Shown here piece by piece: positions 1 to 57,398 of a stretch of DNA of 57,398 nt. The DNA comes from Prorocentrum cordatum. Its lineage: Eukaryota. Location of the stretch: positions 62,001-119,398 of the forward strand of contig CAUYUJ010000031.1 in assembly GCA_963575745.1 (NCBI GenBank), in the 5' to 3' direction. The position numbers and the translations under genes were made by a program. Under the pieces are notes generated by a model. It did not search any database. It saw only the letters and a program-made list of their open reading frames with translations, and had not been told where the DNA came from. How positions within the stretch are numbered: position 1 is the first letter of the stretch; each line of letters starts with the position of its first letter.

Positions 1-375
1 CGGGCTGTCTTCGATGTTTCGTTCCCCCGACCCGCCGTGGGGGAGCCCAACAAAAACCCGTTATGGCTTTAATGATTATGATGCCCTCGCCTCTGATGCG
101 GTGTCTTCCCCCCTCCAGCTCCGCCCCCCGCTCCTCGCCCTGTCCCTCCTCGCACCTCCTCTCATTTTCCCATTCTCCTTCTCCCCGTCCTCTCGCAGGC
201 GCAGGATAATAACACCCACGGCTGTTAATCAGAAAGGTGATGTTTTCGTTCCAGCCCTTGCTACTTTGTTTTTGCGCCTCTCGGTTTGGCATGTCGTCGG
301 CGACCCGATGTTCTTCCTCTTCTGGCCCCAGATCAGTTGTAACATGTTTCTTCTGGCCCCGTATCAGTTGTAACA

Positions 376-1090
376 GGGCCCGCCGGGGACGGAGGAGAAC
401 GGCGGCGAGCTCGACGACGGCGGCCGGCGCCCGGCGGATGTGTATATTCCCCGTTGGCGTAACGGCGCCCTGGCCGCCCTTGACTTCGCGGTCACCTCGG
501 GGCTGCGGGGCGACTTGCTCGCCGCCTCGGCTGCCGCGCCCGGCGCCGCGGCCGAGCGGTACGAGGAGCAAAAAAGCCACTTCCTCGACACCGAGCGCAG
601 CTGCGCCGCCGCCGGGATCACCTTCATTCCCATGGTGGTCGAGGCGCACGGCGGCGGCTGGGGCAGGGAGGCGCGACGCGCCCTGGCCGTCCTGGCCAAG
701 CGCGCGGCGGACGCCACGGGGGACGACCCCTCGCAGGTGGCGGCGGAGCACGCCCAGCGACTCTCGCATCTCCTCCAGAAGGAGAATGCGCGGGCCGTGC
801 TCCGCAGGCTGCAGGCGCCAGTCGGGGCGCCCGCGGCCAGGCTGGCGGCGGCCACGGCGGCTAGCGCGGCCGACGCCGCCTGAGCCACCGCCCTCCCCTG
901 ACCGCGACCACTCCCTCCACTGACCACGACCACCGCCCCCGACGCCCTGCCCCGACGACCCCCCCTGGCCTTGGCCACGACGACGACCACCTCCGTCCGC
1001 CCCCTGCTTGCTCTGCGCGGCCCCTGCTGCTTCCCTCCCTCCTTCTGGTCAGCGTCTGTTCGGTGTGTTTTTTCCTCTTGCCCCTCGTCT
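376..1090 (+). mobile_element. 3' fragment of a CRE-like (restriction-like endonuclease) non-LTR retrotransposon, 5'-truncated, with 3' UTR ending at a (CCT)n tract
   Basis: The frame ending at TGA 881-883 reads RRPADVYIP...ALDFAVTSG...YEEQK...FIPMVVEAHGG...QRLSHLLQKENARAVLRR. This matches the RPAD/LDxxV/K/FxPxxxExxG pattern of the C-terminal RLE of CRE-clade elements, recognised from memory and not searched. (CCT)n follows at 1091-1140. Confidence 0.75.
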
Positions 1091-1844
1091 TCCTCCTCCT
1101 CCTCCTCCTCCTCCTCCTCCTCCTCCTCCTCCTCCTCCTCCCGGGGCTTGGCGCCGCCGCCGCCCGTCGGCCAGCCCTGCAACAGGGCGATGGCGGCCTC
1201 TGCCTCAGGCGAAGAAGCCCGACGGCAACCGTCGCCTTTGGGCGCGGAGCCCGCCAGGCCGCGCGGCCAGCATAGGGCCCTCCAGCAAGGCGACCACTTG
1301 GGGCGCCGCGCCAAGGAGCGCTTGCGCACGGCCATCGCTCACGGCTTGAGAGTGGTTGTAGATTTAGTGGCACTGCTGGGCGTGATGTCGTCGGTGGATA
1401 GGCCTAGGAATGCTGGGGCGGTCGGTCCATGCTCAAGGAGCAGAGCGAGCGACCTGCGGCGCGCGCCTCTGGGCGGGCAGGCGCTCCAAAGGCCAGCTGC
1501 ATGGCCCCGCCCCCGTGCGTTTGTATTGGTACCATTTCTTCTAAATCAGTGCTGTCAGCACCAGACTGTTGCCTGCAGCATTTGCGAAGCGGAATTGATG
1601 GCATTGGTGGCGGCAAGTTGCGCATCATTTTCCGGGCCTTCCCGACGCAAGCGTTGTGTGTTGTTTATTGTTGACAACACGTTTCTCATCTTCGTTGTTT
1701 CCACGATGATGCGTCCGCATGGCAATACTTTGTTGGGCTTTTCTTATCATTGACCGTGGGTGTAAGTATCCCCCCAACACCAAATTATCCTGGCGAAGGT
1801 CCCAACCATATGCAGTTGTGGGTACCGCAATTGTGAATATCTAC

Positions 1845-2250
1845 TTCGGTGAAGCTCCTTATGGGGCCACGAAGCGCTGCACTGGGCGGGGGGTTTCAGT
1901 TTCCGGGACGCATGCGGACGGTCCCACTGAGGGTTTCGGTGGAGCTCCCTATGGGGCCACGAAGCGCTCTACTGAGTGAGTGAGAGTGCCAAATTGGGTT
2001 ACCGGGACGCACGCGGACGGTCCCAGTGGGGGCTTCCGTGGAGCCCCCTTATGGGGCCACGAAGCGCTGCACTGCGCGGGTGAAAATGCTAAATTGGGCT
2101 TCCGGGACGCATGCGGACGGGGGCACTGGGGCCTTCGGTGGAGCTCTCTTTGGTGCCACGAAACGCTGTACTGGGTGGGTGAAACGCAGTGAGGAGGGGG
2201 AGGAGGGCCACGAAACGCTGTACTTGGTGTGCGGGACGCATGCGGACGGT
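1845..2250 (+). repeat. Degenerate tandem repeat, ~90-100 bp unit, 4-5 copies
   Basis: The blocks GGAGCTCCCTATGGGGCCACGAAGCGCT and CCGGGACGCATGCGGACGG recur in units starting near 1845, 1936, 2036 and 2135, with a partial copy near 2205. Confidence 0.85.
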
Positions 2251-2597
2251 GGAGGATGGGGAAGAGGAGGAGAGCAGGAAAACGCGGGGACCGTCTCTTC
2301 AAAATGAGGACCCAACACCACAGGATGGCTGGGAAAAACATAGGCCTCCAGACTTCATCCCCCTCGAGACCTCTGACTCTTGGCCGCCCACTGCTGCTGC
2401 GGCCCGTTCGCAGGGGGGAACATGCAGCGACATCAACACTCAAAACTCTGAGACCCGCGCGGCTTCCTTGGATCGGCGCTGGGGCTCCTGGCGGCGCCTC
2501 TGGCGCCGCCCTTGGCGCGGCGATCCGAGGAGTCCGCGCGGACCTCCGAGAGTTTGATGTCTGTGTTTTTTGTTGTATTCCCTTGGCCTCAGGACGG

Positions 2598-2750
2598 GAA
2601 ACAACACACAGACGCCATGGACTGTCGACTCCCAGGAATCAAAGGGAAACTTTGGGAAGCGGGTGGGAAGACGAACGCCCAACAAAAATATGCGAAAATA
2701 CGGGGAATATTGGGATTTGTGTCCATTCATCTGTGCGTCCCCGAGCCCCT
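2598..2750 (+). repeat. Dispersed ~140-bp repeat family (other copies ~12022-12166, 12211-12360, 22830-22990, and inverted ~53396-53550)
   Basis: Shared motifs ACACAGACACAAT..TCGTCGA.TCCC.GG, GAAGACGA and TTTGTGTGCCCTGGGCCCC. Confidence 0.75.
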
Positions 2751-3360
2751 TGCTGGTTCTCCGTGCCCCGCCTGGGCGGGGTCGCTCGGCGCGCGCAACA
2801 CGCGCGCACGCGCGCGAGCGCTGCGGGGCACGCTCGGAGCGGTCTTCTGGGCGTTCCGAGCGGTGCCCCGGGCCCCGTGGGCGATGCCCTGACCTCGGGA
2901 GCCTTGAGACGGGGGTCAATGCAAACGGGGGTCAGCCAGAGCGCCGGATCTTGCAGGATCCTGCAGGGCCAGGGTCGCATTGACCCGGGTTTGGGTGCAG
3001 GATTTTTGCAGGATCGTGCGCATCGACCCGGGTTTGGGTGCAGGGTCTTGCAGGATTTTGCAAGGCCTGGTTGACCCTGGTCTGGATTGACCCGGGTCAG
3101 AAGATCCCCGATGACCAGTCCGGACTGCAGCCCGCGAGCAGAAGAGTAGGGGGGGGACAACGTCCGCAGACCCCCTCGAGTCACGAACAAAAATGAGGCT
3201 GCAGGGTGTGCCCCTGGGGGTCCTCACAGGTCCTCGGCAACAGAACGACTCAGGATGAAAAAACATGTCCCATGGAATCGGTCGAAACCTCTGGGGGTCA
3301 ACCTTGTGAGCAAATCATGATGTTGGTGGCCTGGGATAGTGGGGGGACATGCTCAGAGGG

Positions 3361-3730
3361 GTATGTATGTATGTATGTATGTATGTATGTATGTATGTAT
3401 GTATGTATGTATGTGTGTATGTGTGTATGTGTGTATGTATGTATGTGTGTATGCTTGTATGCATGCGTGTGTGTAGGTATGTCTGAGTAGGTCGGTCTGT
3501 CTGTTTGTCTGTCTGTAAGTCTGTTTGTATGTATGTAAGTGTGTGTATATATGTATGTACGCACCTACCTAAGTACGTACGCACGTACGTATGTATGTAT
3601 GCCTGTATGTCTATATGTCTGTATGCATGTATGCATGTATGTCTGTATGTAGGCACGTATGTGTGCATGTATGTATGCATGCATGTATGCATGTACATGC
3701 GTGTATGTATTATGCATGTCTGCATGTACA
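3361..3730. repeat. (TATG)n/(TG)n compound microsatellite
   Basis: Directly visible. Confidence 0.95.
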
Positions 3731-3736
3731 TTACCC

Positions 3737-4735
3737 GTAGCACCCTGCAGATGCGGGTAAGAGTGAGGGGGTGGTGAGACGTCGTCAGTTTGCGAGACTC
3801 GAGAAGCCCGCTGCAGGCGCCAAAGTTTCACAAAGTATGCAATGAGCCCGCCGCAGGCACCGATTTTTTCGGTAAACCAATGTGGGTAGGTCGCGGGTGG
3901 GTCGCAAATGGGTCGCGGGTGGGTCGCTGGTGGGTCGCGGGTGGGTCGCTGTTGGGTCGCGGGTGGGTCGCGGGTGGGTCGCGGGTGTGGAGGGCAAAAC
4001 GTTCACCCCATAATAATCACCCCGACAAGCGAAGCCGTTTAGTAAACGCGCACAAGGAATGAATGGAACAGGGCAGGGCTGTTTAGTAAACGCCCAAGGC
4101 CGTTTGGTAAACGTCAATTGTCGGGTCCGGGTGTTTTTTCATCCCTTGAGGGTGGGTCGCGGGGTGGGTCGCGGGTGGGTCGCGGGGTGGGTCGCGGGTA
4201 AGTCGCGGGTGGGTCGCGGGTGGGTCGCGGGGTGGGTCGCGGGTGGGTCGCGGGGTGGGTCGCGGGTGGGTCGCGGGTGGGTCGCGGGTGGGTCACGGGG
4301 TTGGTCGCGGGTGGGTCGCGTGTTGGGTCGCGGGTGGGTCGCGGGGTGGGTCGCGGGGTGGGTCGCGAGGTGGGTCTCGGGGTGGGTCGCGGGTGGGACG
4401 ACGACAAAATACAACAACAACAACAACAGCAACAACAACAACAGCAGCAGCAGCAAGAACAACAACAACTTCAACAACAACAACAATAATTTTAAGACTG
4501 TTCGCCCTTATATGCTCGAGTGTCCAATAACGCGTATTTCCCAAACCTTCGATACCCGCCCTCTTCGTCTTCGATCGAACCCCTTTTGGGGGGTATACCT
4601 TTCTTCCCTGCAGGCAGGGCCCCGGCAAGCGGCGGGGCGGCCGCGGACCGTCGGCCTGGCCAGCGGCAGCGCTGATCGGCGGGGCGGCCGCGGACCGTCG
4701 ACCCGACCCCAAGAGGGACGGACAGGGGACCGATC

Positions 4736-4771
<36 letters not shown>

Positions 4772-4784
4772 TCGACGACGTCGA

Positions 4785-4824
<40 letters not shown>

Positions 4825-5627
4825 AGCGAAAGCGAGAGCGAGAGAGAACGACAGCAGGGCCACGAAGGGCACGAAGTAGGCCACGAAGGGCGACAGCGGG
4901 GACACGAAGGGAATGCGTATGGGGCCACGAAGAGCGCGAACGAGCGGGGGCCACGACATGCAGATAATGCGGGGCCACAGAAGGCAACTATGGGGCCACT
5001 GAGGGTAGCAACTGGACCACGTAGGACAGTGAGCGGGACACAAATGGCGACAGCGGGGCCGCGAAGGGCATGCACATGGGGCCACAACGGGCGCGACTCC
5101 TGGGTGCTTGGGTGTCGGGAGCGCGGCGCTTGGGCAAATCGCAGGAAATCCCAACGCAAGTCCATTCTTCAGTAAGTTGCAAACAAGTCTCCAGCGAGAG
5201 CGCGACTCCAGAGCGCCGGGAGAGCGATTTCTAAATACATTGTAAGGAAGTCCCAAGCGAGAGCGCGATTCCTAATTAAAATGCGAGGAAGTCTCGGGCG
5301 GGAGCGGGGGTCCTGGCTAAATTGTAAGGAAGTCTCAGGCGGGAGCCGTTGTTGTTGTAACCCGGGGTCCAGGGGCCCAGTTTGAGCATCAAGACCTTCC
5401 CTGTCAAAAAACAGGGTGCGAGCGTCGAGGGGCACACTTTGATTGAGAAAGAACAGTATGCACTGGTGGGGGTGATCAACAATAATTGTTCTTCAGAAGT
5501 GAGGATTCAATAACAACAACAACAGCAACAACAACAACAACAACGCAACACTTAGAATTCTCACCACGAATTCCCTATCCAGCCACGCATCCAGGGACAA
5601 TGAATGACCGTTCGCCCCCTTCACTCT

Positions 5628-5630
<3 letters not shown>
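3737..5630 (-). mobile_element. Non-autonomous Helentron/HINE-like element, copy 1 (hairpin end on the left)
   Basis: Both ends match 16341-16942 and 49238-52366 in reverse complement. Subterminal inverted repeat AGAGTGAGGGG (3760-3770) / CCCCCTTCACTCT (5615-5627), with an adjacent hairpin at 3742-3758. Internal (GGGTGGGTCGC)n array at 3886-4397 plus CAA and GAC microsatellites. Confidence 0.6.
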
Positions 5631-5673
<43 letters not shown>

Positions 5674-5675
5674 GA

Positions 5676-5722
<47 letters not shown>

Positions 5723-5849
5723 ACACACACCTATATATATGTATATATATATATATATATACACATGTTGCCTTCAGCCCATCCCGCCACTGTGCCTAGG
5801 TTGTGGGTATGAGGCCTATCGGGTGTTCATTGGGATCTCGTGCGGGGTT

Positions 5850-6365
5850 TCTTGGGAGCCTCTTGGAGGCAGTTTGGACGCCTTTGAGGGACCGTTTGGG
5901 GGCCTCTTGGGGCGTCTTGGGGGTCTCTTTGGGCCTCCTGTGCGCCTCTTGGGGCCTCCTGGGGTCCTCTTGGGGCAGAAGGCTCGGATTTTCGCTTAGT
6001 GTTCCCTCTCTGAGGCCCCTTTCGGGACCCTCTTGGGCCATCTTGGGCGCGTCTGCCCTCTTGGGCTGTTTCGGGGCCTTCTTGGAGGCCTCTTGGGCCG
6101 TCATGGGGTTGTCTTAGAGGCCTCTCGGGCCGTCTGGAAATGTCGGGAAGCGAAGAAGTCGAGAACGCCCACATCCTTCAAACACCTAAGGGAAAACAGT
6201 GTTGTTGGCCTCTTGGGACCTCTTGGGAGGGCTCTTGGAGGCCTCTATGGGCGTCTTTGACGCCTCTGGAGCTCTCTGAGAGCCATCTTGGGCGTGTTGG
6301 CACGATCTTTCGGCGGCTCGGGGCCATTTTGGAGGGTCTTGGCAGCCTCTTGGGACTCCTTGGGC
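5850..6365 (+). repeat. Degenerate ~11-bp GGGCCTCTTGG tandem array; related array at ~36355-36465
   Basis: Recurrent CCTCTTGG motif at about 11-12 bp spacing. Confidence 0.8.
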
Positions 6366-7674
6366 CCGAAAAAGTCACGCGACAAGTGGCCGGGAACCCC
6401 AGCCACGTTAGGCGGGGATGTGCGCTCAGGAGCAACGTTAGGCGGGGATGTGCTCAGAAGGGGAGGCATCGACCCCGAATCGCCCATGCATCGCCGATGT
6501 GGGCCTGATAAGTCTGCCCCGCCCAGGATCGCTTGCACTCGCTATCGAGACCCCATCGACGATCTATCGGCGATGTGTCGCCGATTCCAGGTTAATGTTT
6601 TCCCTCAGAGGAAAGGGCATCCATGGCGAAGACAGTGTAGAGGCGAGGATGCCGATGAGCTCGGGGAGGGACGCCGAGGGTTGGCCAGCCGCAGAGCTGT
6701 TCGGCGTCCGCGTATGCCGACGAGGACGTGATGGACATGGACGACCTCTCGGTGAAGATCGATTGCAGACAGCTCGACGCGGCTCTGTGGGAGCTGCGCT
6801 GACGGCATCCTCCGCGCACAGCGAAGAAGAAGCACCGGCACAAGCATAAAAGTTCAGAGGGCCGCGCGGATCTCTTGGATCGGCGCTGGGCCCCCCTGAC
6901 GGCGCCTCCGGCGCCGCCCCTGGCACGCTACGCGCGCCAGGGAAGGAGGCCAAGCGCCGATCCACGAATTCCGCGCGGTGCTCCGAAAGTTTATGTTTCT
7001 GCAGGGAACCCTTCCTCTAGCACAGCATCGACCGATGATTTTCAGGACCTGTGTCAGTAGAACACGTAATTATCCTGTTCAGCTCCACCGATGGCATGCA
7101 GCCTTTGTTGGCCCTCGCTGCACCACTCGCGTCGTACTGAAGGGCTTCGGTGGACAAGCACACGTTGGCGCTGACACGCGTTCTGAGGATCATCGAATCG
7201 AGGGATGCGCGTGTGATCCCACCGAGACTGTAGGAATTCGGCGGAATTTGTTGAGCTTGACTCGCATCCTTACGAGAAGTGCGCTTAAGGCGCGACTGAC
7301 GGCCTCCAAGCGGCTGGCACCCGGCAAACCCACCTTCGGCTTGGCCTTTCTGTTGCTGAGTGATCTCGGCCGTATGTTGTCCTGTCCTCGGCGCGGAAAG
7401 CAACAAGCAGGGATACATCCAAGCACGCGGTCAGAGTCATGATCGGAAAGGCCGAGCTATCAGCTTCCCGGTGTGCTCGCGCATGCGAAACGCCGAGGGC
7501 CCTGCCTTGCAGTCGACTTTCGGGACCGCTCGGAGTCAGGTCTGGGCCGAAGGCGGGTTCGTTTGCATGCGAAAGGCGGGCCGCGACCCCGCGAGCGCTG
7601 GACGCGCGGAGCCAAAACGGATCGCCTGCTTCAACGCGCTCCAGGTTCAGTGTGCTTATGCGTCGTCGTGAGGT

Positions 7675-7730
<56 letters not shown>

Positions 7731-8024
7731 CATATATAGAAGAAGAACAAACACAAAGCCAAAACATTAGTTCTTGGAGCTCCGCTCGGAGGTCTGGGGT
7801 CCAGCGCCGATCCACCAATCCCGCGCGGCCCTCTAGAAATTGTGTCTATGCCGTTGGCTGTTCTTTTACCCGTGTCGGACGAAATGGGGGAATTGGGAAA
7901 GGGGGGGTCGCGAAAGTTTCTGCATGCAGCTGGTGTCGGCATCGCTGGGCCAGCGATACGTGGCCCAGCTAGCTACGTGAGTTGATCCGCACACATGCAC
8001 ACATACACAGTCATCGAGAATAAA

Positions 8025-8180
8025 CGAACCCCTAACCTTACTATCATGATGAAGACGTGGCCTCACTTAGGTCCCCGTCTTCGCATTAGGGATAATGACT
8101 CTGGGCGGTTGGGTCTAATACATCTGCAGAACAGACCCCCTATCCCTGATTGTTCTGGCGCTCCTAACTTAGGTTCCCCC
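8025..8180 (+). repeat. Dispersed repeat, second copy at ~35128-35285
   Basis: ATGAAGACGTGGCCTCACTTAGGTCCCCGTCTTCGCATTAGGG versus ATGAGGACGTGGTCTCACTGAGGTTCCCGTCTTCGCACTAGGG; similarity continues downstream. Confidence 0.8.
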
Positions 8181-8847
8181 TCAATGGATTAGGGGGTCCT
8201 GTATTGCCAATCACACGACCCTGTACTAACCCCCTCTTCCGACCCGACACCCCGGCTCTGTTCACGCGGCGGAAAATGTATTCGTATCCGCGGCCTTGCA
8301 AGAGACCCTTGGGCCACGACCCCGCTGATGCGGGGCGTTCTTTTGTCGCGGATGCCTCGCGCGGAGCGTGCCCCTGCGACCGCGCACCCGCGGGGTTGCT
8401 CCCCGGTTCCCAGGCCGCGAGGGCGCAGATATGGATATGTTCGCCGTTCGTGAGGTTGGGATCGAGCGCCATTGTCTGGCGTCCGGTGGTGCAGCTAGGG
8501 GGCCACATGCGAACCCTACCCCTACCCTCCACGATTTCTGAGGGGGAGGGTGGGGTTCACTTCGCTCGGGAGCTCCCGAGTGGAGTCAACCCCACCCTCC
8601 GTGGCCACCGCCGCGGCCGCCCCCCCCGGCAGCCTCGGGGCAGGCGCTGCCTTGCCCGAGCCCGCGTGCCGCACGCCCCGAGCCATGCTCCGAGGAGGGG
8701 GCCCCGGCATGCTCCGAGCACGCTCGAGCGCGCCCCGAGCGTGCTCCGAGCACGCTCGCAGGGGCGCACGCCCCGAGCACGCCCCGAGCACGCTCCAGCG
8801 CTGCCCCGGCGCACGCCCGGCATGCTGCGAGCGCGCTCCAGCACTGA

Positions 8848-9022
8848 ACGGGCGAAGAACGGTATATAACATAAACTTTTTCGCCGTCGGGGACATCTGC
8901 CCCTGGGCGGCTGGAAAGCTTATACCCTTACGGTGGCACCGTAGGGGTATAAATTTTCCAGCCGCCCAGGAGCAGGTGTCCCCGACGGCGAAAAAGTTTA
9001 TGTTATACCGTTCTTCGCCCGT
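8848..9022. repeat. 175-bp near-perfect palindrome with a 1-nt spacer at 8936
   Basis: Arms 8848-8935 and 8937-9022 are reverse complements apart from five transitions and one 2-nt indel. Confidence 0.95.
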
Positions 9023-11491
9023 CAAAGCACGCCCGGAGGCTGCTCCGGCGAAGAGGGGCTCTGCGTCGCACCGTCGTGCCATCGTCAGCGGCCACGCGGG
9101 TGGGGGGGGTGGGCACAGGCTCGGGGGCACCGCGGTTGCAGCCTCGGGATGCCTTCCAGCAGCCGCGCCTCGCCGAGGGCGTCCCCCGGGTGCCCGGCTT
9201 GTCGCGAAGACGGCCGCCAGAGGCCTGAGAGCTGCTGCCCGAAAGCCGCAAGGGGCAGCTCTTTCGGGGGGATAGGCTCAGGGGGGCACGCCGGGTAGGG
9301 TTGTGGACGGCGATCAATGGAGAGGAAGCATGCTGCCAAATCATTACCGGATGTATATAGATGTGTTAAACATGTCTTAGACCTGTGAAAACAAATCATG
9401 CTCTGAACATGCTTAGAACATGTTTTCGACATTTTAAACACATCTGCAATTCAATGCTAGGATTGTTAGTGTGTCCATTGCCATGGCATCCACAAGAGTA
9501 GGGGGCCTGATGAGGCCACCCCGTCCAGGAGCGGTCGGATTCGCTATCGGGGGCTATCGACTCCATCTCGGGATTTCCCCCCCCCCCCCCCCCCCCCCTC
9601 CTCCTGAGCCATGCCAGTCTCCTCCTATAGTTTTCCCCCACCTCTTCATCATGAGGCCGTGCAACGACTGCATCGCTGCCACCTAAGAGTGTCCTGATGG
9701 TCACGCTGTCGTTCCCCCCGCTCGATTGGCCACGCCGTCGCCGCTGCGTCGGCAACACCGCAGGAGGGGGAGGAGGATGAGGAGGAGAATTGCTCTGCGT
9801 CTTCTCTGGGCTCTGCTACTCTGTGCCTGTTCTGGGCACTCCGCTTTTTATATTATGTTTGCCTTTCCTGCCGATCTAGTTCGCGTTTGTCTTTCCTGCC
9901 TCTTTGGGCCTCCTGGGAGGCCTTCGTCGCCACGGCTGGCTTCGCCTCGAAATTCTGGCCAGACCGCACCCCAGGAGAGGGCCGGGGAGTAGCGATATCG
10001 GTAGTTTTGCGTGTCCCCAAATCGGGGATGCAGAACAGAGCTTCACATGGGCCCTCTAGGGCGGTTTTTGGGCCCCTGCGAGCTCCAAAAGGGGCCCTCT
10101 TAAGGCCCCCACCTGGAGGCGGCCGCACCCTTCTCTCCCTCCTCCTCTTCAGCTCCTCTCCTCAGGAAGCCTGGGAAGGAGAGGGAGAGGATGGAGCAGG
10201 AGGAGAGGGAGGAGGTGGATGAGGCCAAGGAGGTGGATGGAGGAGGAGGAGGAGGAGGAGGAGGAGGAGGAGGAGGAGGAGGAGGAGGAGGAGGAGGAGG
10301 AGGAGCATAAGGATGGAGGATGGGGATGACGGTGTAGCAAGATAAGCCGATGTAGCAGTGGCAGAAGAAGGTGGATCCTCTAAGGAGGAGAAGGAGGAGG
10401 AAGAGGAGGAGGAGGAGGCGGAGGAGGAGGCGGACGAGAGCACCCGCCTCTGGAAAAGTGGTGCAACTTTTGCAGGTTGTGTCGAAGAATCGTCGGGGGA
10501 CTTCCCTGGGGAAAGTTTTTCACCCAGGGCCCGAAGATTGTGCCCGCAGACCAAAGTTATAAAGATCCGAGGGCGACGAAAACAATTTGCATGAGGTGAA
10601 TTGCTTTTCCAGGGCAGTGTCGTGCCAGACGTACCAGGCCAGTCCCAGACATCCGGAGCTCCAGCTTTCTCAATGCTTCTACCCCTGGAGGCCTGAACAA
10701 TTGCCCTACGGCCAATTTCATCCTGAGTCTTTCGTTGGCGGTCCCAGGGCCCGTTGAGGGCTCCCGGAGGCCCAAAATTACTGAACACCGGACGCTCCAT
10801 TTTTTGGGGGAACCTCGGATCTCTAGAGTGGATCTTCTCAGAAGGAGGAGGAGGAGGAGAGCAGTTGAATGGAGGACGAGGAGGCAGGGGTCGACCAAAA
10901 CGAACATTGCTTTGGCAATTCGATATCGTGGATCGGTTTTCTCTTCATTTTCGTATTCCTTTCAATCTATGGGGCCCACCACTGGCTTATCACGACTTTG
11001 GGGATTTGCGCCGGAACTCTCTTTCTGGGCCATGGGCTGGCCCGTGTGCGTCCCACAACGCCTCAAAGCGAAAACGAAACGAAAGAACGGAACGACAACG
11101 AGCACGAATCCAAACAACGAACGCGACACGAACACGGAACGAAAACCACAGAACGTTCTCATGGGCCATCGGCCGGAGCGCTTTCGTTACGCAGCGTTTC
11201 AAAGTGACAACGACATGAAACAATGAGACGAAGACGAGCTCGAAGCGAAACAACGAACGCGACACGCACACATAACGAAAAACACGGAAGGCTCTTTTGG
11301 GCCATCGGCCGGAGCGTCTTCGTTCCACAGTGTTTCAAAGCGACAACGACATGAAACAAGGCAGGATCAGAGTCAGAGACAGAGCCCCCCCCAGCCAGGG
11401 GTCTCAGGGATGGGTTTCGGGTGGAAGGTTTCTTGTGGTCGGGCCCCATACTGTAGGGTCTACCTTCGTCCCCCCTCCCTCTCGCGATCGA

Positions 11492-11660
11492 TACAGTGGA
11501 GGCCCATGCCAAGAAACACCCTGCTTGCCTCCAAGGTGCCCTGGGGTTCTTGGATTTCGATGGTTTTGCTGTGGAGAGCGCTGTGTCCCCGCGCCAAAAA
11601 TCCATGGACGTCCTGGGGTCTCAGGGTTGGGTTTCTTGTGGAAGGCTTCTCGTGGTCGGG
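11492..11660 (+). repeat. Dispersed ~170-bp repeat family (other copies ~13652-13830, 24865-25030, inverted ~14663-14850, and a partial at 15052-15101)
   Basis: Shared GGCCCATGCCAAGAA.CACCCTGCTTGCCTCCA.GGTGCCCTGG...GGACGTCCTGGGGTCTCAGGGTTGGGTTTCTTGTGGAAGG. Confidence 0.85.
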
Positions 11661-13023
11661 CCCCTGCTGCAGGGTCTACCCCTACCCTCGTCCCCCGTCC
11701 CTCTCCCGATCCATACATCCTTCTCACGCCCCCCCCCTCGCCCGCCGCAGAAACGCAAGAGAACAAGAGCAAGGAGCGGCGTTTGGGTCGACCCCCCCCT
11801 GCGCGGAGGCGCCGCGGCGCGAGCGGCCGCCAGGCTTCGCTGAAGGTGGAGCCCACAGCGCCTCGGAGAGCGACAGCGAAACGAAACACAACGAGACGAA
11901 CGCGAGCACGAAACGAACAATCAGGCGGGGGGAAAGCAACAACACGCCGACACAATGAACCGTCGCTCCCCAGGAAACTGTGGGAACACGAGCACGAAAC
12001 GAACAACAATCAGGCGGGGGGAAAACAAACACACAGGCACAATGTATCGTCGATCCCCCAGAAGATATGAGAACATATGCGAAGTGAAAGGGGAAGACGA
12101 GCATCCAGAAGAAATATTGGGACTCTTTGGAGCTGTGTGTATTTATTTGTGTGGCCCTGGGCCCCTTCCAGACGACGAAAGCGACACGAACGCGCAACCA
12201 AATCAGGAGGGAAACAAACACAGACACAATTCATCGTCGATTCCCAGGACACTACGGAAACATATGGGAAGTGGGGGGAAGACAAAAACACAGAAAAAAT
12301 GAGAAAATATGGGGAATCCTTTGATTTGTGTGTATTTATTTGTGTGCCCTGGGGCCCCTTCGCCAAAAGAGCTCGGAGCGCCGGTTTGGCCGACCCCGTC
12401 GCGAGCGGAGCGCGGCCGCGGCCGCGTGCGGGCCGCCAGGCCGCGGAGGTGGAGCGGCAGCGCTCCGAGCTGCAGGCGGAGGCGGAGAGGGCTCACCGCG
12501 CCCGCGCCCGCGCCGCGCCCGCGCCGCGCCGCGGCCGACCGCGGGCAGCGACAGATGGCAAACATGGATTACAATCGGGGTCCTGAAGAAGGAGCCCTTC
12601 TCGTTGGGGAGGGGCTCCGCGTTCCTGAAGCGTTTCGCAGCTTGCCTCGGGCATTCCTCATGTTTTCGACCGGAGATCGAAGGTTAACTTATGGAGAAAA
12701 GGGGCCTCGTTCCTTATTTAAGGTTCCTTAGGTCAGCGCCCCGACTGTAAGTGAGCGTGGGTTAGCGACGGGTCCCGTTCTCATGAGAAACCGCGGATTT
12801 CCGCCGCCGAGCGAGGCGGCACGGGCCGCATTTTGGGGAGGGCACCTCCCCCGATCCAAGGATCTGGTGGCCGCGCGCCAAGTCCATGGATCGCGAATCC
12901 ATGTTTGCGCAGGCCTCCGAGATAGGGGGGGGCTTCGTGTGCCCCAGGAACGGCAGGACCTTTTTTGCACCGTGTCCGAAAAAGTGTCTCTAGAGAATGG
13001 GAGCGGGCAAAAGCTCACCACCC

Positions 13024-13174
13024 ACCAAACCACCCCAACCCAACCCGAAGGCCTCAATTTGCCCTCCATTTCCAGTTGGGGGGGGTCGGGGAACACTGAC
13101 AAAAACACATATGGAACCCGTACCCCCCCCCAACCCGAACTTGGGGTCTTCGGGTTGGGTTGGGGTGGTCTGGT
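13024..13174. mobile_element. ~150-bp MITE-like foldback with a perfect 22-bp inverted repeat
   Basis: ACCACCCCAACCCAACCCGAAG (13029-13050) / CTTCGGGTTGGGTTGGGGTGGT (13148-13169), plus an inner G-run/C-run inverted repeat. Confidence 0.6.
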
Positions 13175-14212
13175 AGGTAGTCAAAAGCGGCGACCGGAAA
13201 CTGCAAAAAGACGGCTCGATGATTGGAACCGGAGCCAGAACCGGTAGCAAAAACGGCGACGGAACCGGTAACAGGAACGGCGTCGGAACCGGCAGCAAAG
13301 ACGGCAAAACGGAACCGATAAAAAATAGCCCTGTCGTTTCCAGTGGCCCAGTAAGGGGGGGGGGATACGCATACACGCCAGTCGTTGAAAGTAGGTATTT
13401 AGGGAGATCTTGGTCCCAATCTATTTTATGCGCGCCTTCCTGCCTCAAGAGTCGAGCGGTTGTCCCTCTTGCCTCCTCTTCAGGGCGCGGGCGGACGCCC
13501 AATCTACTTCATCGCCTTCCTACTCCATGGGCCCACTTCTTCCGAGTGGCGTGTAGGGCATTGTCAGGCATTTTCTGTTTTTTGTCGGCTATCTCTTACT
13601 CATTGTTTTGCCGATCGGCGCGGGCCGTCGCAGCCCCCCCCCTGGGGACAGGCATACAGAGGAAACCCATGCCGAGAAACATCCTGCTGGCCTCCACGGT
13701 TTTTTCGTTTCTTGGGTTTCAATGGTTCTGCGGTGGAAAGCGTGACGTTCCCACGCTGGAAATCACTGGACGCCCTGGGGTTTCAGGGTTGGGTTTCTTG
13801 TGGAAGGTTTCTTGTGATCGAGCCCCTACTGTAGGGCATTTTCGGGCACGTTCTTGGAGTAGATCTAGGCTGTTTTGGGCGCCTGTTTCGATCGGGTGGA
13901 GTTCCCCCCGTAGAATGCACTGTTGCAAACAGTCGCGCTAAGCAGAGGTGCAGAGCCGGACCCGGAGCCAGACCCCCCCCTCCCCCCCCGCCTTCCGCTC
14001 AATGTCGAAACGCCGAATGAGAAAACGTTAATAATTTGGGACATTTTTGGTTTCCAGGGGCCCTCAGCTGGCTCCAGGACAGAAGCAAGAACGACGTAGG
14101 ATGGAAAGCCGGCCCCGAGGAGGTTGTCCGGACCTCAGCGGTCCACGCATCGACAAACATTGGAGCGCCGGATGTCTTGGGAGGTAACAGGTTTTCGAAC
14201 ATTTTCGAGGTT

Positions 14213-14347
14213 AGAGGTTTTCGGTTTTGTTCGATGGTTCTCGAAGTCTTTGCAGCTTCGACATGCCCTCCAGCAGCTGCGACTCGCCGAGGGCGTTCTG
14301 GAGGTGCCCCGATCGCCCCGAACGGCCGCCAGAGGGCCGAGTTATGG
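14213..14347 (+). repeat. Dispersed repeat, second copy at ~41170-41303
   Basis: Shared CTCGCCGAGGGCGTTC.GG.GGTGCCC.GATCGCCCCGAACG.CCGCC.GAG.GCCGAGTTATGG. Confidence 0.85.
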
Positions 14348-14879
14348 CCCGAAGACCACCAGGGGCACTTGAGGGGGGACCGCATCGACCCCCCGATCGC
14401 CCATTCATCGCTGCTAGGAGCCCAGTAGCACCAGCCTGCCCAGGAACGTGCGGACTTGCTATCGGGGGCCTACCGCCGTTCTATCGGCGATGTGTCGCCG
14501 ATTCCAGGCCGATGTTCCCGTCCCTATGCCAGTCCTCCTTATCGTTCGGTAGGAAGTCATGGGAGTCTTGCATTCCCTCTGAATTCCGTCTTTAGCGTCG
14601 ATTCGTACAGGTGGACAAGATGCTATGGGAGGCTCACAGGAGTTGCCAACGAATTCCCCCCCTGCAGTGGAGGCCACTCCACAAGAAACCTTCCACAAGA
14701 GACCCAACAACCCTGAGACCCCGGGACGCACGTTGATATTTTTGATGTGGGAACTTCACGCCTTCGACAGCAAAACCATCGAAGCCCAAGAAACCCAGGG
14801 CTTTCCTTTGGGTTTTACCGGGTGTTTTTTGGCATGGGCCCCCACTGTAGAGGCCTCCATGATGGGGTCGGAGTACATG

Positions 14880-15035
14880 GGGTCGGGGGATCGCGCAGCA
14901 TTGGCGATTCATCGGCGATGCACCAGCGACGTCGGCGATGCATCGGCGCAGCCGGCGTGGAGGAGATCAGGCTCCACATCGAGCCGCCTTGCCGATGCAT
15001 CGGCGATGCGGCGCGGACCTCCGACCCCATCTGCT
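14880..15035. repeat. CATCGGCGATG-rich palindromic repeat family (inverted copy ~23860-24045; related pieces ~6465-6590 and 41705-41730)
   Basis: Recurrent CATCGCCGATGCATCGGCGATG and CCACATCGAGCCGC motifs. Confidence 0.75.
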
Positions 15036-16014
15036 CGGACCCCCCGGCCTCAGGGCACCCTGGAGGCGAGCAGGGTGTTTATTGGCATGGGCCTCCACTG
15101 TTCGGGGGAGCGCAAGACCCGGGTTTGCCAGGACTCGGGTTCGCCATCGATTTTTGACGACCGCGACTCGGATCTTGACGAGTAGGAGCTTCGTGGGACG
15201 TCTGCAGCGGGAGGCCTCGTCAAAATGCAGGCTCGGCCTCGTCATTTTTTTGACGACCTCGTCGGGGATTTCCGCTACAGTAAAGTAGCCTCCACTGTAC
15301 GTATGCCGGTCCCCTTCTCACGGTTGCCCCTCGGCCGAGAGCGCCGCGCCCTGCCCGACTGCCCTCGCGGGGGTTGGGCGCGCCGGCCTGGCACGGCAGT
15401 CTCGCGTCGTCCTCGCAGTGTGTGTGTGTGTGTGTGTGTGTTTGTTTCTCTCGGCGGCGCGCAGAAGGGGATCCAGGGCTCGTTGCGATTCCCCCGATTC
15501 GATTCGATCCGATTTCGATGGATTCCGATTCCGATTCGATTGGACCTGGGATTCCGATTTGGGTTCCGATCTTTCAAGGGACGCATACTGGCCTGCCGAT
15601 TTCCGCCGATGCGACTTTTCCCGACTCGGCTGCCGATTTCCGCCCATACGATTCGTGTCGATTGCCGATCCGACTTGTCGATTCGATTTTGGGCTCTCCT
15701 GAGAGGGGGGTAGGGCAAGCTTTGTGCGCAAGCGCCTTGTCTGACGTCCTACCCCTTCCTCCCATCCCTTACCATCCCTTGCCATGTCGTAGATCTCCTC
15801 TCCATTCGCGCAGTCGGATGTCCTAGCATGGCGTAGCATTAGATGGCATAACTTGGCGTTGAAGATCAACGCGTAGCATGCCATGGCATGGCGTGGCATT
15901 GCGTAGTCAAGCACTGCACATCATATCATATTGCAGCTTAAGGAATGGTATCGCACAGCGGAACATACCATAAACCATAGCTTTGCATTGCATACCATGG
16001 CATGGTATCGGAAA

Positions 16015-16200
16015 TGAGGCCAGCCCTGCAGCGGGAGCACGATTCGGAACGAGCAGAAGCGCGAAAGTGAGGCCAGCGCTGCCGCGGGAACACGATTCGG
16101 AACGAGCAGAAGCGGACATGAGGCCAGCGCTGCAGCGGGAGTACAATTATGAACGATCGGAAGCCCGAACATGAGGCCAGCGTTGTAGCGGGAGCAGCAT
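16015..16200 (+). repeat. ~52-bp tandem repeat, about 3.5 copies
   Basis: TGAGGCCAGCGCTGCAGCGGGA.CACGATTCGGAACGAGCAGAAGCG recurs near 16015, 16068, 16119 and 16172. Confidence 0.85.
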
Positions 16201-16340
16201 ATCCAAGGACCATAACGAAAAGGATGTGTAAAAAAACACATATCAGACCAATTGGCCGGAATCTTGTGTGTAAATTCAATACGCGGAGGGGGGACGAACA
16301 TTTTCCAGACAGAGTCAGGGGAGAGAGGAGAGTAGTATTC

Positions 16341-16942
16341 ATCAGAGTGAGGCAGCCGAACGGTCATTCATTGTCCCTGTGTGTTTGGCTGAAGTGAGAA
16401 TCCGTGGTGAAGATTCTGCTTGTTGCGTTGTTGTTGTTGTTGTTGCTGCTGCTGCTGCTGCTGTTTGTTGTCGTCGTCCCCCCCGCGGCCCACCCGCGAC
16501 CCACCCCGCGATCCACCCCGCGACCCATCTCGAGACCCACCCCGCGACCCACCCCGCGACCCACCCGCGACCCAATTCGCGACCCACCCGCGACCCACCC
16601 CGCGACCCATCCGCGACCCACCCGCGACCCACCCGCGACCCACCCCGCGACCCACCCGCGACCCACTCCGCGGCCCATCCGCGACCCACCCGCGACCCAC
16701 CCGCGACCCAATTCGCGACCCACCCGCGACCCACCCGCGACTTACCCGCGACCCACCCCGCGACCCACCCGCGACCCACCCGCGACCGATCCACATTGGT
16801 TTGAAGAGGAAATCGGTGCTTGCGGCGGGCTCGTTGTATAATTTGTGAAACTTTGGCGCCTGCGGCGGGCTTCTCCAGAGTCTCGCAGACTGCCGACGGC
16901 CCCACCGCCCCCTCACTCTTATCCGCATCTGCGGGGTGCTAC
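16341..16942 (+). mobile_element. Non-autonomous Helentron/HINE-like element, copy 2 (internally deleted)
   Basis: 5' ATCAGAGTGAGG..CGAACGGTCATTCATTGTCCCTG; (CCACCCGCGAC)n at 16490-16787; 3' CCTCACTCT (16911-16919), hairpin CCGCA-TC-TGCGG, then GGTGCTAC. Confidence 0.6.
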
Positions 16943-17675
16943 TGTATTGTGTAATTGTGGAGGGAGAAGCTTTCTCGAAGCACCCCTGCTTCTTAGAAAG
17001 CGTGGGCCTTGTCTTTCGTAGATGCTCGTTTGGAGGAACTTCCTGAGTCCCACCTAGCGGATCTGTTCGACTCCTAGTTCGACCCAAGCTCGACTCAAGG
17101 TCGATTCAAGTTCAATTCAAGTTAGACTCAAGTTAAAGTCAGGTTCGAGTCAGGTTCGACTCGGGACCGTCAAACCACAAAAAGAAACATAACATTTGCT
17201 CTATGTAAGTGGTCTAGACCTTCGTGGGTCCACTCGTCGAGCACATTGTAGAGCCCAAAGTCTGGGTTCCGGAACTCCTGGACCTTACCTTCAGCCAATC
17301 GTATCCTGACGTGGTTCTTGTTTGGTCAGCTTTCGGATGCAGGTCCTGGAAGCAGCGGCCCGTATAATCTGGCAGATCCGTGGTCGAAAATTGGCCGAAT
17401 CTGGCACGCTCCCGTTCAATACGACTTCAGCCCGCCCAGTCGGGCTCAATCCCTTGCGTTGTGGCTTTCTAACCCAAGGCTCGTTCCGTCGGGCCGTTTG
17501 GCCGCGTGGCCTTACGAAATGAGGTGCTTCGCTGCTGCCCCGCGCGGAGAACGTGGCCTTGCGACCGCGCATCCGTGGGGCTGCGCCCCGGAATCCAGAC
17601 CGCGAGAGCGTGGACACGGGCACGTTCGCCGCTCGTGACGGACTTGGTTGCCCCCTGGAAAGTTTAGGAGGCCAA

Positions 17676-18689
17676 ACACACACAAACACACAAACACACG
17701 CACGCGCACGCGCACACGCACACGCACGCGCACGCGCACACGCACACGCACGCGCACACGCACGCGCACACGCACGCGCACACGCACACGCACACGAACG
17801 CGCACACGCACACGCACACTCACGCGCACACGCACACGCACGCGCACGCGCACACGCACACGCACACGCACACGCACACGCACGCGCACGCGCACACGCA
17901 CACGCACACGCGCACGCACACGCACGCGCACGCGCACACGCACACGCACACGCACGCGCACACGCACGCGCACGCGCACACGCACGCGCACACACGCACA
18001 CGCGCACGCGCACGCACACGCACACGCACACGCACACGCACACGCACGCGCACGCGCACGCGCACACACGCACACGCACAGACGCACACGCACACGCGCA
18101 CACGCACGCGCACACGCACACGCACGCGCACACGCACACGCACGCACACGCGCACACGCACACGCACACGCACACGCACACGCACACGCACACGCACACG
18201 AAGACGCACACGCACACGCACACGCACACGCACGCGCACGCGCACGCGCACGCGCACACGCACACCGCACGTGCACGCGCACGCGCACACACATGCGCAC
18301 ACGCACGCGCACGCGCACACGCACGCGCTCGCGCACGCGCCCGCGCCCGCGCACGCGCCCGCGCCCGCGCACACGCCCGCGCCCGCGCACGCGTTCGCGC
18401 ACGCGCACGCGCACGCTCGCGCACACGTGCGCACACGCACACGCACACGCGCGCACACGCGCGTACACTCGCGCACACGCGCGCACACGCGCGCACACGC
18501 GCACACGCGCGCGCACACGCGCGCACACGCGCACACACGCACGCACACGCGCGCCCACGCGCGCACACGCGCGCACACGCGCACACGCGCGCACACACGC
18601 GTACACGCGCACACACACGCACACACGCGCACACACGCACACACACACGCACACACACGGCACACACACACAAAACACACACACACACA

Positions 18690-18730
<41 letters not shown>

Positions 18731-19215
18731 CACGCACACACACACACGCTCGCACACACGCGCATGCACGCACGCACACGACGCACACGCACGCGCACAC
18801 ACACACGCACACGCACGCACACACACACGCACACACACGCCACACACACGCACACACACACACACGCACACACGCGCACACACACACACACGCACACACA
18901 CACACACACACGCACACACACACACACACAACACTCACGCACACACACGCACACACACACACGCACGCACGCACATTCACGCACACACACGCACACACAC
19001 GCACACACACGCGCACACACGCACACACACACACACGCACACACATGCACACACGCGCAAACACACGCACACACGCACACACACGCACACACACACAAAC
19101 GCACTCACACGCACGCACTCACACGCATACGGACGCACGCACACGCGCACACGCACACACACACGCACACACACGCACACAGGCGGCACGCACACGCACA
19201 CGCACACACACACGC
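17676..19215. repeat. Compound (CACG/CA/CACACG)n microsatellite, left block
   Basis: Directly visible; near-continuous purine-pyrimidine alternation. Confidence 0.97.
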
Positions 19216-19236
19216 CCGTAGCCATTTTGGCTCAAG
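19216..19236 (+). other. Genomic relic of the dinoflagellate spliced leader (21-nt core)
   Basis: Exact CCGTAGCCATTTTGGCTCAAG. The DinoSL consensus is DCCGTAGCCATTTTGGCTCAAG. No GT donor follows, so this is not an SL RNA gene. Confidence 0.95.
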
Positions 19237-20970
19237 CCTGCCTTGGGCGCCAGACAGGAGGCGTGTGTGCGTCTCTCTCAAGCCCCGTCATCTCGGCGGG
19301 CGCAGAGAGCGGCTCTCCCATCCCCCTGCCTCCGTGTCGCGGCCCCTGCGATGGAGGCGGCGTGCGACGACAGCAAGATTGGGCTCGGGGGGCTGCCCGA
19401 TGCTTGGCGGCCCGGCATGCGCCGCGCCCAGGAAGAGATCTCCTTGGGCCCGACGGCGGTGCGGTGAGCGGCCCGCCGCGGGCGTCAGCAGGCCTGTGAG
19501 GCCGCGCTGCGCGGTCTGGTGGCGGAGGCCGCCCTGCCTGGGTCGTGGCAGGGCCGTGAGCGGGCCGCCAGGCCCGCCGCGCGGCTGGCAGCGCCAGGCG
19601 TCGCAGAAATGCGGCCTGGCATGCTGCCGTGGCGCCAGCGGCAGGCTTTGCCCACGCCTGCGACGCCGCCATCTCGGCGGCGGCGAGCGGCCCCAGGCAG
19701 GGGGCCCCTGCCACATCCACCCCTCCGACAGCGCCGCGGCAGGTGGCGGCCACTGCGCCCGCCTAGCTGCGGAAGGAGGCGCCGCGATGGCCCGCGGGCT
19801 GGCTGGCGCAGGACAGCGCGGGGAAGGGGCAGGGCGAGGGCGACGAAGAGGATGAGGGCATAAAGGAGGCTTTCGAGTCGACAGACAAGGACTCCGCGCT
19901 CGCGGACCCCGTCCTAGTGAAGGAGGAGGCCTTTCGGCAGGGAGGCGAACGCGTTCGAGGAGCAGAGCTCCCGCGTGGCGGTGGCGATGGCGCCCTCGAG
20001 GACGAGGCGCGCGCCCCCAAAGGGGGGATGGGCGACGTCGAAGAGAGCGTCGACGAGACGGAGGGCGACCTCATGCCTGCCGCCTGGACCGCCATGGTGG
20101 CCGCTAGGGCGCCGAGGCGGGGATCGGCCCAGCCCTTCGCGCGGCGCCGTGCGGAGCTGGTCGAAGAGGCCATGGCGATCGCGCAGCGGATTCGCGCGCT
20201 CTTCTACGCCTGGTGGGAGGTCTGGCCGCGCGTCCGCGACGACGTGTGCCCGGCCGTGCCGTAAGCGCAGTGCGGCTTCGGCGACGACCTCGACGGCTCC
20301 TTCGGCGTGGGCGGGATGCAGCGGCCCTTCGAGCCGTTGGGCGCGCGCCCGCCGCCGCCGCTGCCGCCGCCTCCCCCCTCCGGCTTCGCCCGTGGCAGTG
20401 GCCGCCGCGAGTTCACGGCGGCCGAGTGGCAGGTGTTGAACGAGCTGGAGGAGAGCTCCCGCAGGGTGCTCCGCGGAAACAACAAGTACGATGACACATG
20501 GAGATAGCAGCAGAGTGCCAGCTGCGTGGATGGCCTCATGGTCGTCTGGACAGCAAGAGTGCCAGCTGCGCGGATGGCCTCGCAATCGATTGTCTGAGCC
20601 TTGCCTGCGGTCGCCGTCGCTGTTAGCAGTCGGCGCCGTGTTAGGAGTCGTGCTGCGCTCCTAAGGGGCTGTGCAAGGTTCTGGTTATGCCCCCCCCTCG
20701 GGGCCAGGGGCTGAAGGGGCCCGCCCGTGGGGCCCGGGGCTGGATGGGGCCGCGGAAGGCGTTCGATCCTTGCCTCGGGGCGCGGGGGGGGTGCAGCCTC
20801 AGCGCGGCAGCTCGGTGGAGGCAGGCTGCGCCTCCGAGTCGGCTCGGCAGGCGGCCGTTCGAGAGCCTTGTAGAGGCTCGGCAGGCGGCGAGCTCGAGAG
20901 CCCCGCGCAGGCCGCGGCTGCGGCGAGGCGCGGACTCCCCGCAGCGACAGGGCACCGAAAGCACCGGAAA
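19216..20970 (+). pseudogene. Decayed SL-headed retroposed insert of unknown product
   Basis: Begins with the SL. Contains broken protein-like frames (ATG 19351 MEAACDDSK...; 19917-20507 with an in-frame TAA at 20262-20264). Ends at GGAAA, after which the CA microsatellite resumes. Confidence 0.6.
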
Positions 20971-22840
20971 CACACGCACACATGCACACACACACGCGCA
21001 CACACACACGCACGCACAAACGCACACACACGCACGCGCACACGCGCGCGCGCACGCGCACGCACACGCACGCGCACGCGCGCACGCGCGCACGCGCGCA
21101 CGCGCGCGCACGCGCACGCGCACACGCACGCGCGCACGCACACGCACACGCGCACGCACACGCACACGCACACGCACGCGCACGCGCGCACGCACACGCA
21201 CACGCACGCGCACGCGCATACGCGCACGCACAAGCACACGCACAAGCACACGCACACGCACACGCACACGCACACGCGCACGCACGCGCGCGCGCACGCG
21301 CGCACGCACACGCACACGCACACGCACACGCACACGCACACGCACACGCACACGCACACGCACACGCACACGCACACGCACACGCACACGCACACGCACA
21401 CGCACACGCACACGCACACGCACACGCACACGCACACGCACACGCACACGCACACGCACACGCACACGCACACGCACACGCACACGCACACGCACACGCA
21501 CACGCACACGCACACGCACACGCACACGCACACGCACACGCACACGCACACGCACACGCACACGCACACGCACACGCACACGCACACGACGCACACGCAC
21601 ACGCACACGCACACGCACGCCCACGCACACGCACACGCACACGCACAGGCACACGCGCACGCACGCGCACGCGCACGCGCACGCGCACGCGCACTCACGC
21701 ACGCACGCGCATCGCACGCGCACGCGCACGCGCACGCGCACGCGCACGCGCACGCGCACGCGCACGCGCACGCGCACGCGCACGCGCACGCGCACGCGCA
21801 CGCGCACGCGCACGCGCACGCGCACGCGCACGCGCACGCGCACGCGCACGCGCTCGCGCACGCGCACGCGCACGCGCACACGCACACGCACACGCACACG
21901 CACACGCACACGCACACGCACACGCACACGCACACGCACACGCACACGCACACGCACACGCACACGCACACGCACACGCACAAGCACACGCACACGCACA
22001 CGCACACGCACACGCACACGCACACGCACACGCACACGCACGCGCACGCGCACGCGCACGCGCACGCGCACGCGCACGCGCACGCACGCGCACGCACACG
22101 CACACGCACACGCACACGGGCACGCGCACGCACACACGCACACGCGCACGCACGCGCGCACCCCACCGCACATGCACACGCACACGCGCACGCAAGCGCA
22201 CTCGCACGCACACGCGCACGCGCACGCGTACGCGCACGCACACGCGCACGCGCACGCACACGCACGTTCACGCGCACGGGCACGCGCACACGCGCACCCA
22301 CACGCACACGCACACGCACACGCACACGCACACGCACACGCACACGCACACGCACACGCACACGCACACGCACGCGCACGCGCACGCGCACGCGCACGCG
22401 CACGCGCACGCGCACGCGCACGCGCACGCGCACGCGCACCCGCACCCGCACACGCGCACACGCGCACACGCGCACACGAGCACACGCGCACACGCGCACA
22501 CGCGCACACGCGCACACGCGCACACACGCACACGCGCACACGCGCACACGCACGCGCACACGCACACGCACACGCACACGCGCATGCGCACGCGCACGCG
22601 CACGCGCACGCGCACGCGCACGCGCACGCGCACGCGCACGCGCACACGCACACGCGCACGCGCACTCGCGCACGCGCACGCGCACGCGCACGCACACGCA
22701 CACGCACACGCGCACGCGCACGCGCACGCACACGCACACGCACACGCACACGCACACGCACACGCACACGCACACGCACGCGCTGACGCTCACGCCCACG
22801 CTCACGCACACACGCAATCCCACGCACACACACACACACC
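20971..22840. repeat. Compound (CACACG)n/(CACGCG)n microsatellite, right block
   Basis: Directly visible, including a pure (CACACG)n stretch at about 21305-21588. Confidence 0.97.
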
Positions 22841-25127
22841 GACAATGAATCGTCGACCCCCCGGAAACAGCAAAGACTGGAACTTGTGCGAAGAAGTGGG
22901 AAGGAAGACGAATGTCCAGAAGCCATGAGAGAAGTCAATGGGGAACTTTGGGACCTGTGCGTGCTTATTTGTGTGCCCCTGGGCCCCTTCAACAGTTGCC
23001 TCCGTCCTGCCAGGCGGAGATCGACCCGCGGCCTCCTCGTCTCCCCCGCGCAATCCTGTACACTGTATCCTGGGGTGTGGGTCTGGTGTACTGGTACTGT
23101 ATACTGCAATCCTTAGGTGCCCGTGCGATCTCGCTATTTCAGTTGCATCGCTAGCCGCAGCGCCACCGTAACTCGACAGGCTAGTTGCCTCAACGAGCAG
23201 ACAATCCAAATCCCCCGCGCAGGCCCGAGCTCTGACGGCCCCGGGGTCCGCAGGCGGGCCCCGCGCAGGCCTCGGGCGACGACGAGCCGAGCGCGACGCA
23301 GGCTGACAGTGAGCAGTGGGAAACCGACCCCGGCCCCCACAGCTGTTGATCTATATGTCCTCCTCCTCCTCCATTCTCCTCCCTCCTCCTCCTCCTCCTC
23401 CTCCTCCTCCTCCTCCTCCTACCCCAGCCCCCACAGCTCTTGATCTTAGATGTCAGCGATGCGCAATTCTGGCGAGTGTGTGCGTAAGTGTAGGCGCCCC
23501 GTAGGCGAGGCCATTGCCGTCTCCTTGGCCCAAAGTTCCTCATGTGGTGGTCGGGGGTCGCTCTTCATGCGTTCCGACCAGACGACGGCGCAAGGCGCAG
23601 TACATTTAGCCAGGGCAGCGCAGTTCGATCGCAAATCATGCATGGCGGCCTTGGGTGTCCTCGTGCTTCCGTCGTTCGAGTGCGCCAGCGTGTTCCAGCG
23701 TCTGGTTATCGATGATAAGACGCCGATGGTGCGTCGATGTGGCGTCAGTGTGATGGAGGTTTGCGTCGATTAGCGTCAACCCGCGTCGGTTCACAAGAGC
23801 CACCAAGATGGTTCCGGAGGCCCGCACGAGTCTCTAGGCCTCTTAGATGGGGGCGGACTAGATGGGGAAGGAGGACCGCGCCGCATCGCCGATGCATCGG
23901 CGATGCGGCTCGATGTGGAACCCGATTTTTTCCACGCCGATGGCGCCGATGCTTCGTCGACGTCGCCGATGCATCGCCGCCGGTGCATCGGCGAGGTATC
24001 GCTGATGCATCGCTAATGCGGCGCGATCTTCCAACCCCATCTACTTGGACCCCATCTGGGAGGCCACCACGAGCTGCCACCGAAGTATTCTGGCGTCGCT
24101 CTCTTCCCATGCCAGCCGAAGAGAGGTCGATCGCCAGGGACTCCCCGCCTCCCCCGCGTTGAGGCTCGCGAGCAGAGGCTGGAGAGCGGGCAGCTCTGGC
24201 TGGAGGAGGCTCTCGGGGCGCCCCTCCCCCGTCTCTGCCGGCCTGGGGGCCGTAGGTCAGAGGATCGAGCAGTTGCGAAGCGTTTTGGCTTGCCTGTAGG
24301 CCCACCCAAAAACGTTATAATATTCTCTTGTGGTCTGCACGAAATCTTCTTAGAACATTTCTGGCCGATATTGTTTTGTGATGGTACATCGTGCTTATGC
24401 TCTAAGAACATTGTTTTTGTTCTTAGAACATTTTGGGGTTGCTGGGACAGTCGGTCCATGCTTGGACGGTCGGTCCCTGCTCAAAAAAGGTACCCATGCC
24501 TCTACCCGTCCCCCTTTTTCCCTTTTTTTGGGCCGTCTCGGAGGCCCTCGTCGCCACCGTTAGATACTCTTCGAGATTCTGGTCAGAACGCACCCTGGGA
24601 CGGGTCCGGGGAGTAATGGTATCGTTACCTCCTGGTCTCCCCAGAAGGGGGTACCGCGTGGGGGCCCCAAATCGGTACGATCAAGATGAGTACAGGAAGA
24701 ATGAGCACGAATACCGACAGCACTTCCTGCCCATTCTGATCAGCACTCGCTGCCGGTGTCGCCGCGGACTCGTCCATCCGAAGCAGAGGGCTGGCTGCCC
24801 CACAGCGGCCGCTGTCGGTTTTGGACAACATTTGGCGTTGGGCATCGTACTCATTCTTAGGTCCGTACAGTGGGGGCCCATGCCAAGAACCACCCTGCTT
24901 GCCTCCAGGGTGCCCTGGTTTTCTTGGGTTTCGAGGGTTTTGCGGTGGAAAGCGTGACGTTCCAACACCGAAAATCAACGGACGTCCTGGGATCTCAGGG
25001 TTGGATTTCTTGTGGAAGGTTTCTTGTGGACTGGCAACCACTGTGCTCATTCTTGGGTCCGTACCCTTTTCTGGTGTCCATTCCAATGCCGTGTGGTGAC
25101 GGACTGCGCGGGGACCTCGAAGTTCCT

Positions 25128-25974
25128 GGAGGATGAGGAGGAGGGGAAAGGAGGATGAAGAGGAGGAGGAGGAGGAGGAGGAGGAGGAGGAGGAGGAGGA
25201 GGAGGAATAGGAGGAGGAGGAGTGGGAGGAGGAGCAGGAGGAGGAGGAGGAGGAGGAGAGGAGGAGGAGGAGGAGGAGGAGGAGGAGGAGCAGAGGATGA
25301 ATGGGAGGAGGAGGAGGAGGAGGAGGAGGAGGAGGAGGAGGAGGGAGGAGGAGGAGGAGGAGGAGGAGGAGGAGGAGGAGAGGATAGGAGGAGGAGAGGG
25401 GAGGAGGAGCAGGGAGGAGGAGAGGAGGAGGAGGAGGAGGAGGAGGAGAGGAGGAGGAGGAGAGGAGAATGGGGGGAGGAGGAGGAGGAGGAGGACGGGA
25501 GGAGGAGGAGGAGGAGGAGGAGGAGGAGGAGGTAGGAGGAGGAGGAGGAGGAGGAGGAGGAGGCGGAGGAGTCGGAGGAATAGGAGGAGGAGGAGGGGGG
25601 AGGAGGAGCAGGAGGGGAGGAGAGGAGGAGGAGGAGGAGGAGGAGGAGGAGGAGGCAGAGGATGAATGGGAGGAGGAGGAGGAGGAGGAGGAGGAGGAGG
25701 AGGAGGAGGAGGAGGAGGAGGAGGAGGAGGAGGAGGAGGAGAGGAGGAGGAGGAGGGGAGGAGGAGGAGGAGGAGAGGAGGAGGAGGAGGAAATAGGAGG
25801 AGGAGGAGGGGGAGGAGGAGCAGGAGGAGGAGGAGGAGGAGGAGGAGGAGGAGGAGGAGGAGGAGGAGGAGGCAGAGGATGAATGGGGAGGAGGAGGAGG
25901 AGGAGGAGGGAGGAGGGAGGAGGAGGAGGAGGAGGAGGAGGAGGAGGAGGAGGAGGAGGAGGAGGCGGAGGCGG
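25128..25974. repeat. ~850-bp degenerate (GGA)n array abutting the 3' end of the minus-strand LINE
   Basis: Directly visible; the interruption GCAGAGGATGAATGGG recurs near 25290, 25655 and 25872. Confidence 0.95.
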
Positions 25975-26090
25975 TACGGCCAGACCGAACGAGTGCGCAG
26001 AGCGACAGAGAGGGGAGAAAGAGAAAGACAAAGGCCGAGGGCGCGCAACCCGACGATTAGACGGAGGACAGCCCGAGGCGCAGCCTCAGG

Positions 26091-29000
26091 CTACCGCAGA
26101 CGAAGCCAAAAGCAGGCATCGTCTGTGGGGAAGAGGGGGCGGGGCTCGCCCCGCCACTCGCCCGAAAGGGGATCTTTACCCGCCTCAAGGCGCTTTAAAT
26201 ATGTGGCGTCCTTGCTGGATGCAAAACCCTCACACTGGCCCCACAAACGGGAACGAGGGGCCGACGGCTGGGCCCTGGCGCCGCAGCGGTGGCAGAATGC
26301 AAGGGTCTCGCCAGCAAGACTAATATGATGCCCTCTAGCACTACAGGGCCCCACAGGGCCATGAGCGGGGAGAGGGACCTCAGGGCGGGCGGCATCACGC
26401 GCAACCCAGGAAGGCGCACCAGGACCTCCAGAGGTCCGAGGGCGCTTGCAGGGCGGGGGCCCCACAAGCACGCCAGAGCCCGCAGGCCCGACAACGCCAG
26501 ACACGGAGGGCGACGCCCCCGTCCGAGGCGCCTTCGGACGCGGGCCCTCCAGGGGCCCACCCGCCCTGCGGTCCCTCACCGTCCTGGCAGGAGCGGGGGG
26601 GGGTGGCGGAGGGGGGGGCTCATGCGGGGCCAGGGAGCGTGCCTCTTTGGCGCGCCGACACGCCTCCCCCAGCTCAGCATCCAACTGATCCTCACCCCCA
26701 CCATCCACCTGAAACCTCACCCGCTTAAAGGCCAGGGACCGCTCAAGACCCTCGGTCGCGATGGGCGGCGACCTCTCTGGTCCACTTGAGGCTTCGACGC
26801 TTCGAAGCTCCAAGGAAGGGCGAGCCTCAGAGGGGGGGCCCGAGACGCTCCCGCTCGGCCCGCCAGGGCCCTTCGGCCCAGCAAGGGCCGCAGTCGAGGA
26901 AGGCTCAGGCGAAACACCCTCGAGGCCCCAGAGGGCCGCCGCCTCCGCGACCCTACAAAGACCCTTCCTAAGCCTCGCAGCACCTTTCGGCGTAACCGCG
27001 TAAGCGGAGCAACGATCACAACTGTACTTCTTACCCCTCAACCTCACTCGATGCAGGAGCTGAGGAGGGCAGGCCTGCCCGCCTGCGGGTGAACCCGCAC
27101 CGCGGCGCCCGCGCCCAGCGCCGCTGCCTGCAGCGCCAGCCGCGGTCAGCTGCGCCCAGCGGCCGCGCAGCTCCATGTCGCGCCTCAGTGGGACGTCCAC
27201 GCGGTCGGGTGCCACGGTGCATTCGAAAATCATCCTGGACGAGTTTGCAATCCAGGTCGCGACCGATCTGAGCGTGCAGAGCGAGTCGGTGTAGCTCTTG
27301 ACAATGGCCTGGGGAAGGTCGTGCAGCTGCCGACCCCTCTTAGCCGCTTGATCTGCCAGATCGTTGCAGCGGCGATGCCATGAGTCCTCCCTGGAGTGGC
27401 CCTTGACGTACGAAAACCGAATCGGACTCTCCAGGTCTCCAGACATGGAAAAAACCACCATGGTCCTCCAACTGGTGAAATAGGCGACGCCAAAGATCCA
27501 CATTCTCACGCCTCGGATTTAGACACCAGCGCTTGCCACGCGCCAGCCCCTCAAGCAAAGGCATGTCGTCCGTGAAGATATGGGGCGGGGCCACACCGAC
27601 GGACAGCACCTGAATCACTGCGAACAACTCACCACGAGCGGACGTCTGGCGATGGCCAGGCAGCGGCCCAAATACCGCTCCGTGGTAACAAGCATCCCCA
27701 ACAACCACGAAGCCCCAGCCCGCACGGTCAGCAGCGTCCCAGTGGAGCAACTTCCTGCACGACCCGTCAGTGAACACCGAGCCCGTGACGACAAAATGTC
27801 CATGGGCCCGAGTTCCACGATCATAACACCAAACACCTGAGTCGTTCCTGGGCGGCAAGGCAGGAAGAAAGGAGTTGGGGTAAAGCCCACGCGAGTAGAG
27901 CAAATCACCAGGTGGTGCCCTCCTTGCCGCGTCCAGGGTGGCCTCCGACACCGCATGCTCCCGAATGCCGTCAAACACGCGGCATTGCCAATACCTGTGG
28001 TGGGCGGTACCTTCGACACCAGGACAGTTCCTGCATTCAGGGCAGTGAGCGTAAGCGTGTCGGTGCAAGCGCTTCTGCGTGAAATGGCCACCCACGACCG
28101 CAGTGCGTAACGCAGCCCGAGCCAGCGGATCCAATGCCCAACGCTTGGCCTTGGGACCAGGGCAAAGCAACGCACGTATGGGACTCAACCATGCACCAGC
28201 GGGGTCCTTGTGAGACGGGCCATCAAGTTCAGGCATCACCTCAGGCCTGGCAGCCCATTGGTACCAGCCTACGATCTCATAGTCCTTGAGCGCCAGCCAC
28301 TTGACCCCTGACGGGGCCACCTCGCGTAAGTCCATAGTAATACCAGCACGAGTACGGACTCGAAACGCTGAGGAGACTGTCCAGCCCAAGAAAATCACAG
28401 GCCGCGCAAAAGCACCAGCTGGGCCAGCCACTAGCTTCCAGCTCTCCTGCCAGTCAACCGAGGCCACCTTCCAGTATTGAGAGCGCCATGCCGTCTGCAG
28501 CGTAAAATGGTCAACATCCCCCGACTGAATCAACAAAGCCCAGTTGAAAACAGGTCCAACAATGGCCAAAGTCGCTGGTTGAGACTCAAAGCCCCCTTCC
28601 AACCTCGATGCAATCCAGTGCGACGCCCCTGAGGGAATGGCTTGCCAGCCCAGCTTCGCCAGGGAAGTCGCGCGCTTGATCAGGTGCGGCCCGGCGCCCA
28701 GAATGCCCAAGCCGTAGGTAATAGCGGGGCCAGCTGCTGCTTTGGGAACCTGTCTGAACTTCGCTCCAAGGTGGCTCAGCCTCTTGAAGTGCCTTGCCCG
28801 CTTCAATACGCGCCCGACGCGACCCCGAAGCACTCGGGCACGAGCGCTCTTGCCAGCGGCCGCCTCGAGGCCCAAGACCTGCAACCAGGGCCTGGCCTGA
28901 AAACCGTATCTCCGCAGAAGACGAGCCGCAGCGGGGGCTGCGGAGTCATCAGACGCGGCGAGGAAAGCCTTTGACTTCGCCACGGGGGGGCCGAGATCCT

Positions 29001-31600
29001 GCAGGGTGTCACAGAGCAAAGCCACCGCATCGGTGGCGATCCTGCACGCATCCGTCCGTCTGGCCACCACTTGCAGAGTTAAATCGTCAGCGAAGATGTC
29101 CAACGAGAAAGAAAAACCCATCTGAGCAGGAATGCCGAGACCGACCGTGCTGACGAAATCATCCATTGACGCGAGCATCAGTAGCTGCGCAAAAGCCATG
29201 GCAAACTTGCACCCTGGAAGGACGCCCTGAGACACCGTAACGGCATATGACGAAGCCTGCTGCTACACGAGTCTGCGAGGCGCACGATACATGCTCAGCG
29301 CACAAGAAAGCAGCTGACGCGGAAATGCGTGCTTGGCCGCCGCCGAGATAAGCCTCCGCCAACAAATGCGGTCGAAGCACTTCTCGACATCAACAATGGC
29401 CGTCACGACACCTTGCTCCACCGCCAGTGCAGCTTCAGCCCTCACCAGGGCCCGCGAGGCCACGTCCAGAGTGGTCTTGCCAGAGGCCAGGGCGAAAAAC
29501 GGCCTGTCGTGCTCCAGCAGCCAGACCCGCAGCTGCCTGCTGCGGACCTGCGACCACACACGGTAAGTCGCCTGCAAGAGCGCGATGGGCCGCCATCCAC
29601 CTTTGGGCTTCGCCAAGAGCACAATGTGGACGGCGGCCAGCTGCGTGGGCCAACGCTCCCAGTGCTCCGCCAGCCAGAGCACATAGATGAGCAGTGAGAG
29701 GGTCTCGTCCGCGAGCAGGCTGAGGGAGCGAGGCGCCAGCCGGTCAGCACCTTGCCCAGTGTGCCACTTGAAGGACTTTGCCGCCGCGCGCAGTTGGCCA
29801 ATCTTGGGCACAGGCAGAGAAGCGCGCGGCAGGCGTCGAATATCATCAAAGAGCTGCGCCGTGTCAGGGAAATCCGCGAGGTGCCTCACCGCATATTCAT
29901 CGGGTCCAGCAGCAGCCCCATGCACCTGATCACGGGTGGGGATCACTGACGCAGAGCGTGCATTCCAAATGCGAGACCAACCATCCATTTGATCATCCGC
30001 AACATCCTGAGCCAAGGTAGATGGCTTCGCATGCCGAACCCCTTGGGAATGCCGAACACCAGACGGCTTCGTGAAGCTGAACAGCGGCTTGATGCGAGAC
30101 TCACGACAGTTGGCGGCCCACCGTGCGAACTCTCGCCTGCGCTCGGCCATCGCCGCCTGCTCCAGGTCGTCAGCGAAAGAGCGAAGCCAACCAATGACAA
30201 AATAGACCGACTCCATCAGCAGGCGCTGAATGCCAGGGAGATCACCTCCCATGAGACCAGTAGTGGGCAACCCAACGTGGTCTCCTGACTGCAACAGGGC
30301 CGCTCGACCCAGCAGCACCTGGAAAGCGTCGGGGGACGCCTCCACGACCTCCCGTGCCAGCGGCAAGATGCCCCGCAGCGTGGCCACCACGTGCTGGCAC
30401 TCAAGCGAGCGAAAAGACCTTTCGGCGCCCAGAGAGACGAGTCTGTCCAAGCGCCGAAGTAAATCCAAGGGCTGCAGCCTTGCACGTAGCGCATCGTCAG
30501 CAGCTTGGGCCAGGCGCCGAGCACGCCGAGCGTCAGGAGGGGCGGCAGGTCTCGCAGCTGCTGGCGCTCCTCCAGCTTGGCGCCACCTGTGGGCCACCTT
30601 ATCAGCACGACCGCAGTAGCGAGGAGCGTCGCTCGCAGGGACACCATAACGCACCAGCAACTCCTCCTCCACGATGTTCATAAACTCAGCGTACAGGTGG
30701 TCCAGCCGCGCCTGAGCCTGAACAGGAGTCGCATCACCTCCAAGTACCGCATCCTCCTCGATGAGTTCGCGGGTGCGATCCGCCAGCACAGGCGTGACGT
30801 CCTCGGTCGGGGCCGCCTTCGGAAAAGCCTTCGGCGCCCGCAGGACGAGGAACTTGACCGCCTTGGCCCGCGCGTCGAGGGACGTCACCATCGGGAAATG
30901 CGGCGATGCAGGCCGTCCGTCCACAGGCACAGGCTGCGCCAGCGAGCTCGCAATGGACAAGCTGGCCAGCCAGTAGTCAATGGTCGAGTAGGCACCCTGG
31001 GCGCTGCGGCACGTGCCCACAGGGAGCTGCCTTGCAGGAGCAGGGGGCCTCGCGACCACTGCAGCAGGGATGAAGTCTAAGAAACCACACTCCCCAATAT
31101 GCTTCGGATCACAGTTGAAATCGCCCGCCATCAGAAACGGCCTGTTCCAACCCCGCAGCGTTGTAGCGATGTCATAGAGCCTCATCGCATTCACGTCGCT
31201 CCATCGCCCAACTTCAAAGTAGCATGACAACAGCACAAGACCACCTCTGATACCAAAATCCGCATGACACGCCACACAGAAACTCGGAATCAGGTCAAAG
31301 CCTTTCAACCCAGGCAGCTCCGTCACGCTGATGTGACGCCGAACGAAGAGACCCACTCCAGCAGAAGGCCGCCCCGACTCCAGACGTCGGCACGATGAAA
31401 TAATAGCATGCCACCCCGGTCGAGCCGCCCAGCCTTCAGCACGCCGACGGTCGTCACCATCGATGCGCAGCTCCTGAGCCGCCACAACCTGGATGCCAGG
31501 ATCGCAGTGGGCCAAAAACTCCCTGCACGAAGTCCAGGAAGAACCGTTGCATGTGACGAAGGAGGCCTGTACACGGGCGCGGCCTCGACGCCCACGGCAT
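26091..31600 (-). pseudogene. LINE-A ORF2: AP endonuclease, reverse transcriptase, CCHC-like finger, RNase H and C-terminal extension; one in-frame TAG (29263-29265) and a frameshift near 27450
   Basis: APE: FVTCNG, VAAQELR, SAGVG, MAGDFN, TIDYWL, SPHFP. RT: LLAKPKGGWRPIALL, VDVEKCFD, QGVLPGC, IFADD. CRNC..HHRYWQC. RNase H: VFTDGS, QTSARGEL, IFTD, VKGH, NDLADQAAK. ORFs 29263..32646 and 27340..29235 are in the same frame. Confidence 0.9.
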
Positions 31601-32566
31601 CTAGCCTTCCATGTCGGCCTCGCCTGCGTCTTCCCAGGCGGCAGCGGCGGTTCCCCCGCCTGCGCGAAACGCGTATGCAGCTCCTGGCGGCAGCGCGGCC
31701 GCGGGGGGAGCTGCGGCTGCAGGCGAGGAGCCTGCTGGGGGTCCTGCTCCAACGGCGGCGGGGGCAGCTGCGGCTCCTGGGGGCGTGAGGGCCGAGGCGG
31801 CAGGGAACGCTGTGCCAAGCGCTGCAACCTGCTGCCCGATCGCCTCCAGGACATGGATGCCCTGGCCGCTGGCGACGCGCGCGGGGGCAGTGGCGAGCGT
31901 GGACTGAAGGCCGACCAGCGTGGAGGCGAGGGCTGCCAAGTCCACGCCGCTGGAGCTCGCCGCCGAGGCCGCCGCGGCCTGCTGAGCAGCCTGGACCTCG
32001 ACCTCCAGGTTCTTGACCTCCGAGTCGGCCACGCCCTGCTGCCTGCGGAGGTCGTCGACCTTCGCAAGGGCCACCGCGAGGTCGTCCGCCAGCTGGGAGG
32101 CCCGAGCACGTGCCTTTCCCACGCGCTGCTGGAGGGAGACCAGGAGCTGCTCGGGAGGCTGAGCACGGCGCTCCTCCGCCTCCAGGGCGGCGAGCTCCTG
32201 TCGAGCTGCCTGGACGAGCGGGTGCTCCTCGGCGTAGCCGAGCTTCTGAAGAGCGGCCAACCCTTGCCTGGCGCGCACGACTGCGGGCCCAGCAGGTTCT
32301 CCATGAGCAGCGCCATCTGGAGGACCACCACGAGCACGAGGGGGGGGGCCAGAGCGGCGGCGGCGGCCCGCGGAGGTCGACCTCGCGCCCTGCTCCGAGG
32401 AGGCGGGCGACTCACGGACCGTGCGCCCAAGGCGGTCTCTGCCGCACTTCCAGCACGTGTCACGGCTGGGGAAGTTGTTGCGGAACCCGCAGAGCCTCGA
32501 TGCCGCACATGGCCAGTTCTGCTGCTGGGGCGGGGCGGCACCTTGCTTGGGCAACTGCTGGGCCAT
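31601..32566 (-). CDS. LINE-A ORF1 (321 aa): N-terminal RanBP2-type zinc finger, coiled coil and Ala/Pro-rich tail
   Basis: ATG at 32566. WPCAASRLCGFRNNFPSRDTCWKC approximates W-x-C-x(2-5)-C-x3-N-x(6-7)-C-x2-C. Heptad-like segment LVSLQQRV...VEVQAAQQ. Lies directly upstream of ORF2. Confidence 0.8.
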   Translation of the reverse strand: MAQQLPKQGAAPPQQQNWPCAASRLCGFRNNFPSRDTCWKCGRDRLGRTVRESPASSEQGARSTSAGRRRRSGPPPRARGGPPDGAAHGEPAGPAVVRARQGLAALQKLGYAEEHPLVQAARQELAALEAEERRAQPPEQLLVSLQQRVGKARARASQLADDLAVALAKVDDLRRQQGVADSEVKNLEVEVQAAQQAAAASAASSSGVDLAALASTLVGLQSTLATAPARVASGQGIHVLEAIGQQVAALGTAFPAASALTPPGAAAAPAAVGAGPPAGSSPAAAAPPAAALPPGAAYAFRAGGGTAAAAWEDAGEADMEG

Positions 32567-33483
32567 GCCAAGGCTGCTCCCTCGGTCGCCGTGATGCCCA
32601 GCCAGCCTGGTGCGGGCCGCGGCCAGCCGCAGCGCGAACCTCGCACGAGATCTCAGGCGGCGAGCCCGCCGATGCCACGCAGGGCTGCGCGAGCGGTCTC
32701 TCGACGCCACGATTGCAGGCGCCCGCAAGCAGCGGGCAGCCGGCGCGGGGGCAATGGCGCGGGCCCCGCGGCGCCCGCCCGCAGGCAAAACGGCTGCGGG
32801 GGGGCGTGGGGGGGGGGGCCACGGTGCCAAGCCACCTAGGAGGAGGAGGAGGAGGAGGAGGAGGAGGAGGAGGAGGAGGAGGAGGAGGAGGAGGGAGGAG
32901 GAGGAGGAGGAGGAGGAGGAGGAGAGGAGGAGGAGGAGGAGGAGGAGGAGGAGGAGGAGGAGGAGGAGGAGGAGGAGGAGGAGGGAGGGGGAGGAGGAGA
33001 GGGCGGAGAGGGGGAGGAGGACCCTGTGAGGAGGATCCTGGGCCAGGTCCCCTGCCTGTCCATATAGCCCTCCCTCTCCGCCTCCTCCTCCTCCTCCTTC
33101 TCCTCCTCCTCCTTCTCCTCCTCCTCCTCCTCCCTCCTCCTCCTCCTCCTCCTTGCGCGCAGGAACCTGACAAATTCATTGTCTTGCACAGCTGTGTTAT
33201 AGAGCTCGGGCCTCTTCATTTTCGTCACCGTCGGCCTCTTCTTATTTCGTTGCGTCCCTGGCCCTCCTGGGCCGCGCACATGCCGCCGGCCATGATTTGC
33301 GCCCCCCCCTCTTGGACGCCCCCCTCTTGGCCGACCCTGAAAGACAGAAGCATAAAAATGAGTTTTTGGAGTTCCGCGCGGATTGCTCGATCAGGCGATG
33401 GTCCTCCCTGTGGCGGCGCCCCCGGCGCCGCCTCCCTGGCGTGCTTTCCGCGCGCCTGGGAGGAGGGTCTGGCTCCGATCCCA

Positions 33484-33745
33484 GAAATTCTTGTAGAGTT
33501 TGAGCCTGTTTTTCTGTAGATTCGGCAAGTTTACTTGCATGGCGTTCGTCCCCCCCTCCCCCCCTTCCCTTCTCCCCCCTCGCCCCTCTTCACTCGAACA
33601 CGAGCGTGCAAGTGCCATTCGACTTGCGTGGTTTTCGCACGTCAAGCTGTTTTCGGCTTGCTTCAGGCTCAGGCCCCCCCTTCCATGCAAGTAAACTTGC
33701 CCGAATCCAAAAAAGGCAGGCTCCCCGAAATGCTTGCAGAATTTC
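33484..33745. mobile_element. MITE with a perfect 19-bp inverted repeat core, extending imperfectly by ~40 bp on each side
   Basis: GGCAAGTTTACTTGCATGG (33524-33542) / CCATGCAAGTAAACTTGCC (33683-33701). A second, inverted copy lies at 39100-39264. Confidence 0.8.
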
Positions 33746-33839
33746 GACCGTGTCTGATGCAGTTTTTGTTGTTGGCACTCGCGCCCCCCGACAACGTGAA
33801 CAACCCAGAAAACAAAACCAAGATATACCCGCGGTGTGC

Positions 33840-33861
33840 TCCGTAGCCATTTTGGCTCAAG
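33840..33861 (+). other. Genomic relic of the dinoflagellate spliced leader (full 22 nt)
   Basis: Exact TCCGTAGCCATTTTGGCTCAAG; the first T is shared with the end of the target-site duplication. Confidence 0.97.
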
Positions 33862-34632
33862 TCAAGTCTGCCCGACAAGTTCCAGCAGGGACCGCGCTGA
33901 TTTCATCACAGCATCAAGCTGTTTTCCGACACTGAGATGAGAAAGTTATTTGTTTACGGTGTTCCCGTTCTCGGACCGTTGCTCGGGACAGACAAGGTGC
34001 CGAGTTTCGAAGATGTCGACAAGCTCATGATGGCGCTGGCATTGGTACAAGGGCTTTTGCTATCCTGTCTCGCTGGGACTTTTCAGTCAGTATTGGAATG
34101 CTCCGACGATGCCGAATAGCCTGACAAAGTTTTGGCAATCAATTTTCAGTATTGGTCTTTTGAATGCTTGTGTTTGGCCATCCTTTTCACAATTATCACA
34201 TACGCCTACATTGTGTATTTGATCGACCAAGCAGGTGGTGACACTGTAGAAATGAAACGGATGGAAGTGTTCTGGACAGCCGGGGGGAGATTTGTTATGG
34301 CAGGGCTTGTAGTGTTCACGGTCACTAGGGCTGTACTTTATGCGTGGGGGGTCGAGCGGGCACTTGCGTGCATGTATGGTGACCTACACGGTGGCCATTG
34401 GGGCATGGATGGCTTCCTCCCAGGCGGCCTTGCGATGCCGTTGGTTGCATGCTTTTGTGCGATCTTGATTCACGTATCCTTTAGGAAGATGTTGATGGAA
34501 AATCTGGATGGTCTGCTTGGAGGGGCCCGCGCAGGAATATCACGTGTCGGCGACGAATCTGTTGCAGGTGTTCATTCCAGGTAAAGTTCTGGGTTCAATT
34601 CGCGTCGAGGTTCATGTCAGGAAACAAAAAGA
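33840..34632 (+). pseudogene. Processed pseudogene (SL-headed retrocopy) of a ~215-aa probable 4-TM membrane protein; CDS 33937-34584 with an in-frame TAG at 34117-34119
   Basis: SL, 75-nt 5' UTR, intronless frame (ORFs 33937.. and 34132.. are in phase), short 3' UTR, A-rich tail at 34622-34632. Flanked by the direct repeat AAGATATACCCGCGGTGTGCT at 33820-33840 and 34633-34653. Four hydrophobic segments. Confidence 0.92.
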
Positions 34633-35619
34633 AAGATATACCCGCGGTGTGCTAGTCGGACGCACCCTCATCTAGGATTGACGCCCTTCCATCTTACGTC
34701 TCCGAGCTGGGCCCACAGTTTTATGTCCAGTCGAGGGCCCCTATAAAGTCGGGGATTCGGCTGGCGGTGCTAAACTTACACAGATGATACAGGCGGTTTC
34801 GACTTCATCCCAGTTGACTCGGAGAGCGCATTGTTGATTCTGTTGATTACGTAGTGCCGCCTACCAACCTCCCCGAAATGGCGGCTGGAGTGGCGCATGA
34901 TTGTCGCTGTCGCCCGAGCTCGCGTGCCCTAGGTCACCCGCGGGGGGGCGCGAAGATAACCGCTTGTCGCGGCCTAGGCTGGGGAGTTGCCCTTCTACTG
35001 GAAGGTGGCGCGATGGCGCGAAGATTGCCGCCCTTTGCGCGTCGCGGGCGCGGGACCCGCGAAGGTGAGTGACCTTCCAGTAGGCACATCCATTAAGAAG
35101 TCGGCCTTCCATCATCGACAACAAAAGAACCCTTGACCGTGATAACACGATGAGGACGTGGTCTCACTGAGGTTCCCGTCTTCGCACTAGGGGTCATAGA
35201 TCTGGGTGGTCTGGTCTCTGGTCTGATGCATCTTCAGAAGCGACTCTCTATCCCTTCTGTTTTGGCTTTCCTAGCTCAGGTCCAGACCCAAAGGGTTAGG
35301 GGTACGGTAGGTTCGCGTCGTGTCGACCGGCGGCGACTCCAGCGCGTTCGTTTAAGGTTGAACGCCGCCCGTGGCCCAGAATCGGCCCGCCGTTGAACGA
35401 TCTGGCGTTAATGGGACGGCCGATCGTTCAAGTTTGAACGATCCACGCGGTGTCAGGAACAAACGCCGGGGTCGACACGACGCGAACTTGTCGTACTTTG
35501 ATGTTTATCATTCCACCAGGTGCACCACAGAAATCTTGAACTTGTCTCATCCCCCGAGTGCCGCCAGGGACCCCCATAGAAGGTCTGGGGCACCTCAGGG
35601 CCCTCGGCGATTTACGAGC

Positions 35620-35785
35620 CCTCGCTGCCCCCCCTGCACAGCGACCGAGGTATAAGATCGAGGTCTGTCCAGGGAGTGTACCCTACGTTTTTCTTGTCTG
35701 TTGGATGTTCTGGTGCGTCCTGGGGAGGGTGCCCTCGAACGTTCTGTGTGCGTTGGCTGGCGGAGGGTCTCATGTTCTTGAAGGG
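35620..35785 (+). repeat. Dispersed repeat, second copy at ~36757-36920
   Basis: GACCGAGGTATAAGATCGAGGTC versus GACCGAGGTACAAGATCAAGGTC; TGTTGGATGTTC and CATGTTCTTG are also shared. Confidence 0.8.
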
Positions 35786-35869
35786 TGTCATTCTGTCCTC
35801 GGTGTGGCCGCAACGGGGGGCGATCAGATGGGAGGGTGAAGGACGGTGCACCCAGACATGACCGCGTCG

Positions 35870-35995
35870 TGAAAATATCACGACGGGAGGGTTTTGGCCG
35901 TTTTCGGTCTCCGGGGGCCCTCGCCGGGCCCCAGGACCGTCAACAAACGACTTAGGATGAGAACCGGTTCCAGGGAAAAGGTCGGGATTTCTGGG
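35870..35995 (+). repeat. Dispersed repeat, second copy at ~39920-40045 (related pieces ~36060-36180 and 41365-41450)
   Basis: GACGGGAGG..TTTTCGG.CTCCGGGGGCCCTC.CCGGGCC..AAACGACT..GGATG..GGTCGGGA is shared. Confidence 0.8.
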
Positions 35996-37707
35996 GACCG
36001 CATATAAAAAATGAGGACGCCGCATGTCTTGGAACGGGTCCTGAGGGAAACGGGTCCTAAGGTTTTTCGCTATTGTCGGCCCCCCTCGTGGCCTCCCACA
36101 GGCCCCAGGACCGTCCGAGAACGAGTCAGGATGAAGAGCTGGTCCTGGGGGAAGGCCCCAGGGTCCAGGAGCCGTTTCCTTCGGGACCCGCTTCCCCCGT
36201 GGAATAAAAGGGGCCCTCAGGGTGCCCCCAAAGGGGCACGAGATGTGCACGTCTCTTCGCCACCTTCACCCAGACATCCGCTTATAGGATTGCGAAGGCC
36301 TTACGGCCGGTGCCGCCGACCCTGAATGGCGACGACGACGACGACGACGACGAGCGCTCTTGGGGGCCTCTTGGGGGTAGTTTGTGGGCCTCTTGGGAAG
36401 CTCTTAGGGGCCGCTTGGAAGCCTCGTGGGGGCCTCTTGGGGCTTCCTGGGGGTCTCTTGGAGGGGGCCAGGATTCTTTTAAGTCCGCGGCTCCAGAGGT
36501 CCCGACCACTTCTCCAGAGGGTGTTTTGCATGGTCCCAGATCCACTTCGGATGGTCCCCGGGCCCGATCACGGGCCCTGCAGGCCAAACTCCAGCAAAAA
36601 CCGCCGGATTGAAAGAACATCACATCCTCGCTGCGTGTGGCTTCATGGGGAGCCGATACGTGGAGGGGAAGAAAGGTGCACTTCTCGGGCCCGAAAGGCC
36701 CCCTTCTGTTCCTGTAGGGCCCCATCTGGGGCCCTACGGGGCCTCTTTTCTGCAGCCCTCGCTGCGCCGAGCTTGCAGTGACCGAGGTACAAGATCAAGG
36801 TCGGTTCGGGGAGGATATCCTAATGTTCTTCGTGTTTGTTGGATGTTCCTGAGCATCCTGGGGGGTACCCTCGGATGGTATGTGTGTTTTGGCCGACAGA
36901 GGGTCCCATGTTCTTGGATGATGTCCGACTGCATCGCCCTTCTATCTGAGCGACACAGAAAAACGGCGTCGCCTGCGCCGACACTGGCGCGTGAGCTGCC
37001 CGCGTAAGGTCGCGCGTAAGCGCCTTCGCTTCCGATGTGGCGTGGCGCGCCAGCGGCCCGCCTAAGCCGCCGCGTCAGGTCGCCGTGTCATCTCACGAAG
37101 GACCGTTTTTGATCGTCGCTCAGGTGGGGGGGGGGCAGCGAGGGGCACAGAAAAGGAGCCCTGCAGGGCCCCTGCTGGGGCCCTTTCGGGCCCCCAAGGG
37201 GGCCTTCAGGGCCCGAAAAGGACACCTTTCCTCCCGCGCGCGCGGAGCCACAGGTCCGCTACGACACGCGTCCGCGGATAGAGAAAATCAGCGCCATGGT
37301 AAGGGATGGGAGGGAGGGGTAGGACGTCAGATATGACGCGAGCGCACCTAGTTTGCCTCCCCCCCTCCCTCCACCGCCCCCCCAGCAATCCGCCCCGCGC
37401 CCACAAGACCGCGGCATGTAAAGCAAGCAAAAAACACCTGCCCTCGGACCTCTGGGCCCGTCGTCGCAGGAGCACGGTGCCCGTCTCGGGCCGGGAAGGC
37501 CCCCTGCTGGGGGGGCCCCTTGAGGCCTCCTTGACTGCAGACCTCGCGCACCCCCCCCACCCAGATCATCGACCCCCCACGTTTTTACCTAACAGCGAAG
37601 ACTGATAGGTTTCTAGTAGGGTCAAAAGAGAGCATCATGACGCGCCAGGGGGGTCTGGGCGCGATCCGGGGGAGTGCCGGGGACTTTTTTTTTAGCCAAC
37701 AGTTACA

Positions 37708-37981
37708 CACTTCGTGGTCTTCGAGGTCCCAAAACTCCATTCCCGGGCCACATTCTGAATGCCCAGAGCCAATTGTAGGCCACTTCGTGGTCTTCGAGTT
37801 CCCAGAACTCCATTCCCGGGCCACATTTTGAATGCCCGGAGCCAGCTGTAGGCCACTTCGGGGTCTTCGAGTTCCCAGAACTCCATCACCGGGCCACACT
37901 TTGAATGCCTGGAGCCAACTGTAGGCCACTTCGTGGTCTTCGAGTTCCCAGAACTCCATTCCCGGGCCACATTTTGAATGC
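37708..37981 (+). repeat. 73-bp minisatellite, about 3.75 copies
   Basis: CACTTCGTGGTCTTCGAG starts at 37708, 37781, 37854 and 37927. Confidence 0.95.
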
Positions 37982-38893
37982 TGAGGCAGGCTGAGGCTGA
38001 GGCTGAGGCATGCGGCTGAGGCTGAAGCAGGCTGAGGCTGAGGCACGCTGAGGATGAGGCCGAGGCTGAAGGCAGACTGAGGCTGAGGCTGAAGCAGGCT
38101 GAGCTGAGGCTGAGGCAGGCTGAGGCTGAGGCAGGCTGAGGCTGAGGCTGAGGCTGAGGCTGATGCAGGCTGAGGCAGGCTGAGGCTGAGGCCGAGGCTG
38201 AAGGCAGACTGAGGCTGAGGCTGAAGCAGGCTGAGGCTGAGGCTGAGGGCTGAGGCTGAGGCTGAGGCAGGCTGAGGCTGAGGGCCGAGGCTGAAGGCTG
38301 AGGCTGAGGCTGAGGCAGGCTGAGGCCGAGGCTGAAGGCAGGTGAGGCTGAGGCTGAGGCAGGCTGAGGCTGAGGCTGAGGCTGAGGCTGAGCTGATGCT
38401 GAGGCTGAGGCTGAGGCAGGCTGATGCTGAGGCAGGCTGAGGCTGAGGCTGAGGCTGATGCAGGCTGAGGCTGAGGCAGGCTGAGGCTGAGGCCGAGGCT
38501 GAAGGCAGACTGAGGCTGAGGCTGAAGCAGGCTGAGGCTGAGGCTGAGGCAGGCTGAGGCTGAGGCTGAGGCAGGCTGATGCTGAGGCAGGCTGAGGCTG
38601 AGGCTGAGGCTGATGCAGGCTGAGGCTGAGGCAGGCTGAGGCTGAGACCGAGGCCGACGGCAGGCTGAGGCTGAGGCTGAAGCAGGCTGAGGCTGAGGCA
38701 AAGGCAGGCTGAGGCTGAGGCTGAGGCAGGCTGATGCTGAGGCAGACTGAGGCTGCTGATGCAGGGTGAGGCTGAGGCAGGCTGAGGCTGAGGCCGAGGC
38801 TGAAGGCAGACTGATGTTGAGGCTGAAGCAGGCTGAGGCTGAGGCTGAGGCAGGCTGAGGCTGAGGCAGGCTGAGGCTGGCAGGCTGAGGCTG
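37981..38893 (+). repeat. (GGCTGA)n/(GGCTGAGGCA)n compound satellite, ~910 bp
   Basis: Directly visible; the higher-order marker GGCCGAGGCTGAAGGCAGACTGA recurs. Confidence 0.95.
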
Positions 38894-39099
38894 TGACTGC
38901 GACTGCCGTTGCCACTGCGACTGCCATCGCGATTGCGACTACGACTGCGAGAACAGCAGAATTCTACAACAGGATTCTCATCTGAATCTTAAGGGGAATG
39001 CTTCCAGATATGCTCCTACACATCGCTGTTAGGTTGCTTTGCCGGGATAATTTTGTTTGTTTGTTGTTTGTGCTTGTGTCTTTTTGATATAAGAAATCG

Positions 39100-39264
39100 G
39101 GCAAGTTTACTTGCATGGACGGGGGGGGGCCCTGAGCCTGAAGAGAGCCGAAAACAGCTCGACGCGCGGAAACCACGCAAGTCGAGAGGCACCTGCACGC
39201 CCGTATTCGACTGAAGAGGGGCGATGGGGAGGTTTGGGGCGGACGCCATGCAAGCAAACGTGCT
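39100..39264. mobile_element. Second copy (inverted) of the 19-bp inverted-repeat MITE
   Basis: Intact GGCAAGTTTACTTGCATGG at 39100-39118 and degenerate CCATGCAAGCAAACGTGCT at 39246-39264. The interior is a diverged reverse complement of 33543-33682. Confidence 0.8.
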
Positions 39265-40490
39265 TGGATCTAAGACGACAGGCTCTTTCTCGCGGCCCCT
39301 CGTCGGATCGGCTCTCTGCGCCCGTCCCAGGTTCCGACGTCGTGATTCTGCTCACAGCGTCGACCCCCAGAGGTCTGGCAGCCCCCTCCCTCCCCGGGAC
39401 CGGCGCTTCCTCCCGGGAAGGAGGAGGAGGGCGAGGAGGAGGAGGAGGAGGAGGAGGAGGAGGAGGAGGAGGAGGAGGAGGGCGAGGAGGAGGAGGAGGA
39501 GGAGGAGACCCCACCCCGAGTCTTTTCTCGTTGGCAGCCCCCTTCGGCCCGGGGAGGGCCCCCGGAGGCCGAAGACAGCGAGAGACCTCCCGCCGATCGC
39601 GCCGTGCCCTCCGCGCGCGGGCGTCCGGGGCCCGGCGCCGCAGGAGGGCGACCGCCTGCGGGCTCAGCTCGCGGAGGCCGCCGCCCCGCCCCGCCCCGCG
39701 CCGCGCCGCCGCCCGGGCGCCCACGGAGCGCACCGCCCGGGGCCACGGGCGCCGCGCGAGGGCCGCACGGCCGAGCCGCGGCGCACCGGCGGCGGCGCCG
39801 GGGCGCGTGCCGTCTGTCTCCGGCGGGGGCCGGCGAGGAGCCTCCCGGGTGCTCCCTGCGAAGCTCGGGCCGGGCGGAAAGGGGTCAGCCGCGCGCAGAG
39901 CCCAGACCCCCTCGAGTAATGAGAAAATCATGACGGGAGGTTTTTCCTAATTTTCGGCCTCCGGGGGCCCTCACCGGGCCTCGGGAGCGTCAAAAAACGA
40001 CTCGGGATGCAAAGCCGGTCATGGGGAAAGGGTCGGGACCTCTGGAGGTCGACGTAATGAACAAATCATTACATCGTGGGGGTCTGGGAGGGGGGTGGGG
40101 GGAGGGGGGAGGGCTTCGGAGAAGCACCCCTGCTTCTTAGAAGGCGCGGCCCTTATCTGTAGGTGTAAGGCCGGCGCCTTCTAAGAAGCAGCCTCCTTCT
40201 AAGAAGCCCTCCGCCCTCCCCCCACCCCCTTGTGCGCGCCGCCAAATGGGGGGGATCGGGGAAGGGGGGTCTGCTGCATGCAGCTGGTTTCCTCACACGA
40301 GCTGCATGCAGCTGGTTTCGGCCTCACCGAGGGGCCCCTTCCTCGACGCATAGCCGCCTGCGGCGCCGGGAGGCGCCGGGAAAGTCAGCTACGTGAGCTG
40401 GTCCTCACCCCCCCCCCTTTGCTATCCTCCCCTTTCGCCCGACCCGAGAAGAAACATTCGAAGAAGAGAAAACGCCATGAACATATCTTT

Positions 40491-40620
40491 CGGCGCTCCG
40501 CGCAGATTTCTTGGATCCGCGCTGGGCCCCCCGCGGCGCCTCTGGTGTCGCCCCTGGCGCGCTCCGCGCGCCAAGGAGGAAGGGGCCAGCGCGGATCCAA
40601 GAAATCCGCGCAGAGCGCCA
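40491..40620. mobile_element. GC-rich foldback/MITE family (related copies ~2455-2545, 6862-6985, 33372-33490, partial ~7778-7830)
   Basis: ATTTCTTGGATCCGCGCTGG / CCAGCGCGGATCCAAGAAAT inverted repeat around a GGCGCC..GGCGCCGCCC core that the other copies share. Confidence 0.65.
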
Positions 40621-42485
40621 ACAGTTTATGTATTCCAGATTTTGTAATAAAGGGAGGGGGGTCTCATTTCGGGGGGGGGTCTCTTCCAGGCTATCTTGGA
40701 GGGCCTGGGGGGTCTGGGGACTATGTTTTGGAGGGTTCTCCCACGGGGGAGGTCTGAAATGGCTTGTCTTGGAGGGTCCAGACCCCCTCCCTTTTATTAC
40801 GAAATCTGGAGTATATGCAATGTTCTCTTGCTCTAATCCTGGATCGTCCTGCGGAGGAAAAAAAGAAAACATGCACGAGATCGGAAAACTGCACGGGGGA
40901 GGGACGTCCGAGCGATGGCGAGACGAGGATAAGCCCGTTCCAGAGCGTTCCGCAACGCTCGGAGCGCTCCGGACATCTTTGAGAAGGCCGCGGCGCCCGA
41001 GACGTCCTCTGGAGACGCCGGATCTAAGGGATTCTCGATTTCGCCTCGCCCGATTTGATCCTCGTCTTGACTTCGTCCTGCACTGCGCGGTCGAGCCCGG
41101 CGCGCAGCACGGTGGAGCGCAGGGCCGTTGCCAGACATGCTCGCGCCGTGACAACAGAAAATCGGGACGGGAGGTTTTCGGACGTTTTCGTCGGTTCTCG
41201 ACGGCTTTCCAGCCTCGGGATGCTCTGCAGCAGTTGCGCCTCGCCGAGGGCGTTCCGGGGGTGCCCGGATCGCCCCGAACGACCGCCGGAGAGCCGAGTT
41301 ATGGGTTCTAAAAACAGGCATGCTCGCGTCGTGAGACAATCAGGATGTGATGGGGGTTCACAGTGTTCGGCCTCTCGGGGTCCTCGCCAGGCCCCAGGAT
41401 AGTAAAGCATTTTTTGAAGGCGAAATACCGGCCTTAGGGAAAAGGTGGGCCGCGTCCCCTGAAGTCCCGATCTTCTCCCTGGGGCAACTATTTTTGGGGT
41501 TTCTGTGGTTTGCACGGCATGCTTCTAAAGCTTTTTTGATCGAGGCCGTCTTGTTGGAACCCACCGTGTTCTGAGGACAATGCGCTTGTTGTTAGAGCAT
41601 CTCGCTTGTCCTAAGAACATGTCGTGGTAGGCCCATAGGAATGCCCAGACGGTCGGTCCCTGCTGAACACACGGGGTTCAAGTAGAGGGTGTTGAAGGAT
41701 CTCGTCGCATCGACGATGCGGCTCGATGTGTAGCAGCGTTGGTGCTGTCAGTGGCGTTTGCCGCGCCGTGGGTGTCGCTTAGGCCTCACCTGGTTTCACT
41801 CTGGGCTCCACCCTGATTGGTGTACCCGTAGGGATTGGCGCTTGCTGCAGCTCCTGAATCCAGGGTCCTTAGTCGCGGCCCCCCCCCGTGGCAACTGCTG
41901 GGGAGATGGTGCCGGTGTTGCATGTCAGGGTGGAATGTAGCTTGGCATAGCTGATCTCGAATGTCTGCGCAATTTCATCAGCTCGCTCCTGAGCCAAGGC
42001 TGGTTATAGCGGTATTGTTGGTAATTGGGCTCGAGCTAAACGGTGTTGTGATGATTTCGTGGACCGCGCTCGTTTTGATTTCGTTTCGCAGCAAAGGCAG
42101 AACGAAGACAGAACGAAGGACCATTATGACAACACGAGGACGAATAACACTGTTTATCTCGAGCCCTGGTTGGTAAACGGTCTCTAGGTCGTCAGGGGTG
42201 CTTTTAGACACGCTTGTCGTAGGCTGCGGCAGCCAAGTGTGCGCCCCCCCTGCTGGGCAGAGCAGTTGCGCAGGCCCGCCGTCGCCCGAGAAGGCTCCAT
42301 GGACAGGGGGATTTGCGGCCTGGTGGCTTGGGCTGCAGGGGTACACGATGGTGGCCAAATTTTCCACCACCACTACCATAAATGGGACGGAGAAGAAGGG
42401 AGGAGGGGAAGGTCCTCCTCCTCCTCTTCCTCCTGCTCCTCCTCCTCCCCCTCCTCCTTCTCCTCCTCCTCCTCCTCCTCCTCCT

Positions 42486-42507
42486 TCCGTAGCCATTTTG
42501 GCTCAAG
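42486..42507 (+). other. Genomic relic of the dinoflagellate spliced leader (full 22 nt) at the 5' end of a LINE
   Basis: Exact TCCGTAGCCATTTTGGCTCAAG immediately after (CCT)n at 42413-42485. Confidence 0.97.
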
Positions 42508-42626
42508 GGTGGTCTGCGCTACCCGCTCGGCCTGGCTCCCCCCGACCCGCTCCTCGGGTCTTCCTGCTCCCTCTCCCTCGGGCCGGGCGCGCCCGGGTGC
42601 TCCTCGTGCCTCTCCCCGCTCTCGCC

Positions 42627-43669
42627 ATGGCTGAGGTCGCCGGTGTGGCAGCAGCTGTGAACGGCCTGCCTGCCCTGCCTGGGCTGCCTCCTGCTCCTGC
42701 CCCCTTGGGGGCCGTGGGGGAGGGCGCGCCTCCGCCCAGTGACTTGACGATGATAGTGAAAGAGGGCTTTTCCTCTCACAAAGCAGAGGTTGAGTTGTTT
42801 CGACAGCAGATGACAGTGATGGGCACCAACTTCGATCGAATGCAGGAGGAGTTCGCGGAGATGAATCGTCGCTCGGAGGCTCGCTGGGCAGAGATTAAGA
42901 AATCACAGGATGCAGCGATCCACCAGGTCTCGGTTGACACAGATGCGAAGTTGGCGGCAGTTGTGGCAAAGATCGACGTTCAGTTGCAAGAGCTCCAGCA
43001 GAAACTCTCAGCAGGTTCGTCGACTCGTGCCGATTCGGAGTTCGAGCTCGTAGGAGGTGATGGGGAAGGAGGGCGGCGTACGAGGTTGAGGACGTTGGGC
43101 CCTGACCAAGCCAGTGCTACTCGTCTCATCGTTCTAGGTTTCGAGAAGCCCCTGCTGGAAGCGTCCCTCAAGGAAGCGGTCGCCCCGATAGTCGCTGCGT
43201 GTAGTCCAGCTAGCTGGTGAGGGACCGATCGTTCGAGCATGCTCCCTCACGCGGAAGGTGATCCTTGACTTCCCCAGTACTCTGTCGTGCACGGCGTTCT
43301 TCGGTAAGAGCCAGACCATCGGTAAGATTGTGTACTAGAACCCGATTGATAACCAGGGCTGGGAGCTTCGCGTGCGTCGTGACTTGCCCCCCCGCTAGCC
43401 GTCAGTTGTTCTACTACCAGGGACAGATTCGTGCGATCATCGGGAAGGTCTTGGGGGAGAAAGGGTTCCAGGTGGGCAGCAACGGACTCGGTGGTCAGAT
43501 ATACGGTCTCATCACGGCTACCCACCCAGTGATTCTGGCGAAGGTCACGGTCCTTGAGTGCGGTCGCCCCGAACTCGTTCTGATCCCTGAGGCCCTCGGA
43601 ACGTTCGGAGTTAGTGAGCACGCAGTATGCATTGTCACCCTTTTTGATCAGATTCGGCCCTTTGTGTGA
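42627..43669 (+). pseudogene. LINE-B ORF1 (coiled coil plus possible RRM-like half), with about two frameshifts near 43215 and 43340
   Basis: GCCATGG start at 42627; coiled coil NFDRMQEEFAEMNRRSE...VQLQELQQKL; RLIVLGF motif. Protein-like continuation GEGPIVRACSLTRKVILDF, then the 43265..43669 frame. Confidence 0.7.
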
Positions 43670-46600
43670 GGGCCCCAGTTGTCCTGGAGTCCCCCGCCTC
43701 GGGATTGCTAGTGCCCTGCCTGGCCTTTCTTGTCGGGTCCCTGGTGGTTCGGGCCCTCCCTGGGATGGTGGGCCTGTCGGGGGAAACCATCGGACCCGTG
43801 TGACGAATTGCCAGGATAGTGCTCAGCCAGCCAACCAGTGTTTTAATCTGAATTCAGGAGGACCTTATACCCCTGGTGACCCGTCCTCAGGAGCGAACGG
43901 GGTGTTTGCTTCCTCTTCTGCGCTTACCTTGTGCTCTTGGAATGCACGTGCTCTCTTCTCATCGTGCTCTACTTCGTCTCCGCTGGCAGCTCGGCGTTGC
44001 ACGCAGATGTATGGTCTTGTTGGCAGGTTTGACGCGGTGTGTTTACAGGAGACTCATGGCACGGTATCTGATGTGGAGATGTTACAGCGTGATGAACGTT
44101 GTCGTAGTGCAAGCGTTCACCATTCGATGATCGATCCGAGGGCTGGGGGCGGGGTGGTTACTGTCATATCGAGTAAGCTGGCTTCGCAGTTCGAATCGAT
44201 CACGCCGTTTCCGTTGATTGCTGGCCGTGTTCTCGCCTCGCACCTGAAGGGACGTTGTGGGGACCTAGTGATTGTTAATGTGCACATGCCGAATACTTCT
44301 GATCCAGTTGCGATGTATCGCAGGTACCTGTGTGTGATTCAGGCTTTCCTTCCATTGGCTGCACACACCATGTGCTTGATTGCTGGGGATTGGAACTTTA
44401 TGGAGGTGGAGGAGGGGCGGTTTCGGACTGACGGCACGTGGTTAGCAGGGGACAGGGAACATACGGATGCTTTTCAGTCTATTTGTGGGTCCTGGGCTGA
44501 GCTGTACCAACCAGATCCGACACGGCGTGATGTGTTCCAGGGAGAGGTCCGTGGGGTTGCCCGTCTGGACCGCATCTACACCTCTCTCTCGGCCCCTGTC
44601 TTGAATGATTTGGCGGTGACGGTAAATACCCTGGGGCATGCCGTGAAGACCTTCGCCTCGTCTGACCACATCCCAGTTGTGGCCACTGTCGCTCTGAGGA
44701 TGCCATCTGCATTACCCACCCATATTCCTAAGTGGATTTCCCAACATGGAGCTTACCATGAGTTGTGTACCAGCGCCATTATGGAAATCGGCCAGGATCT
44801 GACCCCTCGGGAGAAACTGGCTCGGGTGAAGGAGATTTTCTGGCAGATGGTCCCGCTGTTCAAGGCTCGGCTTCGGTCGAAGCCCCCGAAAGAGAATTGT
44901 GAAAAGCTCAATTTTGCTATGATGGCCTTTGTATTTTTTTTTTTTTTTTCTTTTTGATGTTTTTGCTCTTTTTATTTTTTTTTTTTCATTTTTTTTTTTT
45001 TTTTTTTTTTTTTGTTTTTTTTTTCTTTTTTTTTTTTTTTTTATTCTTTTTTTTTTCCTTTTTTTTTTATTTTTTCTCATTGTTTTATTTTTTTGTCTTG
45101 TTTTGGTATTTTTTTTTTTGTACTTTTTTTTTTGTTTTTTTTTTATTTATTATTGTTTTGTTCTTTTTTTTTTCTTTTTATTTTTTTTCTTTTTTTTTTT
45201 TCTTTTTTGTTTTCTATTTTTTCTTTATTTTTTCTTTTTTTTTTGTTTTTTTTATTTTTTCTCTTTTTTTTAATTTATTTTTTATTATTATGTTTTTTTT
45301 TCCTTCTATGATGGCTTTCCGTGGGTGGCGTATAGGCAGGTTCGACCGGTGTGTGCGTGCGATCCGTGCGTATCCTCGGTTGCTTCAGTACTTTGATCCA
45401 GACCGTGAGAGATGCTGGGATATAGTTGGCCTGGGTGCTTGAGTGCAGTCTCTGAAGGATGCTTGGTATGAGTCGGAGGAACGGGCGATGGACGGGTGGG
45501 AGGATGACGAGAAGTCTAAGGCTAAGGCCATGGCCCGCTTGCAACACCTTCGTCGTGCTTGGTCAAAGATGCGACGGCGTTGCGGGCTCTCTGGGGTCCT
45601 GGACAGTTCTGGGCAGGTTTGCCCTTCTCCGGCGGCCTTTGCTGAGGCCCTTCGGGACCATTGGCAGGTTGTCTTTGCCGCCAAGGAACCTGATCGGACC
45701 TTTGGCCTGAAATCCTCGCTCATGCCCGGCCGATCCAGTTGGACCCACTACATTGGAAGTTGGAAGTCGATGGTTTTATTGAGCGAGCCCGATTTAAGCA
45801 TCACTCTGCCCCCGGGGAGGATGGCATTCCATATGGATGCTGGAACGCTGAGGGGGCCGCTGATGTTTTATTCGGCGTTTATGATGAGATGTACCAAGCG
45901 TCGGGGGGTACTGTTTCGGCGTGCATGCGTCGAGGAAGGATGTGTTTCCTGTCCAAAGACCTCAAAGACGACGAGAACCCCGCAGTCCTTTTTCGGTCGC
46001 CTGATAAGACTCGCCCTCTCACGCTTGCGAATACCGATGCGAAGCTCCTGAGTGACGCCTTCTCCATTGGCCTCCAGAGGGCTGCACCGACAGTGATTGA
46101 TCCGATCCAGCGGGGGGGGGGGGGTCCCGCGTCGTGGGCTCCTTGACAACGTGGTTGAGATTGAATGGTGGGGTGTTCGTCAGAGGCTTACTGGTGGGGA
46201 CCGCTCGGGCATTCTTTTCACGGACTTTAAGGCTGCGTTCCCCTCTCTGATCGTCTCCTGGATCTTGGCGGTCTTGGAGGCCATGGGTGTTCCTGGTGAA
46301 GTTTGTGGTTTCTATCGCGAGTTGTACCGTGACAATGTGGCTGTAATCCACTTCGCGGGGACAGCTGGTGTTACTTTTTCGGTGGAGCGTGGGGTGCGGC
46401 AAGGTGATCCTGCTTCGATGCTCCTCTTCGCTTATGCGTTAGACCCAGTATTGCGTTGGATGAGGGCCAAGCTCACTGACCATGTCCCTCGGATTAGAGC
46501 ATGCGCCGATGACCTCTCTTTCTGCCTCCCCGACATCCTGACTGACCTCCAGCCGACGCTCTCGCTCCTCCGTAAGTTGGAACATTCTGTGGGACTGGGG

Positions 46601-47915
46601 CTGAACATTCCCAAATGTAAGGTCCTGGTGATTGGCTCGCTTGATCCTGAGAGATTAGTTGCCCACCTTCGTTCCAAGGGGAGTGAGTACTACCGCACTG
46701 TGTTTGTTCGCGTGGTTCTTTACTTGGGGTTCTGGCTGGGGCCTGGGGCTCTGGACAAAGTATGGAGCAACGCCATCCCCAAGTTCTGGATGACGGTTCG
46801 AAGGCTTCGTGGGCTTGGGCTTGGGCTTCCACAGACCATTCGCCTTTTCCACTCACACTGCATGTCGATTCTGGCGTACCAGTTACAACTCTGTCCAGTG
46901 ACCAAGGCGCTCCGTAAAGCGTATAATGAGGCCTTACAGGTGATTACTGCTGGTCCCCGCCATGCCTTCTCGAGGGAGATGCTGACGGGCTTGCGTGCGT
47001 TGGGAACCTCTCTAGAATGCTTGGATATCGATTGCTTTTCCAAAGCCATCAAGTTTCGGGTGGTTATGTCGTGCTCCAGCATCGATGCTATCCAGTATGA
47101 GATGGAGTCGTTGACGGTTTCCCTGGACGACGATGATTTCATTCCCGCTCGACTGTCATGGCCCTGGTGGAAGTCTTCCTGGATCAGGACTGCGGTGACT
47201 GAAGTAGGCAACTTCACGGTCCCGTCTCTGGAACCTATTCCCAAGAAGTCCTTTCAGAAGAAAGCCATGCGCAAGCTCCGAGGGCTCCGTGACCCCACTG
47301 TTCCCCTCCGCACCATGGTTCAGAGGGTGTCCAAGTGGGTGGGTCCCGACCGTTTTTCGGTAGCTGACTTTCAGGTGCTTGCCCAGAGGATGCGTAAAGT
47401 TGAGAAGGACAGCACGATGCACCTTGTCACGGGGGTCCTTAGAGTTCTCTGCCGTGGGGTCTGTACCTCCAGCCGGCTGCGTACCACGGTGGAAGGATGT
47501 GCGTTTGGGTGTCCTCTGGAAGCGGCTGACGACGACCGGAGGCATGATCGCGTGTGCCCAAAGTTGAAGGCTGGGTTGATTGACATATTCCCCCGTGGAG
47601 GACTCCTGAGGTCTTGGACCGCGGCTCTAACAGGTGAGGATTGGCTCCTCGCTCTTTGCTGTCTGGGGCCACAGTGGGGGAGGTCACGTGACCTAGCGGG
47701 GCGTGCCCTTATTAGATTTCGTTCTGGCCGCGCATAATGCTCGCAGGACCGGCTCGGTCCAGCCGGGGGAGTTTCTTATTAAAGCTAGGCTTCGGCAGCT
47801 GTCTCGTCGGCACCGCAAGCTTAATGAGGCGCTTCGGGCGCTGCGTCTGGCTGCTGCTGCTGCTGCCCCTCCCCCTGCTCCTCCTGCTCCTCCTGCCGTG
47901 CCCCCCCTCTCCTGA
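43614..47915 (+). pseudogene. LINE-B ORF2: AP endonuclease, reverse transcriptase and CCHC-like knuckle; disrupted by a T-rich insert, TGA 45440-45442 and frameshifts near 45730, 46120 and 47705
   Basis: APE: CSWNARAL, VCLQETH, VNVHMP, IAGDWN, ARLDRIY, SDHIPV. RT: SAPGEDG, RPLTLANTDAK, DFKAAFPS, GVRQGDPAS, CADD (normally YADD), YLG. Knuckle: CAFGC..HDRVC. Confidence 0.92.
44927..45305 (-). mobile_element. ~380-bp degenerate poly(A) insert (poly-T on the + strand) with a 10-bp target-site duplication
   Basis: CTATGATGGC at 44917-44926 and 45306-45315. Removing the insert and one copy restores the reading ...NFAMMAFRGWR... Confidence 0.8.
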
Positions 47916-49237
47916 GTTGCCGTGTCCCCCTTTTTGGTCCGCCCTTTTCCCTGTGGCCCCCTAGGTATTGGTCCATGCATGAAGCTGTTAGAGTGTGATG
48001 TGACCCTGGAGGGTCTCTCTGGTTGGCTGGCTGGTTTTCCGAGGTTTTTTCCTGATGATGTGCTTTCTCTGCGTTCTGTTACGTTTCTTGGTTAATTCAG
48101 GGCCCCGTGTTGTCGCCAGGGTTGTGGGCTCTGCCCAGTGCTCAGTGTGACCCTCTCTGCCGGCAGGTGAAGATGGAGAGGTGCAGCTAGAGAGAGTCCT
48201 CTCTCGCTGCGCCGCCGCCCCCCTGCTTTGGGGGGGTGCCTCTCTTGCCGCGCCGCCGCCCCCCCGCCTCTCTCCGCCGCCCGCCCCGCGGCCGCGCCGC
48301 CTCTCTCGCCTGCCCGCCTCTCTTGCTGTCTATGAGCTACAGGTTCTCGGGCGGGCGGAACGGTCTGGTTCGCTCGAGCGTCGATGGAGCGTCGCTCCTG
48401 TAGGGTAGGCAGGCCTTCCCGCGACGCCGAGCCGCGGCGCCTCCAGACACCCGTTGCGTCTGGCGCGGTGGAGGCCCCCCCCCCCTCTGCCGCGCCCCGC
48501 CGTCGCCCTCAGGTTCCCGACGAAGTTCGAGGCGCCCCCGCGGCCGCTCCGAGCGAGAGAGTGTCCCCTCTCGCCCTCAGGTTCCCGACGAAGTTCGAGG
48601 CACTTTGGAGGTCAGCTGTCTTGTTTCCCTTGTTCGGTGTGTTGGGGTCTCGTTTTTGGGGCGCGCCCCTTTTGTCTGCTCCTGCCTGCTGCTCTGTGGG
48701 TTGGGCCCTCGGTCAGCCGAGGAGTGAGTGTGGCATGGGAAGGATGCTCGAGTGTGTGAACCCCTTTTGGACGGTGTGCCGTGGGGGAGCGCGCGCCCGC
48801 CAGGGATCGAGTACACTCGGAGCAGAGTACCCGCCGCCGCTTCTCTTTGCCCTGCCCCTGCCGCTGCTCCTCCCCCGTCCTTTGCATGTATGATAGCACG
48901 GTGCCCAGTGCTCGTTGACATTCGGTGTGCGCGCTTGCGGTGGAAAAAAAAACTCCTCCTCCTCCTCCTCCTCCTCCTCCTCCTCCTCCTCCCCCTGCTC
49001 TCTCCTCCTCCTCCTCCTCCTCCTCTTCCATTGCGGCGCACGTAAATCGACTGGACGAAAGAGTGGCCGTTCGCCGGTGGTGCGGGCCCAATGGGGTCTC
49101 CCCGATCGTTGAACGCGAAGGAGTAGCAGCGGACTGCGCGGCCAGGTTTGGCCACCCCGCGTCCCCCGTCGAGTCGCGCGCCAAATATCAATCTTGCCTA
49201 GGTCACTCTTGCGCGTGACCGAGTAAGTAGGGATATA

Positions 49238-51333
49238 GGAGTGAGGGGGTCGAACGGTCATTCACTGTCCCTGGGTGCGTGGCTGAAGTGAGCTTCCGCG
49301 GTGCGGGTTGATGTTGTTGTGGTTGTTGTTGCTGTTGCTGCTGGATTTGTTGCTGTAAAGTATGCTGTTGTTGCTGCTGTTGTTGTTGTTGCTGTTGCTA
49401 CTGTTGTTGTTGAACTCCCATTCGTGAAAAATAATTATTGTTGAAACCCCTGGGGCATATCGTGTTTTTCAATGTAAGTAAGTGCCCTTCCCGGGGCTCG
49501 CACCCTGTTTTTTATGAGGGAAAGTATAGAGTCTCAGAATTGTGTTGTTGGCCCACAGTTTGCAACAACAACAACTGCTTCCGCCTGGTACCTCTTCATA
49601 GTGTATCCCCAAATCGCGCACTCGCACGGGACTTCCTCACAATGTATGCAAGAATCGCGCTCTCGCGTGGGACTTCCTTGCAATTTATTCAGGCGCCGCG
49701 CCCTCGACACTCAGGAATCACGCTCTCGCCCTGGATTTCCTCACGATTCATTTGGGAATCGCGCTATCGCTCCGGAGTTCGCCGCGATTCATGCAGGACG
49801 CACGCTTCAGCAACCCGCCTGCTCGACCTGGTCGCCTGGGCCCGCCTTCCCGACCCGCCCGTTAAGGTCTATCCGCCCGCTCTGCCCGTCTGGTTCTACC
49901 ACGTGTTTTCTGCTCCTCGCCCCCCTCCGGCTACTCTCTCTCGTGCTCTATCCTCCTTCTTCCCCCCCTGTCTCTTCCTTCTATCCGTCCTTTCTTCCCT
50001 TGCCTCAGGGGCTGCACGAAATACATGTTGCAAGTAAGAATGATGTACACCCCAATGGGTTAAGATCGAAGACGAAGATGGCGGGTACCGAGGGTTTGGG
50101 CTATGATATACGGGTTGAATGGTACGCGAGCAGATACGAACGAACAGTCTCAAAACGATTGTTGTTGTTGGTGTTGATTTTGTTGTTGTTGGTGGTGGAG
50201 GTGTTGGTGTTGGTGTTCTTGTTGGTGTTGGTGTTGTTGTTGGTGGTGATGTCGGTGTTGAACATTCATTTCTGGAGAATGAATGTTGATCTGCGGAAGC
50301 GGTTCCGCGCGCTCTCGCCTCGACGCGGGCTACATTTTCTCTGAAAGCGAGGCTCCCGCTCGAGCGTTGGCTTGAGCCTGCATGTGGGCCATTGGGGGCC
50401 CAGCTACGACGACAACAGCTCCCGCACGATATTTCCTCACAGTTTACCTCGAGACAGCTTGGTCAGAGAGGCCCTCGAACTCAGGAACGGTGCTCTCGCC
50501 CGAGACTTCCTCGCACTTCAGTCAAGTTGGCGGAGGCCCAGCCACGACGACAAGGGCTCCTGCCCGATACTTCCTCACGATCTACTCCGGAGCCCCTGGC
50601 CAAGAAGGCCCCGAACTCAGGAACGGCGCTCTCGCTCGGGACTTTCTCGTAATTCAGGCAAGTTGGTGGAGGCCAGGACACGGCGACAAGGGTTCCCGTT
50701 CGATACTTTTCCATTGGTATTCCGAGAGCCCCTGGCCAGAGAGGCCCCCGAACTCAGGAACGGCGCTCTCGTTCGAGATTTCCTCGCACTTCATTCAGTG
50801 GCCGACAAGGAAGAGATTCCCCCCGAAAGGGGGTGCAATCGAAGACGAAGTGGGCGGGTATCGAGGGTTGGGGTATACGGAATGCAAGACACGCACACCA
50901 GTAAGATCAAACAGTCTTACCATGATTGTAGTAGTTGGTGTTGTTGGTGTTGCTGCTGTTATGGTTGTTGTTGGTGGTGGTGGTGTTCGCGTGGTGGTTG
51001 TTGTTGTTGCTGGTGTTGTTGTTGAAGAGGGACGGGCGCAGAGCCCGGCCCCCCCCAAGCCACCCAGCAACCAGCAACCAGCAACCCAACAACCAGCAAC
51101 CCAGCAAGCCCCCCAGGGGGGGCCTTCGCTCCTCTTGGGGGGCTGCTGGGTTGCTGGTTCTGTGCTCCATGTTGGTGATTCGGATGATGATGATGATGCT
51201 GTGATGATGATGGTGGTGATGATGATAGTGACGATGACGATGATGATGGTGATGATGACGATGGTGATGGTGATGGTGATGGTGCTGGTTATGATGATGA
51301 TGATGATGATGATGATGATGCTGATGCTGATGC

Positions 51334-51380
<47 letters not shown>

Positions 51381-51549
51381 CTAATAATGATGATCATGCT
51401 AATGATGATCATGGTGATGATTCTGATAATTATGATGATTATGATTATGATTATGATTATGATTCTGATTATGATGATTATGATGATTATGATGCTGACT
51501 ATGATCATGCTGATGCTGATGATGTTGACCAGCATGATGATGATGATGC

Positions 51550-51592
<43 letters not shown>

Positions 51593-52366
51593 AAAACGCT
51601 GATGATGCTGCTGATGATGATGCTGATGATGATGAAGCCCTCCACCTCCTCCTCCTCCGCCTCCTCCTCCTCCGCCTCCTCCTCCTCCTCCGCCTCCTCC
51701 TTCTCCTCCGCCTCCTCCTCCTCCGCCTCCTCCTGCTCCCTCCTCCTCTCCCCTCAACCTCATCCCTCCCCCCCCTCCTCCTCCTCCTCCTCCTCCTCCT
51801 CCTCCTCCTCCTCCTCCTCCTCCTCCTCCTCCTCCTCCTCCTCCTCCCCCAGCGACTTCCTCCTCCTTCTCCTCTTCCTCCTCCACCGCACTGTTTCGTT
51901 CGTGGGGTTGCTGGTTGCTGTTGCTGGGGGGCAGGGGGTCGACCTTGGGCACCGGGGCTTCGAGCCTGGCCTTTACAGGGGCGTTGTTGTTGGTGGTGTT
52001 GGTGTTGGTGTTGGTGTTGGTGTTGGTGTTGGTGTTGGTGTTGGTGTTGTTGTTGTTGTTGTTGCTGTTGTTGTTGCTGTTGCTGTCGCTGTTGCTGTTG
52101 CTGTGGTTGTGGTTGTGGTTGTGGTTGTGGTTGTGGTTGTGGTTGTGGTTGTTGTGGTTATGGTTGTGGTTGTAGTTGTGGTGGTTGTTGGTGGTGCTGG
52201 TGGTGGTGGTGGTGATGGTGTTGTTGTTGCTGCTGCCGTTTGTTGTTTGTTTATTGTTTCTTAGTGCTTGTTGTTCGTGGTCTGTTGTTGTCGTCCCGCC
52301 CGCGACCCACCCGCGACCCACCCGCGACCGCCCTCTTCACTCTTATCCGCAATTGCGGGGTGCTAC
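49238..52366 (+). mobile_element. Non-autonomous Helentron/HINE-like element, copy 3 (expanded with nested repeats)
   Basis: 5' GAGTGAGGGGGTCGAACGGTCATTCACTGTCCCTG. Internal blocks 49420-49790, 50040-50155 and 50810-50920 match 5190-5510 and 4492-4605 in reverse complement. 3' end: short CCACCCGCGAC array, TCACTCTT, palindrome CCGCAATTGCGG, GGTGCTAC. Confidence 0.55.
51183..51634. repeat. (GAT)n degenerate microsatellite, followed by (CCT)n at 51645-51880 and (GTT/GGT)n at 51983-52240
   Basis: Directly visible. Confidence 0.95.
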
Positions 52367-52499
52367 ATAGGGATGATGAGAATCGGTCGCGCGGTGGGAT
52401 GCGGCGTGCCCAGTCTCGCCTGGCGCAGACAAGGCTGATGGTTGCGCTGGGGGCTTCGCGCCGCGGCTGCGCTCCAGCTCAGGGGCCCTCGAGCTGAGA

Positions 52500-52990
52500 C
52501 CAGAGGGGAGAGAGGGAGAGAAAGAGAGAGAGAGAGAAAGAGAGAGAGAGGGAGAGGGAGGGGGGAGAGGAGAGAGAGGGAGGGGAGGGGGAGGAGGAGG
52601 AGGAGGAGGAGGGAGGGAGGAGTGAGGAGGAGGAGGAGGTGACGGAGGAGGGAGGAGGAGGAGGAGGAGAGGAGGAGGAGGAGGAGGAGATGGAGGAGGA
52701 TGAGGAGGAGGAGGAGGAGGAGGAGGAGGAGGAGGAGAAGAGGAATAGGCGGAGAAGGAAACGAGGTGGAGGAGGTGGAGGTGGAGGAGGAGAAGGAGGA
52801 GGGGGGGAGGGAGAAGAGGAGGAGGAGGAGGACAGGAGAGGAGGCGGACAGGGAGGAGGAGTAGGAGGAGGAGGAGGAGGAGGAGGAGGAGGAGGGATGA
52901 GGTGAGGATGAGGATGGGATGAGGAGAGGAGAGGAGGAGCGGAGGAGGAGGAGGAGGAGGAGGAGGAGGGAGAGGAGGAGGAGGAGGAGG
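52500..52990. repeat. (GA)n/(GGA)n polypurine tract
   Basis: Directly visible. Confidence 0.9.
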
Positions 52991-53929
52991 AATATGTGGG
53001 AGGAGGTGACCCCTCCGCTGGGCGCGCAGGCCCAGGCGGAGCGCGACTCCTGGCGCGTGCGCGCCGAGCTGGCCGAGGGCGCCTCGCCGAGACCGTCTGC
53101 GCCGTCGGCGCGCCGTCCCGTGCCCTGACGGGCCAATCTTCCACCACCGCTATCATCGGCAGGACCGGGGAGAAAGGAGGACGGGGAGATCCTCCTCTTC
53201 CTCCTCCTCCTCCTCTGCCCCCTCCTCCTCCTACTCCTCCTCCTCATCCTCATCCTCCTACCCCCTCTCCTACATATGGCAGTGGTGGTGGGAGATCGGT
53301 CCATCATCCGCCCCTCGGGCCGGCGCCGCGGGCGCGGCCACCGCACCCTGCCTTCGAGGGCATCGTCAGGGAGTCACATGTTTCAAACAAGAGTCCAGGG
53401 GGCCCAGGGATATATAGACAAGTTCAGACAAGTCCAAGGGTCCCCCCAATTTGTCCACATGTTCTCGATCTTCGTCTACACCCCCTCTTCCACAATTTTT
53501 ATATTTTCGGGGTTATCGACGATTCTGTGTGTTTCTGTGTTGTCTTGCCCATTCTGAAAAAGCTGCTGAGGATTAGGATGATGAGGAGGAGAAGGAGGAG
53601 GAGGAGGACGAGGAGGAGGACCAGTGTAAACCCAAGAGTCTACCTCCTCATAGGCCCCAACGGTTCATTTCCATTGAGGGAACTGCCTCGTTGGAAGACA
53701 ACTGTTTGAAGATCCTGAAGCGTGCCAAAACATTGTTCTCGGGATTTCAACGCCACGTATCAACCTGACTGCTGCGTCTTGACGTTCCGGAACCGTACCA
53801 GAACGCCATTTGTCGGGTTTCAACACCGCGAATCAACATAATTGTTGCGCCCGCATAATCCTGGATCTTTCCAAAACGCCTTTCTGGTACGCTGATCATG
53901 AGAATCCGTGAAACTGTTGCGAACTGTTG

Positions 53930-54852
53930 TAAGACGAATGTGCGCGGCGCTGACGCGAGAGCCACATTTCGAAAAGGAACCGCCCTCGATCCGTGAAACC
54001 TCTACGATTCGTTCAAAACGAATGTGCGCGGCGCGAAGGCGAGAACCGCATTTCAAAAACGACCCGCCCTCAATCAGTGACACTTTTGCAAACTTGTAAG
54101 ACGAATATCCGGGGCGCTAAGGCGAGAGCCTTATTTTGCAAACGAGCCGCCCTCAATCTGTGATGCTCTTACAACTGTTTTAAAACGAATGTGCGCGGCG
54201 GTAAGGCGAGAGCCACATTTTGAAAACGACCCGCCCTCAATCCGTGAAGCTCTTGCATTCTTTGAAAAGAAAACGACTGTGCGCGGCGGTAAGGCGAGAG
54301 CCACATTTTGAAAACGACCCGCCCTCAACCCGTGAAGCTCTTGCACATGTTTTAAAACGAATGTTCGCGGCGCCCAGGCGAGAGCCACATTTTGAAAACG
54401 ACCCGCCCTCAATCCGTGAAGCTCTTGCATTTTTTGTTTGGAAAAATACAAATGTGCGCGGTGGTAAGGCGGGAGCCACATTTTGAAAACGACTCGCCCT
54501 CAATCCGTGAAGCTCTTGCAAATGTTTTAAAACGAATGTGCGCGGCGCCAAGGCGAGAACCACATTTTGAAAACGACCCGCCCTCAATCCGTGAAGCTCT
54601 TGCTTCTGCGAAGTTTTAAAACGAATGCGCGCGGCGCTAAGCGAGAGCCGCATTTTGAAAACGACCCGCCCTCACTTCGTGAAGCTCTTGTAGAGTTTGA
54701 AAACGAATGTGCGCGGCGGTAAGGCGAGAGCCACATCTTGAAAACGACCCGCCCTCAATCCATGAAGCTCTTGCAAAGTTTTACAACGAATGTGCGCGGC
54801 GCTGAGCGAGAGCCACATTTTGAAAACGACCCGTTCTCCATCTGTGAAGCTG
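53930..54852 (+). repeat. ~84-bp minisatellite, 11 copies
   Basis: ACGAATGTGCGCGGCG-like starts at 53934, 54018, 54101, 54185, 54273, 54357, 54448, 54532, 54621, 54703 and 54786. Confidence 0.95.
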
Positions 54853-55952
54853 CTGTCACTTTTAAACTTCAGAGTCATAAGTGGTGAGGAAGTCTCAGGC
54901 GAAATTCCCGGCCCGCCCTAAAAACTGGCCTCGGGGTGCGACAGGGGGAAGTTTTCTACAAGGAGAAGAAATGGAAGAGGGCTTCGCGGCATCTTTCGTG
55001 CCGCGCGACCCTTGCTGCGAGGACCAGGTTTGGGGGATGTTCGTTCCCAGCTGCGCTGGATGATTGCTCTGTTCTGCGTATCGTGGGCTCGCGTTGCGAG
55101 TTTGTGTATGCGTTGTTGTGATGCAGTTGCATGTTCTGGATCAGCGCGCCTTTGTGGTCCAATCCTTTTGCGTGCCCTACAGAGTGTTTGGCAGGGGGAA
55201 GAAAATAGGTCGGGTCCGGATGTCCGCAAACGGCTCAGAACCAATTGTTCGCGAATTCCAGTGCCCCCACGGGTTGTGTTCACGGCCGCTCGGTTGAGGT
55301 GCAGACAACATGTTCAAAAGGATCGGGTCGTAAAGTTGTTCGGGCCGGCCCTGGGTTCGCTCGGGGTCACTCAGAGTCATGGGGGGGGAAGAAAAGGAGG
55401 AGGAGGAGGAGGAGCAGGAGGAGGAAAGGGAGGAGGAGGAGGAGGAGGAGGAGGAGGACGCGGAGGAGGAGGAGGAGGAGGAGGAGGAGGAGTGTATACC
55501 CAAGACGCATCAACGATGTTGGAGTGCACTCCCCCTTCCAAGCTCCCACTCCATGTGCCCATACAAAGTTTATCTCCACTGAGGTAATGTGTGCCCCGTT
55601 CGGTGGCAACCGTTTGAAGATCTTTGAACGTGCCAGAGAACCATCCCCTGAACTTGAACGCCACGAATCAGCCTGACGGTTGGTGGCCCTGCCTGCCAAC
55701 AAGGACAAGCAGTTGGCTGGGTTCGGTGGTGCGCCGAGACCGTTCGCGCCTTCCCGTGGTCCGCAGAGCCCGTGGGGCCGAGGATTGAAGACGAGACATC
55801 TACACAAACCCTAATTGTTTTGTATCTCCCGCGTCGGAAGACCACGTCTACCTGCTTCTGAAAAACCAGTATATCGGGCGTGTATTTCGAATGTTGTTCT
55901 CTTGCTCTGGCCATAAGCGTCTGTGGACACATAGGGTGCCGTTACCTGTGTG

Positions 55953-55980
55953 TATATATATATATATATATATATGTACC

Positions 55981-56038
<58 letters not shown>

Positions 56039-56118
56039 AAGAGATAGAGAGGAGGAGAGAGAGACAGAGAGAGAAGAGAGAGAACAAGAGATGGATATAT
56101 ATATATATTATATATTAC

Positions 56119-56150
<32 letters not shown>

Positions 56151-56181
56151 ATGAGAGAGAGAGAGAGAGAGACGAGAGATG

Positions 56182-56225
<44 letters not shown>

Positions 56226-56275
56226 AAAACAAACAAAGAGAAAGAGAGAGAGAGAGGGAGAGAGAGAGAGAGAGC

Positions 56276-56311
<36 letters not shown>

Positions 56312-56325
56312 GAGATAGAGAGAAA
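55953..56325. repeat. (TA)n/(GA)n compound microsatellite
   Basis: Directly visible. Confidence 0.95.
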
Positions 56326-56659
56326 CAGATAACGAAATAACGAAAAAACAAAACTCATTCGGGGTGGATGCGCCTATGGACAATGGGGTCGTTGCGTTTG
56401 GGGCACAAGGTCGGGGAAAGGGGTAGGTTCGTTTACGGGATGTTCTTATGCCAAAGTAGGTCCCACATGGTGCTCCAAACGCCTGGGCGGCGCCTCCACC
56501 GCCGTCCCTGGCGCGCTCTAGGGCTGATGGTCCAGTGCTGGTCGCAGAAACCCGCGCGGACCTCCAAAAGTTTATTTCAGGGCTGCCGCCTCTGCCGCCG
56601 ACCCCAAAGAGGACCCTTCCCCGTGCGGAGCCCGTTGCTTGCAGCTACGAGGTATCGCG

Positions 56660-57398
56660 GGCGCTGAGAAGCAACGCCACGTGCATGTGAAAAACGCGGA
56701 GACGGGGGAGAGGGTGCCATTGCCAGCATGTCGTCGCAAGGACAACCCGAAGTTGCGTAAGGCAAATGTCCCGCGAACAGCGCAGTTCATCGACCGCGCG
56801 GTTGTGATTTGTCCAGGGCTGGCATGGCAGTTGGATGTGCCGAAGGAAGGCTGGCGGAACCGCGTCGGGAGCTTGCGCGGGCCCAGGAACTATAAGAACC
56901 TGAATGGGACACACCCATGCGTGCTGGCCGCGCAGCGCTCCAACTCAGACGTGCAGTTGCCGTCCAGGTTGCCGATGGCCAGCGTGGTATGCACGTGCGG
57001 GAAAGAGGATGCGAAGAAACGTGGCGATGCAGCTATCATCAAAGGTTGTCCAGTTGGCTTAGGACGCCTAGACACGGCACGCGTGCGATCGTTGTACGAA
57101 AAAGGCAACCCATGGCGTTCCACGGAGCGCGCGAGTGTTGCAAAGGCATCGAGAAGCTCGACCGGCAACTGCACGGGGGGAGTACGAGCCGCATCGGAAA
57201 GCGCATTGCGACACGAATCATGAGCGACGCGTGCGGGAAGGGCACCATTCGCTGGCAGCTTGAGTGCGCGAGCCTGCGGGCGTGCGCCAGGGAGGGCGAT
57301 ATGACGTCGGCGGAGTCGATCAAGAAATGTCAAGCCACCGCTTCTTACGGGCGCGGGTATGTGGAAATGGATGATCGGTTAGCAGCTGGCATGGCCTG
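56660..57398 (+). pseudogene. Decayed fragment resembling the Rep region of dinoflagellate Helitron-like Rep/Pif1-helicase proteins, probably continuing beyond the window
   Basis: KQRHVH..GERVPLPACRRKDNPK..VICPGLA..GPRN..LNGTHP..SNSDVQLP, then in shifted frames HACD..KRQPMAF..ECCKG..GKRIATRIMSDACGKG. Recalled similarity only; no HUH motif is seen and no search was run. Confidence 0.5.

Follow-up and report, generated by a model that had tools for sequence, protein, structure and literature searches.

Spliced-leader-headed gene copies and a LINE in a Prorocentrum cordatum locus: candidate traces of LINE-type retroposition

Dinoflagellate mRNAs are said to be recycled into the genome, a process reportedly described, together with retrogenes bearing relics of the spliced leader (DinoSL), by Slamovits and Keeling in 2008. 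Which enzymes carry out this recycling is the question raised by a stretch of 57,398 nucleotides of dinoflagellate nuclear DNA (hereafter, the window), whose best protein matches are from Prorocentrum cordatum. In passages of PMC5585692 and PMC11453091, more than 20% of dinoflagellate genes are regarded as shaped by the retroposition of mRNAs capped with a spliced leader (SL). LINEs as suppliers of the enzymes are a conjecture already in print (parts of PMC5585692 and PMC10235124), and the GO term 'RNA-dependent DNA replication' is described in the former as enriched among relic-bearing Symbiodiniaceae genes. Passages of other papers treat the source of the enzyme as unknown, lean towards LTR elements or propose non-homologous recombination (PMC6050394, PMC12014239, PMC9651163). 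The only two papers in the searchable library that pair 'dinoflagellate' with 'target-primed' do not concern retroposition, and the excerpted text of PMC5585692 contains neither 'target site' nor 'direct repeat' and reports no insertion boundaries. What is already known is the recycling of DinoSL-tagged mRNAs; what is added here is the insertion anatomy of an SL-tagged gene copy and of SL-headed LINEs.

The 21-nt DinoSL sequence CCGTAGCCATTTTGGCTCAAG has three exact matches in the window, all on the + strand, at positions 19216–19236, 33841–33861 and 42487–42507, as a sequence-only reading of this DNA had claimed. The expected number of exact matches is 0.01, and at least three were reached in none of 100 shuffles. 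A search with the 15-nt core allowing up to two mismatches found no further copies in the window. The first relic matches at 21 of 21 bases and is preceded by C rather than the D of the 22-nt leader, the second is likewise exact, and the third (42486–42507) comprises the full 22 nt with T as its first base. The bases that follow the three SLs are CC, TC and GG; since GT follows none of them, none is an SL RNA gene. Instead, each SL is single and complete, is fused straight to the 5' end of a copy with no SL RNA intron, as in DinoSL-relic retrocopies, and heads a retro-insert: two copies of host-gene mRNAs and one LINE, each with a contiguous, full-length CDS. The shared strand has a chance probability of one in four, and the two other insertions, a second LINE (LINE-A) and an A-rich tract, lie on the − strand. 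Five retro-insertions are recognisable in the window, three with an SL, one LINE without it and one consisting of a tail only. The window was chosen for its SLs and this ascertainment bears on their frequency among the insertions, so that three in five does not sustain the earlier claim that reverse transcription reaches the cap unusually often.

Retrocopy 2 (33841–34632, + strand, 792 nt) is the only SL-headed copy in unique DNA within the window. Its source is the mRNA of a host transmembrane protein, present as a processed copy with a 5'UTR of 75 nt and a CDS at 33937–34587. Two P. cordatum proteins match the encoded protein over its whole length, at 94% and 84% identity, with no gaps of intron size in the alignments; the closer of them, P0004, is also present in MMETSP transcripts. 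The lesions comprise an in-frame TAG at 34117, where relatives have E, a 3-aa deletion and an altered C-terminus. An exact 21-nt direct repeat, AAGATATACCCGCGGTGTGCT, bounds the SL-to-tail unit precisely, with its copies at 33820–33840 and 34633–34653 (both +); the final T of the left copy may instead be SL base 1. The A-rich tail (34622–34632) is only 11 nt long with 9 A. The SL-headed host mRNA copy with a TSD that was first proposed is present, with this short A-rich stretch as its putative tail. The flank upstream of the TSD is similarly A-rich and tail-like (about 11 of 14 columns by eye), and a longer imperfect duplication without a tail may be an alternative to TSD plus tail. Read from the TSD, the bottom strand would have been nicked after ...CTT. 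Together, the TSD, the tail and the putative nick are consistent with endonuclease-type target-primed reverse transcription (TPRT), and these scars point to LINE-type machinery as a candidate engine for recycling dinoflagellate mRNAs.

Insert 1 (19216–20970, + strand, 1755 nt, GC 0.73) had been called unknown; the SL at its head stands, and what follows is a retro-pseudogene that derives, at full length, from a host gene family. P. cordatum proteins of 462–571 aa match the frame of the insert (phmmer, E 3.8e-25), and residues 1–462 of P0027/P0031 align over nt 136–1289 of the insert (tblastn). The parent family consists of uncharacterised 462-aa P. cordatum proteins, in a cluster whose members include MMETSP transcripts. 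The CDS (19351–20507) is interrupted by three in-frame stops (19465, 19764, 20262) and by a frameshift located between 19554 and 19635; it is followed by a 3'UTR of about 460 nt and a tail of AAA at most. The insert interrupts a (CACACG)n array (17677–19215 on the left, from TRF and the sequence; 20970–22839 on the right, from TRF), and its TSD is unreadable because both flanks are microsatellite.

The third SL heads LINE-B (42486–48952, + strand, 6467 nt). A 5'UTR (42508–42626) and an ORF1-like frame (42627–43220) are followed by an APE domain (43935–44669; Exo_endo_phos, PF03372, E 2e-10), an RT domain (45694–47737, Pfam core 46205–46705; RVT_1, PF00078, E 3.7e-9), a 3'UTR (47738–48943) and an A9 tail (48944–48952). 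APE lies upstream of RT on one strand, as in APE-type LINEs, and both domains occur in relatives of about 1200–1280 aa, so the SL-headed LINE of the sequence-only reading is confirmed. The A9 tail is one of just two homopolymer A/T runs of at least 8 in 57 kb outside the T-rich insert described below. Self-comparison of the window gave no repeat pair inside the LINE-B span, i.e. no terminal repeats. ORF2 is broken by a 389-nt insertion, a single in-frame stop and two frameshifts, and the copy is dead. Its flanks, (TCC)n at 42413–42485 and (CTC)n at 48953–49029 (both from TRF and the sequence), are two registers of one TCC-type microsatellite. The TSD and nick site are unreadable because of this location; given the identical flanks, up to about 24 nt may be duplicated, and a bottom-strand primer here would end in ...GGAG, unable to pair with poly(A).

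The 389-nt insertion in ORF2 contains a tract at 44931–45305 (− strand; 375 nt, of which 312, or 83%, are T on the + strand), bounded by a duplication of 10–13 bp (44917–44930 and 45306–45318; CTATGATGGC plus three more bases with one indel). Excision of 389 nt brings back the ORF2 frame, and the tract is younger than LINE-B. It had been taken for a poly(A)-only insertion with a TSD. The duplication is indeed there, but with 312 T in 375 nt and a longest T run of 25, the tract is impure A-rich DNA rather than pure poly(A); a plain poly(A) tail fails to account for 17% non-A in an insertion younger than its host element. Readable duplications are found only around this tract and retrocopy 2, insert 1 and both LINEs lying in microsatellites. 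On the sense strand the two duplications start with AAG or AAAG, which would place bottom-strand nicks after CTT at retrocopy 2 and after TTT at the A-rich tract.

LINE-A (25972–32837, − strand) has only two ORF breaks and encodes an N-terminus with a RanBP-type zinc finger, APE (about 30952–31524), RT (from about 29314–29610 onward) and RNase H (about 27526–27777). In its sense it is flanked by (TCC)n on the 3' (25128–25971) and 5' (32838–33021) sides (TRF). No SL was found within three mismatches, a 15/21 SL-like stretch at 32779 being no better than chance, and its 3' end has no poly(A). An intact SL-headed LINE is present in an unrelated contig, L155 (G001:C12, 9096 nt, GC 0.70), where (AG)n is followed by the SL, an ORF1 with a RanBP zinc finger, an uninterrupted ORF2 of 2536 aa (APE 5e-9, RT 4.5e-11), A6 and (GA)n. 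Judging by the SL alone, its host is presumably a dinoflagellate. This element is distantly related to LINE-A (BLASTP 5e-12) and unrelated to LINE-B, and it provides an independent example showing that SL-headed LINEs are not one-offs.

These observations are probably best explained if three mature SL-trans-spliced mRNAs, two from host genes and one from an APE- and RT-encoding LINE, were reverse-transcribed to their 5' ends and inserted by LINE-type TPRT. Each source mRNA would first be trans-spliced to the 22-nt SL and then copied up to its very 5' end. A bottom-strand nick would leave a ...TT-3' end that pairs with the poly(A) tail, and an endonuclease-type LINE protein would complete integration by TPRT, in cis for the LINE mRNA and in trans for the host mRNAs. 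The 5' end of the LINE mRNA would come from SL trans-splicing rather than from an internal promoter, in which case every full-length daughter would carry an SL relic. That relic could supply AG acceptors and, as described in part of PMC5585692, a promoter-like TTTT motif on which a further round could draw. A broader model is offered tentatively: dinoflagellate LINEs may be promoter-less, with SL-capped polyadenylated RNA as the transposition intermediate and daughters that renew the trans-splice acceptor, and the same endonuclease-type TPRT, preferring microsatellite or A-rich targets and starting right where the poly(A) tail begins, may make the SL-tagged retrogenes that amount to about one-fifth of dinoflagellate genes.

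It is unlikely, though conceivable, that the cDNAs were made by another RT, e.g. that of Ty1/copia LTR elements (favoured in part of PMC6050394), and entered by break repair or recombination at fragile microsatellites without endonuclease-initiated TPRT. Of the four independent insertions that entered host DNA, three are located within microsatellites, and microsatellites account for about 20% of the sequence outside the inserts (summed TRF rows with a period of at most 6; rough binomial probability 0.03). A microsatellite also directly adjoins 6 of the 17 SL relic sites that were examined. The minimal tails of insert 1 and LINE-A fit this explanation as well. At a further locus, L134, a 19-nt repeat flanks the SL and reproduces the 5' end of the gene itself, as if a cDNA had recombined in situ with its parent gene; passages of PMC9651163 and PMC5585692 describe non-homologous recombination and in-situ retroposition. 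However, the 21-bp TSD with an A-rich tail of retrocopy 2 and the 10–13-bp TSD of the A-rich insertion are unlike products of break repair or integrase. A scan of the 37 longest ORFs, out of 153 in the window, showed neither an LTR element nor an integrase, and the autonomous SL-headed elements are themselves APE-type LINEs.

The sequence-only reading had gone further and named LINE-B-type elements as candidate engines of dinoflagellate gene retroposition; that they specifically are the engine here we consider quite improbable. LINE-B does combine APE and RT, has an SL head and a short A tail as the retrocopies do, and lies less than 9 kb from retrocopy 2. Against this, the copy is dead, the window holds no second copy or fragment of it, and the protein collection contains few close relatives of it (one protein cluster at 72% identity, the others at no more than 31%). 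Its microsatellite site and the unique site of retrocopy 2 are not comparable, LINE-A, also in this window, is better preserved and, although it has no SL, at least an equal candidate, and the intact SL-headed LINE of L155 belongs to the LINE-A lineage. With its TSD unreadable, nothing links LINE-B itself to the retrocopies.

A source of the LINE-B SL other than trans-splicing, whether template switching onto SL RNA or another mRNA, insertion at an SL gene, or chance, is very improbable. Template-switch chimeras such as U6/L1 are known for human L1 (PMC4476161), and trypanosomatids have SL-gene-specific LINEs (SLACS, CZAR, CRE). In LINE-B, however, the part of the SL RNA fused to the complete 5'UTR and ORF1 is precisely the 22-nt exon, with no SL-intron sequence on either side, which speaks against template switching onto SL RNA. 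Both LINE-B and the L155 element have the SL at the 5' end only and one type of microsatellite on both flanks, which speaks against insertion into an SL gene and rules out a SLACS/CZAR-like type for the two elements. In addition, the same architecture occurs independently in L155, and chance is excluded by the shuffles. Hardly credible is an assembly artefact in which reads from cDNA or transcripts were merged with genomic sequence at repeats: two of the three SL inserts join their flanks through microsatellites, where assemblers err, but retrocopy 2 lies in unique DNA with a TSD, and the stops or frameshifts in all three inserts and the nested insertion in LINE-B are unexpected of fresh cDNA.

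LINE-type TPRT of SL-bearing mRNAs invites comparison with the processed pseudogenes of mammalian L1, to which the window LINEs are likened by features and not by membership of the L1 clade. Shared features are full-length mRNA copies, TSDs of about 10–20 bp, A-rich 3' ends, targets that are A-rich on the sense strand and a nearby LINE with APE and RT. By contrast, the tails in the window are very short (0–11 nt, from none in LINE-A to the 11 nt of retrocopy 2), three of the five insertions lie in microsatellites, and the 5' ends are marked by a trans-spliced leader instead of cap-proximal genomic sequence. LINEs that target microsatellites are known from the R1 clade and others. LINE-A, LINE-B and the L155 element each sit within one microsatellite, (TCC)n twice and (AG)n once, but the repeat types and the strand composition relative to the element vary, and any specificity is at most putative at n = 3; the relevant part of PMC4640811 deals with the RLE class. 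The trypanosomatid elements SLACS/CZAR/CRE, and also L1Tc (PMC1874656), are likewise LINEs in organisms where all mRNAs are SL trans-spliced, with LINE 5' ends associated with SL sequence. Whereas those elements either insert within an SL RNA gene or are transcribed, unspliced, from an internal promoter, LINE-B and the L155 element hold the whole SL exon inside the inserted unit and have a microsatellite as target.

Within dinoflagellates, two of the three inserts correspond exactly to the DinoSL-relic retrogenes of Song et al. 2017 (PMC5585692) and Stephens et al. 2020 (PMC7245778), intronless copies with a DNA-encoded DinoSL at the 5' end. As far as the excerpts of these papers go, relics are detected upstream of genes or in transcripts, where they form truncated tandem arrays, whereas the window has complete single relics with visible insertion boundaries. 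Such locus-level anatomy, here that of a gene copy bearing both an SL tag and a LINE-type duplication, turns the open enzyme question into a simple census on any long-read dinoflagellate assembly. The RT 'retrogenes' of Symbiodiniaceae in PMC5585692 imply RT genes with upstream SL relics, i.e. SL-headed retroelements; in the passages concerned they are read as high RT expression, with no element anatomy, class or termini. Here, two complete SL–LINE–tail units of different LINE lineages are delimited, the one in L155 intact, which suggests how promoter-less LINEs may persist in genomes transcribed as long unidirectional arrays.

The window holds three exact 21-nt matches to the dinoflagellate spliced leader (DinoSL, hereafter SL), at 19216, 33841 and 42487, all on the + strand, in sequence of ~60% GC with many microsatellites. 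At least three exact SLs occurred in none of 100 dinucleotide-preserving shuffles (expectation 0.01), which confirms and sharpens the sequence-only reading of three exact + strand SL relics. A search of the window with the 15-nt SL core at up to 2 mismatches found no sites beyond the three. No GT follows any of the three SLs, which excludes SL RNA genes at these sites. What the window contains are DNA copies of three complete SL-capped mRNAs, including one from a LINE. The proposals that the relics cluster by strand and that reverse transcription reaches the cap unusually often, that is, with unusual processivity, found no support.

The LINE among them, LINE-B (42486-48952, +), is headed by the complete 22-nt SL, whose first base is T. 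Behind it come a 119-nt 5'UTR, an ORF1-like frame in which no Pfam family was found, the endonuclease (APE), the reverse transcriptase (RT), a 1.2-kb 3'UTR and A9. Pfam matches to the endonuclease (PF03372, 2e-10) and the reverse transcriptase (PF00078, 3.7e-9), obtained from the two of 10 scanned pieces that carried a family, together with the full 22-nt leader bear out the suggestion of an SL-headed LINE encoding APE and RT. Apart from the insertion nested in LINE-B, the window has just two A/T homopolymers of at least 8 nt, and A9 is one of them. The same TCC-type microsatellite, readable as (CTC)n in a different register, flanks LINE-B on both sides and makes a target-site duplication unreadable. 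The copy is dead: ORF2 is interrupted not only by the nested insertion but also by an in-frame TGA, and its frame shifts twice. LINE-B has few relatives. Those of similar length amount to a cluster 72% identical and two remote matches; 15 longer proteins, mostly of ~1200-1280 aa with APE and RT, match at 23-31% identity. ESM Atlas returned only generic RT and zf-RVT clusters, with no clade or name. Parts of LINE-B are contained in two of the four sequencing runs listed (shares 0.20 and 0.06), with no RNA run among those listed. A metagenome scan with the 19-nt SL/LINE-B junction gave seven stretches, none of which (0/7) continued into the remaining SL or LINE-like sequence, and these were discarded as chance matches.

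The second SL-headed element, retrocopy 2 (33841-34632, +), is a 792-nt insert with a 215-codon frame matching eight proteins. The best two are from Prorocentrum cordatum (94% and 84% identity), the closer one also being present in MMETSP, and the others are dinoflagellate transcripts, including those of Alexandrium. Compared with its relatives, the frame carries a TAG in place of an E codon, lacks three residues and differs at the C-terminus. The insert lies exactly between the two copies of a perfect 21-nt direct repeat (33820-33840 and 34633-34653), so that the host mRNA copy with a target-site duplication stands as originally described, whereas its "tail" amounts to only 11 nt (9 of them A) between the 3'UTR and the right repeat and is ambiguous. 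The scar may instead be a longer imperfect duplication without a tail, because the sequence preceding the left repeat is likewise A-rich and tail-like. In the reconstructed empty site, the bottom strand would have been nicked after ...ATCTT.

The insertion nested in LINE-B (44931-45305, A-rich on the - strand) has 375 nt, of which 312 are T, the longest run being 25. A 10-nt repeat, exact and extending to 13 nt with one indel, borders it, and ORF2 returns to frame once 389 nt are excised. Read on the - strand, the A-rich tract meets the duplication with its 3' end, and a nick after ...GCTTT would be implied. The insertion postdates LINE-B, yet 17% of its bases are other than A, a share not accounted for by a plain poly(A) tail. 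Of the poly(A)-only insertion with a duplication proposed here, the 10-13-nt duplication is retained and the pure poly(A) is not.

The duplications of the two insertions in unique sequence, 21 bp and 10-13 bp, start with AAG or AAAG, in agreement with target-primed reverse transcription (TPRT) that an endonuclease initiates and that is primed on the poly(A) tail from a T-ended nick. The earlier proposal of LINE-type retroposition of mRNAs was right in kind. The view of LINE-B-type elements as its engine is unsupported: this copy is dead, and another LINE family may have acted instead. A LINE protein may have acted in trans on host mRNAs. LINE mRNAs probably receive their 5' ends by trans-splicing and would thereby transmit the SL to their daughters.

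The third SL heads insert 1 (19216-20970, +), which splits one (CACACG)n array (17677-19215 and 20970-22839). A search of 1.84 billion representatives with its frame, one TAA being read through, gave four proteins at E <= 0.001 (best E 3.8e-25). Three of the four are 'unnamed/uncharacterised' P. cordatum proteins of 462-571 aa, and the first of the matching clusters also contains MMETSP transcripts. Pfam gave no informative family for the four relatives except PPR on one. In tblastn, insert 1 spans residues 1-462 of two of these relatives (P0027/P0031) from ATG to stop, at 41-49% identity, with three in-frame stops and one frameshift; the ATG lies 115 nt behind the SL. Complete coverage combined with stops and a frameshift indicates a degraded full-length copy of a host-type mRNA, rather than the "unknown insert" it was first taken for. 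At its 3' end there is AAA at most before the microsatellite resumes, which again makes a duplication unreadable. For such insertions, lying in microsatellites and nearly tailless, capture during break repair may have been a second route beside TPRT. Template switching onto SL RNA, or insertion into SL genes, as the source of the leaders is argued against by the exact fusion of the SL exon without SL-intron sequence and by the same repeat on both flanks of SL-headed elements.

The window contains a second LINE. In a Pfam scan of the 37 longest of the window's 153 ORFs of at least 120 aa, two had families, and together they form LINE-A (~25972-32837, -), with APE (4e-5), RT (2e-6) and an RNase H match (2.6e-4) below the curated cut-off. 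A RanBP-type zinc finger is seen in the sequence of its N-terminus, and the element is nearly intact, with only two ORF breaks. LINE-A is embedded in a single microsatellite, which on either side reads (TCC)n in the sense of the element; an A-tail is absent. No SL was found in it within 3 mismatches. An SL-like stretch in its 5'UTR (32779, -, 15/21 identical) was rejected, as the window has two matches at up to 6 mismatches against a mean of 1.05 in 20 simulations. No relationship between LINE-A and LINE-B was detected at the tblastx level.

Two further sequence collections were also scanned for exact SLs. The 20 stretches with an exact SL in genome_contigs are dinoflagellate-like contaminants of bacterial MAGs. 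Among these 20, locus L139, taken whole as L155 (G001:C12; 9096 nt, GC 0.70), carries (AG)n, an SL at 117-137, a 406-codon ORF1 (counted between stops) that encodes a RanBP zinc finger (1.6e-7), an unbroken ORF2 of 2536 codons encoding APE (5.1e-9) and RT (4.5e-11), a short 3'UTR, A6 and (GA)n. The element is distantly related to LINE-A (BLASTP 5e-12) and has no detectable relationship to LINE-B. SL-headed LINEs are thus not one-offs, L155 being an independent second case from another LINE lineage. The order microsatellite, SL, full-length LINE, A6-9 and same microsatellite is found twice independently, and one of the two elements is apparently intact. A tblastn search (E <= 1e-6) with 23 LINE-type proteins against 138 SL-bearing loci, few of which are nuclear-like contigs with more than 4 kb behind the SL, hit only L139, by its own ORF. 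Protein-guided scans of viral_contigs with the RTs of LINE-B and L155 found no relative. Two other GC-rich bacterial-MAG contigs, G005:C78 and G002:C59, are each taken up by a single frame (2369 and 1355 codons) that matches RT weakly; the frames are open at both ends, their 5' ends lie outside the contigs, and they are probably further giant dinoflagellate LINE ORFs.

Published views on the enzymes differ. PMC5585692 calls the mediating protein unknown, derives the enzymes 'presumably' from LINEs and reports 'RNA-dependent DNA replication' as enriched among relic-bearing genes; the paper has no mention of 'target site' or 'direct repeat'. In other papers, Ty1/copia is favoured (PMC6050394), retrotransposons or retroviruses are named (PMC12014239), LINE-mediated integration of viral genes is argued from proximity (PMC10235124), non-homologous recombination is cited (PMC9651163) and Suessiales LINEs are seen as ancient remnants (PMC8045281). 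A literature search for dinoflagellates and 'target-primed' gave two papers, neither about retroposition; supplementary tables of relic genes may already list RT/LINE genes. The main significance of the present data is that an open question on retroposition becomes testable.

Three of the four independent insertions into host DNA in the window lie inside microsatellites, which (period <=6) make up ~8.4 kb of ~41.5 kb of non-insert sequence; the rough binomial probability of 0.03 is only suggestive. Relic-type SL sites preceded by at least 30 nt number 17 (three from the window and 14 from other contigs, leaving out seven rows with GT after the SL and two with too little flank), and six of them abut a repeat of period <=8. 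These six are window positions 19216 and 42487 and loci L155, L127, L130 and L141, with (CACACG)n, (TCC)n, (AG)n, (CGTGTG)n, (CAT)n and (GACA)n. The idea that the polypyrimidine (CTC)n was selected as a trans-splice acceptor tract was dropped because the repeat at the L155 element is, on the sense strand, purine-rich (AG)n.

Besides the A9 of LINE-B and the insertion nested there, the only homopolymer of at least 8 nt in the window, T9 at 37685-37693, adjoins a 73-bp tandem repeat and a (GCTGAG)n array. It was considered as the tail of a further - strand insertion and rejected, no flanking repeat being found. In the bacterial-MAG contig L134, an SL (8001-8021, -) stands alone between 19-nt direct repeats, TTTTGCTTGCAGGCGTGAG, with AG immediately before the upstream copy. 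The arrangement resembles a cDNA that recombined, 19 nt behind the trans-splice acceptor, with the gene it came from, which would be a non-TPRT route. L137 (-, SL at 2728, contig GC 0.37) has a full SL and then the truncated relic CCATTTTGGCTCAAG twice, the classical signature of multi-round recycling.

Exact DinoSLs also occur at 136 unique sites in giant-virus MAG contigs from IMG/VR (L008-L126, GC 0.15-0.37), 129 of them in AT-rich context. Among these 129, A precedes the match at -1 in 125, completing the 22-nt leader, GC-rich, host-like sequence follows in 35, and AAAATTGA, a Mimiviridae early-promoter motif, lies within 60 nt upstream in 105. A limited literature search found nothing on hard-coded SLs in giant viruses. 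An ATG lies within 200 nt at 127 sites; at 101 of them the first ATG opens an ORF of at least 100 aa, against 9% of random positions. In a Pfam scan, 60 of these 101 ORFs yielded DUF4116 repeat proteins (11), RING (3), CCCH (2) and ABC (1). It looks as though dinoflagellate giant viruses hard-code the host SL at many gene starts and/or captured host cDNAs.

Follow-up and report, generated by a model that had tools for sequence, protein, structure and literature searches.

(CCT)n tracts as a possible preferred landing site of two unrelated LINEs in the dinoflagellate Prorocentrum cordatum

In a 57,398-nt stretch of the Prorocentrum cordatum genome (contig CAUYUJ010000031.1; hereafter the window), we found two full-length LINEs, LINE-A and LINE-B, each present as a single copy between CCT-type arrays that run in one orientation on both flanks, with CCT on the sense strand of the element. 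This arrangement is beyond chance under uniform insertion. We propose, at a probability of roughly 40%, that non-LTR retrotransposons of this dinoflagellate land preferentially in (CCT)n/(AGG)n tracts through target-primed insertion, with the CCT-like 3' tail of LINE-A helping. The case, which comprises two or three insertions, is a lead and not a result.

Results

Both elements combine APE and RT domains in one non-LTR element and are hence LINEs (Table 1). In Pfam searches, LINE-A matched Exo_endo_phos (E = 4.1e-5) and RVT_1 (1.9e-6), both just under the Pfam cut-offs, as well as RNase_H (2.6e-4), and LINE-B matched Exo_endo_phos (2e-10) and RVT_1 (3.7e-9). The translation of LINE-B shows the motifs WN, QETH, GDWNF, RLDR and SDH, which we take to be those of an APE. 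Against solved structures, the RT of LINE-B gave weak matches only (R2, 1.3e-7; L1 ORF2p, 3.7e-4), its APE gave none, and neither did the APE and N-terminal RT segment of LINE-A, the sole part of that element searched. Even the best database relatives of LINE-B do not exceed 31% identity. The 22-mer at the 3' end of LINE-A had no match in the metagenomes, and the viral contigs searched gave no further copy. The long frame of LINE-A is broken by one in-frame stop (29263-29265) and one frameshift near 27.4 kb. LINE-B is old and decayed, with frameshifts and a secondary insertion, the T-rich block, which is probably a minus-strand poly(A) tract. The proteins of the two LINEs share no similarity detectable by BLASTP (best E 2.2 and 1.5) and therefore belong to different lineages, as an earlier note on this DNA had held; within the window, each family has one copy.

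Table 1. Features of the window discussed here (positions count from its first nucleotide; strand relative to the sequence as deposited)
Feature	Position	Strand	Remarks
3' remnant of 5'-truncated RLE-type (restriction-like endonuclease) non-LTR retrotransposon	374-883	+	last ~169 codons and stop codon
Presumed 3' UTR of RLE fragment	884-1082	+	C-rich
(CCT)n, 19.7 units	1083-1141	+	downstream of RLE fragment
Different, non-LINE SL-tagged retrocopy	19216-20969	+	inside (CACACG)n array (17677-19215, 20970-22839)
(TCC)n array with 26-nt direct repeat	23327-23446	+	array 23358-23420; repeat 23327-23352 and 23421-23446
(TCC)n on LINE-A sense strand, 844 bp	25128-25971	-	(GGA)n on +; downstream of LINE-A
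LINE-A	25972-32837	-	one long frame: APE, RT, zinc knuckle, RNase H
(CCT)n on LINE-A sense strand	32838-33035	-	(AGG)n on +; directly upstream of LINE-A
(CTC)n arm	33076-33153	+	inverted relative to 32838-33035
LINE-B site left flank	42353-42412	+	GGCCAA..TTCCACCACC.. and purine run; homologous to 53130-53188
(TCC)n, 24 units	42413-42485	+	directly upstream of LINE-B
LINE-B	42486-48952	+	SL relic at 5' end, A9 at 3' end
SL relic, complete 22-nt dinoflagellate	42486-42507	+	T + CCGTAGCCATTTTGGCTCAAG; exact 5' end of LINE-B
LINE-B ORF1	ATG 42628 to 43220	+	
LINE-B APE	43584-44954	+	
T-rich 368-bp block	44934-45301	+	interrupts LINE-B; CTATGATGGC(C)TTT at both edges
LINE-B RT	45362-47734	+	spread over two or more frames (decayed copy)
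LINE-B 3' UTR		+	1.2 kb, then A9 tail
LINE-B A9 tail	48944-48952	+	
(CTC)n	48953-49027	+	directly downstream of LINE-B A9 tail
LINE-free paralogue of LINE-B site	53125-53305	+	foldback unit: left arm, purine run, (TCC)n 53190-53245, right arm

The earlier note had named five LINE junctions that abut (CCT)n on the element sense strand, and all five are as it described. It took these to be all the informative junctions and overlooked a sixth, the 5' junction of the RLE fragment (373/374), which adjoins non-CCT sequence; the five are real but represent three insertion events at most. At its 5' end, LINE-A reads (CCT)n-AG and then, across the boundary, GTGGCTTGG, and upstream of it on its sense strand a purine arm is followed by a pyrimidine arm. 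It has no poly(A), and its 3' end runs ..CCGTACC-GCC-TCC-GCC into the (TCC)n array, so that target-like repeat units stand in place of poly(A), whereas LINE-B ends in A9. Upstream of LINE-B, the (TCC)n passes without a gap into a perfect DinoSL (42486/7-42507), which matches the consensus DCCGTAGCCATTTTGGCTCAAG, as quoted in the available portion of PMC5585692, at 22/22 positions. LINE-B is thus built like a DinoSL-tagged retrocopy, which begins exactly with a complete SL and ends in poly(A). LINE-B is the clearest of the cases: since the perfect SL and the A9 set its ends, the flanking arrays lie outside the retrotransposed RNA.

Could two such insertions have arisen by coincidence? The earlier note had cautioned that CCT/GGA arrays abound here, and indeed we counted 34 CCT-type arrays of at least 15 bp (13 CCT(+) and 21 AGG(+)), which make up 4% of the window and 5.3% after removal of both LINEs. 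In a chance model of uniform random insertion, with the array density taken from this window minus both LINEs, the probability of sense-CCT on both flanks is 0.026 per insertion and 6.9e-4 for the two LINEs; adding the third, 3'-only element gives 1.9e-5. Coincidence combined with survival would hold that, among dense CCT-type arrays, insertions into repeats are harmless and therefore persist, and that the pattern was spotted post hoc. The sample of two or three events, the commonness of the arrays and the age and decay of LINE-B are consistent with this, but a test blind to the repeat type, which accepts any shared microsatellite type and orientation, still gives ~9e-4 for the two LINEs. Moreover, in the 145 of 199 frames scanned, nothing besides the two LINEs matched a gene family at its Pfam cut-off (the one further match, SR-25, had a score of 22.6, its cut-off being 40), which leaves selection little to protect, and we regard coincidence as very unlikely.

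The array at the LINE-B site was present before the element. The 59 nt to its left are homologous to the left arm of the 53.1-kb unit (score 27; 0/1000 shuffles), which carries an uninterrupted (TCC)n and no LINE; the array is therefore older than LINE-B. The right flank of the LINE-B site gave no match to this paralogue (413/1000 shuffles). The 53.1-kb unit itself is a significant foldback (0/1000 shuffles). A target-site duplication is unreadable at LINE-B, as both flanks are repeat units; that such a duplication is not readable inside a microsatellite counts against reading these tracts as landing sites.

The third element retains only its nuclease part, a RRPAD..D..E..K domain, and lies outside the SL genes. 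In its relatives, a C-terminal CCHC motif and this domain come after the RT; RVT_1 was found in 18 of the 52 longer ones and Exo_endo_phos in 0. In their alignment, RRPAD, D37, E64 and K67 never vary and the C..C..H..C columns hardly do, and among solved structures their RT profile is closest to R2 (E 1.2e-17; best L1 ORF2p chain 7.2e-10). The label "CRE-like" in the earlier note accordingly stands at the level of the RLE group (RT, CCHC, nuclease, no APE), the level to which our placement extends. Among 80 metagenomic relatives, a short CCT-type stretch lies downstream in 6 and an AGG-type one in 2, neither occurs upstream, and only one (L066) has a long CCT array at its end. The two nearest relatives (68-69% identity) show none, and 0/14 flanks at homology break-points open with pure (CCT)n. 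The 3' boundary of the window copy has no independent definition, and the 3' UTRs of relatives are C/T-rich; the (CCT)n beside this copy could be target, tail or internal UTR repeat. We do not count this copy as a site-specific element with its target on both sides, and the earlier proposal that three lineages converge on one oriented target is not supported; for LINE-A and LINE-B, the shared sense orientation within (CCT)n is.

A one-sided array raises the question of whether the tracts are consequences of the elements and not their targets. (CCT)n would then belong to the element itself, as its 3' tail or as a 3'-UTR repeat able to expand, the tracts would have grown by slippage and unequal crossing-over, and the 5' tracts would be remnants of older tail-only copies upstream. 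Such an origin fits the merging of LINE-A, which lacks poly(A), into its array, the growth of the 844-bp array as four higher-order units (~170-215 bp each), the exclusively 3' CCT of the RLE copy with its relatives' downstream bias, and the 26-nt direct repeat (0/200 shuffles) around the array at 23358-23420, which looks like an insertion with target-site duplication. At LINE-B, however, the tracts lie outside the SL-to-poly(A) unit on both sides, and the upstream one belongs to a repeat unit that occurs without a LINE. The same-orientation CCT at the 5' ends of both full-length LINEs is likewise unexplained unless insertion beside old tails is preferred, which leads back to the preferred landing that we propose. 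We consider an origin of the arrays purely as consequences quite unlikely. The CCT-type arrays of the window are not independent microsatellites, given the 26-nt direct repeat and the ~200-bp higher-order units. A rare ..CCATTC.. variant occurs once in the array at 23358-23420 and four times in the downstream array of LINE-A, and nowhere else in the window.

Retroposition in the window extends beyond the LINEs. Three perfect SL relics are present, against 0.01 expected, one of them on the retrocopy inside (CACACG)n. In every case (the LINEs and this retrocopy), the insert has its sense strand on the C-rich strand of the repeat. Two further retro-insertions (33841-~34619 and 44934-45301) lie in unique DNA with ordinary target duplications; microsatellite landing is thus not obligatory for every retroposition here.

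Discussion

How could one orientation arise at both LINEs? We infer that the element endonuclease nicks the purine-rich (AGG)n strand and that the 3' end so released serves as primer for reverse transcription of the element's RNA, so that a new copy would always have CCT on both sides of its own sense strand; other copies of both families would be expected to behave alike. The RNA of LINE-A, with its CCT-like end (..GCC-TCC-GCC-TCC..) in place of poly(A), could anneal to the nicked (AGG)n strand, and its target choice is probably helped by base pairing. The RNA of LINE-B had an SL and a short poly(A), and its preference would therefore have its source in the endonuclease or in target DNA shape. 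Since this poly(A) is unable to pair with (AGG)n, two different mechanisms are needed, which counts against a common landing preference, as do the single copy per family in the window, the one-sided CCT of the RLE copy, the lack of a CCT association among its relatives and the unmatched right flank of the LINE-B site. The CCT tracts themselves appear to have been spread by retroposition, possibly as tail-only or read-through copies, and if so, elements would make new landing sites for later elements.

The retrocopy inside (CACACG)n suggests a host-side property of repeats over an element-encoded specificity. Non-B structures (triplex, hairpin, Z-DNA) that expose or break one strand may form both in alternating CACACG tracts and in polypurine/polypyrimidine tracts, which here often have an inverted partner arm (AGG then CCT), and any LINE particle or retroposed mRNA could prime on a free 3' end of the purine/G-rich strand, which by itself would yield the observed orientation. 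An association common to three unrelated element types, the constant use of the C-rich strand as sense strand, the purine and pyrimidine arms that lie inverted to each other close upstream of each LINE, the foldback at 53.1 kb and the missing pairing between the LINE-B tail and its target all agree with such a hot spot. Yet both LINEs encode APE domains, endonuclease-independent insertion is rare in other systems, and the two other retro-insertions used unique DNA, with ordinary target duplications. A hot spot free of element-encoded specificity therefore seems doubtful to us.

The earlier note had also suggested that the tract ahead of the SL relic may serve as a ready-made trans-splice acceptor. 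The sequence agrees with this idea: a pyrimidine tract of 73 nt runs up to the AGs of the LINE-B relic, and (CCT)n-AG followed by GTGG at LINE-A is a second candidate 3' splice site. Upstream of the other two SL relics there is no pyrimidine tract. We speculate that a LINE inserted in sense behind a long pyrimidine tract could gain a 3' splice site, that trans-splicing would join the dinoflagellate SL to read-through transcripts, which would supply a LINE lacking a promoter with a cap and an exact, full-length 5' end, and that the SL would then re-enter the DNA with the new copy, as in LINE-B. With tracts also spreading by tail-only or read-through retroposition, CCT tracts would serve both as landing pads and as expression signals, in a self-propagating system that would also supply the machinery of massive dinoflagellate retrogene formation. 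In this full form, the idea is unlikely.

Microsatellite-specific LINEs of the APE type exist in animals, namely Kibi, (TC)n, and Koshi, (TTC)n, of the Tx1 clade and Waldo, (ACAY)n, and Mino, (AC)n, of the R1 clade, reportedly described by Kojima and Fujiwara in 2004. LINE-A and LINE-B resemble them in anatomy: an APE and RT element lies between one microsatellite in a fixed orientation, and LINE-A, like many of them, ends in target-like repeat units without poly(A). Here, however, a (CCT)n repeat in a dinoflagellate is involved, LINE-B carries both an SL and a poly(A) tail, and one copy of each element stands against the many copies that define the animal families. Unrelated lineages on one multicopy target, one of APE and one of RLE type, are known from R1 and R2 in 28S rDNA, beside TRAS/SART in insect telomeric repeats; hundreds of copies and biochemical work have proven those cases, whereas the convergence here concerns two single copies. 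L1 and Alu insert into older poly(A) tails, and there too element tails create the sequence preferred by later insertions, although tail and target here would be (CCT)n and not A-rich DNA. DinoSL-tagged retrogenes of dinoflagellates were reportedly described by Slamovits and Keeling in 2008.

Such retrogenes, like LINE-B, begin exactly with a complete SL relic (PMC5585692, PMC12014239, available portions). Unlike them, LINE-B is an autonomous LINE with its own APE and RT, placed in a microsatellite. The available text of the same two papers portrays dinoflagellate genomes as shaped by very large-scale retroposition, treats the machinery behind retrogenes and its rules as unknown and leaves their target sites undescribed. 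As an autonomous LINE with an intact SL, LINE-B shows that LINE RNA itself undergoes trans-splicing and is copied full length. According to the available portion of PMC4640811, microsatellite-targeting LINEs are reported in several clades, and site-specific LINEs with an RLE comprise R2, R4/Dong, NeSL/Togen, CRE/SLACS and some HERO families, with some members of the group targeting microsatellites. The family of the RLE fragment has their domain order (RT, then CCHC and a PD..D/E..K nuclease, no APE), but the repeat of the window copy is 3' only and 79/80 relatives are without a long terminal (CCT)n.

In the literature within our search scope, to which most subscription journals did not belong, we found no report of such (CCT)n homing. 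Homing of LINE-A and LINE-B to (CCT)n would extend the known microsatellite-specific LINEs to a new repeat and a new host. If LINE families do home to (CCT)n, part of the repeat landscape would be explained, annotators would gain a simple rule for element ends, and a safe-haven strategy would be at work in a protist lineage without a described case.

RESULTS

Two unrelated LINEs lie between CCT arrays

We found that LINE-A (minus strand, 25972-32837) and LINE-B (plus strand, 42486-48952) are each flanked on both sides by CCT-type arrays as read on the element's own sense strand. The window spans 57.4 kb with ~60% G+C, and tandem repeats are very abundant in it. Of the 199 stop-to-stop frames that reach 130 aa or more, 145 were scanned with Pfam, which placed LINE domains in these two elements only; the remainder comprised 15 frames from the two CACACG arrays and 39 more (alternate frames and strands over both LINEs and the flanking GGA arrays, frames in the GCTGAG array, and a single one from CACACG). 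By tblastn with 74 protein queries, no LINE fragments were found in the window beyond these two and a third, 5'-truncated element (374-1082, plus strand), and self-BLAST of the window gave no second copy of either LINE. LINE-A and LINE-B have no detectable protein similarity to each other (best E 2.2 and 1.5).

The closest database relatives of LINE-B reach at most 31% identity. Its reverse transcriptase (RT) matched solved structures only weakly, and its APE domain had no match among them. The RT profile recovered 67 loci from prokaryote genome contigs, all of them distant RTs (19-35% identity) on MAG contigs; this collection held no close relatives, and viral contigs held none at all. In LINE-A, a 1129-codon frame carries APE and the start of RT and, after one in-frame stop, a 640-codon frame carries the remaining RT, a zinc knuckle and RNase H, followed by a shifted 475-codon tail. 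Its APE/RT segment had no match among solved structures, its RT/RNase H no relatives among viral contigs, and a 22-mer of its 3' end 0 matches in an exact-word metagenome scan; protein atlas matches were confined to generic RT and RNase H clusters.

Layout of LINE-B, its flanking arrays and the foldback unit.
Feature	Position	Strand	Remark
Upstream (TCC)n	42413-42485	+	abuts the spliced leader directly
Spliced-leader relic	42486-42507	+	full 22 nt; element 5' end
APE domain	43584-44954	+	Pfam, E 2e-10
RT domain	46097-47734	+	Pfam, E 3.7e-9
3' end ..GGTGG-A9	ends 48952	+	
Downstream (CTC)n	48953-49027	+	directly after A9
Foldback unit	53125-53305		order: left arm, purine run, (TCC)n, right arm

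LINE-B begins with a DNA copy of the dinoflagellate spliced leader (SL), the 22-nt consensus of which is given in PMC5585692 as DCCGUAGCCAUUUUGGCUCAAG; the 21-nt core occurs in three perfect copies in the window versus 0.01 expected, which marks the DNA as that of a dinoflagellate. Since this relic and the terminal A9 delimit the retrotransposed RNA, the adjoining tracts are not part of the element. To the left of the upstream tract, 59 nt show homology to the left arm of the foldback unit (0/1000 shuffles), in which (TCC)n runs uninterrupted and the two arms match each other in inverted orientation (0/1000 shuffles). The arrays are older than LINE-B. The right flank gave no significant match to the unit (413/1000 shuffles), so that this 'empty site' is half a match only, and an inverted repeat spanning the LINE-B site was likewise not significant (521/1000 shuffles). 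Inverted purine-then-pyrimidine arms also adjoin several other CCT arrays, e.g. at 33036-33153 and 10138-10305. LINE-B itself is interrupted by a 368-bp T-rich block (44934-45301), bracketed by a ~14-bp repeat, CTATGATGGC(C)TTT; the block probably stems from a minus-strand retro-insertion of poly(A) alone.

On the LINE-A sense strand, ~200 bp of (CCT)n, separated by a 40-nt spacer from a (GAG)n arm further upstream, leads into AG|GTGGCTTGG; the 3' end of the element, ..CCGTACC-GCC-TCC-GCC, passes without poly(A) into 844 bp of (TCC)n. An SL-like stretch (15/21) begins 38 nt in from the 5' end of LINE-A (32779-32799, minus strand) and may be an old relic, but it is not significant, the window holding six matches of at least 14/21 versus 6.4 expected.

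Once the two LINEs are excluded, 5.3% of the window consists of CCT-type arrays 15 bp or longer. Sense-CCT on both flanks is expected for one insertion at random with P = 0.026, and for two such events with P = 6.9e-4; a third with CCT on the 3' side only lowers this to 1.9e-5, and allowing any shared microsatellite type gives P ~9e-4. The association is thus beyond chance for two unrelated LINEs under uniform insertion. That the arrangement reflects coincidence followed by survival of the copies is unlikely, being disfavoured by these values.

The third element and its relatives

Does a third lineage share this association? The frame at 374-880 encodes RRPAD..D..E..K and ends at a stop codon (881-883). 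Fifty-two longer relatives reach up to 83% identity, with RVT_1 in 18 and an APE domain in 0 of the 52; when aligned, they share a nearly invariant C..C..H..C just upstream of the invariant RRPAD. Their RT profile matched R2 best among solved structures (E 1.2e-17, versus 7.2e-10 for the best L1 ORF2p chain). By these motifs the element is a restriction-like-endonuclease (RLE) LINE, and the label 'CRE-like' in the earlier note is therefore fair at the level of the group, given the nuclease motif, the missing APE and an RT closest to R2.

Homology begins only at ~350-374 (tblastn), so the copy is 5'-truncated within the window. Its 5' junction, fixed at 373/374 by a local tandem duplication, adjoins ordinary non-CCT sequence; the duplication (~33 bp, TTCTGGCCCC..CAGTTGTAACA, window 300-373) lies right at this boundary. 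On the 3' side, a C-rich 200 nt past the stop is followed by (CCT)n at 1083-1141. A candidate target duplication, TGYAACAGGGC (369-379 / 1178-1188), was discarded as not significant (275/1000 shuffles).

In metagenome contigs, a profile search hit 358 stretches, 194 of which were confirmed and the best 80 kept (45-69% identity); with 194 confirmed stretches, the family is abundant in marine metagenomes. Among these best 80 of 194, stretches of at least 15 bp downstream of the ORF were CCT-type in 6 and AGG-type in 2, and neither type was found upstream in 132 kb. A long terminal CCT array was present at one of the 80 loci only (L066) and absent in the two nearest relatives. At homology breaks lying inside both contigs of seven near-identical or related pairs, pure (CCT)n began at 0/14 flanks and C/T-rich low complexity at 4/14. 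Together, the downstream CCT-type stretches and C/T-rich flanks of the relatives make a C/T-rich 3' region a trait of the RLE family, and CCT targeting was not borne out for this lineage in the best 80 of 194 relatives or the 14 break flanks. At one locus (L001), the ORF is directly followed by sequence that, judged by eye, resembles part of a gene for a rhodopsin-type membrane protein.

The earlier note had listed five CCT junctions (both ends of LINE-A and LINE-B and the 3' side of the RLE element), all correctly, and had taken these for all the informative ones; the sixth, at 373/374, was overlooked and is non-CCT. Its proposal that three unrelated lineages converge on one oriented target holds for the single copies of the two LINEs and is unproven for the third lineage, in which the RLE element has a non-CCT 5' junction and relatives mostly lacking CCT arrays. 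In all, two insertion events back the association firmly, and a third is ambiguous.

Nature of the arrays and other retro-insertions

The CCT arrays differ from simple, independent microsatellites. The GGA array at 25128-25971 (844 bp) comprises four higher-order units of 170-215 bp, with the markers GAATGG and GAGCAGG occurring four times each. We tested 18 array loci for flanking direct repeats, and two stood out. The 63-bp (TCC)n at 23358-23420 is directly bracketed by a 26-nt repeat with 2 mismatches (23327-23446; 0/200 shuffles), placed as if inserted with target duplication. The array at 39419-39507 has a 24-nt direct repeat 19-24 nt away on each side (39376-39565; 0/200 shuffles), the (AGG)n array and ~20 nt of extra sequence per side lying within the repeat; this may be a short repeat-carrying insertion. 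A rare ..CCATTC.. variant occurs in the 23358-23420 array and elsewhere only in the LINE-A downstream tract, four times. These patterns suggest that CCT tracts were dispersed by an insertion mechanism making target duplications, the most economical candidate source being retrocopies, tail-only or read-through, of LINE-A or similar elements. That all arrays are merely consequences of the elements is improbable, as it leaves LINE-B unexplained.

An SL-tagged 1.75-kb retrocopy (19216-20969), with a perfect SL relic at 19216 and neither poly(A) nor a Pfam domain, lies inside (CACACG)n (17677-22839), an array that flanks it over 1.5 kb and 1.9 kb and resumes at 20970; CCT is thus not the sole repeat used. 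Nor is retroposition in the window confined to repeats, since an SL-tagged retrogene at 33841-~34619 (33808-34652) sits in unique DNA with a 20-33 bp target duplication, A-rich at its start and ending ..AGATATACCCGCGGTGTGCT, which is the signature of an L1-like insertion.

DISCUSSION

In the best reading, to which we give a probability of roughly 40%, the (AGG)n strand is nicked and the nick primes reverse transcription of the LINE RNA (target-primed reverse transcription). This would explain the fixed orientation; the CCT-like 3' end of LINE-A could base-pair with the target, and arrays derived from tails might supply new targets. Since poly(A) does not pair with (AGG)n, LINE-B would have to owe its preference to something else. 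The main rival, rather unlikely in our judgement, is a host-side hot spot, where a 3' end on the purine/G-rich strand becomes exposed in structure-prone repeats; this would yield the same orientation and also cover both the retrocopy in (CACACG)n and the fact that unrelated elements converge.

Could the tracts also serve as splice acceptors, as had been proposed for LINE-B? There, the two AGs of the relic come after a nearly pure pyrimidine tract of 73 nt, and in LINE-A the tract is followed by an AG exactly at the element boundary, a layout that allows putative trans-splicing at the tract-adjacent AGs of both. The other two SL relics in the window have no pyrimidine tract upstream.

A full-text literature search, with most subscription journals outside it, turned up nothing on preferred targets of LINEs in dinoflagellates; for other eukaryotes, PMC4640811 describes microsatellite-specific LINEs as established. 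With one copy each of LINE-A and LINE-B in the window, CCT specificity at the family level is unproven. If confirmed, LINE-A and LINE-B would join the target-specific LINEs, a known kind, to which the spliced leader would add an unusual twist.

Follow-up and report, generated by a model that had tools for sequence, protein, structure and literature searches.

The window analysed here comprises 57,398 nucleotides of a contig from the dinoflagellate Prorocentrum cordatum and contains a LINE unit at 42486–48952 on the forward strand, of which both ends are complete while the copy itself is decayed. The unit is opened by an exact copy of the dinoflagellates' 22-nt spliced leader (DinoSL; SL), TCCGTAGCCATTTTGGCTCAAG (42486–42507, +), which matches the consensus DCCGTAGCCATTTTGGCTCAAG, as printed in PMC7245778, at 22 of 22 positions. 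The 21-nt core of the DinoSL is present three times in the window, always exact and on the forward strand (19216, 33841, and 42487); 0.01 occurrences are expected by chance, and none of 100 window shuffles reaches three. The SL is followed by a pyrimidine-rich 5′ untranslated region (UTR; 42508–42626, +), which places the ORF1 start codon 119 nt behind the SL end at ATG 42627, the start methionine that is also used by the homologue P0026. Further downstream and on the same strand lie ORF1 (42627–43669), ORF2 with an apurinic-type endonuclease (APE) domain (43935–44669) and a reverse transcriptase (RT) core (46205–46705), a GC-rich 3′ region of approximately 1.2 kb (47829–48943) including a 31-nt direct repeat (48503–48533/48571–48601), and an A9 tail (48944–48952), the longest A run found anywhere in the window, with which the inserted unit ends on its 3′ side. 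According to TRF, the unit is embedded in one microsatellite: (TCC)n at 42413–42485 (+) abuts the SL with its pyrimidine strand in the sense orientation of the element, and (CTC)n at 48953–49029 (+) abuts the A9. Because this identical (CCT)n repeat is present on both flanks, a target-site duplication is not delimitable. The exact SL at this distance from the ORF1 ATG and the arrangement of SL, ORF1, APE-RT ORF2, 3′ region, and A9 inside (CCT)n had been noticed in an earlier sequence-only reading, and Pfam, TRF, and the sequence agree with it. This also applies to its remark that no tandem relic follows the SL, since further copies of CCATTTTGGCTCAAG are absent 3′ of the window SL even if up to three mismatches are allowed.

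Judged by its sequence, with an endonuclease followed by a reverse transcriptase in ORF2, the element is an autonomous-type APE non-LTR retrotransposon. Pfam places Exo_endo_phos (PF03372, E 2e-10) at residues 118–362 of the frame 43584–44954 and RVT_1 (PF00078, E 3.7e-9) in the frame 46097–47734, which is the LINE order on one strand, and the homologous protein P0001 aligns with 72% identity over 46045–47828 in three frames. The element had been called full-length, which holds for its ends but not for its reading frames, both of which are broken. As judged from tblastn with P0006/P0007 and from alignment, ORF1 is spread over three frames with +1 shifts near 43215 and near 43390, and it contains a TAG at 43336–43338, where homologues have Q. 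ORF2 carries a secondary insertion of 376 nt, 313 of them T (44930–45305, +; TRF, sequence), with 13-nt direct repeats on either side (44917–44929/45306–45318, 12/13 identical), and an in-frame stop (TGA at 45440), and its frame is shifted no fewer than three times: near 45715, in a G13 run near 46110, and near 47705. As a pseudogene, the window copy is full-length as to its ends only.

A second 5′ end of the family was found on a metagenome contig from another sample, a DNA- or RNA-derived assembly that is referred to as L001. The comparison comprises two 5′ ends, L001 being the one locus from a single metagenome scan with a two-row alignment; SL heading has so far been seen in these two family copies, of which the one in the window is dead. 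L001 contains, in this order, (CCT)11, an SL that has lost 2 nt within its T-rich core, an exact 15-nt relic CCATTTTGGCTCAAG, a 19-nt unit, and the UTR start GTGGTC...TACCCGCTCGGCCTGGC, in which 26 of 29 nt 3′ of the junction are identical to the first 29 nt of the window UTR. The middle unit is truncated exactly after the SL-internal GTAG, and relics cut at this position are described as the re-splicing signature of DinoSL recycling in the consulted parts of PMC7245778, PMC12014239, and PMC5585692. In an ungapped alignment to the SL, 12 of 19 positions of the 19-nt unit are matches, and each of the 7 mismatches is a transition; among 50,000 composition shuffles 277 reach 12 matches and none of these also reaches 7 transitions. 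In a gapped local alignment the similarity of this third unit to the SL is marginal (1,022 of 20,000 shuffles are as good). The ORF1 of L001 is intact (367 aa) and, being only 48% identical to the N-terminal part of the window ORF1, identifies the window copy and L001 as distant lineages with a common junction. This junction reads CAAG-G-GTGGTC in the window and TCAG-GTGGTC in L001, and owing to the one additional G in the window the two are homologous within 1–2 nt, not identical. As SL-derived units occupy the homologous junction of L001, the SL-LINE junction is not unique to the window copy; the sequence-only reading had made its proposal depend on this point, and the one other 5′ end compared (1/1) is SL-headed at the same UTR start. 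The stacked units of L001 imply renewed transcription, splicing, and insertion of SL-headed copies; its SL-headed ancestors have passed through expression, re-splicing, and reinsertion at least once and probably twice. Decay has gone much further in its oldest unit than in the other two, and this indicates long persistence of an SL-headed lineage. Both family copies (2/2) are inserted in one kind of simple repeat.

The putative affiliation of the element to L1/Tx1-like LINEs, as proposed from the sequence alone, is supported by the fold of ORF1. For the ORF1 of L001 a model with a mean pLDDT of 77.9 was obtained, in which a helix (48–148) is followed by two alpha/beta domains, and Foldseek returned human LINE-1 ORF1p at all of ranks 1–10 (E 1e-5 to 2e-4), with low TM-scores of 0.18–0.41. 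ORF1 is thus predicted to be L1-ORF1p-like with a coiled coil, an RRM-like, and a C-terminal domain, and no Pfam family lies above the cut-off for it. The RT finds its best matches among PDB sequences in R2 proteins (top E 1.9e-11), and L1 ORF2p is absent from its matches at E up to 0.01; the APE part has no match among PDB sequences. Near the C-terminus of ORF2 the translation contains the Cys/His motif C-x3-C-x10-H-x3-C (approximately 47499–47558, +), a candidate L1/Tx1-type knuckle, and the corresponding stretch of P0001 reads C-x3-C, then C-H-x3-C. Homologous proteins were obtained with the RT part (5), with SL, 5′UTR, and ORF1 (3), and with the APE part (1) as queries, and 38 by profile search. 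None of these 38 covers translated SL or 5′UTR positions because gene calls begin at Met, and the protein data therefore speak neither for nor against SL heading.

Searches for further copies were performed in several sequence collections. ORF1 scans of viral contigs and of genome contigs yielded no relatives. An exact-SL scan of viral contigs returned 119 stretches with 134 distinct SL sites; a LINE protein follows at 0/134, and a LINE of the window family is found nowhere in these loci, whose median GC of 21% renders this zero uninformative. A 17-nt 5′UTR motif produced chance matches only; in none of the 125 loci is it accompanied by part of an SL or by a LINE protein. In the literature an SL-headed LINE is not described in the consulted parts, supplements aside, of PMC3229502, PMC12014239, PMC3942190, PMC7245778, PMC8045281, PMC11453091, PMC5890265, PMC5585692, 10.1101/783902, PMC10666404, and PMC9651163, and SL-headed LINE copies may be among the genes that the supplement of PMC5585692 lists for its GO enrichment. 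The proposed life cycle is not as novel as the earlier reading supposed: for retrogenes, re-splicing at the AG that the SL carries and the help of an SL relic in re-expression are already published, as seen in the part of PMC5585692 consulted.

Taken together, we consider it likely that the unit 42486–48952 arose from an SL-capped, trans-spliced LINE mRNA and that the SL of the family is recurrent by way of repeated cycles; the LINE family appears to copy itself from trans-spliced mRNA. That the SL was part of the transposition intermediate, as had been proposed from the window copy, is supported by its position inside the unit, which is delimited by a single microsatellite and an A tail. In such a cycle the polyadenylated LINE mRNA would gain the 22-nt DinoSL at its 5′ end by trans-splicing and would then be reverse transcribed, full-length cDNA synthesis turning the SL into the first 22 bases of the element in DNA, and the new copy would insert into a (CCT)n microsatellite. 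The SL-headed genomic copy would be transcribed, trans-spliced anew, and reinserted, so that repeated rounds would stack SL units. In one round in the history of L001 the acceptor would have been the AG inside the resident SL, and the truncated middle unit of its stack bears out the earlier suggestion that a reinserted SL is re-spliced. The single SL of the window copy might reflect splicing at the terminal AG of the resident SL or at the original acceptor immediately 5′ of GGTGG, with which the UTR starts. New copies would be transcribed either from outside, together with the DNA around them, or from the T-rich motif of the SL. In the earlier reading the element could be promoter-independent and be excised from read-through precursors. 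In some LINEs an HDV-like self-cleaving ribozyme defines the 5′ end. A ribozyme or other Rfam family was not found at the 5′ end of the unit, all Rfam families stay below their gathering scores throughout the window, and the sub-threshold matches in 42300–43000 are only miRNA-like and fall on the upstream (AGG)/(CCT) hairpin.

The window contains a second LINE for comparison, LINE-2 (25972–32837, −), with APE, RT, and possibly an RNase H-like domain, which was delimited by Pfam, TRF, and sequence. It is surrounded by (CCT)n that runs in sense with LINE-2 itself, has no A tail, and seems complete at both ends; its 5′ end reads (CCT)n-AG-GTGGC. An SL is absent from LINE-2 within three mismatches, and SL heading is therefore not general for LINEs in this genome. 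LINE-2 was considered as a relative of the SL-headed LINE and rejected, as their proteins share no similarity, and an SL-like degenerate 21-mer in LINE-2 with 15/21 matches is at chance level (20 window simulations gave 0–3 of these). The sense-oriented (CCT)n at both LINEs suggests target specificity, and the tract possibly serves as polypyrimidine tract of a splice acceptor. A tentative and rather unlikely extension is that (CCT)n targeting is part of the expression strategy, by which a ready-made 3′ splice site would be rebuilt in each cycle with no internal promoter. Insertion would set a long polypyrimidine tract, pyrimidine strand upstream, right before an AG, which would belong to the GTAG or the closing AAG in the reinserted SL and in LINE-2 would be its own first two bases (AG-GTGG). 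A transcript through the repeat would be trans-spliced exactly at the element 5′ end, the product would be a LINE mRNA that is capped, translatable, and defined in length, and two unrelated LINE families would have converged on one target, as encountered in a 57-kb window.

Other explanations of the SL at the 5′ end can be weighed against these observations. Active master elements might be driven by a promoter of their own, with an outron lying upstream of a natural acceptor, and their transcripts might receive the SL like any other mRNA. In this case SL-headed daughters would be by-products that are dead on arrival and the SL would have no part in perpetuating the family. The pseudogene state of the window copy and an end-complete LINE-2 without SL would fit such a scheme, but L001 stacks up to three SL-derived units on an intact ORF1, which argues for expression, re-splicing, and reinsertion of SL-headed copies at least once and probably twice, and the decay of the old unit for long persistence; we regard this explanation as unlikely. 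Somewhat less likely still is that the reinserted SL acts beyond its role as acceptor in read-through transcripts as a portable core promoter via its TTT(T/G) motif. This function has been proposed for dinoflagellate retrogenes (PMC5585692, in the part consulted), and both the window SL and the middle unit of L001 retain an intact TTTTGG core. However, a transcript that starts downstream of TTTT cannot re-splice at a GTAG located upstream of TTTT, the cut exactly after GTAG in the L001 middle unit therefore needs transcription from further upstream, and the outermost SL of L001 is short of 2 nt in just this T-rich core.

Chimeras between U6 and L1 are the model for products of template switching, and a switch of the RT from the LINE RNA 5′ end to the SL RNA or another SL-capped mRNA could likewise have joined the two sequences in a single event. 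With its single SL and no relic the window copy taken by itself would permit this, yet the SL exon is joined to the LINE exactly where it ends, without SL-intron sequence, and a distant second copy carries SL-derived units and a classical truncated relic at the homologous junction, so that a one-off chimera is very improbable. Insertion of the LINE into or beside an SL RNA gene, in the manner of SLACS, CZAR, and CRE, would equally bring SL sequence to the element border, but (CCT)n occupies both flanks, no remainder of an SL gene follows the A9, a whole SL and then the element UTR are present, no Rfam family is matched, and the endonuclease is of the APE type; this origin is barely conceivable.

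Retroposition of SL-capped mRNAs on a massive scale shapes the genomes of dinoflagellates, but the source of the enzyme and the life cycle of this source are not known to have been described. The window LINE family would take the SL-capped route of the very retrogenes to which it may give rise, with trans-splicing setting its 5′ end in place of an internal promoter or a ribozyme. Were this general, LINEs would stay expressible in genomes in which gene-specific promoters appear few. Relic stacks of differing decay would represent a built-in cycle counter, censuses of retrogenes based on SL relics would take in LINE copies, and SL-primed cDNA libraries would allow direct capture of active elements.

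Among known systems, the family shares with L1/Tx1 LINEs a predicted three-domain ORF1, APE and RT, a putative C-terminal Cys/His motif, an A tail, and insertion into simple repeats, and target-specific Tx1-clade elements reportedly insert into microsatellites according to surveys of Kojima and Fujiwara; unlike in L1/Tx1 LINEs, the 5′ end would be set by a trans-spliced leader instead of an internal promoter. The LINEs SLACS, CZAR, and CRE of trypanosomatids reside inside SL RNA genes and borrow the promoter and the first SL bases of the gene. There too the LINE transcript begins with SL sequence in a trans-splicing host, whereas the window family includes the whole SL in what is inserted and has (CCT)n as its target. 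L1Tc/ingi elements are likewise autonomous LINEs of protists with generally trans-spliced mRNAs; in the consulted parts of PMC1874656 and PMC8190864 their Pr77 internal promoter yields abundant unspliced transcripts, and thus L1Tc/ingi avoids the SL while the window family carries it. A DinoSL has also been reported on the genome or transcripts of a dinoflagellate RNA virus as “molecular mimicry” (Levin et al., 2017, as cited in the part of PMC9651163 consulted), again a genetic parasite with the host leader at its 5′ end, but one that is an RNA virus and gives in this source no sign of the iterative relic stacking of the window family. The closest parallel is found in DinoSL retrogenes, which in the published accounts, as far as consulted, share the DNA-encoded 5′ SL, the A tail, relic stacks cut after the SL-internal AG, and the AG acceptor. 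In these parts of the published work on DinoSL retroposition, LINEs figure only as the presumed enzyme source. In the window family the recycled unit is not a host gene copied in trans but an autonomous retrotransposon with ORF1 and APE-RT, and DinoSL-relic retroposition, known for genes, would hereby come to include an autonomous LINE.

An exact 22-nt copy of the dinoflagellate spliced leader (SL; DinoSL), whose printed consensus is DCCGTAGCCATTTTGGCTCAAG (PMC7245778), lies at 42486–42507 (+) in the window, and the ORF1 ATG of the first LINE follows 119 nt downstream at 42627 (+), where the homologous protein P0026 begins at the same MAE...NGLPALP. 3' of ORF1, Pfam recovers in order an endonuclease/exonuclease/phosphatase domain (E = 2e-10) and RVT_1 (E = 3.7e-9). 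A GC-rich 3' region contains an exact 31-nt direct repeat (48503–48533 and 48571–48601, +), and the unit closes with A9 (48944–48952, +), the longest A run of the window. (TCC)n (42413–42485, +) adjoins its SL end and (CTC)n (48953–49029, +) its A9 end. The SL belongs to the inserted unit, and the LINE junction falls at the SL exon end. Sequence, Pfam matches and abutting repeats thus agree with the sequence-only reading of an SL-headed APE-RT element with A9 set in (CCT)n. Across its 57 kb the window holds three copies of the 21-nt SL core, always exact and on the + strand (0.01 copies expected; 0 of 100 shuffles reached three). No further copy of the element was found elsewhere in the window.

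ORF1 was used to seed a scan of metagenomes, which yielded a single contig, L001 (1,687 nt), encoding an intact ORF1 of 367 amino acids with 48% identity to the N-terminal ORF1 part of the first element; at only this identity it represents a distant lineage. Its 5' end consists of 16 nt of unique sequence, (CCT)11, an SL two bases short (CCGTAGCC--TTTGGCTCAAG), an exact CCATTTTGGCTCAAG as middle unit, a 19-nt unit and GTGGTCAGTGTACCCGCTCGGCCTGGC. Past the junction it equals the window sequence directly 3' of the SL at 26/29 nt, and since the window junction has one additional G, the junction homology is good to 1–2 nt. The one other 5' end available (1/1) is hence SL-headed at the homologous junction, and the join, which might have been unique to one copy, is common to two distant ones. 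The middle unit is a classical relic cut off after the SL-internal AG; such relics form once an SL encoded in the genome undergoes transcription followed by renewed trans-splicing (PMC7245778, PMC12014239, PMC5585692). The 19-nt unit matches SL positions 3–21 without gaps at 12/19 sites, with all seven differences being transitions; 12 matches were obtained by 277 of 50,000 composition shuffles, none of which also had seven transitions, and the gapped local score alone is marginal (1,022/20,000). We read this unit as an old, decayed SL. The L001 lineage piled up additional SLs via the SL-internal AG, and the contig records that an SL-headed template went through another cycle at least once, and probably twice.

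The window copy has both ends complete yet is non-functional, and the description of the element as full-length holds for its ends but not for its reading frames. Against the homologous proteins P0006 and P0007, ORF1 runs through three successive frames (42756/42819–43208, 43216–43392 and 43388–43666), with a TAG at 43336–43338 where both proteins have Q. ORF2 is broken by a 376-nt T-rich insertion (313 T, 83% T; A-rich on the opposite strand) bordered by 13-nt direct repeats inside ORF2, together spanning 44917–45318 (+), beyond which the protein picks up again (...NFAMMAF / MMAFRGW...). The insertion resembles the product of a tail-only or A-rich retroposition in antisense orientation. ORF2 is further damaged by a stop codon (TGA, 45440) and by frameshifts in the vicinity of 45715, 46110 (a G13 run) and 47705. 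Two of the frameshifts fall within homopolymer runs and are possibly sequencing errors, an explanation that cannot hold for the stops and the T-rich insertion.

The proposed L1/Tx1-like affinity is supported in part. The predicted structure of the intact L001 ORF1 (21 aligned homologues, mean pLDDT 77.9) has a 100-residue helix joined through a disordered linker to a pair of alpha/beta domains. In a Foldseek search of the PDB, human LINE-1 ORF1p takes all ten top ranks (E = 1e-5 to 2e-4), with low TM-scores because the domain orientation differs; generic RRMs follow. ORF2 carries APE, RT and, seen by eye near its end, a C-x3-C-x10-H-x3-C motif. Among solved structures the RT sequence best matches R2 proteins (E = 1.9e-11), with no L1 ORF2p at E ≤ 0.01, and the APE matched no chain; the L1-like label is therefore supported by the predicted ORF1 architecture alone.

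We infer that mRNA of this family would regularly be SL-capped and that SL-headed copies may act as templates; the single SL of the window copy could reflect use of either of two acceptors, the original one or the AG closing a resident SL. The element may further be promoter-independent, as the sequence-only reading suggested. The earlier proposal of an SL-capped transposition intermediate is strengthened and extended by the junction common to L001 and by its stacked SLs. Neither a template-switch chimera at the SL-LINE join nor insertion of the LINE into an SL RNA gene is compatible with a junction lying exactly at the exon end, the existence of a second copy, and one and the same repeat flanking either side. 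According to a published idea, the T-rich core of an SL relic serves as a portable promoter (PMC5585692); this agrees poorly with a relic whose truncation point lies upstream of the core, since such a truncation requires transcription from further upstream. The serious rival holds that promoter-bearing masters give rise to dead-on-arrival daughters on which the SL is simply a by-product; the L001 relics stacked on an intact ORF1 speak against it.

Both family copies (2/2) are set in (CCT)n whose pyrimidine strand runs in sense orientation. A second, comparison element, LINE-2 (25972–32837, −; APE E = 4e-5, RT E = 2e-6, an RNase H-like match under the cut-off), has open frames of 1129, 640 and 475 codons and no detected similarity to the first element's proteins. 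It has a long (CCT)n array on either side in its own sense orientation, and lacks SL and A tail. By a strict count that includes the LINE-flanking tracts, (CCT)n accounts for 0.79% (+ strand) and 2.24% (− strand) of the window. Judged informally, finding every one of the three LINE insertions in sense-oriented (CCT)n departs far from random placement. LINE-2 starts AG-GTGGC immediately past the repeat, resembling the GGTGGTC with which the 119-nt UTR of the first element begins, and an SL-like 21-mer (15/21 matches; 32799–32779, −) lies 39 nt inside its 5' end; at chance level window-wide (0–3 such matches in simulations), it could be a decayed relic or a chance match. In front of the (CCT)n tract on the upstream side of each LINE stands an (AGG)-rich stretch (42385–42470 and 33153–32838), an inverted arrangement able to fold as a hairpin, which explains sub-threshold miRNA-like Rfam matches. 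Speculatively, and with rather long odds in our judgement, the (CCT)n target would act as the polypyrimidine tract for a 3' splice site just 5' of the acceptor AGs, so that read-through transcripts would be cut and capped precisely at the element start.

Other SL copies were also seen. A unit of ~1.75 kb (19216–20969, +), headed by a 21-nt SL preceded by C and ending ...ggaaa, splits one (CACACG)n array (17677–19215 and 20970–22839); its long frames hold no Pfam domain, and it is another retrocopy in a microsatellite. The third exact 22-nt SL (33840–33861, +) lies outside repeats, with an ATG ~75 nt downstream opening a short frame. The exact 21-nt core also occurs in 119 IMG/VR stretches (L002–L120; mostly labelled GVMAG, median GC 21%), where 127 of the 134 distinct sites directly follow an A, itself coming after an AT-rich stretch. 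Inspected examples have a short leader and then ATG, three SLs recur at 50-nt spacing in one locus, and no LINE was found at these sites; they may represent leaders encoded in DNA where genes begin, either in giant-virus-like bins or in an AT-rich host genome.

Retroposition of genes with SL relics is well known (PMC7245778, PMC12014239, PMC5585692), and 'RNA-dependent DNA replication' was found by Song et al. to be enriched among SL-relic genes (PMC5585692); SL-headed RT genes have therefore probably already been seen in bulk. Within the covered portions of the literature on SL-relic retroposition and LINEs, neither a LINE family with the SL as 5' terminus nor a trans-splicing-dependent LINE cycle is described. 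SLACS-type elements reside in SL genes. The trypanosomatid L1Tc is transcribed from its Pr77 promoter into unspliced transcripts, unlike the SL-headed first element.
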